The notes under the pieces: generated by a model
Told to the model about the DNA's origin: nothing
The model's database searches: none
The model's input: the letters and a program-made list of their open reading frames with translations, nothing else
Assembly (NCBI GenBank): GCA_963843795.1
Contig: CAWJLW010000006.1
Coordinates: 2,740,375-2,804,374, forward strand
From: an uncultured bacterium
GTDB lineage: Bacteria; Armatimonadota; Abditibacteriia; Abditibacteriales; Abditibacteriaceae
Length of the DNA: 64,000 bases
Direction: 5' to 3'
Program-made: the position numbers and the translations under genes
Shown: positions 1 through 64,000 of the stretch, piece by piece
Layout of the letters: every line of letters starts with the position of its first letter
Position numbering within the stretch: position 1 is the stretch's first letter

Positions 1-41
1 CTTGCTACCGACCAACACGCACGACGCACCCTTTCTCGACC

Positions 42-968
42 ATGAACGATTTGCTGTGGGGCTACTCCAAAGCGCTTTACGCGACGTGGTTGTTTTACCG
101 CCCTGACAATTTGCTCATCGACTGCGGTGAGGGCGCGGCAACCACTTTGGGCAACGGTGGCTACGGCGTCGAGCGCGTTTTTTTGACGCACGGACACGTC
201 GATCACATTGCGGGTTTGCCAGTGCTTTTGTGGAGCCGCGCCAGTGGCATGGGCGATGTAGATAAAACGCTGACGATTTACTATCCGCGCGGCGACGAGC
301 TAGTCGCGCAGATGAAAAATTATCTGCACTCGGCGCGTGCAAACTGGCCATTCGAATTGCGCTGGCACGAGCTTTCACCCGGCGACACGATTGATTTGAC
401 CGCGCCCAATCAGAGCCACGCGCGCCGCATCGAAGCCTTCGCCACGCATCACATTCGCGGACAACTCACGCTGGGCTACAAAATTTGTGAAGCGCGCCGT
501 CGCCTGCGCGCACCCTGGAACAGTTGGCCCAAAAACCAAGTTCAAGACTTGGCGCGCGAATTGGCGCACCAATCGGGCGCCAAAGGACCGCGCGAACTCA
601 GCGAAGATTACCTCGCGCCACTGATTGCGTGGAGCGGCGATAGCGGACCTCTGAATGTGGAAACTGTGCGCGATTGCGAAATTTTATGCCACGAAGCGAC
701 GATATTAGAAGCCGAAACGCGCAAAGGTCGTACTCATTCCACTTTGGACGAAGCGCTCGAAGTAGCACAGAACGCACAAGTTAAAACGCTGCTGCTTTAT
801 CATTTTTCGGGACGCTATCGCAGCAGTGAAATCCGGCGCGCCGTGCAAAATTTGGCCGATACACGCAAACTGAAGTGCGCAGTCTGGTGTTTGATTCGCG
901 ACCGGTTACAGCCGGTCTGGCCCGCAGAACCTATAGCTCTGCAGGAGGAAACCCATGAAAAACCGTAA
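42..968 (+). CDS. rnz: Ribonuclease Z (tRNase Z), Thermotoga (TM)-type, MBL fold
   Basis: THGHVDH metal motif. The segments GYSKALYATW..LIDCGEGAATTLG, SGDS, HEAT and LYHFSGRY resemble T. maritima tRNase Z as I recall it. Confidence 0.8.
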   Translation: MNDLLWGYSKALYATWLFYRPDNLLIDCGEGAATTLGNGGYGVERVFLTHGHVDHIAGLPVLLWSRASGMGDVDKTLTIYYPRGDELVAQMKNYLHSARANWPFELRWHELSPGDTIDLTAPNQSHARRIEAFATHHIRGQLTLGYKICEARRRLRAPWNSWPKNQVQDLARELAHQSGAKGPRELSEDYLAPLIAWSGDSGPLNVETVRDCEILCHEATILEAETRKGRTHSTLDEALEVAQNAQVKTLLLYHFSGRYRSSEIRRAVQNLADTRKLKCAVWCLIRDRLQPVWPAEPIALQEETHEKP

Positions 969-1467
969 GCTCATCGCCATCGCCTTGCCGCTCGTCGCGC
1001 TGGTTTTCAGCGCAACTGCGCACGCTCAACAATTCAATACGCGACAGGGCAATGCTCAAAACAACCCGCGAGGCAATGCTAACAATCGTGGCTTGTTGCC
1101 TTTGCCGCCGGGCATTGCGAACCTTATTGCCGTCGATGCGCAAAACAGTTTGCTGGCCGAGACCGATGGCGAAAATGGCGAACCGCGCCAGTATTTTGGC
1201 CTTGAAATGCGCCACGTTTACGCGGGTGCCATCGCGCGCTTGTTCGGCGGCGAAGTCATTCCTACCGCGCCCTTCGTTTCTCCCTACTTCGTTGGAAACA
1301 ACGGTTTTGGTGCAAATAACGGTTTCGGAAACACTAATGGCGGTTTCAATGGAAACAACACTTTCAACAACGGCGGCCTTAGCAACGGCACCAATTTCGG
1401 AAACAATGGTTTCGGAAATAACGGCTTAAGCAATAACTTCAATAATTTTAATAACGGGATGCGTTAA
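955..1467 (+). CDS. Secreted hypothetical protein with Asn/Gly/Phe-rich low-complexity C-terminus
   Basis: GGAGG RBS. Signal peptide ending AHA-Q. GFGNN-like repeats. Confidence 0.75.
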   Translation: MKNRKLIAIALPLVALVFSATAHAQQFNTRQGNAQNNPRGNANNRGLLPLPPGIANLIAVDAQNSLLAETDGENGEPRQYFGLEMRHVYAGAIARLFGGEVIPTAPFVSPYFVGNNGFGANNGFGNTNGGFNGNNTFNNGGLSNGTNFGNNGFGNNGLSNNFNNFNNGMR

Positions 1468-1554
1468 GAGCGTGGCCGCACGGCGCTGAATTGGCCCAGC
1501 AAGTGCTTGCGGGGCCAAAGGTGTGTGCGCTGCACTAACTGACTGAAACAATCA

Positions 1555-2307
1555 ATGGCGATCATTACAAAAAACAAAGCGGAAATCATTGCGATGCGCA
1601 AAAGCGGTCGCGTGGCGCAGAAAATTTTGCGCGAACTCGGCGAAGCGACACAAAGCGGCCAAACGCCGCGCGACATGGATAATCTGGCGCGTGAACTGTT
1701 CACCAAATACAAGGCGCGCAGTTGTTTTCTGGGCCATCATGGCTATCCGGCGACAATCACGGTTTCGGTCAATGAGGCCGTTGTGCATGGCATTCCCAAC
1801 AATATCGAATTTGAAAACGGCGATATCGTTTCCCTCGACGTGGGCGCTCTGGTCAACGGCTGGATTGGCGACAACGCGTGGACTTTCGGTGTCGGCGAAC
1901 TTTCCGAAAAAGCCGCACGACTATTGAAAATCACTGAAGAAGCGCTTTTTCTCGGTATCAAGCAGGCCAAGCCGGGAAACCGCGTCGGCGATATCGGCCA
2001 CGCGATTCAAAGTCACGTCGAGAAAAACGGTTATTCGGTCGTGCGGCCTTTGGTCGGTCACGGTGTCGGGCGCAAAATGTGGGAAGAGCCACAGGTGCCC
2101 AACTATGGCGAAGCCGGGCGCGGGCCGAAATTGCGCGCGGGAATGACTATCGCGATAGAACCGATGATAAACGAGGGTGGTTTAGATGTCGTTCAATTGG
2201 ACGATGGCTGGACTTATGTCACTAAAGATCGCAGCCTTTCGGCGCATTTCGAACATACTGTCGCAGTCTTATCAGATGGGCCGGAAATTCTTACCGCCAT
2301 TGATTGA
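1555..2307 (+). CDS. map: Methionine aminopeptidase, type I
   Basis: SVNEAVVHGIP, SLDVG..GD, GHGVG, IEPMIN and SAHFEHT motifs. Confidence 0.97.
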   Translation: MAIITKNKAEIIAMRKSGRVAQKILRELGEATQSGQTPRDMDNLARELFTKYKARSCFLGHHGYPATITVSVNEAVVHGIPNNIEFENGDIVSLDVGALVNGWIGDNAWTFGVGELSEKAARLLKITEEALFLGIKQAKPGNRVGDIGHAIQSHVEKNGYSVVRPLVGHGVGRKMWEEPQVPNYGEAGRGPKLRAGMTIAIEPMINEGGLDVVQLDDGWTYVTKDRSLSAHFEHTVAVLSDGPEILTAID

Positions 2308-2385
2308 ACGCTTGACTGAACGTCGACCAAACACGTTGCAAGTACTTGCACTCCTTATTTAGACGCTTTTAATAATCTTGGAATC

Positions 2386-3909
2386 ATGAACTTTTCACTT
2401 CAACTCGCCGACGCAACCACATTTCAAACGCCCTGTTTAGTGCTTCCTCTGTGGCAAGATCAGCCTTTGAGCGACGCGGCTCAAATCTGGAACGAGCGCT
2501 TGAGCGGCTTAATTCAAAGCGTGATCGACGAAGACGATTTTAAAGCCTCGGTCGGTGCGACACGCGTGCTTTATGTCACAGGCGAGGCTGCAAGTACTTG
2601 CAGTCGTATTTTGCTACTTGGATTAGGCAAATGCGAGGCTTTTTCACCTTGGAAATGGCGTCAGGCGACCGCCAAAGCCGCGCGCGCGGTGCGCAGTATC
2701 AAGCGTTCAGAATTCGCTCTGGCGCTACCGCAGTGCGACAAAGAATGCCAGATTTCGGCTATCGAAACCGGACAGGGCGCAGTTGAAGGCATTTTGCTGG
2801 GCTTGCATCAATACAACGACTTCAAGACCGACGACGAGACTAAAAATCAAACCAAAATCGAAAACGTTACTCTCTTAGCGCCCGAAAATTCCGACAGCGC
2901 AGCGTTGCAAAATGGCATCGAGCGCGGGCAGATTATCGGCGGCGCTAATCTTAGCGCGCGCAAATGGGTCAACATGCCGTCCAACTTCAAAACGCCCGAT
3001 TATCTGGCTTTGGAATCGAAGCGCGTGGCGGAAGAAACGGGTTTGAAGTGCGAAATTTGGGACGAAAATCGAATCCGCGAAGAAAAGATGGGCGCGCTTT
3101 ACGGCGTCGGTATGGGTTCGGACAATCCGCCCCGTTTCATCATTTTGGAGCACGCTCCTGAAGGTAAAGAAAACGATGCGCCGATTATTCTGGTCGGCAA
3201 AGGCATCAGCTTCGACACAGGTGGCTACTCGATCAAACCCGGCTCGGGCATGGAAGACATGAAAGACGACATGGGCGGCGCGGCTGTCGTGATGGGAGCG
3301 ATGGAAGCGGTCGGCAAAATGAAGCCCGATCAGCGCATTATCGGTATCGTGTCGAGCGCGGAAAACATGGTCAGCGGCAACGCGCAGCGTCCCGGCGACA
3401 TCGTCACAGCACGCAACGGTTTGACGATTGAAGTTTTAAATACCGATGCCGAAGGCCGTCTGGTTTTAGCCGATGCGCTTTCTTATGCCAGCGAATTAAA
3501 GCCGCGCGTGATTTTAGATTTCGCGACTTTGACCGGCGCCATCGGCATCGCACTGGGCCAGCACGCAGCGGGCTTATTTTGCAACGATGACGAATTGGCC
3601 GCGCAGCTTTCCGAAGCTGGAGATCGCAGCGGCGACCGCGTGTGGCGTTTACCGATTTGGGAAGAATACAAGGACGCGATGAATGGCAATATCAGCGACC
3701 TGAAAAATATTACCGGTGACCGTTATGCGGGTTCGATTACCGCTGCGACGTTTTTGGAAAGATTCGTCGGCGAAGATATTCCGTGGGCGCATCTGGACAT
3801 CGCGACGATGGCTGCCATTAAAGAAGAACGCCCGCTTTCACAGCGCGGTGCAACCGGCTTCGGCGTGCGTCTGGTAATCGACTGGCTGGAACATTTGCCA
3901 GCGAAATGA
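2386..3909 (+). CDS. pepA: Leucyl aminopeptidase (M17)
   Basis: LVGKGISFDTGG, MKDDMGG, NTDAEGRLVLAD and WAHLDIA motifs. Confidence 0.96.
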   Translation: MNFSLQLADATTFQTPCLVLPLWQDQPLSDAAQIWNERLSGLIQSVIDEDDFKASVGATRVLYVTGEAASTCSRILLLGLGKCEAFSPWKWRQATAKAARAVRSIKRSEFALALPQCDKECQISAIETGQGAVEGILLGLHQYNDFKTDDETKNQTKIENVTLLAPENSDSAALQNGIERGQIIGGANLSARKWVNMPSNFKTPDYLALESKRVAEETGLKCEIWDENRIREEKMGALYGVGMGSDNPPRFIILEHAPEGKENDAPIILVGKGISFDTGGYSIKPGSGMEDMKDDMGGAAVVMGAMEAVGKMKPDQRIIGIVSSAENMVSGNAQRPGDIVTARNGLTIEVLNTDAEGRLVLADALSYASELKPRVILDFATLTGAIGIALGQHAAGLFCNDDELAAQLSEAGDRSGDRVWRLPIWEEYKDAMNGNISDLKNITGDRYAGSITAATFLERFVGEDIPWAHLDIATMAAIKEERPLSQRGATGFGVRLVIDWLEHLPAK

Positions 3910-4035
3910 ATTCACCGCTAAGCCCGCGAACAACGCAAAAGTTTAAAAGTCATCCTCGGCAAATACCTGCATAAGAGTTCTGCACTTTTTTCTCATTTCA
4001 CATCATTGCGTTCTTCGCGGGCATTGCGACGAATT
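3909..4035. repeat. Intergenic inverted-repeat element (second repeat family)
   Basis: Arms GCCCGCGAACAACGCAA (3922-3938) and TTGCGTTCTTCGCGGGC (4006-4022) pair at 16/17. Related to the hairpin at 41055-41110. Confidence 0.6.
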
Positions 4036-4049
4036 TAAAAGGAGCGAAG

Positions 4050-4955
4050 ATGCTGCGTGATCCTTGGTCGGAAGATGTGTCGATTTTGTCGTCAGAAAAC
4101 GTGCGTTTTGGCGTCGAGACGGCGGGTCTTGGGTCGCGCTTTGCCGCTGCATTCATCGATATTTTCTTGCAGGGCATCGTGATGGCGCTGATTTCAATTC
4201 TCAGCGCATATATCGCTTCGGTATGGAATTATGGCGCGTGGGGCCAACTGGCTTCGCAGCTTGGGCAAGCGTTCTTCGTACTGGTGATGTTCGTCATCGT
4301 CTGGGGCTACTACTTTATTTTCGAGTGGCTGTGGGACGGTCAAACGCCGGGCAAACGCATGTTGGGTTTGCGAGTTTTGCACATCGATGGAATGCCCTTA
4401 ACGCCGTGGGGCGCGCTGGTGCGCAATGTGGTGCGCGTTTTTGATTTCCTGCCCCTGTTTTACGGAGTGGGGGCGCTGATGGCAATCACGAATGATAATA
4501 ATCGGCGCGCTGGCGATTTGGTCGCGGGCACCATCGTCGCTCGCGAACGCCACGACGCCGAACGTCCTATAATGTCAATTGCACAGGCCGCAGAAGCCTT
4601 TTTGCAAGCCCAATCTTCCCGCCAAAAACTTCCTTATTCAAACGCGCCGCAAGTACTTGCCGGAACCGAGTCTTCCCAAAATACGCCGCAAGTATTTGCG
4701 GGGAGAAATTCCGATATCGAAGATTTTTCTCGACGGGGCGAAGAATTAGAAAACCTCATTGTAGCAGCCAAATTGGCGCCGGGCGACTGGGAAATGTTAG
4801 ACGATTTCCTCCATCGGCGCGCCAAGCTGCAAGATAATGTACGGGCGCGACTGGCGCGCACATTGGCCACACAACTCAGCGCTAAAATTGGTCAGACTTT
4901 GGCCACGGGCGAAGACGCCGAAAGTTGGCTGCAAACGCTGGCAGCGCGACGCTGA
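4050..4955 (+). CDS. RDD family membrane protein
   Basis: AGLGSRFAAAFID, GQTPGKRMLGLRV and RRAGDLVAGT motifs. AGGAG RBS. Confidence 0.9.
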   Translation: MLRDPWSEDVSILSSENVRFGVETAGLGSRFAAAFIDIFLQGIVMALISILSAYIASVWNYGAWGQLASQLGQAFFVLVMFVIVWGYYFIFEWLWDGQTPGKRMLGLRVLHIDGMPLTPWGALVRNVVRVFDFLPLFYGVGALMAITNDNNRRAGDLVAGTIVARERHDAERPIMSIAQAAEAFLQAQSSRQKLPYSNAPQVLAGTESSQNTPQVFAGRNSDIEDFSRRGEELENLIVAAKLAPGDWEMLDDFLHRRAKLQDNVRARLARTLATQLSAKIGQTLATGEDAESWLQTLAARR

Positions 4956-4995
4956 TGCCAAGTGCGGAATATGTGTTTCAGGTGGCCTCAATTTC

Positions 4996-6846
4996 ATGTC
5001 GATTCCTTTTCCACGACACTTTCCGCAGGCCAATCCGATTGTAGTGCGCGAAGGACGCGCGCGCTGGCGTGGCAGCCGCGCCTTCTGGATCGCACTGGCC
5101 TATGCGCTCATTCTGTCGTCGATCATGTGGTATAGCTACAACGACTTGAGTTCGAGCAGTCGCTACGGCACTGACAGTCTGGATGAAATCAGTGTCGCGG
5201 CACAGCGCGGCCACGAACTGTTCCTGCTGCTTTCTGTTTTACAAACCGGCATCTGGCTTTTGATTGCGCCCGCCTTAACCGCAACTTCCATCGCTGTCGA
5301 GCGCGAAAGCGGATTGCTGTCGGCGATGCTGCTCTCGAAGCTGACGCCCGGCCAAATCGTGCGCGGCAAACTGTTTTCGGCCTTGAGCTTTGTGCTATTG
5401 CTGATTATGGTCGCTTTGCCCATCACGGCGATTTGTTTTTTGATGGGCGGCGTTTCGCAAGGCGAATTTATCGGAGCGTTGGCAATTCAACTCGCAACTG
5501 CATTATGCGGCGCTTCGATTGGGCTGGCGGCTTCAGCTTTTCAAAAGCGCGCCGCGCCCGCAATGGGCATGACGTTTGGTTTCATCGTGTTCTGGATCGT
5601 TTCCAGCGGCCTCGCTTTCGTATTGATCAGCAGTGGCGGAACCGGATTATTTGCCAGAAATTTCGCGTGGCTGGATGCGTTTTTTGGTTTGTACAGTTGG
5701 ACAAATCCGCTGCTCGCGATACTGAATCTGGTCGCGCCCGAAGCGGACATCGCCAGTTATCCAGGACAATTGACGATGCCCGATTGGTGGCGCGGCTGGC
5801 ATTTTTCCATTGTAGCGTTATTGCTTTTCAGCGCGTTGCGCTTGTGGCAAACCGCGCGCATCTTGCGGCTTGCGCCCGATTTGGAAGAAGTCGAAAAAAC
5901 ACCTAAAATCAACCGCTTTTTCAAAAATCGCTCCACCCAAACCGTCACAATTCCCGAACCCAAGCGCGACGAGCGCTGGCGCATTCCGATTGCGTCGAAA
6001 GTGTTGTTTGGCGATGCAGCGATGCGCCGAGAATTGGCGGCGCGCTGGAAAATTCGTCGCGCCTCGTCGCGCGTTTTGTGGGCGTTCGCACTGCCCATTG
6101 CTTACGGCTTCTACTGGTACTTGCGTGCGCTGCTGTGGCTGTGGCGCAATCCCACCGACCGTCCCGGCGTATTTATCGCCACGTCGATGGGATTTCTGCT
6201 GGGCTGGATTTTAAGCAGCGTTTTAATGAGCGCGGGCACAATTTCGCGAGAACGTGAAACCGGAACATGGAATGGCTTACGTCTGACTTTGCTCAGCGAA
6301 CGCTCAATTCTAACCGCCAAAGTCGTCGCACCGGTTGTCGCGTGTGCAATTTATTCGTTGCCACTGTTGCCGCTGATTTTATTTTGCTGGCCCGATCATT
6401 TGGGCGTCATTCACCGGCACTATTCGGATGCAGGATTGGTGCAATGGCTGCTGGCTTTGGTTTTGTTGCTGGCTGTGACGTTAGAATGTTCGTGTTTGGG
6501 CGTGTGGTGGTCGCAGCGCGCCCGTTCGACAGCGAGCGCGACCGGCGCGACATTGGGAACATTATGTGTTTTATGGATTGTGATTCCGATTTTGGTGGGC
6601 CAACTGTTGCGTTACGAAAGCCAAAACACCTTTGAAAATTTCATGATTTATTGGCATCCATTCGTCGGATTAATCGAACTTCTCAATCAGCCCAGCCATT
6701 ATTCTTACGATTATGGGGCGCAGAATTTGATTTCGCTCAAGCAAAGTTTCATGTTGATGATGCTGTTTCATTTGAGCGTCGCCACCACTTTTTTTGCTCT
6801 GGCACTGCGTCGCTTTCGCCGCGCCAATCGACTGGAACGCAATTAA
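4996..6846 (+). CDS. ABC-2-type permease-like membrane protein with internal duplication
   Basis: Two copies of the NP..RE / I..ERE.G....L.L..L....I..GK module. Start taken at ATG 4996. Confidence 0.75.
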   Translation: MSIPFPRHFPQANPIVVREGRARWRGSRAFWIALAYALILSSIMWYSYNDLSSSSRYGTDSLDEISVAAQRGHELFLLLSVLQTGIWLLIAPALTATSIAVERESGLLSAMLLSKLTPGQIVRGKLFSALSFVLLLIMVALPITAICFLMGGVSQGEFIGALAIQLATALCGASIGLAASAFQKRAAPAMGMTFGFIVFWIVSSGLAFVLISSGGTGLFARNFAWLDAFFGLYSWTNPLLAILNLVAPEADIASYPGQLTMPDWWRGWHFSIVALLLFSALRLWQTARILRLAPDLEEVEKTPKINRFFKNRSTQTVTIPEPKRDERWRIPIASKVLFGDAAMRRELAARWKIRRASSRVLWAFALPIAYGFYWYLRALLWLWRNPTDRPGVFIATSMGFLLGWILSSVLMSAGTISRERETGTWNGLRLTLLSERSILTAKVVAPVVACAIYSLPLLPLILFCWPDHLGVIHRHYSDAGLVQWLLALVLLLAVTLECSCLGVWWSQRARSTASATGATLGTLCVLWIVIPILVGQLLRYESQNTFENFMIYWHPFVGLIELLNQPSHYSYDYGAQNLISLKQSFMLMMLFHLSVATTFFALALRRFRRANRLERN

Positions 6847-6901
6847 ACGCTACTAAAATGCGCTGCAAGTACTTGCAGCGCCCCTTTTGTCCACAGCTTT
6901 C

Positions 6902-8680
6902 ATGATCAAGCGTTTGCATCGTTATTGGCCGATAGATTTTAACCCGATCTGGCGGCGCGAATGGCGACAATGGACGCGCAGTCGCGCTTTCTGGCTGGTG
7001 CCATTTTTCCTCAGCAGCGCTTTTGCTTTCATCGCTTATCAGCGCGCCGCGCAATTGGAAATGTTAGTGGCGCAAGACGAATGGTCCGGCGCGCAAGGGC
7101 CAGCTATTCTGACGATGTGGGGCTTGATTTTCGTTGCGCTGGCGTTCTTGCTTGGGCCCGCACTGTCTGCACCCGCCATTGCTTCCGAGCGCGAAGCCGG
7201 AATACTGGAAAGTTTGCAGTTGGCTCCGCTGCGCCCGCTACAAATTGCGACCGGAAAGTGGGCCGCCGCAGTGTCACGCGCGCTGTGGATGTGGCTGACC
7301 GCGCTTCCCATTCAAGGCAGCGCGCTATGGTTTGGCGGCATCACGATTTTCGATATTTTGAGTGTTTGCGCGGTGCAAATCGTCGCTATCATGTTCGCGT
7401 GCGCGTTTGGCATCTGGTGTTCGGCTTGGAGCCGACGCGCGCCTAACGCGATGCGCACGGCCTACGGATTGGGCCTGCTGTGGCAAATCGTCACCATCAA
7501 CGCCCTGAGCATCGGCACGACCGGACGCATGTTTCCTGTTGCCATCTGGGTGCAGCCTGCCGCGTGGACGCAAAAATTTTATCTCGCTTTGGGCGCTTCA
7601 AATCCGCTCATTGCGTGCGCGCTGTCGTGGTGGCCACCGCTGCGTCATTGGGTTTGGAGTGGCGATGGCGATTGGCTACTTGGGCTGCCGCTTTTACCAC
7701 TGAGCGTGCTGTGGCAACTTAGCGCCACACTCGCGCTGCTTTTGACGAGCGCACCCGCGTTGCGACGTCCGTTCGTCGATGCGCCTTTCATCGAACCGAG
7801 AAAGGTTGAAACCAAACCTTCGCCAGAACCCACGGCAAGTACTTGCAACACAGCGCAAAGCCCTCAAACCGATGGCTGGTGGGAAATTCCCATCGGGCGC
7901 TGGATGCGCTTTGCCAATCCGTTGTGGCAGCGCGAATTCAGCGCGAAATTCCGCATGCGCCAGGTGCCGCTAGGCGTTATCGTCAGCGAAGCAGTTTTGG
8001 GCTTGGGCGTCGTCGTTTTTTATGCGCGCGCATTCTGGCTGGCGATTATCGATCCGACTTCGCGCGCGCTCACGTGGTGGGCCTTGGTTATGATCGCCCT
8101 TTTAGTTGTGATGACCGCGATGCTGGTCATGGGCGCCAGTTCTCTATCGCGCGAATACGAAACCGGCACCTGGACTTTTCTGCGCCTCAGCGAACTTTCT
8201 GCGCGCGAAATCATTGTAGGCAAACTGGGCGCGATGCTCGTTGCTTGCGTGGCTTTTTCACTTCCATTCTGGCCGATTTTGGCGCTCTGCGTGCGCGGTT
8301 GGCAACGTTCGCCGCGCGGCGTCGGTTGGAACGAAGCGCTCGCGGTTGGTGGTGTCATTGTCGCGACGGCCTTCTGCTACGGCGCATTCGGGATGCTACT
8401 TTCACACCGTTTGCGCAAAACTTCCAGCGCGACGCTGTGCGCGTTGGCGGCGCTTTTCACGTGCGATGTGCTGATTCCACTGCTAGCCACAGGCCCCATC
8501 AATGCGCCCGCACTGCTGAATCTCAACCGCTTTTTCAATCCCGTTCTGGTCCTATTGGAAATGATGACCGCGCCCGGCCTACAAACGTGGACGCGCGCAC
8601 TGCCTGTTTCATTCACCCTCCTTGGAATTGGCATGTTTAGCGCAGGCGTCCTTTATTGGCAACTCAGATACACAAAATAG
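6902..8680 (+). CDS. ABC-2-type permease-like membrane protein with internal duplication (paralog of upstream gene)
   Basis: NPIWRRE...IASEREAGILESL...GK and NPLWQRE...SREYETGTW...GK modules. Confidence 0.75.
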   Translation: MIKRLHRYWPIDFNPIWRREWRQWTRSRAFWLVPFFLSSAFAFIAYQRAAQLEMLVAQDEWSGAQGPAILTMWGLIFVALAFLLGPALSAPAIASEREAGILESLQLAPLRPLQIATGKWAAAVSRALWMWLTALPIQGSALWFGGITIFDILSVCAVQIVAIMFACAFGIWCSAWSRRAPNAMRTAYGLGLLWQIVTINALSIGTTGRMFPVAIWVQPAAWTQKFYLALGASNPLIACALSWWPPLRHWVWSGDGDWLLGLPLLPLSVLWQLSATLALLLTSAPALRRPFVDAPFIEPRKVETKPSPEPTASTCNTAQSPQTDGWWEIPIGRWMRFANPLWQREFSAKFRMRQVPLGVIVSEAVLGLGVVVFYARAFWLAIIDPTSRALTWWALVMIALLVVMTAMLVMGASSLSREYETGTWTFLRLSELSAREIIVGKLGAMLVACVAFSLPFWPILALCVRGWQRSPRGVGWNEALAVGGVIVATAFCYGAFGMLLSHRLRKTSSATLCALAALFTCDVLIPLLATGPINAPALLNLNRFFNPVLVLLEMMTAPGLQTWTRALPVSFTLLGIGMFSAGVLYWQLRYTK

Positions 8681-8793
8681 CGAAAAGACAGTAACTCTAA
8701 CACTTCACGGCAGTTTTTCATAATGGCAACAATGCTGCAACAAGAGAAATAGAATTGAAGGATGAACGGGCAAATTATACGGGGAGGTACACC

Positions 8794-10080
8794 ATGACCT
8801 CAGCGATTGCCTTGGAAGTGATGACCGATATTAACCAGTCCAGACAACCGGAACTTGTTCCTGAATCTGTTGAGGAAACCTTTTCTTCTGAAGCAAGTTT
8901 AGGAGCGAATCTAGCTTTTGCGACCAGCGAAAACACGACAGATGAAAATCTGGAGCGCGAGGTGGAATACGAGCAAAATTTGCTCAAAACATTTCGGCAG
9001 CGTTTGCGTTTACTATCAAGTTTGACGGCTGCGATTTTACCGTTATACGCTTTGTTACATGCCGTGTTGTCGCCTTCAACACGACAGGAAGTCGCCTCGG
9101 GCCACCTCGCATTATTATCGTTGTGTTTGGTGGTGCGCAGCATAGCACCGCGTCTGCCTACGCTATATTTGGCGCGTCTGGCCGCTTTGGTTAACTACGC
9201 TTTGTTTTCGCTGGGCACTGCTTTAATTGCGGCCCAACTTGTTTATGACCCCACGCAGACTCAACTGCTTTTCACCACTCAGTTCGTGGCTTATAGTTCG
9301 TTCAGCCAGATAGTGCTTTCGACTTTGATTTTACCGCTAACCGTATGGGAAAGCGCGCTGGTTACCGCACTGGTTTTCGTTGCAATGTCTTGGTCATCAT
9401 TTATCTTCGATTGGCCAGCCATTTTCAGCGGTGTTCAATTGCTATCGGTTTCCTATTTTTTCGTATTGACTACGACTTCGCTGCTGGTATTTTATCTAAC
9501 GCATCTTAACGGGGTGCAGCGTCGCCGGTTCTTTGAAGCTACACGCGAACTTGAACAAAGCGCTGCGCGTTTGGAAACCCTGACTACCCTCGATACGGTG
9601 ACTGGCGGTTGGAATCGTCGTCACCTCGAGCGGGTTTTGCACAACGAAATGGCGCGCGCCGCGCGTTTCGCGCACGCTTTTACACTGCTCGCTTTCGATT
9701 TGGATAATTTTAAAGCCGTCAACGATACGCACGGACACGGCGTGGGCGACGAAGTGCTGCGCGTCATCGACCGTTCGGCGCGTCAGGCAATGCGCGAAAC
9801 CGACACGGTAGCACGCTTTGGCGGCGACGAGTTCGCGATTGTGCTGCCCGAAACCAGTCAGGACAGCGCGCTGACCTTAGCCCAGCGTTTGCAACAGCGC
9901 GTCCAACAAGAACTGGAACCGCTGAGCGCTACTTATCCGCAGATCGCCAACGTCACGATCTCCATCGGGCTTTTCACTTGTCGCGAGCGCTCCATTTACA
10001 CGCCCGCCGAACTGCTTCAACGGACCGACGCCAAGCTGTATCAAGCCAAAAGCGAAGGTAAAAATCGTATTGCAATTTAA
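8794..10080 (+). CDS. Membrane-bound diguanylate cyclase (GGDEF)
   Basis: Multiple TM segments, DLDNFKAVNDTHGH and ARFGGDEF. GGGGAGG RBS before ATG 8794. Confidence 0.92.
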   Translation: MTSAIALEVMTDINQSRQPELVPESVEETFSSEASLGANLAFATSENTTDENLEREVEYEQNLLKTFRQRLRLLSSLTAAILPLYALLHAVLSPSTRQEVASGHLALLSLCLVVRSIAPRLPTLYLARLAALVNYALFSLGTALIAAQLVYDPTQTQLLFTTQFVAYSSFSQIVLSTLILPLTVWESALVTALVFVAMSWSSFIFDWPAIFSGVQLLSVSYFFVLTTTSLLVFYLTHLNGVQRRRFFEATRELEQSAARLETLTTLDTVTGGWNRRHLERVLHNEMARAARFAHAFTLLAFDLDNFKAVNDTHGHGVGDEVLRVIDRSARQAMRETDTVARFGGDEFAIVLPETSQDSALTLAQRLQQRVQQELEPLSATYPQIANVTISIGLFTCRERSIYTPAELLQRTDAKLYQAKSEGKNRIAI

Positions 10081-10089
10081 AAGAAGTTT

Positions 10090-10131
10090 AAACAATAAGA
10101 GTGCGCAGCGTGCTGCGCACTCTTATTGTTT
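10090..10131. terminator. Bidirectional hairpin between convergent genes
   Basis: AAACAATAAGAGTGCGCAGC-gt-GCTGCGCACTCTTATTGTTT, with 20-bp arms. Confidence 0.7.
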
Positions 10132-10555
10132 GCGTTCCGAATTTTCTTTTTTAGCTTTTCTTTCGCTTTCCAACCAGCGCCGCGCGATGACCAGCGCGGC
10201 ATAATTGTCGATGGCTTCAGGCGGGTTTTGTAGCGAAAGCGGCAGCAAGCGTCGCCAGCCGCGCGGCGGATGATAATGCCAGTATTCATCGCGTGCTTCC
10301 AGCGTCGAGCCGCGTTCGTCGATAATCTGCACTTCGATTTGCGGCCAAACTTCGCTGAGAAGTGCCACAATTTCGCGCGAAGCCGTGGCGTTGCCGACAA
10401 CGATAATCGCGGGTGCTGCAAGTTACTTGCAGGCGGGTTTTAAGTTCTATGCGCGTCCAGATTTCGCACCATAGCAACGAACCGTCGCCTTCCACAGCTG
10501 CGACACCACATTTTTCGCGGCCCGGATCAATTGCTAAAATCGGCACAGCTTTCAT
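10123..10555 (-). pseudogene. YqgF/RNase H-like nuclease (DUF3084-associated), frameshifted at about 10423 (may be a sequencing error)
   Basis: The N-terminal ILAIDPGREKCG and the C-terminal DERGSTLEAR...PPRGWRRLLP...DNYAA lie in different frames. Deleting the extra base in TGCAAGTTACTTGCA joins them. Confidence 0.8.
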
Positions 10556-10599
10556 GTTGATTGAAGCATCGGCCTTTGCAAGTACTTGCAAGGTAAAAT

Positions 10600-12267
10600 T
10601 CACGATGCGGGCAGCACTTCAAAGCGCACTTTGAGCGGCGCGGTTGTGGTCAGATCTTCCCCGGCGCGCAAGCGCACGCGCGCACTGCTTTTAAGCAGTT
10701 TAATAGCGTTGAGAGCTTCGAAAACGCGTTCGTTAGTGTCTTCGGCGTAAAACTTATTATCGCCACCCAACGGCGGTTGAACGTTCTTGTCGCTGCGCGC
10801 GCTTTTTTCGCCTTCGTTCAGCAAACGCAATAATTGATTGAAAATTTGCGCATCGCTGCGTTTGCCATCGACAATGGTTGTGGCAATAACATCGTCGCGG
10901 CGATAGGCTGTGCTGACGGGCAAAACTCTGAAAGTGGCTTCGACATCATCTTCATCAATAGCATGGTTGCGTGCCGAAACCACGCGCACCATAACCGGTG
11001 TTTCGCTTTGTGCCCAGCGCTTAGAAATGATTTCAATCTGCGCATTTTCATCGGCAGTGAAACTTTGGCTATCGAGCTGAATTTCCTGTGTGATAACGTT
11101 GGTTTTCAAACCCAAACGCCCATTCAATTCGCCGATACGACGCACATTTTCGCGCGCCTGCCGCACCAAATCTTTGATCAAGCTATCGATAGTGGCACTG
11201 GACAAGCGCGGCGCAATGAGCTGCTGGGCCAGCGACTCGCCAGCAGTCACCAGCAAAGGCTTGACCAGAAAGTTCGTGAAAGTACTTTTAATTGAATCGA
11301 GCTGCTGTTCGGCATGCCGCACTTGTTGCTCTAAAGTTGCAACGCTGGCTTGCAACGCGGCTTCACTGGCCTGTAATTCTTTTTCGCGACTTTCCAATTC
11401 CGAAACTTTCTGCTCTTGATCGAGAATTTGCTTGCCCTGTTGAAGGATTTGCTTGCCCTGCTGAATCACTTCATTTTTGCGTTGTAACAACGACTTATTT
11501 GTAGTCGCCAGATTCGATTGTGCAATTTCCAAATCGGCCTGTTTAATTTCCAAATCGGCCTGCGCAGCTTTCAGGTTCGACCGGGCAGATTTCAACTGCG
11601 TTCGCGCAATTTTTAACTGTGCCTGCACCGGTCTGAGTTTCTCCTGAGCCTCGCGTAATTCGCTTTGGGCAGAAGTAAGTTCTGCGCGCACATTTTGCAA
11701 GTTTTTCTGTGCGATGGCAGCTCCACGCTGGGCCTGGGCTTCACCTCGTTTAGCGTCGCGCTCGCGCATTTGAGCGTCCCGCGAACTCTCTATGGCTTTA
11801 GTTTTTCCGCGTTCGGCTTCATTTTTGGCCCGCTCGACAAATTTTAAATCGTTGCGTAATTTTTTGGCATTTTCGCGCAACTTTTTCTGTTGAGTTTGCA
11901 AACCGCCGATATCTTTGCTCAAGCGCGTATTTTGTGTGCTGAGCTTGGCGCTGACACTTTCCAAATTGTTGTTCTGGGTTTCGAGAGTAGTGTTCTGTTG
12001 CAGTAAACGCGAATTATTGGCGCGCACGCGGTCGTAGCGCAGCAACGCTTCGCGCAATGGACGATAAACCACGAGCATCGCACCAAACGTGACCAGCATA
12101 ATCACCAAACTTGAGGCAATAGTGATGAGCGTGGCGGTTTGTTTGGGTCGCAAACCCAAAAGCGACACGCGCTTTTTGCCCAGCTTTTTGCCCAGATTGT
12201 CCGACCAGTAAGCGATGACTGCCGTCGCCACCATCAAACCGACCAGTAAAAATAACGGCGTCCACAT
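10600..12267 (-). CDS. DUF3084-like coiled-coil membrane protein
   Basis: IAYWSDNLGKKLGKKRVSLLGLRPKQTA motif, long coiled coil, and position downstream of lptB/lptFG. Confidence 0.85.
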   Translation of the reverse strand: MWTPLFLLVGLMVATAVIAYWSDNLGKKLGKKRVSLLGLRPKQTATLITIASSLVIMLVTFGAMLVVYRPLREALLRYDRVRANNSRLLQQNTTLETQNNNLESVSAKLSTQNTRLSKDIGGLQTQQKKLRENAKKLRNDLKFVERAKNEAERGKTKAIESSRDAQMRERDAKRGEAQAQRGAAIAQKNLQNVRAELTSAQSELREAQEKLRPVQAQLKIARTQLKSARSNLKAAQADLEIKQADLEIAQSNLATTNKSLLQRKNEVIQQGKQILQQGKQILDQEQKVSELESREKELQASEAALQASVATLEQQVRHAEQQLDSIKSTFTNFLVKPLLVTAGESLAQQLIAPRLSSATIDSLIKDLVRQARENVRRIGELNGRLGLKTNVITQEIQLDSQSFTADENAQIEIISKRWAQSETPVMVRVVSARNHAIDEDDVEATFRVLPVSTAYRRDDVIATTIVDGKRSDAQIFNQLLRLLNEGEKSARSDKNVQPPLGGDNKFYAEDTNERVFEALNAIKLLKSSARVRLRAGEDLTTTAPLKVRFEVLPAS

Positions 12268-12438
12268 AAACGAAATTTAGAAAACAGTCCTAACATTCGA
12301 CAACAACGCATTGGCGCTCTGCAAGTACTTGCAGAACATTAGATGCTAGTAATTTTAGCGCAGACGGCAACGCCAAAAGCCCCGCAAGCATTGTAGCAAG
12401 TACTTGCAGGGCGTTTTTCGCGAGAAGCTTCCACAATT

Positions 12439-13632
12439 TCAGCGCGATTTCTGATAAGTGAGAATCATTCCGGCAATCGTTGCCAATCCCAGCGGCAGAT
12501 ACGCCAGAATATAGGGGTCCGCGATGCCAGATTTGCCAACTTTGGTCGCCCACGTCCACACCACATAATAGCCCAGCAAAATCATCAGCGATAGGCCCAG
12601 CGATACGCCGCCCGAAGAACGTTGCGGACGAATTCCCAGCGGAGCCGCGATTAAAATCAAGGGCAAGCACAGCAGCGGTGTGGCGATTTTATCGTGAATG
12701 CCATACGTCGCACTCACGCTCATTTTGTGCCAGTCGGCGCGTTTTCCGGCGGGGTATCTGGTGTCGCGCGCGCGCCGATCCAGTTCATGACGCCACGCTT
12801 CAAGATCGAGCAGCGAGACGAATTCGTAATTCAATTTCAGAAGGTTTTGCTCACGCGTCACATCGCCGCCGCGCAACAGTTGCGGGCTGGCGCCCTTGAA
12901 AACCACCTTTCCGCTGCGACCTGTTGTACTTTCGGCATCGCCAGTTTTGGTCATGTCGTTCCAATCTTTGCTGTGCCCGTTGATGAAGCTCCATTGCTGG
13001 TTTTGCGTGTCCCACTGCGCTTTATCGGCAGTGATTTCTAGTTCGGTTTCACGCTTGCTATTGCGTCTGGTCACGACCGGATTGAGCAGCGTTTTGGTAC
13101 GCGCGTTGTATTCATCCGCCGTGATGCGAAGGCTGGAACCATCGGCGTTCTCACTGGCGAAATCCAGGTCTTTTTGCACCGAAGTCGAATTGGCCAACTG
13201 TTCGCTTAACACTTCGACTTTGCGAGTTTCCGCATTCGGCACCGCCATTTCCTGCACGCCAAACGCGAAAATCGCCAGCACAACGCCCAGCACCAACGGC
13301 GCGCGCAGCAGGCGCAAGAAACTCATGCCGCCACCCCACAGCGCGGTAATTTCTCCGTGCGTTGACATCTCGGAAATCGCCTGCAAAGTGCCGTATAAAA
13401 TCGCCATCGGCAAGGTGAACAAGAACAGGCGCGGCATCTGATAAAAAATCATCAGCAACGCGCCATACAGCGACAACGAGTTGGCCAGCATGGTGTTAGT
13501 GGCCGATATAATGGCGAAAACCAGCAGCAGCATGACGAACATCGCCAGGCCGCGCAGCGTGGCCTCGAGCACTTGCGCGAACAAGTAACGATCTACCAGT
13601 TTAAACACGATACCGCGCTTTACGGGCGCCAT
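12439..13632 (-). CDS. LptF/LptG family LPS export permease
   Basis: LVDRYL, P.A.L.G, EITALWGGGMS...P and KIATPL...PLG motifs. Start uncertain. Confidence 0.9.
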   Translation of the reverse strand: MAPVKRGIVFKLVDRYLFAQVLEATLRGLAMFVMLLLVFAIISATNTMLANSLSLYGALLMIFYQMPRLFLFTLPMAILYGTLQAISEMSTHGEITALWGGGMSFLRLLRAPLVLGVVLAIFAFGVQEMAVPNAETRKVEVLSEQLANSTSVQKDLDFASENADGSSLRITADEYNARTKTLLNPVVTRRNSKRETELEITADKAQWDTQNQQWSFINGHSKDWNDMTKTGDAESTTGRSGKVVFKGASPQLLRGGDVTREQNLLKLNYEFVSLLDLEAWRHELDRRARDTRYPAGKRADWHKMSVSATYGIHDKIATPLLCLPLILIAAPLGIRPQRSSGGVSLGLSLMILLGYYVVWTWATKVGKSGIADPYILAYLPLGLATIAGMILTYQKSR

Positions 13633-13648
13633 AGTTTGAGTTGTGGGT

Positions 13649-14416
13649 TCAGCGCTGTGAGTGGCGTCCAATTTTTTCTCCGAAATAAACTTCGCGCGCC
13701 TGCGGATCATCAATTAATTCCTGCGCTGTGCCTTGAGTAATTACGCGACCCTGACTGAGAATGTAGCCGCGATCAATCACTTCTAATGTGTCGTATTCGT
13801 TGTGATCGGTAATCAAAACACCGATATTGCGCGCCTTCAAACGCAGCACGATGCGCTGAATTTCCTGTCGCACCAGCGGATCAACTCCGCTAAACGGTTC
13901 ATCGAGCAGCAGAAAATACGGATCGGTCGCCATCGCGCGCGCAATTTCAGTGCGGCGGCGTTCGCCGCCCGACAAAGCGACGCCTTTGGTGTGGCGGCGT
14001 GGCGTCAAATCCAAATCGTGTAATAATTCTTCGCATTTTTGGGTGCGCTCGCTTTTAGAAAGCGGCATCAATTCCAAAATCGCCAGCAAATTTTGCTCGA
14101 CAGTCAGCTTGCGAAAAACCGATTCATCTTGCGCGAGATAACCGATTCCAGCGCGCGCGCGCAAGTGCATCGGCCACGCAGTCACCAAAGTTTTGCCCAG
14201 TCGTACTTCGCCGCCATCGGGTCGCACCAAACCCATAATCATGTAAAACGAGGTGGTTTTGCCCGCGCCGTTTGGCCCCAGCAACCCGACGATTTCGCCG
14301 CGCCCCACTTGTAGCGAGACGCCATCAACCACGCGACGGCCGCCGTAATTTTTCTGCAAATCGACAGAAAAAATTGCGCCCGGAGAACCGTCGGGAAGAA
14401 TGCTTTCTAATGACAT
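13649..14416 (-). CDS. lptB: LPS export ABC ATPase
   Basis: GLLGPNGAGKTTSFYM, LSGGERRRTEIARA, DEPFSGVDP and ITDHN motifs. Confidence 0.96.
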   Translation of the reverse strand: MSLESILPDGSPGAIFSVDLQKNYGGRRVVDGVSLQVGRGEIVGLLGPNGAGKTTSFYMIMGLVRPDGGEVRLGKTLVTAWPMHLRARAGIGYLAQDESVFRKLTVEQNLLAILELMPLSKSERTQKCEELLHDLDLTPRRHTKGVALSGGERRRTEIARAMATDPYFLLLDEPFSGVDPLVRQEIQRIVLRLKARNIGVLITDHNEYDTLEVIDRGYILSQGRVITQGTAQELIDDPQAREVYFGEKIGRHSQR

Positions 14417-14465
14417 AATGGATGTTTGCGAAAAAATGTGCCCGCAAGTACTTGCAGGCGCGTTT

Positions 14466-15536
14466 TCATTTCAAGCCCAGATCAAAGCCGGGAATTTGAA
14501 TGACAGCTGGCTTGCCCAACAATTGAAAATTCAAGCCAGCGGGCGTGTCGGCGGTTTTTTCAGTTTCGGGCACAAAGCGCGCGATAGCTTTATCGACGTC
14601 CGAAAAATTGTTGCGCAAGGGAGCAGTAGCGTCAGCGGAAACCAGATCGTAAAAGCCGCTGACGTTGCCTTCAAGTGTCAGATTTTGTGCGTTGGGATTG
14701 AGAATCAGATTGTCGGTCTGAGCTTCGAGATGCGTCGGCGAGTTTTGGCTCGCACCGGCGGACGCAGGCGCATCGACCACGATTGACGCTCGGCCTTGCG
14801 TGCGCAAATCCTGCAGAGTTTGGCGACCGTTTATCGCACGAAAATTGGCGACGAACGCGGGCGCTTTGACATTGAAATTTTGCGGGCCACCAGATGATTG
14901 TGCTGTCGAAACCACGCTGGCATTGCCCTTAAAAGTGGCTGTCCCATTTTTTTCGTCGATGTCGGCGTTATCGGCGCGCAACGTCACATCGCCTACTGTC
15001 ACATCGGAACCAAACAAGGCCGAAGCGATTTGCAGTTGCACGCCGTTTTTGCCACCCGCGACCTGCACCAAAATATCGCGCGCATCGCCCTCACCAAAAG
15101 TTATCGTGGCGCGCTCGCCGCTGAGAGTGTTGCGCGCGCCTTTGCTCTCGTAAAAGCCATCGACATCTCCGGTCAAACGTAGCGTACGGCGACCGTTGAC
15201 GGGCAGCGCGTCCAAAGTTGCGGTCTGGCTTTTGGCTTCGATTTTAATCGGATCGGCGCCTGCCAGGTCGAGCTTAAAATTGACGCCATTAATCGCACGC
15301 ACCTGCGTGATTTGGCTGCCTTTGTAATCGAAAGCGACAACCGGCGCGCTGAAGTCGATTTGAGGCGATTGTAAACGTGCCGGATTGCCTTCTAAACGCA
15401 AACCGTCGGGCCGAATAATCGTATTGGCCGCTGTGACGGTGAAGCCGCCGACCTGCTGCGTTTTGTTTTGCGCATGCGCGCTATAATTTTGCAGGAGCGC
15501 GATGGAAAGCACCGTATAAAGGAGGAATTTTTTCAT
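14466..15536 (-). CDS. Secreted LptA/OstA-like beta-jellyroll protein
   Basis: Signal peptide, repeated ..A......L.G.V beta motifs, and position upstream of lptB. Confidence 0.65.
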   Translation of the reverse strand: MKKFLLYTVLSIALLQNYSAHAQNKTQQVGGFTVTAANTIIRPDGLRLEGNPARLQSPQIDFSAPVVAFDYKGSQITQVRAINGVNFKLDLAGADPIKIEAKSQTATLDALPVNGRRTLRLTGDVDGFYESKGARNTLSGERATITFGEGDARDILVQVAGGKNGVQLQIASALFGSDVTVGDVTLRADNADIDEKNGTATFKGNASVVSTAQSSGGPQNFNVKAPAFVANFRAINGRQTLQDLRTQGRASIVVDAPASAGASQNSPTHLEAQTDNLILNPNAQNLTLEGNVSGFYDLVSADATAPLRNNFSDVDKAIARFVPETEKTADTPAGLNFQLLGKPAVIQIPGFDLGLK

Positions 15537-15611
15537 AATGATTTGCGTATTTCACACTATCGCCGGAAATTGAAAACCTCCGGTTGCGCTGCAAGTACTT
15601 GCAGCGTATTT

Positions 15612-17570
15612 TTAAAATATTTTCAAACCTTCCAGCGTCTTCTGATTACCGCTGCCCGTGGCGTCTTTCAAAACCGCAACGCGACGTTTTTCATCGCTGA
15701 CATGATTGACCACCAGCGTGCGCCCGTTCAATTTCAAACCGCGCGTATCGTTATATTGCGCGCCGCCCACGCCGTAAACCGTGTCGGCGCTTTTATCGTA
15801 GCGCAATTCGGGCGCGCGCACACTTGCGCCATCGCTGGTAGTCAATACCACACCGCCCGACAATCGCGCCTGTGCGCCGCTCAAAGTCGTATCCAAGCGC
15901 GCCGCGCGCATCGAAACCCTGCCGCGCTGATATGTGACGCCACCACGCGCCACAAGCGTGCTGCCATTTTTATCGACCGTGCCCGCGCTTACTCGTGCGC
16001 CGTCAGGCAAACGCCCTTTCACTTCGCCGCTTAATGTCGCATTTTGAAAACGATCATCGCTATTCAAACGCGCACCGCTCACATTGTAACCGTCTTTTTC
16101 CAATTGCACGCCGCCGCTGGCCACCACTCGTCCGTTTTTCCAGTTCGCAGTCTGCGCGTTCACCGTGCCCTGCGCGTTGCTGGCGCGTACGTCGCCGCTG
16201 CCAGTCACGTTCCAGTTAGCGCCGCCATTGTTCTGCGCCTGCACCGTGTTCGCACGAAAATTCAGCGCCGGGCTACTGCGCACGACGTTCACGCCGTCGC
16301 TGCCCTGCACGCTCCAATTTTCGCCACCACGATTTTTGGCCTCAACGCGCGGCGCGCTCAGAGTGAAATTATCGCGCACCACGCGCACATTTCCACTCCC
16401 GACCACGCGCGGCTGTCCGCCGACATCGAAAACTTCCACGCGCGCGCCACTCACTTTCGCGCCACGCACCAGCATCGAAACTGCGCCATTAGCCACGATG
16501 CGCGTCATTTTGTCGAAGCCCTGCACGCGGTCGGCGCGCCCACTGAGATCAGCTTTATTCACGCGCACATCGCCGCTGGCGATTGCATTGCCCAAATCGG
16601 TGTTGCTTTCGAGGCGCGCGGCGCGCAAAGTGCCACCATCTTTTTGCAACGTCACATCGCCGCGCGCCAGCAAATTGCGCGCGTTCCAGTTGAAATCCAA
16701 CGTCTGCGCCGAAGCTGTTCCATCTGCGCTTTTGGCTCGCACGTTGCCAGAAAGTTGGCCGCGCGCACCGCGAACATCGGCGTTCAAACGCTGACCGGTC
16801 AAAGTCGTTGCGCCATTGGTCGCGCTCACATCGCCGCTAGCCTGCGCGCGCCCACTTTTCCAATTCCACACCGCTTGTTTAGCCGCAATCGAGCCGTTAT
16901 TAGTCGTTGCATTCACATCGCCGCCCAAATTTGCCACGCCCAAACCACTATCGACCAACAGCGTTTTAGCATTGATTGTGACGGCTTCTTTGCCTTCGCC
17001 CTGCCTCATTTGCACCGGACGGGGCGCATAAACGCGGCGCGCGCGCACATTGACATCGACGCGCGTGCCGGTCATAGTCACCGGGCCACGCGCCAGAATG
17101 GGCGACTGCTGACCGCTTTTTGTCGCGGGCGCAGCGTTGGTGGTCGCTTGCACTTTTCCCGTCATTTGCAGGCGAATGCCTGCGGGCGTTTTGATAAATT
17201 CGATGGTTTGAGCGCCGAAACTGCTTTCGAGCTTGCCTTCCTTAAACAACTGCGCTTTGGCATCGGTAAGTGTGGCGCGACGCGGCGAAAGTTGTTCGCC
17301 TTCGCCGATGCGCGCGCTTTTGGCACTCACTCGCCACAGCGGACGACGTTTGGCATCGTTGCCGGTCAATTCCCAATCTTTAAGTTCGACGTTTTTAATT
17401 TGCGACAGCGAATTTTTGGCTTCTTTGGCTTCGCCCTGCAAAATCGCGCGCGTCATCTGCGCACTCGGCTGCGGACGACAGCCGCTGAGGACGAGCAACA
17501 CAGCGCATAGCAAGTACTTGCCGTGTTTGTTTTTGCACGAAAGCAAGTGGAGGCAAAGACGATAACTCAT
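15612..17570 (-). CDS. Long LptC/LptA-like beta-repeat lipoprotein
   Basis: LVLSGC lipobox, an LptC-like W.V.A segment and many A.G.V beta repeats. Confidence 0.7.
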   Translation of the reverse strand: MSYRLCLHLLSCKNKHGKYLLCAVLLVLSGCRPQPSAQMTRAILQGEAKEAKNSLSQIKNVELKDWELTGNDAKRRPLWRVSAKSARIGEGEQLSPRRATLTDAKAQLFKEGKLESSFGAQTIEFIKTPAGIRLQMTGKVQATTNAAPATKSGQQSPILARGPVTMTGTRVDVNVRARRVYAPRPVQMRQGEGKEAVTINAKTLLVDSGLGVANLGGDVNATTNNGSIAAKQAVWNWKSGRAQASGDVSATNGATTLTGQRLNADVRGARGQLSGNVRAKSADGTASAQTLDFNWNARNLLARGDVTLQKDGGTLRAARLESNTDLGNAIASGDVRVNKADLSGRADRVQGFDKMTRIVANGAVSMLVRGAKVSGARVEVFDVGGQPRVVGSGNVRVVRDNFTLSAPRVEAKNRGGENWSVQGSDGVNVVRSSPALNFRANTVQAQNNGGANWNVTGSGDVRASNAQGTVNAQTANWKNGRVVASGGVQLEKDGYNVSGARLNSDDRFQNATLSGEVKGRLPDGARVSAGTVDKNGSTLVARGGVTYQRGRVSMRAARLDTTLSGAQARLSGGVVLTTSDGASVRAPELRYDKSADTVYGVGGAQYNDTRGLKLNGRTLVVNHVSDEKRRVAVLKDATGSGNQKTLEGLKIF

Positions 17571-18322
17571 AAAAAACGGTGCAGCACCAAAGCGCGCGCG
17601 GCGCGATAACCATCGTACAACGGACGAATTTTTTTGCCTTCGGCTTTGGTGCGCGGCGCGTAAGAAATTGGCACTTCGTAAATATGAGCGCCCGCACGCA
17701 CCAGACGCGCCGCGATTTCAAAATCGAGATCAAAACCTTCGGATTGCAAATTCAAGCGTCGCGCCAGTTCGCGCGGCAGCAATTTATAACACGTCGCCAC
17801 GTCCGAAAGCGCGCGCGCATACAGCAATTGAAAGCCCAAAGATAAACCCACGCGACCCCAGAAAAACGCGCCTTTGCCCTGCGCGCGTCGCGTTTCTACA
17901 CGGCGCAAACGCGAACCGAAAATCGCGAAATCGCGCAGGTTCTTCACCCGTTTTTGGCGGTCTTCAATGCGCTGTGCCGCGCGCAGCAGTTTGACATAAT
18001 CGCGCGGATCATATTCCAAATCGGCGTCTTGTACAATCACCCAGTCGCCACGCGCCAATTCCAATGCGCGCCGCACACTCGCACCCTTGCCACGATTTTC
18101 GGATTGAAACCAGACGCGTATCTGTGCCTCAGTTGTGTTATCCGCATTGGCCCAACAAGCTTGTCCGTTGTCAATTTGCGCGCGTAGCCAATCGCGCGTG
18201 CCATCTTCCGAGCCGTTGTCGATGATGATAAGTTCGAGTTCAATCGGCACCGCAAGTACTTGCGCAACGATGGTTTCAATCGTCGAGCGCTCGTTCCAGA
18301 CCGGCATCAAAACACTGAGCAT
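17567..18322 (-). CDS. Glycosyltransferase family 2 (polyprenol-phosphate glycosyltransferase, DPM1-like)
   Basis: LSVLMPVWNE, DNGSEDGT, NRGKG, QDADLEYDP and EGKKI motifs. Confidence 0.9.
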   Translation of the reverse strand: MLSVLMPVWNERSTIETIVAQVLAVPIELELIIIDNGSEDGTRDWLRAQIDNGQACWANADNTTEAQIRVWFQSENRGKGASVRRALELARGDWVIVQDADLEYDPRDYVKLLRAAQRIEDRQKRVKNLRDFAIFGSRLRRVETRRAQGKGAFFWGRVGLSLGFQLLYARALSDVATCYKLLPRELARRLNLQSEGFDLDFEIAARLVRAGAHIYEVPISYAPRTKAEGKKIRPLYDGYRAARALVLHRFL

Positions 18323-18327
18323 ATTAT

Positions 18328-19629
18328 TCAAACCAAAGTGCGCCAAATCGCGAGGTTCCACACGTCCAAAGCCAACATCACTAAGCCGAAAACGAGAGCG
18401 GAAGCCACGATCAGGCGCGGTGTGCGCCAAATTTCGATCCATGCGCGCGCACCGACGACGCACAGTGGCAGCAGCGCGGGCAATAAGTAGCGCGCTTGCG
18501 CACCAGCCATATAGCCGATGGCGAACATCAGCCACGCGGCAAAAACCAGAATCGCGCCAACGCCCCACCACGTCCAAACGCCATCGCGCTCGTTTGCTTC
18601 TCGCAAGTACTTGCTGCCCAACTTGAGCGTGCCAACTAGCATAATTAACGAAGACAGCGCGCAGATAATCAGCAAAATCGACAGCGGCGCATCCGGCCAA
18701 TTCGGCGAAGGCGCGAGCGATTTCAATTGTTCGCGCGCGCTTTCAGGCCCGCCAAAAATCCCCCAGCAGGTCGCGAATAAAATAATCAGCAGGCCGCGCC
18801 AGTAAACCGCAGCCGGAATGCCACCGGCCACGAAATCGGTCAATCCGGGCGCAGCAGCCGAGGCCGCTGAAGAAAACACGCCATAAGCCAGCGGATCGCC
18901 GTATAAATTCTGATTTCGCACCAGCCACCAACCTGAAACCAGTAACATCACACTGATAGCAATGCCCAGCGCGCGCACTGCTTCCCCACTCGAACGTTCT
19001 TGACGCACGCCGAATAATAATGCGCCAAACGCGGCGAGGGACACCGTCAAAACTGTGTTTTTACTCAGCACGCCGATTCCGGCCCACATGCCAATCCACA
19101 GCGCGTGCTTCCAAATTTCATCGTCCGGATTGCGCCGAAAAAACTGTGCGATGCGCTCGAACAGCGCCGCACAAACCAAAGCGCCTAAAGCATCGTTATT
19201 CGATGACGCCGAAACGCCCAGCACGACGGGCCACAACGCGGCGAAACCGGTAGCGAGATGCGCAATGCGAATGTCATCGGGAAACAGCACGCGCGCGGCT
19301 CGCCAGATGAAAACCAGCGTGAACAAACCGCACAGCAGCGAAACCACGCGGCAAGCGTAATTCTGTACTCCCGCGCCAGTCGCAGCCCACAGCGGCGCGC
19401 AGAGCGCATAATAAAGCGGTGGCTGATGAAATTCGTAGCCGGGCGCAGGCGGAACATAATTGCGAAAAACCGGCAGCGTGCGCAGAGTTGCCAGGTGCTC
19501 CACATATTCCCAGTGTGCTGCCTCATCGGGCGCTCTGGCAATCGGAACGCGTGCGATGAGCGCCAAGCCCAGCGCGGCGAAAATCAGCAGCCAAATTCCG
19601 AGTTGAAAACGTGAAAAAAATGACGACAT
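18328..19629 (-). CDS. GT-C (ArnT/PMT-like) membrane glycosyltransferase
   Basis: PDEAAH, HQPPLYY and QARYLLP motifs, multi-TM. Confidence 0.8.
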   Translation of the reverse strand: MSSFFSRFQLGIWLLIFAALGLALIARVPIARAPDEAAHWEYVEHLATLRTLPVFRNYVPPAPGYEFHQPPLYYALCAPLWAATGAGVQNYACRVVSLLCGLFTLVFIWRAARVLFPDDIRIAHLATGFAALWPVVLGVSASSNNDALGALVCAALFERIAQFFRRNPDDEIWKHALWIGMWAGIGVLSKNTVLTVSLAAFGALLFGVRQERSSGEAVRALGIAISVMLLVSGWWLVRNQNLYGDPLAYGVFSSAASAAAPGLTDFVAGGIPAAVYWRGLLIILFATCWGIFGGPESAREQLKSLAPSPNWPDAPLSILLIICALSSLIMLVGTLKLGSKYLREANERDGVWTWWGVGAILVFAAWLMFAIGYMAGAQARYLLPALLPLCVVGARAWIEIWRTPRLIVASALVFGLVMLALDVWNLAIWRTLV

Positions 19630-19736
19630 AAAAATTAGCGTTGCAAGTCCTTGCAACGCAAAAGCCCCTTTATTTGTAGCAGCTTTCGCGCATCACGTCG
19701 CGCACTCGGAGCTTTCTATGCTGCACTCGCGTGCGC

Positions 19737-21714
19737 TCACGGCAAGCGATAAACACGATAGCCGCCAAATTCCTGCAAAAATTCCGCGTTATTTTGAATC
19801 AGCGCGCCAGTTTCCGGAGACAAACCCAGTGCGCCGCCGTTGGTTGCGGGCCGCGTGTTCCACAAAATATGCGTCGTTCCCAGCGCGCGCAACTGCTTCA
19901 AAAGCGATGGCCAATCGCGCGCGGTATTGTAATCAATTAATTGATTATGAGCATCATCGGCCCAGAAATAAGCGCGCTGCAAATACAAATCGCGCGGCTC
20001 GCCCCAAACAGCTACCATCGCATTTGCCGGTAGATTCTGGTTGATCCAATTTTGCGCACGATACGGCGGAAGCGCAGTGGGGAGCCAATCGCGCGGCGCA
20101 GTGTGGCCGCTGACGACCGGCCACATGTAATGGTTGTTAAACGAAAAAAGGCGCAAGGAAACCGCGCACCACAGCACCACAAGGCTTGCTAAAACAGTTT
20201 TCAATATGCGTGAGAACTGCAAAAGTTGCGACAATGCCCAGCCGCAACCCGCGCTCCACAAGGCGAGCGCAGGCAAAAGATAGCGCGCATATTGTCCGGT
20301 CGCGGCCCAAAAAATCCAGTAAAACGCCATCGTCCACACCCAGAAACCGACCACGCGCGGCTTGTTTTTCATCGCGACGAGTGGCGCGCCAAACGCCAGC
20401 AGCAGCGGGCCAATCATGGTTTGCGCGGCCAAACCGCCCGATTCAAAAAGCCCACTGGCGACGGAATTATCGCCGGGTGCATACGAAAGTGGCCAAAACG
20501 GTAAACCGAAAATTTGTCCGTCAGCCGTTGCCACCGCGTTGAAGGGCATGAAAGTAAGACGAAACGGCAGCAAAAGCCAGTCGGCAGGCGTGCGTCCAAA
20601 GCCGTATTTTAATTGGTCGGCGCTGTAAGCGCGCGCCATTTCGATTGTCCAATTGCGTCCGCCGAAAATTTCATAGGCAAATGGAAACACCGGATTGCCG
20701 GTTTGCAACCAGTTGCGCACGTACCAACCGCCACCCAGAATTAGAACGATTGCGCATAATCGCACAAAAATTCGCCAATTCGTGCCGCTTCGGTCGCGCG
20801 TTTTGCGCAAATCAAATAGTAGCCACGCGCCCAGCCAAATCAAAAACAACGCGCCCAAGTACTTGCTGCCCAACACGAATCCGCCCAAAACCCCGCACCA
20901 AAGCAACCATGACCGCCGCGTTTGCGCGCTTTGATTTTCGCACCAGCGCGCATTGGCAAAAGCTCCAAAAGCCGCCACTACAAAAGCCACCAGACCTAAA
21001 TCGATATACGCGGTGACGGCTTCGTTTTGCACAACTGGAATTGAAACCCATACGATTGCGCCCAGACAACCGGCGCGGCGCGACAGGTGACGCGTCGAAA
21101 CCGCGATGAGGAGAAGCGCGCTGAGGGGCAACATCAGCCAGTGAAAAAGTTTGGCACCAACCGCGCCCGCTAAAACATCGCTACATAAACTCAGCGGCGC
21201 GGCGAACAACATTTCAAGAGTGAAAGGAAAAAACGTGTGATGATCGTAAGGCAACGCGATGACACGCCCGGCTTGCACATAACGCAGCGGCGCGGCAAGA
21301 TGATAAACCAGCGAATCGTAATCGTTGCCCGATGGCGGCACGAGCGCGAAAACGAAAGTTAAGATGAAAGTTAGCAGTAAATAAACGGCGCAGGTTTTCT
21401 CGGACGCATCGCAAGTTACTTGCGGCATGAAGCAAACGCTGCAAACGCGCGCGGCAAGTACTTGCTGGTGAATTTTGGCGGGCGCCCCACAGCGCGCCCG
21501 CCATTAATATCGACAACGTGGCAATGACGGTGAATGCGTTAAGCGCCCAGAAACCGACAGTCCACAGCGCCAGCGCCCACGCGCCCAGCAGCGCAAGTGG
21601 CGGCCACAGCAGTGCTTCGAGCGTTGAAAGTTCCGGCCCACCAACGGCCAAACCCCACAAAATCAAGATGACAACAAAGACGATGAACAGCAAAGCAACG
21701 AACAAAAAAGTCAT
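19737..21714 (-). pseudogene. GT-C-like membrane glycosyltransferase, frameshifted at about 21416 (may be a sequencing error)
   Basis: ORFs 21214..21714 and 19737..21428 join (HAASTCDASEK) when the extra base in GCAAGTTACTTGC is removed. DSLVYHL, WYVRNWLQTGNPVFP and RYLLP motifs. Confidence 0.75.
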
Positions 21715-21906
21715 AGCAATGGGGCGCTATCGACACAAACGCATCAAATCGCACTTTGACCCAGCAAGGGCAGCGCACTCCAAAGCCAGAAGCCAACGAT
21801 TGTTACAGTCCACAGCGCGACCAAAATTTCTTTGAAGTTCATTTGAGGTTCCTGTAAAAGTGCGATACAAGTACTTGAGGCAAGTACTTGCATCGCCCAA
21901 TTTCGC

Positions 21907-24342
21907 TCAGGGTGTTACAGTAATTTCGTAGTTATTGGTAGAAAATTCGCCTGGCCACAATTTTTGGGCGGCGGCATCAGAAGCGGGCGGGACATTGGCG
22001 TTGTCGGGCAGCAGGCGCAACAAGCCAATCGATAGACGATAACGGCCCGCTGTGGGCGCGGTGATGGAAACACTGACTTTTCCATTTCCATCAGGCGCGA
22101 TGTCGCCGCGCAACCATTGATAAGCCCAGCGGCGGCGCGTGCCGCTTTCGCGATCAACCCACCGGTAAAACAAGCGCACCGGCTTCGAATCGCTCGCCTT
22201 CCAACCCGCTGTGCCCGTATTGAAGACTGTCGCATCGACTTTAAGAGTTTGGCCAGCTGTGAAAGCCGAAGGTAAATTCTCAATCTGCAAACGCGCGCGG
22301 TCGTTTTGGTTTGCACCCACAGTTGTTGTCGTGCCAGTAGGCGGTGCTGCGTCCGAAGATACGACAACTGCAGGTGTGGCGACCGGCGCTTGCGTGGGAC
22401 GTGCCGGATTACCCGCGTTGCTGGCTACAACAGCCGAAGTTTTATCATTGCGCGATGGGCGCGGCGGCGTGGGCTTTTTGAGGTTTGCCGGTGCAACGGG
22501 CGCGGTAATCGGCGGCGGCGCGTAATCTCCAGCGCGCGCTTCGGGAGCACGCAAAGCGCCCACCGGAAACGGCTGCAAAGTATCGTTAGATGAACTGCCG
22601 GTGGCGCTGGCAGGATTTACACCACTGCTTTCGAAAACTGCGCGTGGCGATAACACCGAAGGCGTTGAAGTGGGCGGGGGTGGCAAAGCCGGAATTGGCA
22701 AGATCGGCAATGAATTTCCCGTCGTGCCTCCTGATGGACGGCGCAGCGGTGGGGCGGCAGGCAACGGTGCGGCGACATTGGGCGTGCGCGGCACGCTCGC
22801 GGCGCGCGGTGTGTTGGGGCGTTCTGCACTAGCGGGATTGACTGGCAGCGTCACAGTGGGCGCCACTGTTTCGATGGGCGGCAAATCCATCGCACTGGGA
22901 TCGAGCGGCGCGAACAAGGGCAGCGTGACTGGGAGAATGCTTTGTGCCCAATCGCCCGCAGCGTCGCGCACCGTCAAACGCAGGGTCCATTCGTCGCGCG
23001 CGCCTTCGGGCGGCGTCCATAACGCCAAGGTTTCGTTCTGCGCCGGTGCATCGCGTGTGGAAATCGTTGTCCAGCGCTTGGGATCGCTGCCGCTGCCAGC
23101 TTCGATTTTAATTTGCAGCGGCCCATTTTCTTCGGAATAAGCCGTGCCAATAACCGCCAACGCGGATTCGTCTTTGGTCGCGTTGGCCGCAGTATTTTTC
23201 ACACTGAGAGCGGGTCGCAGGGCTGTCAGAACCGCGACGGGCGGCACGCGCAGCATCGGCATCGCCCACAAAGTACGCGCGGAGTTATCCGCTACGAGGG
23301 TATCGTCAGCATTGTTGGAAGGCACGGAATCTTCGAAAACAATCGTGTTGCCATCGGGCGTGAAGGCCGGATGCGATGCGCCTTCGGTGCCTTTCAAGAC
23401 GCGTGCTCCCGAACCATCCGAAGCCAGATAAACCAACTGCGTTGCATCGCTTTCGCTTTCGACACCATTGCGATTACTGGTCGCTACAACCGCGCAAATC
23501 GTGCGGCCATCGGGCGAAATCGCGGCATCGCGGCCATCGGCCAGCAGTAAACGCGCGCTGAGCGGAGCTTTGTCGTCGCCTTTTTCTTCGCGCAGCGGAT
23601 TGGTGCGGTAAAGACCGCCACGACCGGGACGCGTACTGCGATATAAAAGCGTGTTATCGTCCAACCAGCCCGAAAGCCGCGCTTCGGTGGCGATTTGATA
23701 TTGCGGTCCGCCTTCCAAACTCATCCAAAAAACTGCCAGACGACCGGCGCGTTGAGCCGAAAACGCCACACGAGCGCCACCCGGCGCCAGCGAAGCGCTA
23801 TTAACATCGTCGCGTGAGGGCGTCAGAAATTCCAACGCGCCCGTGCCGACGTTCAATAATGCCAGACGAAATTTGCCCGGCTTGTTGCGCACATTGGGCG
23901 CGACTTGAATCGTGGGCGCGTTGATTGTGCACAGAATGCGGCCATCGCGCGTAAAAACGGGGTTCTGCGCCGAAAATGGCGCGGACAGTTGCGTCAAGGC
24001 GCGCGCCGTCCAGCGCGTGTTGCGACCCGTCCATTCAAACTTCTTCGGGTCGGTGTCCGCAGAAGTTTCAGCAGTCGCCAGCCATAAGTTGCGCGCGCCT
24101 TCGCTTTGGCGCACGAAAAGCAACGCCGGTTTGCCCTGCCACTGGCCAGCGTAAGGCTGCGTTATCGACTGATCGTCAGGAGGAGAAGCATTGTTAGACG
24201 TCGGCTCGTTAAAGTCAACGACGAGCAAGCGCGGCGCACCGGGACGCGAGGCCGCCACAGCGCGCTCGCTAAGCGCGCCATTGAAAAGCGCAGCGCCCAG
24301 CAGCAAAAGGGCGCAACGTGAAAATTGGGGGAAATGTCTCAT
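21907..24342 (-). CDS. Secreted TolB-like beta-propeller protein with Pro-rich linker and C-terminal Ig-like domain
   Basis: Signal peptide, PD40-like repeats (SPDGR, FTPDG, FTRDG), P-rich linker and a V.NTG..W C-terminal domain. Confidence 0.7.
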   Translation of the reverse strand: MRHFPQFSRCALLLLGAALFNGALSERAVAASRPGAPRLLVVDFNEPTSNNASPPDDQSITQPYAGQWQGKPALLFVRQSEGARNLWLATAETSADTDPKKFEWTGRNTRWTARALTQLSAPFSAQNPVFTRDGRILCTINAPTIQVAPNVRNKPGKFRLALLNVGTGALEFLTPSRDDVNSASLAPGGARVAFSAQRAGRLAVFWMSLEGGPQYQIATEARLSGWLDDNTLLYRSTRPGRGGLYRTNPLREEKGDDKAPLSARLLLADGRDAAISPDGRTICAVVATSNRNGVESESDATQLVYLASDGSGARVLKGTEGASHPAFTPDGNTIVFEDSVPSNNADDTLVADNSARTLWAMPMLRVPPVAVLTALRPALSVKNTAANATKDESALAVIGTAYSEENGPLQIKIEAGSGSDPKRWTTISTRDAPAQNETLALWTPPEGARDEWTLRLTVRDAAGDWAQSILPVTLPLFAPLDPSAMDLPPIETVAPTVTLPVNPASAERPNTPRAASVPRTPNVAAPLPAAPPLRRPSGGTTGNSLPILPIPALPPPPTSTPSVLSPRAVFESSGVNPASATGSSSNDTLQPFPVGALRAPEARAGDYAPPPITAPVAPANLKKPTPPRPSRNDKTSAVVASNAGNPARPTQAPVATPAVVVSSDAAPPTGTTTTVGANQNDRARLQIENLPSAFTAGQTLKVDATVFNTGTAGWKASDSKPVRLFYRWVDRESGTRRRWAYQWLRGDIAPDGNGKVSVSITAPTAGRYRLSIGLLRLLPDNANVPPASDAAAQKLWPGEFSTNNYEITVTP

Positions 24343-24512
24343 GAGCAAAAACCATCCGTTCGATAAACCCAGTATAACCAGCGAAACTGCAATTTCCGCC
24401 CGCAAGTTTGGGTGCAAGCTTGCACCCAAACTTGTACCCAAACGCCAGGCAATTGATATGTGTCGCAGTTGCGGTTTAACTTTACGAGCGTTATGACAAA
24501 GGAAAATTAAAT

Positions 24513-25019
24513 ATGCGTTATCTTGCCATTGATTTTGGCACCAAGCGTTTGGGTTTGGCGACCTGCGATCCCGATGAAATTGTTGTCTCGGCATATCGAA
24601 GTTTGCAGCGCGTGGGCACCAAACGAGATGTCGCCGAATTGCTGCAAATCGTGCGCGGTCTGGGCATCAAAGCTATCGTTGTCGGTCGCCCGCGCGCGCT
24701 CGAAAGTTCGCAAACCGGCAGCAATGAAAGTGCCGCCGACCGCTTCACTCAGGCGCTGCAAGATGCGCTCGAAGCCGCACACCTTGAAATCGTTATCGAA
24801 CGTTGGGATGAACAATTTTCCACCAGCGAAGCGCTTAAACAGGGTCGTGATTTGAACATTTCGCAGCAACAGGGTCGCGATTCCAGCGGCGGCACGGCGA
24901 TTGATGCACGCGCGGCTGCCGTCATTTTGCAAGGTTTTTTGGACGCACGCCGCGAACGTCGTCAATACTCCCATTCCGAAAAGTCACCCGCAAGTACTTG
25001 CAGTGCCATTGCCGATTGA
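24513..25019 (+). CDS. ruvX: YqgF/RuvX pre-16S rRNA nuclease / putative Holliday junction resolvase
   Basis: LAIDFGTKRLGLA, VVGRP, DEQFST and IDARAAAVILQ motifs. Adjacent to mltG. Confidence 0.93.
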   Translation: MRYLAIDFGTKRLGLATCDPDEIVVSAYRSLQRVGTKRDVAELLQIVRGLGIKAIVVGRPRALESSQTGSNESAADRFTQALQDALEAAHLEIVIERWDEQFSTSEALKQGRDLNISQQQGRDSSGGTAIDARAAAVILQGFLDARRERRQYSHSEKSPASTCSAIAD

Positions 25020-25046
25020 TGCGCGCAGTGCAACTCTTTTCCTACC

Positions 25047-26378
25047 ATGAATTCATCCTCATCCACACCAAACGCGTCCGAAACTTCCGATACGCACGAA
25101 AATCCGGTTGTCTCGTCATCCGAAACGCTCGACCAAAACACGCCTTTTGATGCGTTTAGCTCAGCCGACGACGCATCCATCGCCGATCATTCGAGCGAAT
25201 CCAAATTTGAAGGCACAGCATCTAAAGTCGCGCGATCAGATGTAGCGCCGTCGGAATTTGTCGCGCCGGTTACCAACCAAGACGAAGTTCTTGAAGGAGC
25301 GCGCTTGAAAGCCGAGCAGCGCGCGGAGATGAAGCGTATTGGCAAATCGCGCGGTACCAAGCGCTTGATTTTCGCTTTGGTTGTAATTGTCGCAGCTCTG
25401 GTTTTTGTGCAGTACAAGCGCGAAAAAGAGCGCCAGTGGCGCTGGGCGTCGATTCCGATGCCCGACCGCACCGCGACCGTTCCCGAAGATTGGACGGTTG
25501 TTAAGTTGGGCGAAGCTTTAGAACGCAGTGGCAAAGTGCGCCATTCCGGCACCTTTGTTGAAGCGGCGGGCTTGGCCAAACTTGAACGCGCGACAGCAGG
25601 CGAATACGAATTGCCCGCACGCGCCACGCCTTTGGAACTCGCTCAGATTTTCGCCAAGCCGCCGACGATTTTCAAAGTCACTTTCCCTGAAGGTTTCACC
25701 TGTCGCCAAATCGCGGAACGACTCAAAGCGCGCAATTTCAAAAGCGCCGACGAACTGCGCGTGATGGCTTATCCGCCCGACAAAGATGTTTCACCCCAGG
25801 AAGGCTACTGGTTTCCCGCAACTTACGAACTGTCGATTGATGCCGATGCCAAAACCCTCGCGCACCAACTGCGCACGCGCTTTCGCCAGAGTTTGGACGC
25901 CCTTCCCAAACCTTATCCCGTCGGAGCCGATAAAAAACGGCTGACCGAAAGCGAATTGGTAACGCTGGCATCGATTGTCGAACGCGAAACCAGCGTGCCC
26001 GAAGAGCGCGCCCTCGTCGCTGGCGTGCTGCTGAACCGTTTGCGCAAGGGAATGCGTTTGCAGTGCGACGCGACCGTGCAATACGCGAGGCAAGTCGCTA
26101 AAGCGCGCGGCACGTTGAACGAAGGCCGCAAAAAGCGCCTTAGCATCGCCGATACGCGCATTGACTCAATTTACAACACCTACAAAATCAAAGGTTTGCC
26201 GCCCGCGCCCATCTGCAATCCCGGCGAAGCTGCCCTGCTCGCCGCCGCACGCCCCAAAAATTCGGATTATTTTTTCTACGTGATGTCGCCCGCGCAAGGC
26301 AAGCATCGCTTCGCCAAAACCTTCGAAGAACACTCGCGCAACGTGCGCTTATACCGACAAGAATTAAAAGCTCAATAA
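25047..26378 (+). CDS. mltG: Endolytic transglycosylase MltG
   Basis: TFPEG, LASIVERE, NRL..GM.LQCDATV and YNTY...GLPP.PICNPG motifs. Confidence 0.95.
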   Translation: MNSSSSTPNASETSDTHENPVVSSSETLDQNTPFDAFSSADDASIADHSSESKFEGTASKVARSDVAPSEFVAPVTNQDEVLEGARLKAEQRAEMKRIGKSRGTKRLIFALVVIVAALVFVQYKREKERQWRWASIPMPDRTATVPEDWTVVKLGEALERSGKVRHSGTFVEAAGLAKLERATAGEYELPARATPLELAQIFAKPPTIFKVTFPEGFTCRQIAERLKARNFKSADELRVMAYPPDKDVSPQEGYWFPATYELSIDADAKTLAHQLRTRFRQSLDALPKPYPVGADKKRLTESELVTLASIVERETSVPEERALVAGVLLNRLRKGMRLQCDATVQYARQVAKARGTLNEGRKKRLSIADTRIDSIYNTYKIKGLPPAPICNPGEAALLAAARPKNSDYFFYVMSPAQGKHRFAKTFEEHSRNVRLYRQELKAQ

Positions 26379-26384
26379 TTGAAA

Positions 26385-26436
26385 AGAAACCACAAAAGCG
26401 CTCGGCAAGTACTTGCCGAGCGCTTTTGTGGTTTCT
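26385..26436. terminator. 52-bp perfect palindrome centred on the iterated motif, probable bidirectional terminator
   Basis: AGAAACCACAAAAGCGCTCGGCAAGT|ACTTGCCGAGCGCTTTTGTGGTTTCT, between convergent mltG and acpS. Confidence 0.8.
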
Positions 26437-26443
26437 GATTGAT

Positions 26444-26824
26444 TTATTCGCCTTCAAAAATCACCACAGCAACAGCGACGCCGCCATCGTGGGTTAAGGA
26501 AACGTTGACGTTTTTCACGCCCATGTGCGAAGCAAGTTCGGCGGCGCGACCGTGAATGCGCAGAATTGGTTTGCCGCTGGGTAAACTCGCGACTTCAAAT
26601 TGTTTCCATGCCACGCCCTGACGCCAGCCGGTGCCCAATGCCTTACTCGCAGCTTCTTTGGCCGCAATGCGCGCGGCATATTGTTCGGCGTTGTTAACGT
26701 AGCGCTCGCAGTAAGCGATTTCGCCCTGAGTGAAACAACGGCGCGTGAAGCGCTCGCCGTAGCGCGCCAAATAGCGCTCGATGCGCTCGATACGACAAAT
26801 ATCGGTACCCAAACCTAAAATCAT
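26444..26824 (-). CDS. acpS: Holo-ACP synthase
   Basis: GLGTDI, AAKEAASKALGTG, GKP and SLTHD motifs. GAGG RBS. Confidence 0.95.
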   Translation of the reverse strand: MILGLGTDICRIERIERYLARYGERFTRRCFTQGEIAYCERYVNNAEQYAARIAAKEAASKALGTGWRQGVAWKQFEVASLPSGKPILRIHGRAAELASHMGVKNVNVSLTHDGGVAVAVVIFEGE

Positions 26825-26897
26825 AACCTCAGTAAAACCAAAAAGCGCGCTGCAAGTACGTGTGTATGTACTTGCAGCGCGCTTTGGGCTTTGAAAT

Positions 26898-27404
26898 TCA
26901 GGCCGCGAAGGCGCGCACGTCATCTTCGGACAAAACTTTGCCGGGCAGTTTTGCCGCGACATCTTCCAATTTCACGTTCAATTCGCGCGCGGCACGTCGC
27001 GCCGCAGGCGTCGCACGAATGCGCGAACCCGCTGTGGGCGCTGCGCCTTTGTTAGTTGTTGCAGGCACTTTGAGCGCAAGCGCGCTTTCATCGGATTTTT
27101 TGGATGCGCCGCGCTGCAAGGCTTCATTGGCGTTTTGGGCTTGGTTCAGCGCATCGCTAATGTTTTCACCGAGTTCGCCACACAGCGCGATGACAAAGCC
27201 GACGGGCACGATAGATTTTTCGGGCGCGACAATTTTTAACAGCGTGCCGGAAATTTCGGCGGGCAAATCGAAAGTGGTTTTTTCCGTAATGAGTTCGCAC
27301 AATGCGTCACCAATTTCGACGCGGTCGTTTTCGTTCTTGCGCCATGCACCGATTGTGGCTTCTTCCATGTTCTCGAACGCCTGCGGAATGATAATTGTCT
27401 GCAT
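26898..27404 (-). CDS. Stand-alone lipoyl/biotinyl domain plus E3-binding (PSBD) domain protein
   Basis: EATIGAW.K...D.V..GD.L.EL.TEK....PA...G.L..I lipoyl-like domain and ATPAARRAAREL...V...DV PSBD. No catalytic domain. Confidence 0.8.
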   Translation of the reverse strand: MQTIIIPQAFENMEEATIGAWRKNENDRVEIGDALCELITEKTTFDLPAEISGTLLKIVAPEKSIVPVGFVIALCGELGENISDALNQAQNANEALQRGASKKSDESALALKVPATTNKGAAPTAGSRIRATPAARRAARELNVKLEDVAAKLPGKVLSEDDVRAFAA

Positions 27405-27491
27405 AGTTTTTATGTCGCGTGAAGACATAGCAATTCTCGTCTGCAAGTACTTGCAGACGAGAACTGCCTGATTTTCAGCGCAAAACTGAAA

Positions 27492-30400
27492 TTATTTAAT
27501 CGTAACGGGAAAATGTGCGGTCGTGCTGAAATTGCCAGCGTTGTCGTCGGCTTGCAAATGCAGGAAATAAGTGCCGGGTTCGGCGGGCAAATCGCGCTGC
27601 GTTTCTAGAGTTTCTTCGGAGGGAATCGTGTTCGGCTCTTTGTCCCATGCCACGCGATATTTGCTGACGCCCGATAAATCTGTCGCTTGCCACTGCACTT
27701 TCCCCGCACCTTTGACCGGCGCAATTAGAGAAAAGTCGTCCAAATAAATTACAGTGCCCGGTGGTGTTTTCTGTCGTGGATCGATAAAATCGATGCCTTG
27801 AATTTCAGTCGGATTGGCTCTGGCGTCGCGCTTCAAAAACGGCAGAACATCGAACTGCGTCCAATGCCACTCATCGTCTGCGCTAATGTTGGAGACCGCG
27901 CCCAGAGTATCAGTGGCTTCGCCTTTCAAGCGAATGTTCCATGCGCGCCCGTCTTTTAAGCGCACACGCATCGACCAGTTGGCTTCTTTGGGAATGCGAT
28001 AGCGAAAGCTCACCAGATTCGCTTTGGTAGCGTCCCACGGCTGGTCGCGCGCAATGACGCCCATTGTGCTGTTTTTGCCCAGCGCAGTGATTTTCAAGAC
28101 CCGATTGCCGCTCGTATCGCCTTCGATTGTCACGATTTCTATCTGCGTTGCACCGCTATTATTTTCTCCATCATTTTTGGTCGTTTCTGGCACGTCGCGC
28201 CGGCGCCGTCCTGGGGTTGGAACACTGACAGCGACATCATCGGCGCTTTTCCACACCAGTGCGCCGCCTTCAAAATCTGTCCATTGCACCGGCGCGAAAT
28301 CTTTGCCCGCCAGACTGAGAACCGGCGCGGTTTTGTCCTGTGCGCGGTCGAAAACCCAGTTGCCTGCGCTTGGAGCGAGGGGCAAACCGGCGTAATCGCG
28401 CGCGCTCAGTTTCCATTCGACTTTGGCGCCATCTTGCAATGGCGGAAGTCCGCTCGCGCTGGCCACGCTCCAATGCAGCGAACTGGTGGCGTTATCGTAA
28501 TTAAGCGCCGGATGAGTGACATCATATTTCTGGCCTGAAGTTTCGAGCAAAATACTACGCGGATCGAGTGCGATATCGTCGTCGATTTGCCACGTCATTT
28601 GCGTAGGTGCCGCTTTGGTGTTATCGGAAGGTATCACTTGAGACACGCGCGGTGCCGTTCCACTGAGCCAGAGTGGAATATGATTGGTCGCGCTCCACAC
28701 ACCAGCGCCATTCTGCACGCGCAAATGAAGCCAGCGCCGACCTTGTCCAGGCACTTCCAACTGCGTGCCGGCAATGGCGTTAGCAGTATCGGGCACAGTT
28801 TCGGTTTTATCGTCGAGCACGAAAGCGATTTTTTGCACGCCGCTGACGGTATTTTCCACGACTTGGGCTTTGAGCGGCGCGCCATTTTCGACCGGAATGA
28901 AACGAAAATTATCGAGCCAGAAACGAATGCCCGCCGCGTTGCCCTGCCATGCCAGGTCGCCTAACCCAAACCAATTCAAATTGTAATTTGCGGCTTGCGG
29001 ACGCGCTTTTTGCATCCACTCGAACAAATTCACTTCTGCGTGATGCCACTGATTATCGGCTTGAACATTGGGAATGGTTCCCAGGGCGGGCCACGGATTA
29101 TCGGTGTCGGTAAAACCGATTTTCCAATTCTGGTTATCGAATGAAACCAGAAAATCGATGCGCAAATCCGGCGGCACGCGGTAATCGAACGAAAGAATCG
29201 GATATTTGCCGATGTCGTTCGATTTCAAGTTCAAATTGGCTCGGAACTGCGGGCCGTTGGATGGGCTGGTGAAACGCAGCGAATAATCGCCGCTGGCTTT
29301 GGTGCTGTTGTCGCGGTCGATGAGCGCCGCACCATCTCCGGTTGGAACCCAGCCGCCCGCGTTGTTTTCAAAATCGCCATCGTTCCACACTTCGCGTCCA
29401 TCGGCGAACTTGACCAAAGGCAACGGCGGAAGCGCTTTCATCTGCGCATAATCGACTTTAAGCGGGACAGATTTTTTATCGACTTCACGCCCTAAACTGT
29501 CTTTCAAACCTTCTAAATTCAGCGCGATTTCCTGTCCGTCTTGCCAGCGAAAACCGGCAGCGCCCGCCGCGAGCTGCAAATCGTCGCCATCAAGTTTCAC
29601 GGTGGAAGCATCGCGCTTAAAGGTTTGGTCGTCCACTTTCAATTGCAGGGTTGTCAAATCGAGACCGGCAGAAGTTTCCAGCGGAATATGCAGCGTGTCG
29701 CCGCTCAAGCGCGGAGTTCCCACTTGCGGCGCGGCTGCCGACATCACAAACGGATAACTGGCGCGAAACGCCTCGTCGCCTTCGACCGTTCGCAAAACGC
29801 TTAACAAGTGCGGCCCATCGGGGGTTTTAAGGCTCAGCGTTTTCTCATTCAACGGCTGATATTCGCCATCATCGAGCGAATACGTCAGCTTGGCTTTGGC
29901 ATCGGTGGCTTCGGCAGTTTGCAGCGCAAATTTGGCTTCTGCAGCAGTCGAGCGCGGGCCGCTGAGCGAAAAATTATCGAGATAGTAAGTCGCGCCGACC
30001 GGATTACCGCCGAAACCGGCAACCAGATAACCTTCGTTGTCCCAGTTGCCGATGATCAAGTCATCCACAATCAACTTATCTTCGGTCGGATACATTTTTT
30101 GCATCCACGCGCGCAGAGGCAAATCGGCGTGATGCCATTTATCGTCGGTCTGCACATCGGCGATATTGCCCAGCTTGATGCTGCCAGCACGCACGCGGTC
30201 GGGGCCGCTAAAAACCACGCCGTGATACTTGCCATTGATACGAAAAAACAGGTTCACTTTCACACTTGGCTGCATCCGATAATCGAAGCTGAGATGCGAA
30301 AATTTCAGCGCATCGAAAGCGGGCAAACCTGTCGTTACGCCAAAAGAACCGGCGTGCGTATTGACGATTTTCAACGCGCCGCCATCCAGCGCCATGCGCG

Positions 30401-30626
30401 CGCCCGAAGGCAAACCATTGGGCACCGCGTAGGGCGCAAACTTGGCCTGATCGTGCGAAAAATCGTTGATAAACGCTTCTCCGTGCGTGGAAGACGTAAT
30501 CACCAGCGGTATGGGTGTCGCAGCGGCTTCGACTTTAGTAGGGGGAGGATCGGCAGCGCGCACAGCGGGCGCGAGAACAAGTGGAGAGAAAGGTAGAGCC
30601 AGAGAAAAGAAAACGAGAGGTTTCAT
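27492..30626 (-). CDS. Large secreted protein with three CBM/galactose-binding-like repeats
   Basis: Signal peptide and three copies of SF.YR...LG.+.++.+D..WH...LD.F. Confidence 0.7.
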   Translation of the reverse strand: MKPLVFFSLALPFSPLVLAPAVRAADPPPTKVEAAATPIPLVITSSTHGEAFINDFSHDQAKFAPYAVPNGLPSGARMALDGGALKIVNTHAGSFGVTTGLPAFDALKFSHLSFDYRMQPSVKVNLFFRINGKYHGVVFSGPDRVRAGSIKLGNIADVQTDDKWHHADLPLRAWMQKMYPTEDKLIVDDLIIGNWDNEGYLVAGFGGNPVGATYYLDNFSLSGPRSTAAEAKFALQTAEATDAKAKLTYSLDDGEYQPLNEKTLSLKTPDGPHLLSVLRTVEGDEAFRASYPFVMSAAAPQVGTPRLSGDTLHIPLETSAGLDLTTLQLKVDDQTFKRDASTVKLDGDDLQLAAGAAGFRWQDGQEIALNLEGLKDSLGREVDKKSVPLKVDYAQMKALPPLPLVKFADGREVWNDGDFENNAGGWVPTGDGAALIDRDNSTKASGDYSLRFTSPSNGPQFRANLNLKSNDIGKYPILSFDYRVPPDLRIDFLVSFDNQNWKIGFTDTDNPWPALGTIPNVQADNQWHHAEVNLFEWMQKARPQAANYNLNWFGLGDLAWQGNAAGIRFWLDNFRFIPVENGAPLKAQVVENTVSGVQKIAFVLDDKTETVPDTANAIAGTQLEVPGQGRRWLHLRVQNGAGVWSATNHIPLWLSGTAPRVSQVIPSDNTKAAPTQMTWQIDDDIALDPRSILLETSGQKYDVTHPALNYDNATSSLHWSVASASGLPPLQDGAKVEWKLSARDYAGLPLAPSAGNWVFDRAQDKTAPVLSLAGKDFAPVQWTDFEGGALVWKSADDVAVSVPTPGRRRRDVPETTKNDGENNSGATQIEIVTIEGDTSGNRVLKITALGKNSTMGVIARDQPWDATKANLVSFRYRIPKEANWSMRVRLKDGRAWNIRLKGEATDTLGAVSNISADDEWHWTQFDVLPFLKRDARANPTEIQGIDFIDPRQKTPPGTVIYLDDFSLIAPVKGAGKVQWQATDLSGVSKYRVAWDKEPNTIPSEETLETQRDLPAEPGTYFLHLQADDNAGNFSTTAHFPVTIK

Positions 30627-30817
30627 AAGAAGCGAATGTTTGCCATGAGAAAACATGGCGTTAGGCGCTGCGGAAAGCCTTATCTAACGAGAAGCACCGC
30701 ACGGTTGGAAAAGAACGACGCGACAAAGTTTTGCAGGTCGCCCCCGATTTCATTTCCAATTTCGATAATAGAGCTTTCGCGCCACGCGCACCCGTTCTTC
30801 TCGTGCGCACAAACGAA

Positions 30818-30849
30818 AAATGGCGCTGCAAGTACTTGCAGCGCCATTT
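30818..30849. terminator. 32-bp perfect palindrome on the iterated motif
   Basis: AAATGGCGCTGCAAGT|ACTTGCAGCGCCATTT, with a T-tract on the minus strand after the YtxH-like gene. Confidence 0.7.
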
Positions 30850-30882
30850 GTAAATTCCAACCGCGATTTTGACTTGTGCGGC

Positions 30883-31848
30883 TTAACTTTGCGCGTTGGA
30901 CGAACGCTTGCGGCGATTTTTGCCGCGTCGCTTTGAACTGTTCGATTGAGAATTGCCCGAATGAGAAGTCTCTTGAGAATCGTCGTTTTGGGCGCTTTTT
31001 GGCGAATCTTCGGGAGCGTCAATCGTCGCGTCCGGCGTTTTTTCGTCGTCTTCATTAACAGCTTCCGCAGCCGCATCAGCAGCTTCAGAGGCTTTGTCAG
31101 CGACAGCGTCTTTAACTTCCTCGACTTTATCGGTTACGCTTTCGGTCGCCGTTTCCGCTTTCCCTACTGCGGTTTTTATAGAAGATTCATCTTCACGGGC
31201 GACTTCGACAGCGGCAGCGACTTTATCTTCTAGCGGCTGCTCTTGTGCAGCCTGAGCTTCATCCGGCGAAGTGTTGGCTTCGGGCGTCTGGGTTTGAATC
31301 TCGTTCAACGTTTCTTCCGAAGCATCGACAACGCCCGGACTGGGCGCAATATCGTCGCCCGCCACGTTTTGCACCCCACCAGTTTCGGCCTGTGAGGTCA
31401 TCTCATCATCGCTGAGCGCCTCAGCCATCGCCGCACCAACTTCCACTTCGTGATGATCGGAAGTGGAACTGGCATCACTGTGCGACTGCTTTACGTCGTC
31501 GATTTTGTGCGCGATTTCTTCTTTGATTTCGTCACGCTTTTCTTCAATTGTCGCGCGCGCGCTTTCCAATTTTTCTTTAGCCGCGTCTGAAACCGAACCC
31601 GAAACCTCGACGACCGAATCCGAAATTTCAGTCGCAGTTTGCTTGGCTTCGTTCAAGGCATCGCTGCTGTGCTCTTGCAGATTTTCTTTCAAATCGTGCG
31701 CTTGCGATACGGCTTTGTTTTTCCAATCTTCGGCACCTTCAGAAAGTTCTTCACGAAGTTCTTCGCCGCGCTTGGGTGCCAGCAGCAAAGCCGCGCCGGC
31801 TCCCACAATAATTCCTGTCAAAACGCCACGCCAGTAGGGCTGATTCAT
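30883..31848 (-). CDS. YtxH-domain protein with acidic low-complexity tail
   Basis: GIIVGAGAALLLAPKRGEELRE motif. GGAG RBS. Confidence 0.85.
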   Translation of the reverse strand: MNQPYWRGVLTGIIVGAGAALLLAPKRGEELREELSEGAEDWKNKAVSQAHDLKENLQEHSSDALNEAKQTATEISDSVVEVSGSVSDAAKEKLESARATIEEKRDEIKEEIAHKIDDVKQSHSDASSTSDHHEVEVGAAMAEALSDDEMTSQAETGGVQNVAGDDIAPSPGVVDASEETLNEIQTQTPEANTSPDEAQAAQEQPLEDKVAAAVEVAREDESSIKTAVGKAETATESVTDKVEEVKDAVADKASEAADAAAEAVNEDDEKTPDATIDAPEDSPKSAQNDDSQETSHSGNSQSNSSKRRGKNRRKRSSNAQS

Positions 31849-31925
31849 TTTACACTCTCCTTTTGAGATTCGACTTGCAAAGCCGATACCCGCAAAATAA
31901 CGCTGCAAGTACTTGCAGTGTGCTT

Positions 31926-32751
31926 TCAAGCCCGATTTTCTGCGCGCGCCGCGCGGTGCAATTCTTTGAGATGAGCGATTAAAATCGGTGCTTCGCGTTC
32001 AAAATCCACGAAACGGCCTTCGAACGAACAACCTTCGTTGTAGTCAACAGCTTCCAGAGCAGCGAAAAACTGGTCCAAATTACTATCGTCACCCGCGACC
32101 GGCACGTTGCGCGGACGGGACGCAATATGAACGTGCTGCAAGTATTTGCCACCGCGCGCAATGTTATCCAAAGTTTCATTTTCGGCCAGCATATGAAACC
32201 AATCAGCCAAAAGTTGAATGTGTGGATGGTCGATGGCTTCGACGAGTTCAGCTCCGCGCGCCACATCGTTGATGAAATTATCTTCTTTACGATTCAATGG
32301 TTCGATGGCGATCATGATGCCCGCATTCTGGGCAATGGGACCTAGCGCACGTCCGAATTCGATGAACTGTTCCTCAGCGCGCGCTGAGCGAAAAACCATC
32401 CGGCACACGGCGCGCTCCCGCCGAACCCAAAACGACCGTTAAACCGCCAACCTGATGGCAACGATTGAGGGCAGTTTCGGCATAATTCAGCACGCTTTGC
32501 AGATCGACATCCGGTCCGGTGATGCGCTGATTTGCGGGCAAAAAACCGTTGAACGCTTGCACGGAAACCGGCGCATCTTTGAGTAGTAGGGCCAATTCAT
32601 CGAAATCGTCATTCATCATTTGCCCGACACCCATTTCAAAAAAATCGGCATTGGACGCGCACAAAACATTCTGCAAACGCGCCATGTTTTCGCGCAGCGA
32701 ACTGCCTTCGCTCGCCATCGTTTGCGGCCCACAACATAATCCAAATCTCAT
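31926..32751 (-). pseudogene. Sugar phosphate isomerase/epimerase (TIM barrel), frameshifted at about 32385 (may be a sequencing error)
   Basis: The N half (VVLGSAGARRVPDGF) and the C half (IEPLNRKE, D.FHM, HVH, SFE) lie in different frames. Confidence 0.75.
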
Positions 32752-32800
32752 ATTTTCTCCAAAAACTCGCCCTGCAAGTACTTGCTGAAGGCAGTTCGTC

Positions 32801-34183
32801 TCAAATGCGCGGCCCAATTTTCGCCGGAGCCGGTGTCGGCACGGGAGCCAATAAACGATCCAACAAAGCGTTCAAACTCGCCATCGTACTTTCTGGCAAC
32901 ACATAAACTGGACGCGGCGGTTGCTGCTCACCTGTCACGCGCGCCCGCCACTGTTTGCCCGCGCGCCAAATTTTTATGTCGCGCGCGCCCTGAAGTTCGG
33001 GCAAAGTAAGACGAAAGATTGTTTGTCCGTTGTCACTTTCGCCCTGAGAAGGATACAGAAAATCGCTCGCGCGCCAATCGCGCACAGCCACTAAAATATC
33101 GTTGATGGCCAACGCGTTTTCATCGAACGCGTTAGCAGTCGTTCCCTGACGATACCAACGTGCACCGTCGCGCAAATAAACCAAATCTTGCCCGCGCGCG
33201 CGCAAATTCACGCGCGTAACTTCGTTCAAATCAAAGCTCATTACACGGTGCGAACGCCAGTTATCGACCGGTTTGCGCAACGTCTGCACCACATCTTCGC
33301 CCACCACAAAAGGCGCATTTTTCATGCGTCCATACGCCGCATAACCATTTTGCGTTTTGCGTCCGACGGTCAAAAACGGCGCATCATTGTTGAGACTGAT
33401 TTGTGAGGTGGGCTTCGCGAAACCCCAGTTTTCGCTGCCAATTTCCAGAAATTTCTGCACTTGCGCGGCTTGCAACAATTGTAAAAGCGCGACGATTTTT
33501 TCGCTATCGGCGGCTTCGGAATAGGGCACCTTCATCTGCCAGTTTTCGCCGCCAATCGTGGGCGCAATGGCAGTTTCGCGCGTTTTTACCAGCACAATCT
33601 TTTCTTGGCCGTTATTCAAAACGACCTGCTGAATTTTCTCGATTTCCAAACGCGCGAGGCTGTGGTCGCGCCAAGCGTCTAAAGGCCGCGCGGCAGCTTG
33701 CGCCAACGCGCGCGGCAACAGAACAATTTTGTCAGCAACGCGCGCGTAAATACGATTGTTATCGAAAAATGCTGGCGCGCCAAACGCGATACGTTGCCCG
33801 TTTAATTCAACGCTCACGCGCGGGGCACCTAATCCGTATTCCGATTTTTTGGCGTCGGCCAAAATCACATCCGAACGCAGAATTGCAAACGCATTGAGGA
33901 ACTCATCGACGTGTTTTGCATCGGCAAAAACTGGCGTTTTGCCAGTTTTTCGCGCGGCAAGTACTTGCTCGCTAATTTGCCATTCGCCGCTGTTATTTTT
34001 CTGCAATTGCAGCGTTGGCTGCCCGACAGTTTTCAGCACGATGTGCTGAATTTGATTCGGCGTAAAGCGCGCCACAATTTGCACTCCGGGCGGCAGCGCG
34101 GGTTCGCGTTCGCGCCCCCACAACCAGCCAAACAGCGCGACCACGCACACCAACAAAAGCGCCGAAACGCGAAAATTTTTCAT
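32801..34183 (-). CDS. DUF4340-like protein
   Basis: N-terminal TM, repeated YGL..P / WGF..P and WR modules, downstream of a GldG-like gene. Confidence 0.75.
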   Translation of the reverse strand: MKNFRVSALLLVCVVALFGWLWGREREPALPPGVQIVARFTPNQIQHIVLKTVGQPTLQLQKNNSGEWQISEQVLAARKTGKTPVFADAKHVDEFLNAFAILRSDVILADAKKSEYGLGAPRVSVELNGQRIAFGAPAFFDNNRIYARVADKIVLLPRALAQAAARPLDAWRDHSLARLEIEKIQQVVLNNGQEKIVLVKTRETAIAPTIGGENWQMKVPYSEAADSEKIVALLQLLQAAQVQKFLEIGSENWGFAKPTSQISLNNDAPFLTVGRKTQNGYAAYGRMKNAPFVVGEDVVQTLRKPVDNWRSHRVMSFDLNEVTRVNLRARGQDLVYLRDGARWYRQGTTANAFDENALAINDILVAVRDWRASDFLYPSQGESDNGQTIFRLTLPELQGARDIKIWRAGKQWRARVTGEQQPPRPVYVLPESTMASLNALLDRLLAPVPTPAPAKIGPRI

Positions 34184-34218
34184 GCCATTTTATGCTGTTA
34201 AGTACTTGCCAGCCACTT

Positions 34219-35856
34219 TCATCGGCGTTTCCACCACACCAGCGCGCCCAAAAGCAAGCAACCCAGAGGTAATGCGAAAAGAGAAAACCACAGCGACAGG
34301 CGCTTGATGTCGTCGGGCATCGACAGGTTGTTCACGACCGGCGCGCGGCTGGGAATCGAAACCAAAACTTCATCGCCCGCGACCCAGTTGATACCTGCGA
34401 GCGCAAATGAGCGATTACCGAATTCGCCCGCCCAACGGTCGGATGCAAAATCAGCGCTCGCCACTACCAAAGCGCGCGAGCGGTTGGCGTTTTCAGTCGC
34501 GCCGCTCAGCAAAAATGGGCCGATGCGATGGGGAATCGCCGCGCTTTCGGGCGAAGAAGAATCGACGTTTTCGCGAGCGAACGAACGCGCGCCCGAAGCG
34601 AACAAAATCTTTAGTGTGCGTGCGGCAGGTGTAGTCGATTTCCCCACAACCGACGCACCCGGAAATAGCACATCACCTTTGACTCCGCGCAAAATCGGAT
34701 GGCGATCCAGTCCGCCCAAGCGCGCATCATCCAGCAGGCCACGCACGATTCCGCCTTGCCCGACTGTCGATTCGCCATCGAAAACCACGCCGTTTTGCCA
34801 CTGCAATCCCATCACGTTCAACAAGCGATTCCAGCGTGGAAAATTTTGTGCACTCGGTTCAAGCCAAAACACAAATCGACCGCCGCTTTGCCAAAGTTTG
34901 AGCAGAGTTTGCAATTCGTTTTCGCCCAAGTCACTTTGCGGTGCGATGATCAGAATCGCAGCTGCATTTTTCGGCACCGAACTTTTGGGTGCGCCTAGCG
35001 AAAGCGCTTGCACGCTGTAATTCTGAGCGCCCAAATCGCGCGCGATGGCATCGAAAGCGCCTCCCGCGCGGCCCGTCCACAGTGGCGTTTCGCCATGTCC
35101 GGTGAGCATCTGCAAAACTCGCGTTTGTGGGTTCGCCAGCTTCAAAAACGCCGAAGTCAGGTTGGCCTCGTCCAGAACTGTCACTTCGCGCCGCCGTTGC
35201 GCTTTTTGCTCCTCGGTCGGCATAATTGAATTCACATCGTTGCGCTGCAAAATCACCATCGGTAAAATCGGGCGTGTGTTCTTGAGCAAGAGGCGCGCGC
35301 TTTGCGGTTCGGCAGCGGCATCAAGCAGTTCCAATTTCACGCGCGGCGAGCGGCTTTGATATGTGCGCAGCATATCCAACGCCTGGCTAACTTCGGGACG
35401 CTGATTGTTACCCGCAAATACATATGTCATTGTGACATCGAAAGGCAATTCGTCCAGCACACGCTGCGTTTGGTCGGAGAGTGAATTGCGATTGTTCTGC
35501 GTCCAATCCCAGACGCGCGCATGACGCGCATTGAGCCAATTCAAGCCGAGTAGAAAAACCGCCAGTAAGAGCGTCGAAAGCAGGGCGTTCGCGATGCGCA
35601 GCGAACGTCCGCGCGCATACGCATCGCGCGGCGCTAAATGGCGCACTTTGCGCCATTGCCACACGCCCAGAGCTCCTAAAATGAGCGCGATAAGGGAAGC
35701 CGCCGCGCACGCCACGCCCCACGGCTGTCCGCTTCCAAACGCGCCCAACAACACGCTCGCGACCAGCGCGCACAACACACCAACAACGAAAAAAAGCGTT
35801 GACCAACGCGCAAGAAACGGCACGACAGTCGTGTTTTCGGTTGAATTTGAATCCAT
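34219..35856 (-). CDS. GldG-like ABC auxiliary protein
   Basis: WDWTQNNRNSLSDQT..VL, TGHGE, APQSDL and N..F...INW motifs, C-terminal TM ending WWKRR. Confidence 0.85.
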   Translation of the reverse strand: MDSNSTENTTVVPFLARWSTLFFVVGVLCALVASVLLGAFGSGQPWGVACAAASLIALILGALGVWQWRKVRHLAPRDAYARGRSLRIANALLSTLLLAVFLLGLNWLNARHARVWDWTQNNRNSLSDQTQRVLDELPFDVTMTYVFAGNNQRPEVSQALDMLRTYQSRSPRVKLELLDAAAEPQSARLLLKNTRPILPMVILQRNDVNSIMPTEEQKAQRRREVTVLDEANLTSAFLKLANPQTRVLQMLTGHGETPLWTGRAGGAFDAIARDLGAQNYSVQALSLGAPKSSVPKNAAAILIIAPQSDLGENELQTLLKLWQSGGRFVFWLEPSAQNFPRWNRLLNVMGLQWQNGVVFDGESTVGQGGIVRGLLDDARLGGLDRHPILRGVKGDVLFPGASVVGKSTTPAARTLKILFASGARSFARENVDSSSPESAAIPHRIGPFLLSGATENANRSRALVVASADFASDRWAGEFGNRSFALAGINWVAGDEVLVSIPSRAPVVNNLSMPDDIKRLSLWFSLFALPLGCLLLGALVWWKRR

Positions 35857-35900
35857 AAATAACGCGAATAACGTACTGCAAGTACCTGCGGCTCTCTTCC

Positions 35901-36614
35901 TTAGTTCCAGCGTCGACTTTCCAGCGCGCGCACCGTCAAAAACAGGCAAAACGCGCACAGCGAGGCGAAATAGATCAGGTCGCGCGTATCGATCACGCCA
36001 CGCAACAGCGGGTCGCAATGCGTGGCTGGTGACAGAAGGGCCAGCAGTTGTGCCCACGTTTTGCCTGGCGCAATCAGCGGCGCATATCCCATGAGCCAAG
36101 CCGCGCTCAAACCTCCAAAGCACAACAGCGCTGCGACAATCGGTGATTCGCTCCAACTCGAACACGCCAAACCCCACGCGCCAAACGCCATGCCGCACCC
36201 TAAAAGCGCGACATAAGCGCCCCACACAGGTCCCGCGTCGTAAGTGCCGTATTTCGAAGCGAGAATGGGAAAATGCGCGGTTGCCAACAGCAACACCAGA
36301 AAAAATCCCAGTGCGCCCAGCCATTTGCCCAGCGCGATTTGCCACTCGCTCAAGGGTGAAGAAAGCAGCACGTCCAACGTGCCATCACGTCGCTCTTCAG
36401 CCAGCAAGCGCATGGTCAACAAAGGCATCACGAACAAGAGCAAATTGAGTAACGCGGCCAAAATATCGGCGGGCTGAAAATTGGCGTTAAACGGCAACGC
36501 ATACGCCCACGTCACGCCGCCGAGCAGTGTCCAGCCCGTCAGCAAAACGTAGCCCAACCAGGAACCGAAATACGAGCGCCATTCTTTCCACGCAATTTGT
36601 AAAATGACCGACAT
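35901..36614 (-). CDS. GldF-like ABC-2 permease
   Basis: KEWRSYF, PLLTMRLLAEERRDGT, GKW and GVIDTRDLIYF motifs. Confidence 0.88.
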   Translation of the reverse strand: MSVILQIAWKEWRSYFGSWLGYVLLTGWTLLGGVTWAYALPFNANFQPADILAALLNLLLFVMPLLTMRLLAEERRDGTLDVLLSSPLSEWQIALGKWLGALGFFLVLLLATAHFPILASKYGTYDAGPVWGAYVALLGCGMAFGAWGLACSSWSESPIVAALLCFGGLSAAWLMGYAPLIAPGKTWAQLLALLSPATHCDPLLRGVIDTRDLIYFASLCAFCLFLTVRALESRRWN

Positions 36615-36727
36615 AGTTTTTGGAGAGAAGAAGAAAAGCAAAAAGTCGCAATTGTGATGTTTATTTTATTGCAAGTACTTGCAGCACCTTTGTTTGATTC
36701 CTCGCCCGATTTCCTTTCATCTTCCTT

Positions 36728-37648
36728 TCATCTGTCTTCAGTCGTCAGTGCCAGAAACGCGTCTTCCAATGAACGCCGCGCCGCACTAAGTTCCAGCAAA
36801 CCCCAATTTTCGCGCACGCACAGAGTCGCCACTTCTTCGCGCACATCGCGCGCGGCACGCACCGTCCACGCGTTTTCCGTTTCGCGTTTTTCCACCTCTC
36901 GCACGCCTTCAATAGCACCGAGCTTCGCGGCGATTTCAGTGGACTGATTTCGCAGATGGACGCGCACAGTGTGTTCATCGCTTTGTGAGAAATGCGCGGT
37001 TTGTTCTTCGGCGATCAGGCGCCCGCGATTGATAATCAAGACGCGTCCGCACGTCGCCTGCACGTCGGACAAAATATGTGTCGATAACAAAACCGTGTGT
37101 TCGCGCGCCAGTTCCGCGATGACGCGCCGCGTTTCGACGCGCTGTCGCGGATCGAGGCCCGCCGAGGGTTCATCCAAAATCACCACGTCTGGGTCGTGAA
37201 CAATTGCTTGCGCCAAACCGACGCGCTGCCGATAACCTTTGGATAATTTGGCGATTAAAACATCGACGCGATCTTCTAATTTGCCCGCGTCCAAAGCAGC
37301 TTCCAAACGTTCGGGACGCTTTTTTGCGGGCACGCCACGCAGCGCGGCGACATACATCAAGTAATCGCGGACGGTCATATCGAGATAAAGCGGCGCGTTT
37401 TCTGGCAGATAACCGATGCGGCGGCGTACCAAGCGCGAATCTTCGCCGATGTCGAAATTATCAACGCGCGCCGTGCCCGAAGTCGGAGCCATCAAACCGG
37501 CCAAAATGCGCATCGTCGTGGTTTTGCCCGCGCCGTTTGGCCCTAGAAAACCAACCGCTTCGCCGCGTTCAACGCGAAACGAAACGTCATCCAGCGCGGG
37601 TTCGAGCGAGGAACCATAAATTTTGCTCAAATTCTCGACTTCAATCAT
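36728..37648 (-). CDS. GldA-like ABC ATPase
   Basis: GFLGPNGAGKTTTMR, LSKGYRQRVGLAQA and DEP..GLDP motifs. Confidence 0.92.
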   Translation of the reverse strand: MIEVENLSKIYGSSLEPALDDVSFRVERGEAVGFLGPNGAGKTTTMRILAGLMAPTSGTARVDNFDIGEDSRLVRRRIGYLPENAPLYLDMTVRDYLMYVAALRGVPAKKRPERLEAALDAGKLEDRVDVLIAKLSKGYRQRVGLAQAIVHDPDVVILDEPSAGLDPRQRVETRRVIAELAREHTVLLSTHILSDVQATCGRVLIINRGRLIAEEQTAHFSQSDEHTVRVHLRNQSTEIAAKLGAIEGVREVEKRETENAWTVRAARDVREEVATLCVRENWGLLELSAARRSLEDAFLALTTEDR

Positions 37649-37681
37649 GGAGTTTGCGTGTCAATCTACCTTCCGAATTCC

Positions 37682-38647
37682 TTATTCCACGCGCGCATCG
37701 TTCCAAGCCAGCGGCTCTTCAACGGGTTCGATGTGCGTCGTGACTTCCAATGCGGGCAGAAGTTCTTGCAACGCTTTTCCGATTTCCATTTCGCGGTCGT
37801 GCGCGTGTTTGAGCGAAGTTTCGCCCGCCATCAGCAAGTGGTAATCGACGAAGCGACGGCTGCCCGCCTGCCGCGTACGCAGCGCGTGATAAGTTTCACC
37901 TTCAATTAATTGTTCTTGTAAACAATCGCGAATTTGCTTAATTTCATCGCGACTCAGCGCGTGATCCATCAATCCGTTGAACGAGCGGCGCAGCAAATTC
38001 CAGCCGATGCGCGCAATATTGAATGCGATAAAAATTGCCAGCAACGGGTCGAGAATTGGCCAGCCGGTTGCGCGCGCCAGGAGCAAACCCAGCAAAACGC
38101 CACACGAAGTCCAAACATCGCTCATCAAATGATGGCCATCGGCTTCGAGCACAATGGAATCGAAGCGCTTACCCGCTTTCAAAAGCGTGCGCGCGACGAA
38201 CCAGTTAATCGCGGTTGCCAGCAAAGCCAGCCACGCGCCACTCGCCAGATTTTCCGGCATAGTAGGTGCGCTCAAACGCAAAGCGCCCGCCCACGCAATC
38301 GCAACCGCAGCGCCCAAGACCAGAGCGCCCTCGATGCCGCTGGAGAAAAATTCGATTTTTTCGTGACCGTAAGGATGATCGGCATCGGCGGGCCGCGACG
38401 CATACCAAATCGCGCCCAAAGCAGTGAGCGCCGCAACCACATTGGCCGAAGATTCAACCGCATCCGACAGCAAGCCCACCGAATTCGTCACGCGATAAGC
38501 CGCGAATTTCAGTAACAAATTCACTATCGCAGCGGCAATTGAAAGCACAATCAAACGGCGCGACGCCACATGGCGCAAATCTTCGGTAACGACATCGGGC
38601 GCGCTTGTCGATTCGGGAGCGCTGGAAATAGAATGGGAACTGGTCAT
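37682..38647 (-). CDS. Cation diffusion facilitator (FieF-like)
   Basis: SDAVES, PADADHPYGHEKIE, ADGHHLMSD and HIEP motifs. Confidence 0.92.
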   Translation of the reverse strand: MTSSHSISSAPESTSAPDVVTEDLRHVASRRLIVLSIAAAIVNLLLKFAAYRVTNSVGLLSDAVESSANVVAALTALGAIWYASRPADADHPYGHEKIEFFSSGIEGALVLGAAVAIAWAGALRLSAPTMPENLASGAWLALLATAINWFVARTLLKAGKRFDSIVLEADGHHLMSDVWTSCGVLLGLLLARATGWPILDPLLAIFIAFNIARIGWNLLRRSFNGLMDHALSRDEIKQIRDCLQEQLIEGETYHALRTRQAGSRRFVDYHLLMAGETSLKHAHDREMEIGKALQELLPALEVTTHIEPVEEPLAWNDARVE

Positions 38648-38679
38648 AGTCTGCAAGTACTTGCAGGGAATTTTACCCG

Positions 38680-39360
38680 CTATTTGTGATAACGGCGCGC
38701 CAATTCGTGTGGCGACACGCCGCGCCAATAACCGATTTGCTGGCGCAGCCACAGATATAAAATTTGATACGGAGCGCTTTCAATTCGACGACTGGAAATT
38801 CTTAACGCCGGTCGCAAATAAATCGTGCGCTGCTTGTTTTTGGCAGCAAATTTCTCCAAACGGCGCGCGAAATCGTAATCTTCAAACAATGGCCACGCTC
38901 GAAACCCGCCAACTTCTTGAAAAATTTCGCACCGCACCCAAATCCCACTATCGCCATAATAAATGCCAAAATTGCGCAGAACGCGCGCGATGATTTCGAA
39001 AACGCGCGCCGCGAAAAGCGGGCTACGAAAACGCAAGCGAAAATTGCCTCCAATCACGCGTTCATCTTCCACTGCGCGCGCAATGGCACGCGCTTGAGCA
39101 GCAATCGGAACGCAATCGGCGTGTAAAAACCACAAAACTTCGCCAGTCGCCAATTCGCTTCCCGCTCGCAACTGCGCGCCGCGTCCTCCATCAACGCTGG
39201 TCCAATCCACGCCATTTCTACGCGCAATTTGTTCCGAATCGTCCAAACTTTCACCATCGCAAACGATAATTTGCGCGACGTGTGGCAAGTACTTGCAGCG
39301 CGGTAAAAGTGCGCGCAAGTGCGCAGCTTCGTTGCGCGCGAGAATAAGAATTGTAATCAC
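38680..39360 (-). CDS. Glycosyltransferase family 2 (TIGR04283-like)
   Basis: GRGAQLRAG, FLHAD, YGD.G, GGF...PLFED and SSRR motifs. Confidence 0.8.
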   Translation of the reverse strand: MITILILARNEAAHLRALLPRCKYLPHVAQIIVCDGESLDDSEQIARRNGVDWTSVDGGRGAQLRAGSELATGEVLWFLHADCVPIAAQARAIARAVEDERVIGGNFRLRFRSPLFAARVFEIIARVLRNFGIYYGDSGIWVRCEIFQEVGGFRAWPLFEDYDFARRLEKFAAKNKQRTIYLRPALRISSRRIESAPYQILYLWLRQQIGYWRGVSPHELARRYHK

Positions 39361-39373
39361 AAGGGCGAACAGA

Positions 39374-39413
39374 GCAAAAAGCGCGCTGCAAGTACTTGCA
39401 GCGCGCTTTTTGC
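39374..39413. terminator. 40-bp perfect palindrome on the iterated motif
   Basis: GCAAAAAGCGCGCTGCAAGT|ACTTGCAGCGCGCTTTTTGC, downstream of the cysteine synthase gene. Confidence 0.7.
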
Positions 39414-39428
39414 GGTTCTCAATTCTAT

Positions 39429-40487
39429 TTATTCGTTCATCAAGGCCAATTGCGATAAATATCTATCGCCACGGTCGCACAAAATTGTGACGATAACAGC
39501 TTCTTTGCCTTCAGAATCCAATCTATTCGCCAGTTCTAGCGCCGACCAGACGGCAGCGCCCGCAGAAAAGCCGACGAAAATGCCTTCTTCATGCGCCATG
39601 CGCGCCTGCATGTCGTAAGCTTCCTCGGTCGGCACGGGAATTTTGTCGTCGAAAGTTTCGGGATGATAAATGCCGGGTTGAATCGAAGATTCCATGTGTT
39701 TCAAGCCTTCGATTCCGTGCATCGGATTGTCCGGTTCAACCGCAAAAACGCAGACATCGGGGTTCTTTTCTTTCAAAAATCGACCAGTGCCCATCAAAGT
39801 TCCGCTCGTTCCAATAGTAGCCAAAAAGTGCGTGATGCGACCGCGCGTCTGACTCCAAATTTCCGGGCCAGTGCCGTTGTAGTGCGCCAACGAATTGGCT
39901 TCGTTGTTGTATTGGTCGGGCTTAAAAAATTTGTCGGGATTTTCCGCGTAGATTTCACGCGCCAGTTCGATAGCGCCGTCGCTGCCTTTGAGCGGATCAC
40001 TGAGAATCAACTCTGCGCCGTAAGTTTTGACAATGTTTTTACGCTCCACCGACACGTTGCCCGGCATTACCAGTTGCACGCGATAACCGCGCGCTGCGCC
40101 GATCATGGCGTAAGCGATTCCGGTGTTGCCGCTGGTCGAATCCAGAATAATTTTGTCTTTGGTCAAGTTGCCTTCGCGTTCGCCTTTCAACACCATCGAA
40201 AGCGCCGGCCGATCCTTGACGCTGCCGCCGGGATTAAGATACTCGGCTTTGCCATAAACCTCGACGTGTTTCAGGTGGCGCGTTAAGGAGCAGAATTTGA
40301 AAAGCGGTGTGTTGCCGACGTAATCCAAAATCGAAATCGCATCCACGCCTTGTTTGGCCAACGCGGGCGGGCGATGACCGTTGGCAGAGTGCGAAACGAC
40401 TTCAGGCGACAAGCAATCGCGCATCTCGCGAGTTGCGCCGTTGGCATTGCCATTGGTAGCGGGCGATTGGGTAATAAGTTCGTTCAT
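39429..40487 (-). CDS. PLP-dependent cysteine synthase (CysM/CysK family)
   Basis: VGNTP, NPGGSVKDR, TSGNTG, GTSGT and DRGDRYLS motifs. Confidence 0.93.
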   Translation of the reverse strand: MNELITQSPATNGNANGATREMRDCLSPEVVSHSANGHRPPALAKQGVDAISILDYVGNTPLFKFCSLTRHLKHVEVYGKAEYLNPGGSVKDRPALSMVLKGEREGNLTKDKIILDSTSGNTGIAYAMIGAARGYRVQLVMPGNVSVERKNIVKTYGAELILSDPLKGSDGAIELAREIYAENPDKFFKPDQYNNEANSLAHYNGTGPEIWSQTRGRITHFLATIGTSGTLMGTGRFLKEKNPDVCVFAVEPDNPMHGIEGLKHMESSIQPGIYHPETFDDKIPVPTEEAYDMQARMAHEEGIFVGFSAGAAVWSALELANRLDSEGKEAVIVTILCDRGDRYLSQLALMNE

Positions 40488-40586
40488 AATAGAAGCTTGA
40501 GAAATGTGGCTGGGAAACAAATGATGTGGATACACACCAAGGAGCTCGGTTCCCGTTAAACGTTTGCTGAAACCAAACCTTTGGCT

Positions 40587-41042
40587 TCACTCAATGACCA
40601 CAGTTTCTTCCTCGACATCCGAAGGAATGTTGCGCCCGCGAATTTTGAACGACCGCGCTTCGGGCTTCTCGACTTCGCGCAGCGAAACGATAAGATAGGA
40701 AAAATCGGGAAACAACAAATCGTCGGTATCGCCCCAGTGCGCGCGCGCCACATCGGTTTTCGACGGATACGGCACAGTTGCCGGATGCGTGTGATAAATA
40801 CCGATAATTTTCAGGTTTTTCGCCCGCGCATCGCGTTCGGCGTCCATATAGCCTTTGGCGTTGATGGTGTAAGTCAGCGGGCTTTTATCGTCGGATTCAA
40901 TCGGATAGACCGCAAGTACTTGCAGGTCACTTTTGGTATCGGCGTCTTTGTGTCCGGCCAATAAACCGCAAATTTCCAAAGGCTTACCCTCGCGGCCCTG
41001 TGCGACGATGGTTTCAAATTGTTCTTGAGTCAAGGTCAACAT
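40587..41042 (-). CDS. JAB/MPN+ (M67) metallopeptidase, Mec-like
   Basis: E.CGLL and YHTHP....PS..D motifs. Confidence 0.9.
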   Translation of the reverse strand: MLTLTQEQFETIVAQGREGKPLEICGLLAGHKDADTKSDLQVLAVYPIESDDKSPLTYTINAKGYMDAERDARAKNLKIIGIYHTHPATVPYPSKTDVARAHWGDTDDLLFPDFSYLIVSLREVEKPEARSFKIRGRNIPSDVEEETVVIE

Positions 41043-41054
41043 AGATGGAAAATG

Positions 41055-41110
41055 ATTCACCGCGAAGGACGCAAAGGTTTTTAAAGGCCTTCGCATCCTT
41101 CGCGGTGAAT
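41055..41110. repeat. Intergenic hairpin (second repeat family), possible terminator
   Basis: ATTCACCGCGAAGGA...TCCTTCGCGGTGAAT 15-bp perfect arms, extended imperfectly inward. Confidence 0.7.
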
Positions 41111-41117
41111 TTTAAAT

Positions 41118-42044
41118 TCACACGTTTTGCACGCGCATCACGACTTTGCCAAACGCGACTTTATCGCCGATATTAAGTGGTTGCGCTTCGTTATCCGGCA
41201 GCGGTCGATTGTTGATGCGCGATTTATTGGCGCCGCCCAGATGCGTCACGCTAAGCTTGCCATCGTTGAAATTCAAAGTCGCGTGCCGACGATGAACGTA
41301 GCCTTCATCTTGGTCGCTGAGGTCGATGTCAGGATAAATGCCTTCTTCATCATCTTCGCGCCCCACCTGAACTTCGCGGTCGCCCAGCACAAATTGTTTG
41401 CCGACCGTCATGCCCTGCTCGACCACCAATTTCACTTTGCCAGGTTCCAGATTGCTGGCGGGCGCAGCGTCATCGACAACAACCGCTGTCGGGTCGGCAG
41501 CCATGTTGGGCAAGTTGAACGTATCAGCCAATGCGTCAGCGGCATTGACGTTATCAGTAACGGAACTGTCAGGTAATGGCATTCCTGAAGAAGTCGTTGA
41601 GTCTGGTTGAGGCGTCGCGCTCGAGGCTACTACGTCCGAAGAAGTGGCCTGCGTGCCAGTGGCAACTGCGGCAGCATCGGGCGAACCTTGCATCGGCGCA
41701 GCGTTATCGGTTGTAGGAGCGGCATCATTCGTTGGAGCAGCGTCAATGGCCGGAGCAGACGGCGCGACAGGTGTGTCGAACGGCGTGGTGGCAGAGCCGC
41801 CCAACGCGCCGGGATGCAGTTCGGTGCCACATACTTCACAAACCACATTATCAGCGGGGTTGAGATTATCGCACGCTGGACACTTGATCATATTGGCCGG
41901 TGCAGTATCGGCATTATCGACTGACGAAGCAGACGCCGGAGACGACATCGAAGCGGCGCCGGCCGTCGTGAGTTCTTCACCGCAACCTTCGCAAAACTGT
42001 GTGCCATCGACGTTTTCGTAACCGCAACTGGGACATTTAATCAT
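41118..42044 (-). CDS. Double zinc-ribbon plus FHA domain protein
   Basis: Two MIKCP.C...N.....CE.CG.EL ribbons and an FHA domain (GR.D......PDIDLS......VHRRHA). Confidence 0.88.
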   Translation of the reverse strand: MIKCPSCGYENVDGTQFCEGCGEELTTAGAASMSSPASASSVDNADTAPANMIKCPACDNLNPADNVVCEVCGTELHPGALGGSATTPFDTPVAPSAPAIDAAPTNDAAPTTDNAAPMQGSPDAAAVATGTQATSSDVVASSATPQPDSTTSSGMPLPDSSVTDNVNAADALADTFNLPNMAADPTAVVVDDAAPASNLEPGKVKLVVEQGMTVGKQFVLGDREVQVGREDDEEGIYPDIDLSDQDEGYVHRRHATLNFNDGKLSVTHLGGANKSRINNRPLPDNEAQPLNIGDKVAFGKVVMRVQNV

Positions 42045-42093
42045 GAGATTTTCCTTTGTGATTTTTCGCGCGTTTCCCTAAGTTCGGGCTAAT

Positions 42094-43362
42094 TTAACTT
42101 AATCTTTTAGTTTTCTTCGATTCTTCCGAAGAATTGGCCAACACATCCGGGCTAATTGCGCCACCGCTTTGCAGCGTGCTTTCCATATCCTGCAAAATCT
42201 TGGTCGCCGTCGTTTTGCCCAAGCGCTGAGTCATTTTCTTTTTGCGTTCCAAAACGCTGGTCATTTTCTGGCGGTCGCCGCTTTTCACGGCAGCTTCCAA
42301 ATCTTTCTGCAATTTGAAATCGACGGCTTCTTCCATCAGTTTCATCACTTCGCCGTTGCGCTGCGCCAATTCGATGTCATTGTCGGAATAAGTAATCAGC
42401 ACATTAGTATCAACGCGCTGCGTCGCGCCGCCGACTGCTGCACTCGCCGCGACCTGGCACAGTAGCGCGCGGCCCGGATCTTCCTGAGGAGGAGAAGTGA
42501 CGACATCAATCAGATACGCTTGCGGCTGATCGTTTTGCATCGAACCCGTATTGACCGAAAAACCGCCATCGACCACGCGTGGAGGATCGAAAATTTTCTT
42601 GTCCGGCACTACGCGCCAGAATCTGCGCACGCTGCCATTTAAGCGCGAAACTTCGATGTTCACATCACCCAAAACCGTACTTTGAATGCGCCCAAATTCA
42701 TCTTGAAAAGCATCGGCGAGTTCTTGCGGCGAACGCGACATCAGGAATTTGCCCGCGCCCTGATCGGCCAAATCGCGCAGAAAGCCCGCGTCGTAATCGG
42801 CTGCCGAACCCAAACCAATCGTCGAAAGCGAAACGCCGTTATTGGAAAATTCTTCGCCCACGCGCGCCAAGTATTTCGCGAAATCGTTGTCGATGTAACC
42901 TTGCGCGTCGGTCGGTTCGCCATCGGACAGCATAATCACAAACGTCGTGACCTGATCGGAACGATGCGGCGCGACTTCTTGAAAAACGCGATTCAAGCCA
43001 GCCAGCAGTTCGGTCGCGCCTTCAGTGCGCAGCGCACCGACGGCGTTGATGGCGTTGCTTTTGGTGTTGTCGTCGAAAAACGCACTCGGCGCAACCGTGC
43101 GCGCGCCAGAGGAAAACACGCAGACCGCCGCGCGATCTTGCGCTCCCAATTGGCCGAGCAAGAGTTGACAGGCGCGCTTGGCGTTTTCCAGTTTTTCGCC
43201 TTGCATCGAGTTCGAGACATCGAGCAAGATGCCGATGTTGAGCGGCAGCGAACGCAAACCGCGTCCGGGTGAAATTTCGACCATAATTGTTTGCAAAAAA
43301 TCGCCGCGCAGTGGTCGAAATTCTTTGTCCAGCGCCGTTCGTATCGCAATCGCTTCAGCCAT
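42094..43362 (-). CDS. von Willebrand factor A domain protein
   Basis: MIDAS DVSNSM, GAT, LSDGEP and TIGLG motifs. GGAG RBS. Confidence 0.9.
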   Translation of the reverse strand: MAEAIAIRTALDKEFRPLRGDFLQTIMVEISPGRGLRSLPLNIGILLDVSNSMQGEKLENAKRACQLLLGQLGAQDRAAVCVFSSGARTVAPSAFFDDNTKSNAINAVGALRTEGATELLAGLNRVFQEVAPHRSDQVTTFVIMLSDGEPTDAQGYIDNDFAKYLARVGEEFSNNGVSLSTIGLGSAADYDAGFLRDLADQGAGKFLMSRSPQELADAFQDEFGRIQSTVLGDVNIEVSRLNGSVRRFWRVVPDKKIFDPPRVVDGGFSVNTGSMQNDQPQAYLIDVVTSPPQEDPGRALLCQVAASAAVGGATQRVDTNVLITYSDNDIELAQRNGEVMKLMEEAVDFKLQKDLEAAVKSGDRQKMTSVLERKKKMTQRLGKTTATKILQDMESTLQSGGAISPDVLANSSEESKKTKRLS

Positions 43363-43427
43363 GTATTTTCTCCAATTTCCTTCGTTTATCGCGCTGCAAG
43401 TACTTGCAGCACGTTTTGGTTCGACAT

Positions 43428-45218
43428 TCAATCAAAACTTACGCAAATCGCCGTGATGTTATCGGAGCCGCCGCGTTCGTTGGCCGCGTTCACCAAATCG
43501 CGACAAATTTCGTCCGACTGATTTTGATGCAAGAACGGCGCAATTTCCACATCGCGCAACATATCGACTACGCCATCGGAAACCAGCAGCAATTTATCGC
43601 CCGGCAACATCAAACGCGCGAACACATCGCGCGTGCGCAGTTTCGCTTCGCCGATGTGCGCCGTAATAATCGAGCCTTCGGGATGATCCCACGCTTCTTC
43701 TTCGGTAATCGCGCCCGCATCGAGCAAAGTCTGCACATAAGAATGATCTTTGGTGACCCGAATCAGGTTTTCATTACGCCACAAATACGCGCGACTATCG
43801 CCGACATTGCCGACCCAAACCCGACGATTATGACGCAACGCGAAAACCAACGTCGAACCGGGCCGCGAACGTGAACCGCGATATTTCGGGTCTTCGGCCA
43901 GCGCCGCCACACGACGATTGGTTTCATCGATAATGGCAATCAAAGCGTTTTTAATCGCCAGATTATCGTTCCAATCCCATTCGCTTTGCGTTTCAATCAA
44001 TTCGTGCAAGGCGCGCACCGTGAGGTCAGAAGCGATTTCGCCGCCTTCGTGGCCGCCCATTCCATCGGCGACCACATACAATTCCCACTCGTGCTGCGCG
44101 AGATGGCCGGTGCGCGAATTGCGCGCGATTAAGCCCGAATCTTCGTTCAATTCGCGCTGCATTCCCACATCCGATAGTAACGCCGCCCGAGCGCGCAACG
44201 GACGATTCAATTCCAGCGCGTGCAACGCCGCGCACGCCGCATCGAAAGTTTCAAATTCGCCGTTGTTAAGCTTGTGCGCGAAGGCTTTGCTTTCTTCGGT
44301 GAGCGATAAACCGGCGAACTGATCGTCCAAGCGCATGGTGCCGGAATTGGCGAAAACATGCTTGAGCAAAAACTCGTTCACGCCGCTGAGTTGTTCCAGC
44401 GCGGAGGCTTTTTGTGTCGAGAACGGCGCGGCGAAACCGAAGAATTTCAAATCGCCAAATTCGTCCAAACGCAAGTTATCGCGATTGATTTCCAGTCGCA
44501 AACCGTGATGATGCGCCCATTCCAAACCGTGCGCGAGCTGTGCAAGTACTTGCAGGTAACGTTCGTCGTTGGTGGTTTCGCGATAATCTTGCAGCGAAGT
44601 GGTTTCCTGCCAATCCCACAAACAATATTCGCGCTCGTCCTGCTCCCAACTTTCGCCACCGACAAATAACGCGGGCGGCGCGACGATAATTTCTTCAGTG
44701 GGCGCGAGTTCTTCACGCACCACATCAATTTTTTCTCCATCCACTTCTTCTGTATCAACATCCAGCGTTTCAATCGGATCTTTTGCGACTTCTAAGTCTT
44801 CCGCACCTTGGTCGACTTTGTCGTTGTCTTTTGCAATCATCGCATCAAAAACGCCCGCTTCGCTGCCCAGCGCGCCGCTTTCGCTGCCGTGCGCGAATTC
44901 GCTTTCGTCAGTCAAACCGATGCCCGAAACGCTTTCCTCAACACTTTCCTCAACACTTTCTTGGGGTGCAAGTACTTGCAAGTCATTCTGCACGGTTTCT
45001 AGGCGCTCAGCTTCGGGAATTTCAATTGGAATCGCGCGCTCGGCGATGAGCTTTAAATCGGAAACTCCGTAGCCGCCAGCGTCGGCGAGATACAGATTGG
45101 TGTTGCCGCGCGCGATAACTTCTTTAATTTCCAGTTCGCCACGCAAAAACGCGCCCGGCGTCAGGGCGCGCAGTGATTGGGATTCGGCTTGAGCTTCGGG
45201 GACAGAAGAATCGTTCAT
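43428..45218 (-). CDS. PP2C-family Ser/Thr phosphatase with N-terminal degenerate kinase-like region
   Basis: RELNED, VADGMGGHEGGE.AS, GST, NVGDSRAY, SDG and GGSDNIT motifs. Confidence 0.9.
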   Translation of the reverse strand: MNDSSVPEAQAESQSLRALTPGAFLRGELEIKEVIARGNTNLYLADAGGYGVSDLKLIAERAIPIEIPEAERLETVQNDLQVLAPQESVEESVEESVSGIGLTDESEFAHGSESGALGSEAGVFDAMIAKDNDKVDQGAEDLEVAKDPIETLDVDTEEVDGEKIDVVREELAPTEEIIVAPPALFVGGESWEQDEREYCLWDWQETTSLQDYRETTNDERYLQVLAQLAHGLEWAHHHGLRLEINRDNLRLDEFGDLKFFGFAAPFSTQKASALEQLSGVNEFLLKHVFANSGTMRLDDQFAGLSLTEESKAFAHKLNNGEFETFDAACAALHALELNRPLRARAALLSDVGMQRELNEDSGLIARNSRTGHLAQHEWELYVVADGMGGHEGGEIASDLTVRALHELIETQSEWDWNDNLAIKNALIAIIDETNRRVAALAEDPKYRGSRSRPGSTLVFALRHNRRVWVGNVGDSRAYLWRNENLIRVTKDHSYVQTLLDAGAITEEEAWDHPEGSIITAHIGEAKLRTRDVFARLMLPGDKLLLVSDGVVDMLRDVEIAPFLHQNQSDEICRDLVNAANERGGSDNITAICVSFD

Positions 45219-45233
45219 AAATCTGAAATTAAT

Positions 45234-46547
45234 TTAAAAGTTGGCGGCAGGGCGAATCACGAAATTGGAAATCAAATCGGCGAATTCCAAGCGCGCATCG
45301 TTTTGCAAGGGAACTGTGGCACCTGGCGCGACCACAAAGCCATCGACGCGAGTCGGGTTCAAGGTTTGATTCGCAGTTAGATAAAATTTGGTGCCATCGC
45401 GCTTGATTTCAGCGTGTTTGCGACTTACATAGCGTCCGGTATCGAAACGCGACAAATCGATGTCGGGAAAAATGCCGGTGTCGGGATCGGTGCGGCCCAG
45501 TTGCGCGCGCTCTTTCTGCACATAAAGCAGCGTCGGCGGCGCGTTGCGCGACAGCACGCGCAGCATCACGACATGAATCGGCGCGCGACATTTGCCGCAA
45601 AACAGCGCGCGGTCAGTGCGCGGCGTCGCGCCGCAATTCGGACAAAAACACGCCAACAAAGGATGCAAGTTGGTCGCGCGACCGCCGCCGACCGCTTCCA
45701 AAGCCGGATCGTCGCTCACCATGTTCAAATCGCGCAGCGCTTGACCCATTTCGCCCGCGGTTTGAAAGCGCGCTAATGGATCGAGTTGCAGCGATTTCAA
45801 AACAATGCGCTTCAAGCCATCGGGAATACGCGGGTCGAAGCCGCGAAAATCGCGCGGCGTAGCTTTGGGTTCGGGCGATTCGCCGGTCAAAAGTTCGTAT
45901 AAAACCGCGCCAATCGTGAAAACGTCGGCAGAAAACGTGACATCGGCGCGCGTTGAATACAGTTCGGGCGGAGCGTAACCTTCGGTTCCCAAACCCTGCG
46001 TCACTTTGCGACTTTTAGCCGAAAAGCGCGCGGTTCCGAAGTCGATGAGTTTGCAAACTTGTGCGCCTGCGTCCCACATTACGTTTTCGGGTTTTAAATC
46101 GCGATAAATGATTTGGCCGGGCAGCGAATGCACATATTGCAGCGCGTCGCAGATTTCCAAACCGATGGCGACGACCGTTTCGGGCGGAAAAGGCTGATCG
46201 TTGTTTTTCAGCTTCCATTCGTCGAAAACTTGGCGCAGCGACTGGCCTTGCACCAGTTCCATCACAAAAAATAAATCCGGATCGCGTTCGATGAGTTCGA
46301 TGCCGTGAACAATTTTGGGATGGTTGACCATCGACAAAATTTCGGCTTCACGGTGGAACAAACGGCGCTGATATTCGAAATCTTCCGGCGAACCCGAGCC
46401 GGTATCAAATAATTGTTTCACAACAACGAAGCGCCCGTCCTGGTCACGGGCGCGGAACACGGTGCCGTAAGTTCCCTGCCCGATGGTTTCGACCATTTCA
46501 TACGAGCCGTGCTCGCCCTGCAAACTTTCACCCGGTTTGAGCAACAT
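45234..46547 (-). CDS. Hanks-type Ser/Thr kinase with C-terminal zinc ribbon and FHA domain
   Basis: IGQGTYGTV, VVK, YRDLKPEN, DFG and GTEGYAPPE motifs, CPNC...CGKC ribbon, FHA GR.D...VSRKHA. GGAGG RBS before ATG 46547. Confidence 0.93.
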   Translation of the reverse strand: MLLKPGESLQGEHGSYEMVETIGQGTYGTVFRARDQDGRFVVVKQLFDTGSGSPEDFEYQRRLFHREAEILSMVNHPKIVHGIELIERDPDLFFVMELVQGQSLRQVFDEWKLKNNDQPFPPETVVAIGLEICDALQYVHSLPGQIIYRDLKPENVMWDAGAQVCKLIDFGTARFSAKSRKVTQGLGTEGYAPPELYSTRADVTFSADVFTIGAVLYELLTGESPEPKATPRDFRGFDPRIPDGLKRIVLKSLQLDPLARFQTAGEMGQALRDLNMVSDDPALEAVGGGRATNLHPLLACFCPNCGATPRTDRALFCGKCRAPIHVVMLRVLSRNAPPTLLYVQKERAQLGRTDPDTGIFPDIDLSRFDTGRYVSRKHAEIKRDGTKFYLTANQTLNPTRVDGFVVAPGATVPLQNDARLEFADLISNFVIRPAANF

Positions 46548-46590
46548 GAATTCTGCCTCCGACAATTAGTGTAATCAAAAGACGAAAATG

Positions 46591-46632
46591 TGCTCGCAAG
46601 TACTTGCACGCGCGTGCAAGTACTTGCGAGCA
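46591..46632. repeat. 42-bp perfect palindrome containing two copies of the iterated motif
   Basis: TGCTCGCAAGTACTTGCACGC|GCGTGCAAGTACTTGCGAGCA, in the divergent kinase/ispH upstream region. Confidence 0.9.
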
Positions 46633-46859
46633 TCGGTGCCTCACCATTTGTTTGCTCTTTTGGAATGGGCTTCCGGCTTGAGATATATGACTTCATCTTG
46701 ATTCGCATTTCCGAGATAATAACTTAGATCCACAACTAGTCATAAATTCTTCTTTTGTGAAAATGTGATTGATAATGGCAAAGGCAAAAGCGATGCCTAT
46801 GGGAGATACAAGAAATCGCGAGCAACGAAGCCAAAACGGTTTCGTTATAATGGAGCATT

Positions 46860-47819
46860 ATGTCCTTAGAGAAAATTTTGATGGTCGCCCCGCGCGGCTT
46901 TTGCGCCGGTGTCGTGCGCGCCGTCGATATCGTTGAAGAAGCCTTAAAAATTACGCAGCCGGTTTATGTACGCAAAGAAATTGTGCACAATAAATTCGTC
47001 GTCGAAGATTTACATTCGCGCGGCGCGATTTTTGTTTCAGAACTGGAAGAAGTGCCCGATGGCACTCCCGATAATCCCGTAATTTGCGTGTTTTCCGCGC
47101 ACGGTGTTTCGCCTGCGGTGCGCCGCCGCGCCGAAGAAAAGAACCTGTTTGTGCTGGATGCAACCTGTCCTTTAGTGACCAAAGTGCACCTTGAAGCGGT
47201 GCGTTATGCCAAGCAAGGTTACAAAATCGTGCTCATTGGCCATCACGGCCACGAAGAAGTTGAGGGCACAATGGGCGAAGCGCCGCACGCGATGTCGCTG
47301 GTCGATAACCTGACCGAAGTCGAGAAGTTGAACTTTTCGCCAGACGACAAGTTGGTTTACCTGACGCAAACCACGCTTAGTGTCGATGACACGCGCGATA
47401 TTATCTCCGCGCTCAAAACCAAATTCCCGAACATCATCAATCCTGGCAAAGAAGATATTTGTTACGCCACCACCAATCGTCAGGCAGCGGTGAAAGATCT
47501 CGCACCACGTTGTGATTTGATTTTGGTGATCGGTGCGAAAAACAGCTCCAACTCGCAGCGTTTGCGCGAAGTGGCACAAAGCTGTGGCACAACATCTTAT
47601 CTAATCGATGACGAAAGTTCGATTCAGGACAATTGGTTCGATGGCGTGAAAATTGTCGGTATCACAGCGGGCGCATCGGCTCCTGAAATTCTAGTCCAAA
47701 ACGTGATTAGCAACCTGCAAAAACGTGGCGCCGCAGAAATCGAAACCCTAACCACCATTACCGAAGATGTGTTTTTTCCTTTGCCCAAAACTTTGCAACA
47801 ATTGCCTGTCATGGCTTAA
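46860..47819 (+). CDS. ispH: 4-hydroxy-3-methylbut-2-enyl diphosphate reductase
   Basis: PRGFCAGV, IVHN, SAHGV, DATCPLV, QTT, DICYATTNRQ and TAGASAP motifs. Confidence 0.98.
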   Translation: MSLEKILMVAPRGFCAGVVRAVDIVEEALKITQPVYVRKEIVHNKFVVEDLHSRGAIFVSELEEVPDGTPDNPVICVFSAHGVSPAVRRRAEEKNLFVLDATCPLVTKVHLEAVRYAKQGYKIVLIGHHGHEEVEGTMGEAPHAMSLVDNLTEVEKLNFSPDDKLVYLTQTTLSVDDTRDIISALKTKFPNIINPGKEDICYATTNRQAAVKDLAPRCDLILVIGAKNSSNSQRLREVAQSCGTTSYLIDDESSIQDNWFDGVKIVGITAGASAPEILVQNVISNLQKRGAAEIETLTTITEDVFFPLPKTLQQLPVMA

Positions 47820-47826
47820 TTTCCTA

Positions 47827-47868
47827 CACAAAAAACGCCCTGCAAGTACTTGCAGGGCGTTTTTTGTG
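47827..47868. terminator. 42-bp perfect palindrome on the iterated motif, bidirectional terminator
   Basis: CACAAAAAACGCCCTGCAAGT|ACTTGCAGGGCGTTTTTTGTG between convergent genes, with T-tracts on both strands. Confidence 0.85.
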
Positions 47869-47904
47869 CTTGTGTTTTTAACGTTCAAGCGAGGTACGTC
47901 GTTT

Positions 47905-48678
47905 TTACTTGGGCAAGTCTGCGTCCAAGTTGATCCAAGTGCCAGTCGCAGTTGGGTAAGGATGTCCTGCTAAAGGTGCCTGACCCTGACGTGTTTCCTT
48001 ATAGGCTTTAACGTGACCATCGGCATACAGGATGTTGTTCGTGCCGAGATGGCGTCCATCGGCGGTTGAAGCGGCTGGCAAATCGTTGAAGTTATATGTG
48101 GTGCTGGAAGCGCTTTGGTCGGTATGTTCCAACACAGCATAATTGTTCCAGTTGGCAGCACTGACCGTATTAGACGGGCCTTTCTGAATGCGCTCAGTGA
48201 GCAAAACGGTGAGCGAAGGCGCTTGGAGCAAAGCGATGGGACGGTTGCGCGTGTAGTTGGCCATCGAATAGGAACGGGTGACCAGACCAAATGGTGAACC
48301 TAAATCGACACGCGGGGTTTGGCTATCGCTGGGGCAAGTCAAAACTTGCAGACTTTTCGTATACGGCTGGATTTCTAAATCCCATGTCGCAGTGATGTTA
48401 TTGGCACCAACTTTGGCAGCGCCATCACTGCTCAGAGGATAAGTCTCGTCGTAATCTTGCACATACTGCAAAACACCAAGACCAAGCTGCTTAAGGTTCG
48501 ACTGGCAAGATGCACGACGGGCGTTTTCACGGGCACGGGCAAAAACCGGGAACAAAATGGCGGCCAGAATCGCAATAATAGCAATAACAACCAAAAGTTC
48601 GATAAGAGTAAAGCCTTTGTTGGCAAATCCCTTTTTGTGCGACAACTTGATTTTGTCGCGCAGTAAAATGAATGACAT
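47905..48678 (-). CDS. Prepilin-type N-terminal methylation / DUF1559 / H-X9-DG protein
   Basis: [38 protein letters not shown] and [16 protein letters not shown] motifs. Confidence 0.95.
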
Positions 48679-48776
48679 AAATTTTCCTTAAAATTAATTC
48701 GCGTATTGAGATGGTTACAATGTCGCCAAACGCCGCATTAAAACCATTCACTGTGATAGTGCTGCTGGTTAGCTGA

Positions 48777-48965
48777 TTAGTTGCCGCGCGTGTCGGCGGG
48801 TGCCATGCCAGCACCGCTGCCACCGGGAACCGTGTTAGCCGAAGCTGCTGGAGCGGTAGCTTCTTCTTCACTGCTACCTCCACAACCAACCAAGCCGCTC
48901 ATGACGGCAAAACCGGCGCAAAGAATCCATACAACATGATGCTTCTGAGACTTCTGCTTTTTCAT
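48777..48965 (-). CDS. Small lipoprotein
   Basis: Basic N-terminus, hydrophobic stretch, LVGC lipobox. AAGGA RBS. Confidence 0.7.
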   Translation of the reverse strand: MKKQKSQKHHVVWILCAGFAVMSGLVGCGGSSEEEATAPAASANTVPGGSGAGMAPADTRGN

Positions 48966-49402
48966 CCAAACAATCCTTTAAAGTAAATTTCTGAACTGAT
49001 GCAAAACTCCATGCTCCAAATTTACAAGATAAAAATGGGGCAAAACTTTATTCAGTTCGACGAGATTCGGGAAAAATCGGCATTAAGTGTAACTGATTTA
49101 ACACCAGTTAAACGATAAATCATTTGAACGTTTTTGAATGGCTCGAAGTTGCGTTTTGTTTTCATGGAGTTCCTTATGAAGAAAACGCGAAATCCGGTTC
49201 GTTGGTTTGCGTTATGGTTTCTGCCTTCGCTTGTCCGATACGAGTAGCGCCCTGGAGATTCAATTTTATTCGTTACAAGCGTCAAAAATCGACCGTCTGT
49301 TGATTTCGCGATAGTCTTGAGAGTTAGGAGCAGAGGTTGAAAAAGGGAACATTCTCGCTCCGCACTTGTCGTAAATCGTCGCCAATTTCAATGAGTGTCA
49401 TT

Positions 49403-50860
49403 ATGAAATCCACCAAATTTTGTCTGTTTTTACTGGCTTTGCAGGCCTCCCCTTTTGCGGCAGCGCCTATTGCGCGTTATTTTTTGCCGCGGGCGCTGGC
49501 GCAGCCCCTGCCCGAACGTCGTGTCTTGAGCGGGCGCATCACCGACGACGCGGGCAATCCGCTGCCACGCATCAATATCACGCTACAGCGTGAAAACGAT
49601 ATGGGCGCACACGCGTTCTGGGGTACAGTTGCCGTGACCGATGCGCAAGGGCGCTTTCGCATCGACAACGCCGAAGATGGTGCTTATCTTATTTCTGCTG
49701 AGGGCGACAATTTTTCCAACGTGCAAAACCAGCATTTGCGCATTGATGCCAACTCGACGGTGTGGAACACCCAGCTGCAACGCTTGACCAATTTGCTACT
49801 GCTGCTGAAAGATACTGAAGGCAAAATTCTGCCGAAAGCGCGCGTCGCCTTGCGCCTCAGTAAAAGCTCTGGTTCCGATGCCGATATCAATCGAATGGCT
49901 TTTGCGCGCAAAATGCAGCGTCGCGCCAACACGAATAATAAAGGCGAATTGCAAATGCCCAACATCGAACCCGGAACCTACACACTTGATATTGCGTTGC
50001 CCGGCGTTGGTTTTGCCAAGATTGAAAATTTCGAAGTGAAGTATGAAGCCAAACCCAGCGCGCGCGAAGTGCAATTGCAGCGCGGCGGCAATGTGAAGTT
50101 GGTCGCGCGTGAAAATGATGCAGACGGGCGTTTGCTGGGCGGGGCTGTCTTGACATTGGGCGAAGACGTGCAGATTACCGCTGAGCAGCGCGCGCAAGGC
50201 GCTTTGGTGCGGCAGGGCGCGATGGATTTGAGCAATCTGTATGCGTGGAGCTCTGACGGTTCGCGCGCAGTCACCAGCGATGGTGATGGCGCGCTGGAAT
50301 TGCAAGACCTCGCCCCCGGAAAATATACCGCGCGTCTGATTTTGCCCGGCTATGCACCCGGCGAAGCGCAAAGTTTTGAAATTCAAAGCGGCCAAAATAA
50401 AACTCTAACCTTTGATCTCAAACCACGCAGCAAAGCCAAAGCAATTGATTTCATTCTCCAAACCCCCAATGGCGCGCCCGTCGCTGACCGCGATTGGACG
50501 TTGCAATTGCGCTGGGTGCAACCATTGCCAACTGCGCCCGCCACGCCAGTGCCCGACACCGTTGTTACTGCGCCACCAGAAGTAATGACGTTGCCGCTCG
50601 AAACTGCACCACTGCCGCCGGGCGCGTTGAATTTGGGGTTGGAAGACGAAGGCCTGACTAACTTTCCCGGCATAATAGCGCGCCGCGTGCATGCGAACGA
50701 AAAAGGCCAATTTACCCTGTATCCAATGCAAGCAGGTCGCTGGATGCTAACGATTTTTGCCACGCCACAAGAAGATGCTGGCCCGCGCGGGCCTATCACG
50801 CAACAAACTATCGACATCGATGCCAGTAAACCGGTGCTGATAACGCTGAAAATGCAGTGA
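49403..50860 (+). CDS. Secreted carboxypeptidase-regulatory-like (Cna-B/prealbumin-like) repeat protein
   Basis: [13 protein letters not shown] and repeated T+..G.+.+..L.PG.Y motifs. Start uncertain. Confidence 0.75.
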
Positions 50861-50865
50861 CGCGG

Positions 50866-50901
50866 CTTTTGTGGTCTGCAAGTACTTGCAGACCACAAAA
50901 G
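50866..50901. repeat. 36-bp perfect palindrome on the iterated motif
   Basis: CTTTTGTGGTCTGCAAGT|ACTTGCAGACCACAAAAG. Confidence 0.85.
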
Positions 50902-50967
50902 AGCGGTTTCCGTAACCTTAATGGATGCTCAGCAACTCGTATGCAAAGCGTTGTCGAAAAGTGCATT

Positions 50968-51726
50968 ATGCGCAATCAATTCTCCAGAACTCGCCACCTT
51001 CGTGGCCTTTCACCGCAGGCTTTTACCCTCATCGAACTTTTAGTCGTCATAGCTATCATTGCGATCCTCGCTGCGATTTTGTTTCCGGTTTTTGCCCGCG
51101 CGCGCGAACAAGCGCGGCGCGCCAGTTGCGGCAGTAATTTCAAGCAAATCGGGCTGGGCATGATGCAATACACGCAAGATTACGACGAGCGTTATCCACC
51201 GTTCAGTCTGGGCGCGGGCAACGTCGGTTTTCAGGGTTACAGCGGCGCGGATGGCGCCCGCTGGGTCGATGAGATTTTTCCGTATGTGAAAAGCGCGCAG
51301 ATTTTCGATTGTCCCAGCGGCAGCAAAAAAATGACGCTTTATCCGGGCGGCCAATTTTACGATGTCGGCACCTATTCTTACGGCTATGTTGCCGCTTCGG
51401 ACGCCACGTTTCCCGTCGGCGTCGCCGCCCGTTCGATGGCCGAAATTGAAGACACAGCCGGCACGCTGATGCTCGTGGAAGATGGACGGCAAGACGACGC
51501 AACTGGCAACCCGGAAACGCAGGGCCGCCTGATTCCCAAAGTTGGCGAATCGCTGGAAACTCTCGGCAGTCGCCTCAACGGTTTTCGCCACACCGGCGTG
51601 CCGCAAGACGATTACCCCAATTACGCTTTTAATGCCGCTTACGTCGATGGCCACGTCAAATGGACGCGCTTGACCGATTCCTGGCAAAATGGCGCGATGC
51701 GCATGTGGACAATCGCCGCCGATTAA
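50968..51726 (+). CDS. Prepilin-type N-terminal methylation / DUF1559 / H-X9-DG protein
   Basis: [38 protein letters not shown] and [11 protein letters not shown] motifs. Confidence 0.93.
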
Positions 51727-51835
51727 CTGCCGCACCGCCACACAAAAGCGCGCTGCAAGTACTTGCACGGTACTTGCAGCGCGCTTTTTAACTATCGCGC
51801 TGTGTTAGGGAGCAAATAACAGATACTGTAAGCTC

Positions 51836-52216
51836 ATGAAAACGGTGCGAGTAGAAAACCAGACGCGCGGCACAGAATTGGCGGCGCGCTGCGAAATCGC
51901 CGATAACATTTTGACGCGTGTGCGCGGTTTGTTGGGCCGCGCTACTCTGGAAAAGGGCGCTGCGCTGTGGATTGAGCCGTGTCCTTCAGTTCATATGTTC
52001 GGAATGAAATTCGCGATTGATGTACTATTTTTATCGCGCGAAGGTCGCGTGGTAGATTGGACGGAAAATCTCGCGCCGGGCGCGTATTATGTGGCGAAGC
52101 CGTGGCAGGACGGCGCGCAAAAAATTAAAGCGCAAATTGCCATTGAATTGCCTGCTGGCACACTGAAAGATCAACAAGTTGAGCGCGGCGATGAAATCGT
52201 GCGCGTTGCGTTGTAA
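51836..52216 (+). CDS. DUF192 family protein
   Basis: R.RGLLGR, PC.SVHMFGMKFAIDVLF and IELPAG motifs. Confidence 0.88.
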   Translation: MKTVRVENQTRGTELAARCEIADNILTRVRGLLGRATLEKGAALWIEPCPSVHMFGMKFAIDVLFLSREGRVVDWTENLAPGAYYVAKPWQDGAQKIKAQIAIELPAGTLKDQQVERGDEIVRVAL

Positions 52217-52283
52217 AGTCGTGGTCGAGACGCCCTGCAAGTACTTGCAGGGCGTTTTTCACACGGAAAAATTTGATTTGACT

Positions 52284-53477
52284 ATGAACATCGCGTTTTT
52301 TTGCGACGCTTACAAACCAACGCGCAACGGCGTGGCGGTCAGCGTGGAAACCACTGCCGAAGAATTACGGCGTTTGAATCACAAGGTGACGATTTTCGCG
52401 CCCCAATATCGCGGCTACGAAGACGATTCGCACGATGTCGTGCGTTTTCACGCGGGCCATTGGTTTCGCGCCAAAGATTTTCCGGTCGCCAAACCTGCTT
52501 TGGCGCGCATGAATTGGAATGCGTGGGTGCGTTTTCAACGCGGCCATTTCGACATCGTGCATTCGCATTCCCCCTTCACTTTGGGCTGCGTGGGGCAACG
52601 TTGGGCCAGCCGTCACAGCTTGCCGGTCGTGCTCACTTTTCACACTTTATATCACCATTATCTGCATTACGTGCCCGTGCCGCGCGAAGTGTTGCGCCAG
52701 TATTTGTTTTGGCGTTTGCGCGATTATTGTTACAGCGTCGATCATATCATTGTGCCCTCGCGCCCAGTCAATAAAGTCGTGCAGGCGATTCGCCCCGGCG
52801 CGCCAACGACGGTTTTGCCGACTGGCATCGACATCAATCGCTTCGCCAATGGCAATCGCCAGCGCGTGCGCAACGAATATGGAATTGCCGATGGCGAAAC
52901 CGTTCTGCTATGCGTAGGCCGTATCGTATTAGAAAAAAATCTGGTTTTTCTGCTGCGCGCTGTCACGCCTTTGTTGCAAGACGCGAATCGTCGTGTGCGC
53001 TTGATGCTGGTTGGCGGCGGGCCCGCGCTGGACGAGTTGAAGCAGTTGTGCGACCACTTGCACATAACCGAGCGCGTGATTTGGACGGATTTTATTGATC
53101 CGGCACAAATGGCTGATTATTACGCAGCGGGTGATATTTTCACCTTTGCCTCACGCACCGAAACTCAAGGCATGGCCATCGCGGAAGCTCTCGCCAGCGG
53201 CTTACCGTGCGTTGTGGTCGGCGTGATGGGCGCAGCCGAAGCGCTCACCGATGGCTGCGACGGTTTCATCGTACCGCCCGATGAAGACAAGTTCCGCGAA
53301 GCCGTGGCGCAATTAGTCGATGATCGAGAGTTGCGCCAAAAAATGGCCCGCCGCGCGCGACAGGACATCCACGATTTATCGCGCGAACATATCGTCGCCC
53401 AACTCGTTGACTTATACGAACAGCTCATCGCCGCGCGCGAAGCCGCACCACGCCGCTATTCGCCACGCTATTTCTGA
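52284..53477 (+). CDS. Glycosyltransferase family 4 (diacylglycerol glucosyltransferase-like)
   Basis: D.Y.P..NGV..S, HSHSPF, PTGID, GR...EKN and S.TETQG...EALA motifs. Confidence 0.9.
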   Translation: MNIAFFCDAYKPTRNGVAVSVETTAEELRRLNHKVTIFAPQYRGYEDDSHDVVRFHAGHWFRAKDFPVAKPALARMNWNAWVRFQRGHFDIVHSHSPFTLGCVGQRWASRHSLPVVLTFHTLYHHYLHYVPVPREVLRQYLFWRLRDYCYSVDHIIVPSRPVNKVVQAIRPGAPTTVLPTGIDINRFANGNRQRVRNEYGIADGETVLLCVGRIVLEKNLVFLLRAVTPLLQDANRRVRLMLVGGGPALDELKQLCDHLHITERVIWTDFIDPAQMADYYAAGDIFTFASRTETQGMAIAEALASGLPCVVVGVMGAAEALTDGCDGFIVPPDEDKFREAVAQLVDDRELRQKMARRARQDIHDLSREHIVAQLVDLYEQLIAAREAAPRRYSPRYF

Positions 53478-53549
53478 GTATTTCGGACAACCGCAAAAGA
53501 TTCAGATTCGACTGCGCCAATTACATCCACAATTCAATCAAACTGCAAA

Positions 53550-53583
53550 AAAAACGCTTTGCAAGTACTTGCAAAGCGTTTTT
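53550..53583. terminator. 34-bp perfect palindrome on the iterated motif with T-tract
   Basis: AAAAACGCTTTGCAAGT|ACTTGCAAAGCGTTTTT, downstream of the GT4 gene. Confidence 0.75.
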
Positions 53584-53705
53584 CCGCCCCTCAGATTTAT
53601 CCAAGGTGCCACCACAACAGCAAGCCGAAAATACAGCGACAAAATTTGTGCGACAAATTTTGCGCAGGATTAAGGCTTAAACTTACTAATTTTAAAATTA
53701 TACGC

Positions 53706-53734
53706 TTGCGATAAAGCGAAATTTATTCGATAAT
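53706..53734 (+). promoter_or_regulatory. Putative sigma70 promoter of the dcw cluster
   Basis: TTGCGA-17 nt-GATAAT with an AT-rich upstream region, ahead of mraZ. Confidence 0.55.
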
Positions 53735-53880
53735 GGACGGCGTGTGGAGCGCTGTGACGCCATAGGACTGATTTCAGGAAGCCATTAAAAAACGACCTGA
53801 ATCAAGCTGCAAAGTGTGGCACAGAGACATAGATAGTGCAACACGATTTCATTTCCTGTTAGTGATGACGGAACAATATC

Positions 53881-54720
53881 ATGGTGAGGCTGGCTGCCGA
53901 GGCGATTGAGTCGGAGCCGGAATGGGACGAAGATACCGAACTTCTCGACCGTGCCGATAATGATTGGCGCGAAGAAGACGACCAAGACGAAATTTCGCAG
54001 AGCGAAAGTTTGCGTTATGGACGCGAGAACAGAGTAGCTTTGCCTTCTGTCCCGGTAATGACCGGCACTCATTTTCACTCGCTTGACGACAAGGGGCGTG
54101 TGATTATTCCGGCCAAGTTGCGGCCCGCGCTGACCGATCAGTTTTGGATGATGCTGGACGAAAACGACAACGTCGGCATCTACAATTATGAAACCGGTTT
54201 GAACATTTTGGCGCACTGCGAACGGATGATGGCCGCCGATCCCGATAATGAAAACGTGGCGGCCGCAGTCGAGCGTATTACAAGCGCAACGGATTTGGTC
54301 ACAGTCGAGAACGGTTATCGCGTGATGGTTTCAGACATGTTGCAGATGTACGCGGGCTTGTCGAAAGAAGTGGTCACGGTTGGCGTTTTGAACCATGCAG
54401 TTTTGTGGGATCGTGATCGCTGGGAAGAAAACGAACTCAAGCGTCAGGATAATCCCGACGTGCGAAAAACTCAGGCTTCGATGCTGCGCGCCGCCGCTTC
54501 CAGCGCACAGCCCAAGCCAAAACCGCGACTGGAAGTCGATGTGCGCGAAGAAATGGATGATCATGAAATCGCCGCAACCGGGACAGACCGCATCAGCACA
54601 ATTGGCAGACGCAGCAACCCGCGAACAGGAACTGCTCGCCCCAGCGAGCGAAAAGCTGCATCCGCCGGCGATGGTGAAAAGCGTTCTCGAATTCTTGCGC
54701 TTTCCAAACTCGGACGTTAA
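53881..54720 (+). CDS. mraZ: MraZ with acidic N-terminal and basic C-terminal extensions
   Basis: G.H.HSLDDKGRVIIPAKLR and YAGLSKEVVTVGV....LWD motifs. First gene of the dcw cluster. Confidence 0.88.
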   Translation: MVRLAAEAIESEPEWDEDTELLDRADNDWREEDDQDEISQSESLRYGRENRVALPSVPVMTGTHFHSLDDKGRVIIPAKLRPALTDQFWMMLDENDNVGIYNYETGLNILAHCERMMAADPDNENVAAAVERITSATDLVTVENGYRVMVSDMLQMYAGLSKEVVTVGVLNHAVLWDRDRWEENELKRQDNPDVRKTQASMLRAAASSAQPKPKPRLEVDVREEMDDHEIAATGTDRISTIGRRSNPRTGTARPSERKAASAGDGEKRSRILALSKLGR

Positions 54721-54752
54721 AAGTTCGGACGCAAAAAGTTTGGATACGGAGA

Positions 54753-55923
54753 ATGCGAATCAAACGCCCGGTGCAAGTTACTTGCATCGATAGTTCGCCC
54801 GTAGGTTTGACGGCAACTTTGCCCGAAGACGCCATTTTAATCGATGGCACATTGGGCACCGGAGGCCACACGTTGGCGATGTTGCAGGCGCATCCAACGT
54901 GTCGAGTGATTGCTTTCGACCGCGACGAGCGTTCGATGGCTGTCGCAAAAGAGCGCTTGCAACGCGCAAAATGTCGCGCATCGAGTGACTTGGGTGCAAG
55001 GCGATTATCGCCATGCAGACGCTTTGCTCGAACCGTACCTTGAAAAACAGAAGGTTGGAACTGACGGACGCGAACTGTCGCGCATTGATGGGGCATTAAT
55101 TGATGCGGGAATGTCGTTATGGCAGATCGAGCGGGCTGGGCACGGATTATCGTTTCGTGTCGAAGGGCCGCTGGATATGCGCTATGACATGGAGCAGTCG
55201 TGGTCAGCTTTCGACCTGGTGAATCGTTTGGAAGCCGAATCGTTGGAAGATTTGATTTTTTCGTATACAGATGAGAGGTGGGCGCGTCGCATCGTCCAAT
55301 TTATCATCGCAGCCCGTCATCGCAGCCCGATTTCCACTACGTCAGAACTGGCCGGTCTCATCGCAGCCGCCATCCCGGAAGGAGCGCGTCGTCAATCGCG
55401 TGTTCATCCCGCCACCAAAACTTTTGCCGCTCTACGGCTTGCCGTGAACACAGAGTTTTGGGCACTCGATCAAGGCGCACGCGCTTTGTCTACCGTGTTG
55501 GCTCCCACAGCCCGACTGGTCGTTCTGACTTATAGCAGCAACGAAGACCGCATTCTTAAACGCACTTTTCGCCGCCTGGCCGGTCGTGAAATTCCTCTGG
55601 AAGCTCAGATATCTCCCGACCGCAAAAAACGGAAAACGGCCGCTTTCTCTGAGAAACGGCGACCTTCCGGCCCGGCGCGTTCATCTCTCTCCTCTTCTCT
55701 CGACCCGCTTCCTCCCGAAATTCTCCAACAATTACAATTGCCACACCAATCGCAAATCCGCGATGATGAAACCGAAAAGCGTTTGCTGGCCGCCGGCTGG
55801 AATCGCGATTGGACGATGAAAATCGTTACCAAAAAACCTGTCGAGCCAAGCGATGAGGAAATTGAAGCCAATCCGCTGGCGCGCAGTTGCAAGCTGCGCG
55901 CGATAGAAAAACGTTTGTTGTGA
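54753..55923 (+). pseudogene. rsmH: 16S rRNA m4C1402 methyltransferase RsmH, frameshifted at about 54963 (likely a sequencing error)
   Basis: IDGTLGTGGH..FDRD lies in one frame. GLSF...GPLDMR, HPATKTF.ALR.AVN.E and NPLARS.KLR lie in the next. Confidence 0.85.
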
Positions 55924-56243
55924 AATGCACTTCGAGATTGCGCCGCAGAAACGCGTTAAAAACGATGCACCGCCCAAATCAAGTACTTGCGGGCGTCCTG
56001 AGGCCAAAAGTACTTGCCACGCCGAATCCGTCACAAACCGGTCGAGACGACCGGTTTCACCCACCGCCATTTGAAGCCCTATCGGGCTATCGAATGAGCG
56101 GCTTTGTTGTGTTTGAAAGTCGTATCTGAAAGTCGTAACTCAAAAGCCACAAAAGGTCGCATTGGAAGATGAGTTGTTTGGTTTCATTGAATGTTTTTGC
56201 GAACCGCTCAATGAAACTTGAAGTTGTATTTCTGGAGAAGCAG

Positions 56244-57032
56244 ATGGCTGCCGCAGCGCCCAAATCCGATTATCGTTCCCTCGTCGAAAACGCGCCTCTG
56301 GCGCCCGACGACGCTCGCGCGCAGACGTCTCCTGCCCGCGATGCGGCGCAGCGCAACGTTTTGCAGCGCGACATCTCGCAACGTGCTGGTGCTCCCAATC
56401 GATTTGTGCTTTCCGAAGAAATAAGCGTGGTGCGAACTGCACCACGCGCGAATCCCCATTTACGCCGCGCGCGGCGCGAAGAACTTCATTTCGATAGTCA
56501 TCCCGATACGCTGACGCCGCACAGCAAACGCGACCGCCAGCGCGCCAAACATCATCGTCCAATTCGCCTGACTTGGTCCGCAGTTCTATGCGTTGCTGTG
56601 GTAATGGCGCAGTTAGTCCTTTTACTGCGCATGAACGCGCGGGCGCTCGAGGCCTCGCAGCAGGCGGGAGCGCTGGAAGCCAAAATCATTGAAACCTCGG
56701 ATCAGATCGAACGAACGCAGCAGCGCATTTCGGTTTATGATTCTTCAGCGCATCTCGCGCAATGGGCGCAAGAGCGCGGCTGGAAGCAAGCCGGTCATCT
56801 CGATATCGACGACGTAACGCGCGCGGGTTTGGCCGCCGCGATGCCAACGCCCGGCGCGACCGCCAAACCTGATGCTTATTTTATCGAAGGCCAAACCAAA
56901 AACCCCAATGAGCCGATTGCCGATGACGCGATTGCCGATAATGCGATTGCCGACGAAACAAAATCGGAAGATAAAAGCGCAGGTAATGAAATTAAGACGG
57001 GCGATGGGCCGGTGAGCAACGATGAGCGATAA
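56244..57032 (+). CDS. FtsL-like bitopic coiled-coil cell division protein
   Basis: Single TM followed by a coiled coil, located between rsmH and ftsI. GGAG RBS. Confidence 0.6.
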   Translation: MAAAAPKSDYRSLVENAPLAPDDARAQTSPARDAAQRNVLQRDISQRAGAPNRFVLSEEISVVRTAPRANPHLRRARREELHFDSHPDTLTPHSKRDRQRAKHHRPIRLTWSAVLCVAVVMAQLVLLLRMNARALEASQQAGALEAKIIETSDQIERTQQRISVYDSSAHLAQWAQERGWKQAGHLDIDDVTRAGLAAAMPTPGATAKPDAYFIEGQTKNPNEPIADDAIADNAIADETKSEDKSAGNEIKTGDGPVSNDER

Positions 57033-58905
57033 ACAACGCAAAAAACGGGACGCGGAAAAAGTGCAGGCACCGATGCCCAATGGCGTCAAACGGCGCATTG
57101 AGAATTCGTGTTATCTGTTTTTGGTTGTCGTGATTGGTTTTGCGATTCGTGTCGTGCAATTACAGGCTTTCGCACGTAGCGACAAAATTGATGTCGCCAC
57201 GACTTTTAACAACACGCAAGTTTTGCCCGCGCGACGCGGGCAAATTCTGGCTAAAGACGGAACGGCGCTGGCAGTTACGTTGAACCAGTTCAACGTCGCA
57301 GTCAACCCGCGCGCAATAAACGACAAGCCGAAAATGGCACGCTTAATCGCCGCAGCGATTGGTGGAGATAGCAGCAAGTACTTGCAGGAGATGGGCAAGG
57401 TCGAGCGGCCCGATGGCAAGCCGAATTATTATGTGCGCCTGGCTCGTAATGTCGAAGAAAATCGCATTGATGAGCTGAGGAAAGTGATGGGCGCGAAAGA
57501 CGGCGAATCGCGCAAAACGCGCGCTCTGCGCAGAGAATTCTGGTCACCACTGACACTCGAACCTTCGCCGCGCCGTCAATATCCCTTGGGCGCATTCGCA
57601 CCACAATTGATCGGTTTCACCGGACGCAACGGTCACGGCGCCGATGGCTTGGAAAAAGCGTGGGATGAAACTCTGGCCGGCAAAGATGGCGAAGTGAAAT
57701 CGCAAGTCGATTCGCGTGGTCGTCCAGTTCCGGGTTTTGTTGCGCAGTGGCAGCAGCCGGTTCCGGGTCGTTCAATTGTCACGACCATCGACCCACAAAT
57801 TCAAGCTGACACCGACAGCGTTTTGCAGCGTTTGGTCGATAAATACAAGCCAAATTTCGCAACGGCGATTGTCATGAAGGCCGACACCGGCGAAATCGTG
57901 GCAATGTCGAATGCGCCGATTTTCGACCTTAACAAAAAACCTGATAATGTGGTCGAATTGGCAACTAATCGTTGTTTGACTTACGCCTACGAGCCGGGTT
58001 CGACATTCAAAATCATTACCGCCGCCGCCGCAGTAGAAAACGTGCCTGATTGGAAAACGCGCACCTACTGGGTGACGGGCGCGGAGCCAGTCGGCAAGCA
58101 TGTGATTCATGACTGGACGTTTTGGTCGGGCCGCGCCAAATCGGAAAATAAAACGCTTTCCGATGGCATTCGCGATAGCTCGAATATTACGATGTGGCAT
58201 TTCGCGCACGCCATGGGCGCGCCGACACTGGCCAAATACGCGGAAAATTTCGGCATTGGTAAAAATGTCGAGTTGGGGCCGCTGCCAACAGCGCGTGGCA
58301 TGATGCCGCGCAATGCGCCCAGCACATGGGGCGATGCGCAACTGGCCAACTTTTCGTTCGGGCAAGGTATGATGCTGACGCCGATTCAGTTAGTACGCGC
58401 GGTCGGCGTGGTGGCCAATGACGGTGTGTTAGTGCAGCCACGTATTGTGAAAGAGTTGCGCGACGAACAAGGCCGCGCGATTCAAACATTCCCCAAGCGC
58501 GAAAGTGGTCGCGTCATCGAAAGCGAAACGGCCAAAGCGGTGACGAAGATGATGGTTCGCGTAGTCGCTGAGGGCACAGCACGCAAATACGTTTTCGTGC
58601 CAGGTTACTCGACCGCAGGCAAAACCGGCTCAGCGCAAAAAGCTGATGGCAAACGCGGTTATAATAACGGCAAATTCATTTCGTCGCTGGCTGGTTTCGT
58701 GCCCGCGAACCAACCGCAATACGTGATTTTGGTGATGGCCGACGAGCCGCACGGCAGCCACTGGGGCAGCGAGGTGTGCGGCCCGGCGTTCAACGAAATT
58801 GCAAACAAAGCGATGCTGCATTTGAGATTGGAAGAAGGCGCCGATGCTCCTGCGCCCGATCCAAATTTGATGGTGCAACCCAAAACGCCGCAAGTACTTT
58901 CGTGA
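57022..58905 (+). CDS. ftsI: Class B penicillin-binding protein (FtsI/SpoVD-like)
   Basis: RG.I..KDG, RQYP, EPGSTFK, SSN and KTG motifs. Confidence 0.92.
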   Translation: MSDKQRKKRDAEKVQAPMPNGVKRRIENSCYLFLVVVIGFAIRVVQLQAFARSDKIDVATTFNNTQVLPARRGQILAKDGTALAVTLNQFNVAVNPRAINDKPKMARLIAAAIGGDSSKYLQEMGKVERPDGKPNYYVRLARNVEENRIDELRKVMGAKDGESRKTRALRREFWSPLTLEPSPRRQYPLGAFAPQLIGFTGRNGHGADGLEKAWDETLAGKDGEVKSQVDSRGRPVPGFVAQWQQPVPGRSIVTTIDPQIQADTDSVLQRLVDKYKPNFATAIVMKADTGEIVAMSNAPIFDLNKKPDNVVELATNRCLTYAYEPGSTFKIITAAAAVENVPDWKTRTYWVTGAEPVGKHVIHDWTFWSGRAKSENKTLSDGIRDSSNITMWHFAHAMGAPTLAKYAENFGIGKNVELGPLPTARGMMPRNAPSTWGDAQLANFSFGQGMMLTPIQLVRAVGVVANDGVLVQPRIVKELRDEQGRAIQTFPKRESGRVIESETAKAVTKMMVRVVAEGTARKYVFVPGYSTAGKTGSAQKADGKRGYNNGKFISSLAGFVPANQPQYVILVMADEPHGSHWGSEVCGPAFNEIANKAMLHLRLEEGADAPAPDPNLMVQPKTPQVLS

Positions 58906-58949
58906 GCAAAGTAGTTCTCCGCCCGCATGCGGGCGGAGAACTACTTTGC
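58906..58949. repeat. 44-bp perfect palindrome with a different centre (GCATGC)
   Basis: GCAAAGTAGTTCTCCGCCCGCA|TGCGGGCGGAGAACTACTTTGC, between ftsI and murE. Confidence 0.85.
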
Positions 58950-59000
58950 ACATTCTCAATTCCACATTTCAACGTCCACATTCCGCCGTTATAAACGCTT

Positions 59001-60527
59001 ATGCCGCTGCTTAAAGAATTGCTCGGGTCACTGCCTAACGCGCGCATTATCGGCTCGCCCACGACCGAAGTGAGCGCGCTCGCCTACGATTCGCGCGAAG
59101 TTTCGATGCACACTGCATTTGTCGCCATTCGCGGTTATCAGCGCGACGGCCACGAATTTCTCGCGCAGGCCGTCGAGCGCGGCGCCAGCGTTTTAGTCGT
59201 CGAAGACGAAAGTGCGTTGCCCGAACTTCCCGCCAATATCGCTGCCGTCGTCGTCGAAGATACGCGCGTGGCCATGGCATATCTGGCTTCAGAATTTTAC
59301 GGCCATCCCTCGCGCGAACTGCTGCTCATCGGCGTCACTGGCACCAATGGCAAAACGACCGTCGCGCATCTAGTCGCGCAAATGCTGCGCGAAGCTGGTT
59401 ATCAAAGCGTTGGCATCATCGGCACACTCGGCGCGGCGACCGAGCGTTCGGTATACGATACCGGACGCACGACGCCCGAAAGTCTGGATTTGCAACGTTT
59501 GCTGGCCGATTTTCTCGATGGTGGCAGCGAAGCCGTAGTGATGGAAGTTTCCAGCCACGCCTTAGCTTTGCAACGCGTCGCGGCGTGCGCTTTTGATGCG
59601 GGCATTTTCACCAACTTAACGCAAGATCATCTCGATTTCCATCCTGACATGGAAGATTATTTTCGTTCCAAAGCGCGTCTGTTTGATGAAGTGGCGCGCT
59701 ATTCCGAACAATTCAAAAGTTTCGGTGCGGTCATCAACGTTGATGACCATTATGGCCGCCGTTTGCGCGACGAAGTGTGCGCCGATTCGCTTTACATCAC
59801 TTACGGTATCGAAACCGAAGCGCACGTTTCCGCGGAAGCGATTCATTTGCGGCCCGATGGTACGAGTTTCGTAGCGCGCGCAACAGGCACCGATATTCAT
59901 CTCGATCTCAGCCTGGCCGGACGTTTCAACGTTTATAACGCGCTCGCCGCCGTCGCTTTTGGCTTGCTGCGCGAACAAGCGCCGAGTGAAATTCAAAGCG
60001 CCCTGCAAAGCAGCAACGCGCCCGAAGGTCGGATGGAAATGATCGATAACGACCGCGAAATTTACGTCGCAGTTGATTATGCCCACACACCCGATGGTTT
60101 GAAAAACGTGATGGCAACGGTGAAGGAATTCACGCCGGGCCGCCTGATTACGGTGTTCGGCTGTGGCGGCGACCGCGATCGCACCAAGCGTCCGCAAATG
60201 GGCGCAATCGCTGCGGGTTTCGCCGATGTTTGCATCGTAACTTCCGATAATCCTCGCACCGAAGAACCGCAGCAAATTCTGGACGACATCATGGCCGGAA
60301 TGCATGGACACGGCGCACAGGTCATAGTGGAAACCGACCGTCGCAAAGCCATCGAAGCCGCAATGAACGAAGCGCGACGCGGCGATTTCGTGCTCGTAGC
60401 GGGCAAAGGGCACGAAACTTATCAGATTTTCAAAGACCGCACGGTGCATTTCGACGACCGCGAGGTCGTGCGCGAATGGTTAGAAGAACACGACGGCGAT
60501 GAAATTGAAAAAGGTGGCCGCGCGTGA
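59001..60527 (+). CDS. murE: UDP-MurNAc-tripeptide (meso-DAP) ligase
   Basis: GVTGTNGKTT, EVSSH, DHLDFH, DYAHTPD, DNPR (DAP specificity) and AGKGHE motifs. Confidence 0.97.
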   Translation: MPLLKELLGSLPNARIIGSPTTEVSALAYDSREVSMHTAFVAIRGYQRDGHEFLAQAVERGASVLVVEDESALPELPANIAAVVVEDTRVAMAYLASEFYGHPSRELLLIGVTGTNGKTTVAHLVAQMLREAGYQSVGIIGTLGAATERSVYDTGRTTPESLDLQRLLADFLDGGSEAVVMEVSSHALALQRVAACAFDAGIFTNLTQDHLDFHPDMEDYFRSKARLFDEVARYSEQFKSFGAVINVDDHYGRRLRDEVCADSLYITYGIETEAHVSAEAIHLRPDGTSFVARATGTDIHLDLSLAGRFNVYNALAAVAFGLLREQAPSEIQSALQSSNAPEGRMEMIDNDREIYVAVDYAHTPDGLKNVMATVKEFTPGRLITVFGCGGDRDRTKRPQMGAIAAGFADVCIVTSDNPRTEEPQQILDDIMAGMHGHGAQVIVETDRRKAIEAAMNEARRGDFVLVAGKGHETYQIFKDRTVHFDDREVVREWLEEHDGDEIEKGGRA

Positions 60528-61960
60528 GCAGTTCGACTTCGTTGCCTCCGCGCAATGGTGCCACGTTTACACTTGAAGAAATCGTGCTCGCCACCAGGGG
60601 CACGCTACGTAATGCGCCTCAGGCCGCTGCAAGTACTTGCAGCGTAGTTACCGACACGCGATTGCTGAAAAATGCTGATAAAAAAGCGTCTGCAAGTACT
60701 TGCGGGGCGCTTTTCGTGGCGTTGCGGGGCGAAAATTTCGACGGCCATCGGTTTCTCGACCAAGCGTTCGACGATGGCGCAACTGCGGCTTTAGTGCACA
60801 GTGCAACCGCTAATCAACAACCGCAAATCGAAGTCGAAAACACCCAAAATGCCTTGGGCGATTTGGCGAAATTCCATCGCAAGCGCTTTGACATTCCGCT
60901 TATTGGCGTCACCGGTTCGTATGGAAAAACCACAACGCGCGCTTTTATTGCGACAGCTCTCGCAGCCAAATTTGCGAATCGCGTGCTGGCGACCCAAGGC
61001 AACTACAACAACGAAATCGGTGTGCCGTTAACGGTTTTGGCGCTGGATAAAGAACAGCACCACATCGCAGTTTTGGAATTGGCGATGCGCGGACTGGGCC
61101 AGATCGATTACTTGGCCAACATCGCGCAGCCGACGATTGGCGTCATCACCAATGTTGGCCCGCAACACATCGAACTATTGGGTTCTTTGGAAAATATCGC
61201 GCGCGCCAAAGCCGAACTTCTGGCGCATTTGCCCGCAAGTGGCAGCGCGATTTTGCCCTTTGATGACCAGTTTTTCGATTTTCTGAAAAACGCCGCACCG
61301 TGTAAAATTTTGAGTTTCGGCACATCCGAAAACGCCGATTTTCGCGTGAGTGATTTTGAATCACTTGAAAATGGCGCGCGCTGCGTTTTGTCTTACAACA
61401 ACACAAATTACGAATTAACTTTGCCGCTGCCCGGAATGCACAATGCGATTAACGCGGCGTGCGCGATTGCCGTCGCAAGTACTTGTGGGGTCGCAATTGA
61501 AGCCGCGATTGAAGCATTGGCGAACGTGGAAGTGCCGGGCGCGCGCATGCGTGTGTTCAAAAACGAAGCGCGCGACATCACGATTATTGACGATTGTTAC
61601 AACGCCGGACCGGATTCGATGCGCGCCGCGCTGCAAGTACTTGCGGGCTTCCCGGGCGATCATCGACGCGTGGCGATTTTGGGCGCGATGAAGGAATTGG
61701 GCGCTTGGAGCGAAAACGAACATCGCAAATTGGGCGCAGCAGTGAGAAAAAGCGGCACGCAAGTACTTGTCGGCGTGGGCGAAGAAACGAAATCGATGCT
61801 GGAAAGCGCGCATGATTTAGAAACCTATGCTTGCGACGATGCGCGTGAAGCGGCGCAATTGGTCGCAAGTTTGGTGCGCGCGGGCGATGTCATTTTGGTT
61901 AAGGGCAGTCGCAGCATCGGATTGGAAAAGGTGGTGACGACGCTTGAACACGGCGAATAA
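60524..61960 (+). CDS. murF: UDP-MurNAc-pentapeptide synthase
   Basis: LRGENFDGH, GVTGSYGKTTT, NNEIGVP, DDCYNA.P.SM and VKGSR motifs. Confidence 0.96.
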   Translation: MSSSTSLPPRNGATFTLEEIVLATRGTLRNAPQAAASTCSVVTDTRLLKNADKKASASTCGALFVALRGENFDGHRFLDQAFDDGATAALVHSATANQQPQIEVENTQNALGDLAKFHRKRFDIPLIGVTGSYGKTTTRAFIATALAAKFANRVLATQGNYNNEIGVPLTVLALDKEQHHIAVLELAMRGLGQIDYLANIAQPTIGVITNVGPQHIELLGSLENIARAKAELLAHLPASGSAILPFDDQFFDFLKNAAPCKILSFGTSENADFRVSDFESLENGARCVLSYNNTNYELTLPLPGMHNAINAACAIAVASTCGVAIEAAIEALANVEVPGARMRVFKNEARDITIIDDCYNAGPDSMRAALQVLAGFPGDHRRVAILGAMKELGAWSENEHRKLGAAVRKSGTQVLVGVGEETKSMLESAHDLETYACDDAREAAQLVASLVRAGDVILVKGSRSIGLEKVVTTLEHGE

Positions 61961-63101
61961 CGGCCTGACGGATTTGCTGCTTCAGCAGTGGTTTTTAGGC
62001 GGGGTCGCCTTCGCGTGCGCATTCGTCGTGATGGCGATTACGGGCCGCACACTTATCGCTTGGCTCAAAAGCCTGCCGGGCATGAAATGGTCGGCGCGTG
62101 AAGATACGCCCGACACGCATTTGCAAAAAGCGGGTACGCCTTCGATGGGCGGTCTGGGAATTATCGGCAGCGCAATCATGGGTTATCTGGCAGTTTTGCC
62201 AGTCATCATGGTTTTTCCGCAGCAGTTTTTCGCGCCTCCAAACACTGCAAATACCGGTTTGGCACAGTTCGATTGGACTCACACCATTCTCGCACTGGCG
62301 TTATTACCGCTAATGACGATAACGCACATGGTTTTGGGTTACGTCGACGATTGGAGCAAAGCGACCGGTCGCGGCGGCTTGCGCGCGCGCGCCAAATTTG
62401 CCGGACAAGTCGTGCTTTCGATGGCGTTTCTAGGCGCGGTCTACTGGCTCACGGCGCACCAAAACTTCAACGGAATTCGCTTTTTCGCTTCGGGAACCAA
62501 CGGTGATTTTTTGTTCAATCCCGCCAATCCGTTGATTTTGTTGTTCGTGGGCGCGTTTTTGTTGCTGGTTTTATTAGCGACTTGCAACGCGGTCAACATC
62601 ACCGATGGCATTGATGGCCTGGCAGCGGGTTTGGCGGCTCAGTGCGGAATCTGGCTTTACTTGGCAGGTGTCGAGAACAACAACGTGAAATTGTGGGGCG
62701 ATGTGTGGTGGATGGCTTTGGCCGGTGCATGCGCGGGCTTTTTGATTTTCAACAAATACAAAGCGCAGGTTTTCATGGGCGATACCGGCTCACTGGCCCT
62801 CGGCGCGGCGTTGGGCGGCGCGGCAGTTATGGGACGCGCAGTCTTTTTGTTGCCATTCATCGGTTTTGTTTTCTGGATCGAATTGTTCAGCGTGACGGCT
62901 CAGGTGCTTTATTTCAAATACACCAAGCGTCAAACTGGCGAAGGTCAGCGCATTTTCCGACGCGCGCCCCTGCACCATCATTTTGAACTTGGCGGCTGGA
63001 GCGAATGGCGCGTTGTACTGACGTTTTGGGCCATCAATTTCGTGACCGGCGCGGTCGGTTTGCTTTTGTGGACAATGGGAATTTTGCCACGTTTCCCGTG
63101 A
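61944..63101 (+). CDS. mraY: Phospho-MurNAc-pentapeptide transferase
   Basis: KAGTPSMGG, GYVDD, NAVNITDGIDGLA, FMGDTGS and APLHHHFE motifs. Confidence 0.97.
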   Translation: MNTANNGLTDLLLQQWFLGGVAFACAFVVMAITGRTLIAWLKSLPGMKWSAREDTPDTHLQKAGTPSMGGLGIIGSAIMGYLAVLPVIMVFPQQFFAPPNTANTGLAQFDWTHTILALALLPLMTITHMVLGYVDDWSKATGRGGLRARAKFAGQVVLSMAFLGAVYWLTAHQNFNGIRFFASGTNGDFLFNPANPLILLFVGAFLLLVLLATCNAVNITDGIDGLAAGLAAQCGIWLYLAGVENNNVKLWGDVWWMALAGACAGFLIFNKYKAQVFMGDTGSLALGAALGGAAVMGRAVFLLPFIGFVFWIELFSVTAQVLYFKYTKRQTGEGQRIFRRAPLHHHFELGGWSEWRVVLTFWAINFVTGAVGLLLWTMGILPRFP

Positions 63102-63147
63102 ATTTAAAATTTTTCCTGCAAGTACTTGCAGAGTCGAATCTAGTATT

Positions 63148-64000
63148 ATGAACGAATATACGCGCGAAAAAAAATGTGCTGTCATTGGTTTGGCGCGCGC
63201 TGGTGTGCCAACCGCGCGCTTTTTGGTCGAACGCGGCAATCGCGTGGTCGGCTACGATCACAAAACACGCGAACAATTATCGCCCGAAGCGCTTGATTTG
63301 GAAAATTTGGGCGTTAAGCTGCAACTGGGCGAACACGAATTCGCCGGCATTTTAAGCTGCCATCTTATCGTGCTTTCGCCCGGTGTGCGCATTCATCACG
63401 AACCGTTGGCGAGCGTATTAGAAAAAGCGCGTGCGCGTGGTACGGAAATTATCGGCGAAATGGAACTCGCCGCGCGACATTGTCCGGCTCCGATGATCGC
63501 TGTTACTGGCACCAAAGGCAAAAGCACAACGGTAAAGCTCATTACCGAGTTGTTACAAGCCTGCGGGCAAAGAGCTTTGCGCGCGGGCAACACCGGCACG
63601 CCACTAATCGCAGAATTGCCGCAACTTTCGCCTGAAAGTTGGGCGGTGGTCGAGGTTTCGAGCTTTCAATTTGAACGCGCGCCGACTTTCAAACCTCGCA
63701 TCGCAATTTTGCTCAATTTGCTGCCCGACCATCAGGATTATCACACTTCGCTCGAACAGTATTGGCAAACCAAACTGCGCATTTTCGCGCACCAGAAAAC
63801 TGGCGATACCACAATTTGCAATCTGGATGACGCGCAAACGTTGAGCGCTATCGAAAGCAAGACCATCGGCGGCGACGGCAAATTTCTCGGCGTTTCGGGA
63901 CGCGAACTGCCGCAATTGAATGGCGAGAAAATCGACGGCGCGGGCGTGCACAACAGCATGTTGGGCTGGATCAACGCAGGTGAATGGACGCCATTGATGG
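63148..64000 (+). CDS. murD: UDP-MurNAc-Ala:D-Glu ligase (runs off the window end)
   Basis: Translated by hand: MNEYTREKKCAVIGLARAG..., SPGV, AVTGTKGKSTT, EVSSFQ and PDHQD. Confidence 0.93.
   Translation, partial: MNEYTREKKCAVIGLARAGVPTARFLVERGNRVVGYDHKTREQLSPEALDLENLGVKLQLGEHEFAGILSCHLIVLSPGVRIHHEPLASVLEKARARGTEIIGEMELAARHCPAPMIAVTGTKGKSTTVKLITELLQACGQRALRAGNTGTPLIAELPQLSPESWAVVEVSSFQFERAPTFKPRIAILLNLLPDHQDYHTSLEQYWQTKLRIFAHQKTGDTTICNLDDAQTLSAIESKTIGGDGKFLGVSGRELPQLNGEKIDGAGVHNSMLGWINAGEWTPLM

Follow-up and report, generated by a model that had tools for sequence, protein, structure and literature searches.

The window analysed here, a stretch of 64,000 nucleotides from the genome of an uncultured member of the Abditibacteriaceae (G000; 4,299,948 bp, 92% complete), raises the question of what multiplies a short palindrome and retains it both between and inside genes. 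A preliminary description had reported about 47 exact copies of the core CAAGTACTTG, and our count gave the same number against a mean of 0.02 in shuffled sequence. As 42 of the 47 cores extend to the 12-mer GCAAGTACTTGC and only 22 to the 14-mer, the conserved unit is 12 bp long and not 14 bp as had been assumed. Places which match the 12-mer with one or two mismatches number 17, and 12 of them lack the 10-bp core, in agreement with the roughly 12 further near-matches estimated before. The core density in the window is about 0.7 per kb. Intergenic and coding copies were both recovered; the earlier division into about 27 and 20, respectively, changed to 32 and 15 with our own gene calls, a split which varies with the choice of start codons. 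The following sites of the window are referred to below (strand in brackets; a dot where none applies):

2337..63130 (.): motif copies by sequence count, 47 CAAGTACTTG cores including the 42 12-mers
21867..21892 (.): two cores 13 bp apart, belonging to a genome-wide class of doubled apices at 12-13 bp
26385..26436 (.): perfect hairpin with 21-bp arms, motif at the apex and A/T tracts, between convergent mltG-like and acpS-like genes
39374..39413 (.): consensus-type hairpin copy between tandem genes (in order: A tract, GC stem, motif, second GC stem, T tract)
46595..46628 (.): divergent spacer holding two copies at a distance of 20 bp, in keeping with the helical phase of close pairs
47827..47868 (.): hairpin with 16-bp arms and the motif at the apex, in the spacer of two convergent genes, ispH (LytB) and one for a DUF1559 prepilin
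57374..57385 (+): copy within the ftsI coding sequence (S-K-Y-L-Q), gapless in the alignment to the orthologues of 13 relatives
61633..61644 (+): copy within the murF coding sequence, read as Q-V-L-A against Q/E-T-L in most relatives
61759..61770 (+): coding copy in murF, at a position where G001 and G012 have their own dialects

Abundance, placement and spacing

The enrichment is not confined to the window, and the proposal of a genome-wide system comparable to HIP1 or DUS was borne out: G000 contains 2,706 cores, 2,567 12-mers and 1,290 14-mers, for which an order-2 Markov model predicts 2.7, 0.32 and 0.014. The 12-mer thus reaches 0.60 per kb or about one copy per 1.6 kilobases, and on contig C6 the density is flat (0.62-0.67 per kb in all five segments). 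No gradient between origin and terminus was detected in G000, and no autocorrelation above about 0.05 was found at 3-120 kb with a test less elaborate than the damped-sine approach of PMC5861425. Due to the copy number and the flat density, a site of the nucleoid-occlusion or segregation type (matS, parS, SBS) is disfavoured among the functions considered previously. The word is highly pure, with 2,567 perfect, 506 one-mismatch and 371 two-mismatch copies (perfect to single about 5:1); at the consensus lengths chosen, perfect and one-mismatch copies number 95 and 32 in G009, 34 and 41 in G012 and 36 and 40 in G001. It forms a perfect palindrome, one-sided copies are few, and its flanks share only a weak consensus. 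The hexamer CGATCG is under-represented in G000 (ratio 0.20). In one public DNA run, which may be the source sample and is therefore not independent, short contigs span several sites with 0-3 differences.

Among 2,559 classified sites, 1,810 (71%) are intergenic and 749 (29%) coding, the latter using all three frames. The density is highest between convergent genes (4.3 per kb), where 71% of the sites are extended to terminator-like hairpins, compared to 11% in divergent spacers and 1.5% in coding sequence. A site is present in 233 of the 455 divergent spacers, and in long tandem spacers 132 of the 262 sites are found at most 50 bp from the upstream stop codon. From its sequence, the terminator-like hairpin at 26385..26436 may have been co-opted as a bidirectional terminator. 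In other dialects the hairpin extension is rare (3/126, 0/84 and 0/42).

The sites are spaced more evenly than expected by chance. In G000 the variance/mean ratio is 0.52-0.63, and the pair correlation rises from about 0.5 (100-600 bp) through 0.7 (800 bp) to about 1 at 1 kb and beyond. Genes of 900-1,500 bp with no, one or two tagged flanks hold 0.44, 0.19 and 0.094 sites per kb, or 0.25, 0.20 and 0.11 after strict trimming of the ends. The pattern was replicated in 400 kb of G009 (0.85 sites per kb), with a pair correlation of 0.14-0.24 below 300 bp, no within-gene pair below 200 bp where 11 were expected, and 0.99, 0.50 and 0.36 sites per kb in genes with no, one or two tagged flanks. Sites hence exclude one another within about 0.5-1 kb, and gaps are filled inside genes; the exclusion distance is not the same in each species (about 1 kb versus 0.5 kb). 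Repulsion was seen for perfect and one-mismatch sites, not for plain GTAC, whose pair correlation with the motif is 0.75-0.87 below about 300 bp and about 1 above. Close pairs show a phase of about 10.5 bp (Rayleigh test, p about 2e-11, n=139), and an A/T tract lies 9 bp outside of 65% of the coding sites against 44% of controls.

Most coding sites appear to have originated by substitution, since their protein alignments are largely free of gaps (100/128 and 88/112 in two sets). The murF copy at 61633..61644 is, judged from its alignment, a substitution and not an insertion, and at the ftsI site AGTACT occupies the same codons in two relatives. Amino acid identity at the sites is 32% versus 64%, i.e., codons were overwritten. 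In 17 of 112 cases (about 15%, background 1.9%) the site-bearing protein is longer by at least three codons and in none of the 112 shorter by as much, which points to some insertion; the gaps range from 3 to 9 or more codons. Positions are shared between different dialects in 10 of 33 cases (0.37 expected) and exactly in 3 of 33 (0.02 expected). The alignment with L361 shows three shared positions, at one of which G000 has a near-match.

Dialects and a predicted methylation target

The motif had been regarded as lineage-specific, and the suggestion of Abditibacteriota as the lineage proved right. For the exact word the specificity holds, with 0-3 copies in each of 60 relatives; it is missing there because the relatives use other dialects around a GTAC core. 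Such dialects were found in six of 26 family relatives, metagenome contigs add further ones, and with G000 included seven genomes of the family are tagged and 20 of 27 untagged. GTAC is present in all dialect cores. The words are 8-12 bp long or, as imperfect palindromes, split over 24-26 bp; G006 carries 842 copies of a 26-bp split form, directional half-sites were found only in G006 and L411, and the 8-mer of G012 has the size of HIP1. The dialects follow phylogeny: in a FastTree phylogeny of two genes with weak deep branches, G009, G015 and G019 form one clade with one dialect, and G017, within genus g6, lacks it.

Mobile islands lack the word of their host and contain foreign dialects, and resident mobile DNA carries tags. 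One mis-binned contig was exposed by its dialect. Viral contigs gave no match to the 18-mer. Contigs with multiple copies of the 14-mer were considered as phages of the G000 host and rejected, as the consensus of their flanks differs and, apart from one weak protein match, they are not similar to G000. A GTDB scan for the 16-mer returned at least 36 loci; the matches listed comprised 35 single chance matches and one related contig.

One orphan methyltransferase is conserved in the family and is 56-61% identical to enzymes adjoining PabI-family restriction genes at seven metagenome loci; on this similarity it probably produces GTm6AC. In nine of 15 DNA pools around homologs of the methyltransferase, no 4-mer is more depleted than GTAC, which ranks 26th in control loci. 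No PabI-family restriction gene was found in the six frames of G000 with a profile that recovers the seven metagenome loci, nor in any of the 27 family genomes in searches run without a positive control. Dam-type and C5 methyltransferases were not found in G000. Methylation is likely a component of the system, as the preliminary description had allowed, and not the whole explanation.

Genes for competence are widespread (ComEC and PilB in 27/27 genomes, ComEA-type proteins in 25/27, DprA in 4/5) and do not separate tagged from untagged genomes. No reader was found: both groups share an identical set of pil operon genes. In G000 this operon contains frame breaks that are probably assembly errors, given that seven of 98 orthologues are broken and single-base indels were seen in contigs of the public DNA run. 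A PilX-like protein of 1,281 aa represents a possible lead for the reader. Among 280 small basic proteins listed, no tested candidate emerged, DpnI was found in none of five genomes in a search without positive control, and EVE was present in all five and hence not discriminating. MutS was likewise detected in 5/5 genomes and the N-terminus of MutL in G000. The expectation that the cognate protein is probably encoded outside of the window holds.

Proposed mechanism and competing explanations

We assign a probability of about 0.5 to the reading that the 12-mer is a species-specific self-DNA tag, which would accumulate through biased natural transformation (molecular drive). A solitary methyltransferase of the M.PabI family would, according to homology and gene neighbors, modify the adenine of every GTAC. 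The anatomy of the sites suggests a putative, probably two-fold symmetric reader that would bind GTAC with its species-specific flanks on double-stranded DNA and act at uptake or during recombination. Fragments bearing a site would be taken up or integrated more often, and point mutations that create sites would therefore spread; one site would suffice for about 0.5-1 kb, which would account for the observed spacing. Sites settle where they are tolerated, as their distribution displays, and many 3' of genes have been extended to terminator-like hairpins. A changed flank preference of the reader would finally lead to the rewriting of existing sites into a new dialect, a step that is visible in part. 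Several observations stand against the transformation tag: no reader was found and competence genes do not discriminate, the pil operon of G000 has frame breaks, the palindrome with its few one-sided copies differs from the directional cores of DUS and USS, the coding sites in longer proteins point to some insertion, within-gene spacing and sites-per-gene counts in G000 are compatible with random placement, and the methyltransferase occurs in all seven tagged and also in 14 of 20 untagged family genomes (Fisher p=0.15).

Placement near gene ends would also fit a signal for transcription termination or RNA processing, given the many tandem-spacer sites close to an upstream stop and the maximum between convergent genes. 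We consider it highly improbable, as half of the divergent spacers hold a site, the hairpin extension is nearly absent from coding sites, infrequent in divergent spacers and rare in other dialects, and a wobble or compensatory signal is absent: variants show no G-U bias (68 vs. 56, p=0.32), and each inner compensatory variant was seen just once or twice. REP and BIME elements with their RAYT transposases are short intergenic palindromes as well, many of them terminator-like hairpins. The G000 word resembles them in both respects, and spread of such a REP- or MITE-like element by copying or insertion, with retention as terminator, would agree with the intergenic majority, the hairpins in convergent spacers, the doubled copies at 12-13 bp, the coding sites in longer loops and the imperfect palindromes of the split forms. 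It nevertheless seems very unlikely, because 29% of the sites are coding and mostly ungapped, gap lengths vary, sites repel instead of clustering and the flanks show only a weak consensus. Furthermore, no RAYT flanked by the G000 word was found, the sole Y1 transposase match is weak (E 4e-7) and flanked by another repeat, and an Rfam search of the window gave no match. The motif therefore does not behave as the end of a known MITE or REP family.

Even spacing would also follow from a repair ratchet or from selection acting on behalf of a protein that binds the chromosome. In the ratchet, a gene-conversion model proposed by Elhai for HIP1, methylation-directed repair prefers the site-bearing strand, and functionless sites therefore accumulate to about one per repair tract. 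The predicted methyltransferase target in the core, the presence of MutS and of a MutL N-terminus, the HIP1-sized word of G012, the tags on resident mobile DNA and the saturation which PMC4390886 predicts at close to one site per 1,000 nt all argue for this model. It remains unlikely in our view, for the full word repels where plain GTAC does not beyond about 300 bp, a 4-bp methyl mark leaves the 12-bp words, the phased A/T tracts and the 26-bp split form unexplained, and the methyltransferase is also found in untagged genomes. An abundant dimeric protein that organizes or protects the chromosome, with selection maintaining one site per kilobase, would explain the perfect palindrome with both halves needed, the helical phasing, the gap filling in G000 and G009 and the positions conserved across dialects. 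This is still less likely, since the consensus is much purer than typical intracellular binding sites (an argument taken from PMC1626085), codons were overwritten, 20 of 27 family genomes do without the tag, neither a gradient from origin to terminus nor, with the simple test, a long-range period was detected, and no candidate protein tested positive.

Relation to known systems and significance

It is an even chance that the tag combines the anatomy of DUS and USS with a HIP1-like predicted methylated core. According to PMC1626085, PMC3630211 and PMC3458573, the DUS of Neisseriaceae and USS of Pasteurellaceae share with it a density of about one per kb, an excess of perfect over mismatched copies, spacing more even than random, a mainly non-coding location with many coding copies, dialects around a fixed core, co-option as terminators, foreign dialect copies and A/T tracts one helical turn apart; overlapping dyad pairs of DUS are reported there for Simonsiella. 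The half-site AAGTACGGT of G006 matches the Haemophilus influenzae core AAGTGCGGT at eight of nine bases, with the mismatch within the GCGG inner core. Unlike DUS and USS, the word of G000 is perfectly palindromic, has a predicted methylation target as core and belongs to the phylum Armatimonadota; its reader is putative, whereas theirs are ComP and the predicted ComN. The Background of PMC1626085 (2006) describes uptake sequences only for Neisseriaceae and Pasteurellaceae.

The cyanobacterial octamer HIP1 (GCGATCGC) and the alternate HIPs are, according to PMC4390886, PMC5861425, PMC13756078 and bioRxiv 2024.09.10.611283, likewise hyper-abundant palindromes in coding and non-coding DNA, with an orphan methyltransferase target as inner core (predicted in G000), positional conservation and saturation near one per kb; methylated HIP1 raises transformation, and its function is still under study (PMC13756078). 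The Abditibacteriaceae differ by their GTAC core, longer words and species-level dialects instead of one phylum-wide word, and the G000 tag by its strongly intergenic location, phased flanks and, in the simple test, no detected kilobase-scale period. As in the PabI/HpyAXII family, for which solitary M genes left after loss of R are reported (PMC10273834), the orphan methyltransferase groups with enzymes encoded beside PabI-family genes and hosts avoid GTAC; some Abditibacteriaceae lineages in addition multiply it within a longer word. Literature searches on palindromes, uptake and methyltransferases of Abditibacteri- and Armatimonad- taxa gave no description of the system among the matches listed, and those listed for the CAAGTACTTG string were unrelated by title, mostly of the eukaryotic primer type.

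Tentatively, the Abditibacteriaceae may possess a third independent system of sequence-specific uptake and the first whose word surrounds a methylated core (GTm6AC) derived from a decayed PabI system, with a pilus-tip or periplasmic reader that switches flank specificity by species and islands that record earlier hosts. If true, this would unite HIP1 and DUS/USS in one mechanism, and each host would stamp its resident DNA with its own dialect. In this family, natural gains and losses of the tag and switches of dialect are numerous; together with the predicted methyl mark and an exclusion distance that can be measured, they allow drive, ratchet and chromosome-structure models to be tested side by side. 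Dialects identify species in metagenome bins and mark acquired islands along with the previous hosts of these islands, and dialect tags may be required for the transformation of Abditibacteriaceae.

The iterated word and its placement

The highly iterated palindrome reported in the preliminary description, with about 47 cores in the window, is real: the 10-bp core CAAGTACTTG occurs there in 47 exact copies against 0.02 in shuffles, and 42 of these extend to the 12-mer GCAAGTACTTGC, just 22 to the 14-mer. The genome-wide k-mer count against an order-2 Markov background, which had been proposed as a check, revealed enrichment throughout the source genome G000 (4.30 Mb, 11 contigs, 92% complete), with 2,706 cores (2.7 expected) and 2,567 perfect 12-mers (0.32 expected), accompanied by 506 one-mismatch and 371 two-mismatch sites. 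Since identity at the positions flanking the 12-mer drops to 65-67%, the unit is 12 bp long and not 14 bp as initially described. On contig C6 the density was 0.62-0.67 sites per kb in each of five segments, and no long-range period was seen. Judging by the organisms named for close homologues of one of its proteins, G000 belongs to the Abditibacteriaceae.

Gene calls made for this analysis (3,461 genes) enabled the classification of 2,559 sites, listed with the share extended into a hairpin, defined as 8 or more of 10 flanking pairs.

Sites in G000 by location
Coding: 749/2,559; 0.20 per kb; hairpin extension 1.5%
Between tandem genes: 1,260/2,559; 3.2 per kb; hairpin extension 27%
Between convergent genes: 287/2,559; 4.3 per kb; hairpin extension 71%
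Between divergent genes: 263/2,559; 1.8 per kb; hairpin extension 11%

A site was present in 51-63% of the spacers, at about 0.7 sites per spacer regardless of length (40 bp to >500 bp), and in none of the 47 tRNA genes. Coding sites use every frame, most commonly Q-V-L-A (491/749). An A/T tract lies 9 bp outside 65% of them versus 44% in the control, a weaker A/T bump being visible also in some intergenic controls. Sites in close pairs keep a phase of about 10.5 bp (n=139 pairs, p ~2e-11).

In G000 the pair correlation stayed near 0.5 between 100 and 600 bp, rose to 0.7 at 800 bp and levelled off at about 1 from 1 kb. With no, one or two tagged flanks, genes 900-1,500 bp in length contained 0.44, 0.19 and 0.094 sites per kb, or 0.25, 0.20 and 0.11 with stricter end trimming; within-gene spacing and per-gene counts were consistent with random placement, which counts against exclusion. 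The relative G009 (400 kb) showed stronger exclusion of shorter range, with a correlation of 0.14-0.24 below 300 bp that reached about 1 at 500 bp and beyond, and no within-gene pairs below 200 bp (11 expected). Repulsion was displayed by perfect and one-mismatch sites, and by plain GTAC weakly and only below 300 bp.

Dialects in relatives and on mobile DNA

As to relatives, the exact 12-mer was confined to 0-3 copies in all 60 genomes compared, but other GTAC-centred dialects, with species-specific flanks, were found in some. Of 301 phylum genomes, six showed strong AGTACT enrichment, every one Abditibacteriaceae.

Dialects of tagged relatives
G001: CAAAGTACTTTG
G009, G015 and G019: TCGAGTACTCGA
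G012: GAGTACTC
G006: split form AAGTACGGTCGA-WW-TCGACCGTACTT, 842 pattern matches

Within the family 7 of 27 genomes are tagged; the remaining 20 were judged untagged from genome-wide AGTACT and split-pattern counts and 2-130 kb samples, an approach that might overlook a word lacking AGTACT. GTAC is nearly absent from many of the untagged members (G005: one AGTACT in 6 Mb), and CTAG is depleted alongside. In two groups of family genomes, g2 and g5, GTAC and CTAG are almost lost and most 6-bp palindromes strongly avoided, the avoidance being weaker in g2 genomes without the methyltransferase described below (p=0.013; kin not independent). Among 80 metagenome loci retrieved via this enzyme and scanned for dialects, seven carried AAAAGTACTTTT; a weak GGAGTACTCC form also occurred, and L411 contained a second split form with the 18-bp GTAC spacing of G006 (8 pairs). 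Locus L361 (JBPCNJ010000134.1), filed under Gemmatimonadaceae, is 77% identical to G000 with the same dialect and is probably mis-binned.

On C6 the two widest tag gaps span about 26 kb apiece and contain insertion sequences as well as a type I restriction locus. C3 has an injection-system-like cluster with 3 sites in 41 kb; its Afp-like genes for an extracellular contractile injection system, at C3:2634-27317, are almost untagged. The poorly tagged 7% of G000 holds 50 of the 321 off-consensus AGTACT. Several foreign dialects are present on a metal-efflux island common to G000 and untagged G017 (62-72% amino-acid identity), with 20 AGTACT in 20.5 kb against none in 128.7 kb of G017 core.

Heavy-metal RND efflux island
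G000 C2: 18.7 kb
Other loci: L489:3400-11100; L490:1600-9300; L488

Contig C179 of G020 displays the same dialect mixture. Such mixtures fit passage through several hosts; one donor whose word was relaxed is the alternative, chiefly at L418, L442 and L452. A YdjM fusion gene is carried by a plasmid-like element of patchy distribution (3/27 family genomes; loci L418, L442, L452 and L497-L502); in three metagenome loci this element has its own methyltransferase copy and 4.3 AGTACT per kb with mixed flanks, and in GTAC-avoiding hosts it is without any GTAC. Four IMG/VR contigs of unrelated phages (L216, L235, L242, L280) repeat an intergenic GTGCAAGTACTTGCAC, probably a phage operator, and L249 and L282 repeat a similar word. 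In G000 a Y1 transposase lies between copies of its own REP-like repeat (L111:1060-1900); untagged G004 (L138-L142) has another, distinct abundant REP-like repeat.

Methyltransferase and pil operon

G000 encodes a single N6/N4 methyltransferase of its class, outside the window, and two type I-like methyltransferase candidates; no Dam or C5 methyltransferase was found.

Methyltransferase and PabI-family loci
C6:2517365-2518135: orphan N6/N4 methyltransferase
L433:9264-9995, L438, L440, L445, L446: PabI-family restriction glycosylase genes beside methyltransferase homologues

The orphan enzyme was detected in 21 of the 27 genomes of the family, and in none of the 274 other phylum members sampled. 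Homologues (56-61% identity) adjoin PabI-family genes at seven loci, two of them partial; the environmental contigs with such genes have 37-50% GC, and no PabI-type R gene was matched in G000. In 9 of 15 pools of sequence surrounding homologues, no 4-mer was more depleted than GTAC, which ranked 26th (ratio 0.91) in control loci. According to PMC10273834, M.PabI yields GTm6AC and solitary copies are known. We infer a GTAC specificity of the orphan enzyme from these sequence comparisons. It is possibly necessary for tagging (7/7 tagged, 14/20 untagged genomes, p=0.15), but not sufficient, because it is also found in those 14.

No protein recognising the word was found among the competence and pil genes compared across tagged and untagged genomes; ComEC, ComEA-type, PilB and DprA genes occur in both alike. 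The pil operon (pilB, pilT, pilC, pilD, four prepilins and one PilX-like giant) has identical gene content across 16 loci, with fast-diverging minor pilins (about 25-40% identity). The giant resembles PilX_N/DUF4900 clusters in Atlas, had no PDB sequence match and may resemble Thermus ComZ. DUF1559-type prepilin genes lie at 47905-48678 and 50857-51726 of the window, about 30 such being present in G000. Frame breaks, probably long-read indel errors of the assembly, the pil operon included, affect 7 of 98 orthologues.

Frame breaks in rsmH, a dihydrolipoamide acyltransferase-like gene, the pil operon and mutS
Window: 54778; 54966; 26444-27404; 31926-32718
G000 C6: 385799-398979; ~2529270

Origin of the sites and candidate processes

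Orthologues were aligned at 56 coding sites of G000: of the 128 alignments, 100 were ungapped and five had gaps of 3 codons or more. In the G009-G000 set 88 of 112 were ungapped, amino-acid identity at sites was 32% versus 64%, and loops at least 3 codons longer, of varying length, held 17 of 112 sites (background 1.9%). Judged from these alignments, substitution seems to dominate, possibly with some insertion. Different dialects shared one position in 10 of 33 cases (0.37 expected) and the exact same position in 3 of 33 (0.02 expected), both inflated by permissive positions.

The process would produce near-perfect sites in their thousands and tolerate the amino-acid changes that they entail, the whole word would be read on double-stranded DNA, its effect would saturate over 0.5-1 kb and the flank preference would switch between species. 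Because biased transformation would explain site creation, double-stranded reading, saturation and flank change, we favour it as the driver of tag accumulation (probability about 0.5). A repair ratchet appears unlikely, a chromosome-binding protein slightly more so, and a copied repeat less likely still. A terminator signal is very improbable: hairpin extension differs so strongly by site class (71% to 1.5%) that termination is regarded as a secondary use. Among site variants, G-U wobble was not favoured (68 vs 56, p=0.32) and each inner compensatory pair occurred once or twice, so sequence and not RNA structure is kept.

Biased transformation would match the features listed for the uptake sequences of Neisseriaceae (DUS) and Pasteurellaceae (USS) in PMC1626085, PMC3630211 and PMC3458573, the latter two also giving dyad-DUS and USS pair-spacing figures that bear on a comparison with the split dialects. 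The predicted methyl core matches the methylated core of the cyanobacterial palindrome HIP1 (PMC4390886), and methylated HIP1 raised transformation according to bioRxiv 2024.09.10.611283 and PMC13756078. No published description of the tag system was found in the literature searched, with subscription journals mostly outside. The tag would function like DUS and HIP1, yet belongs to neither family as defined.
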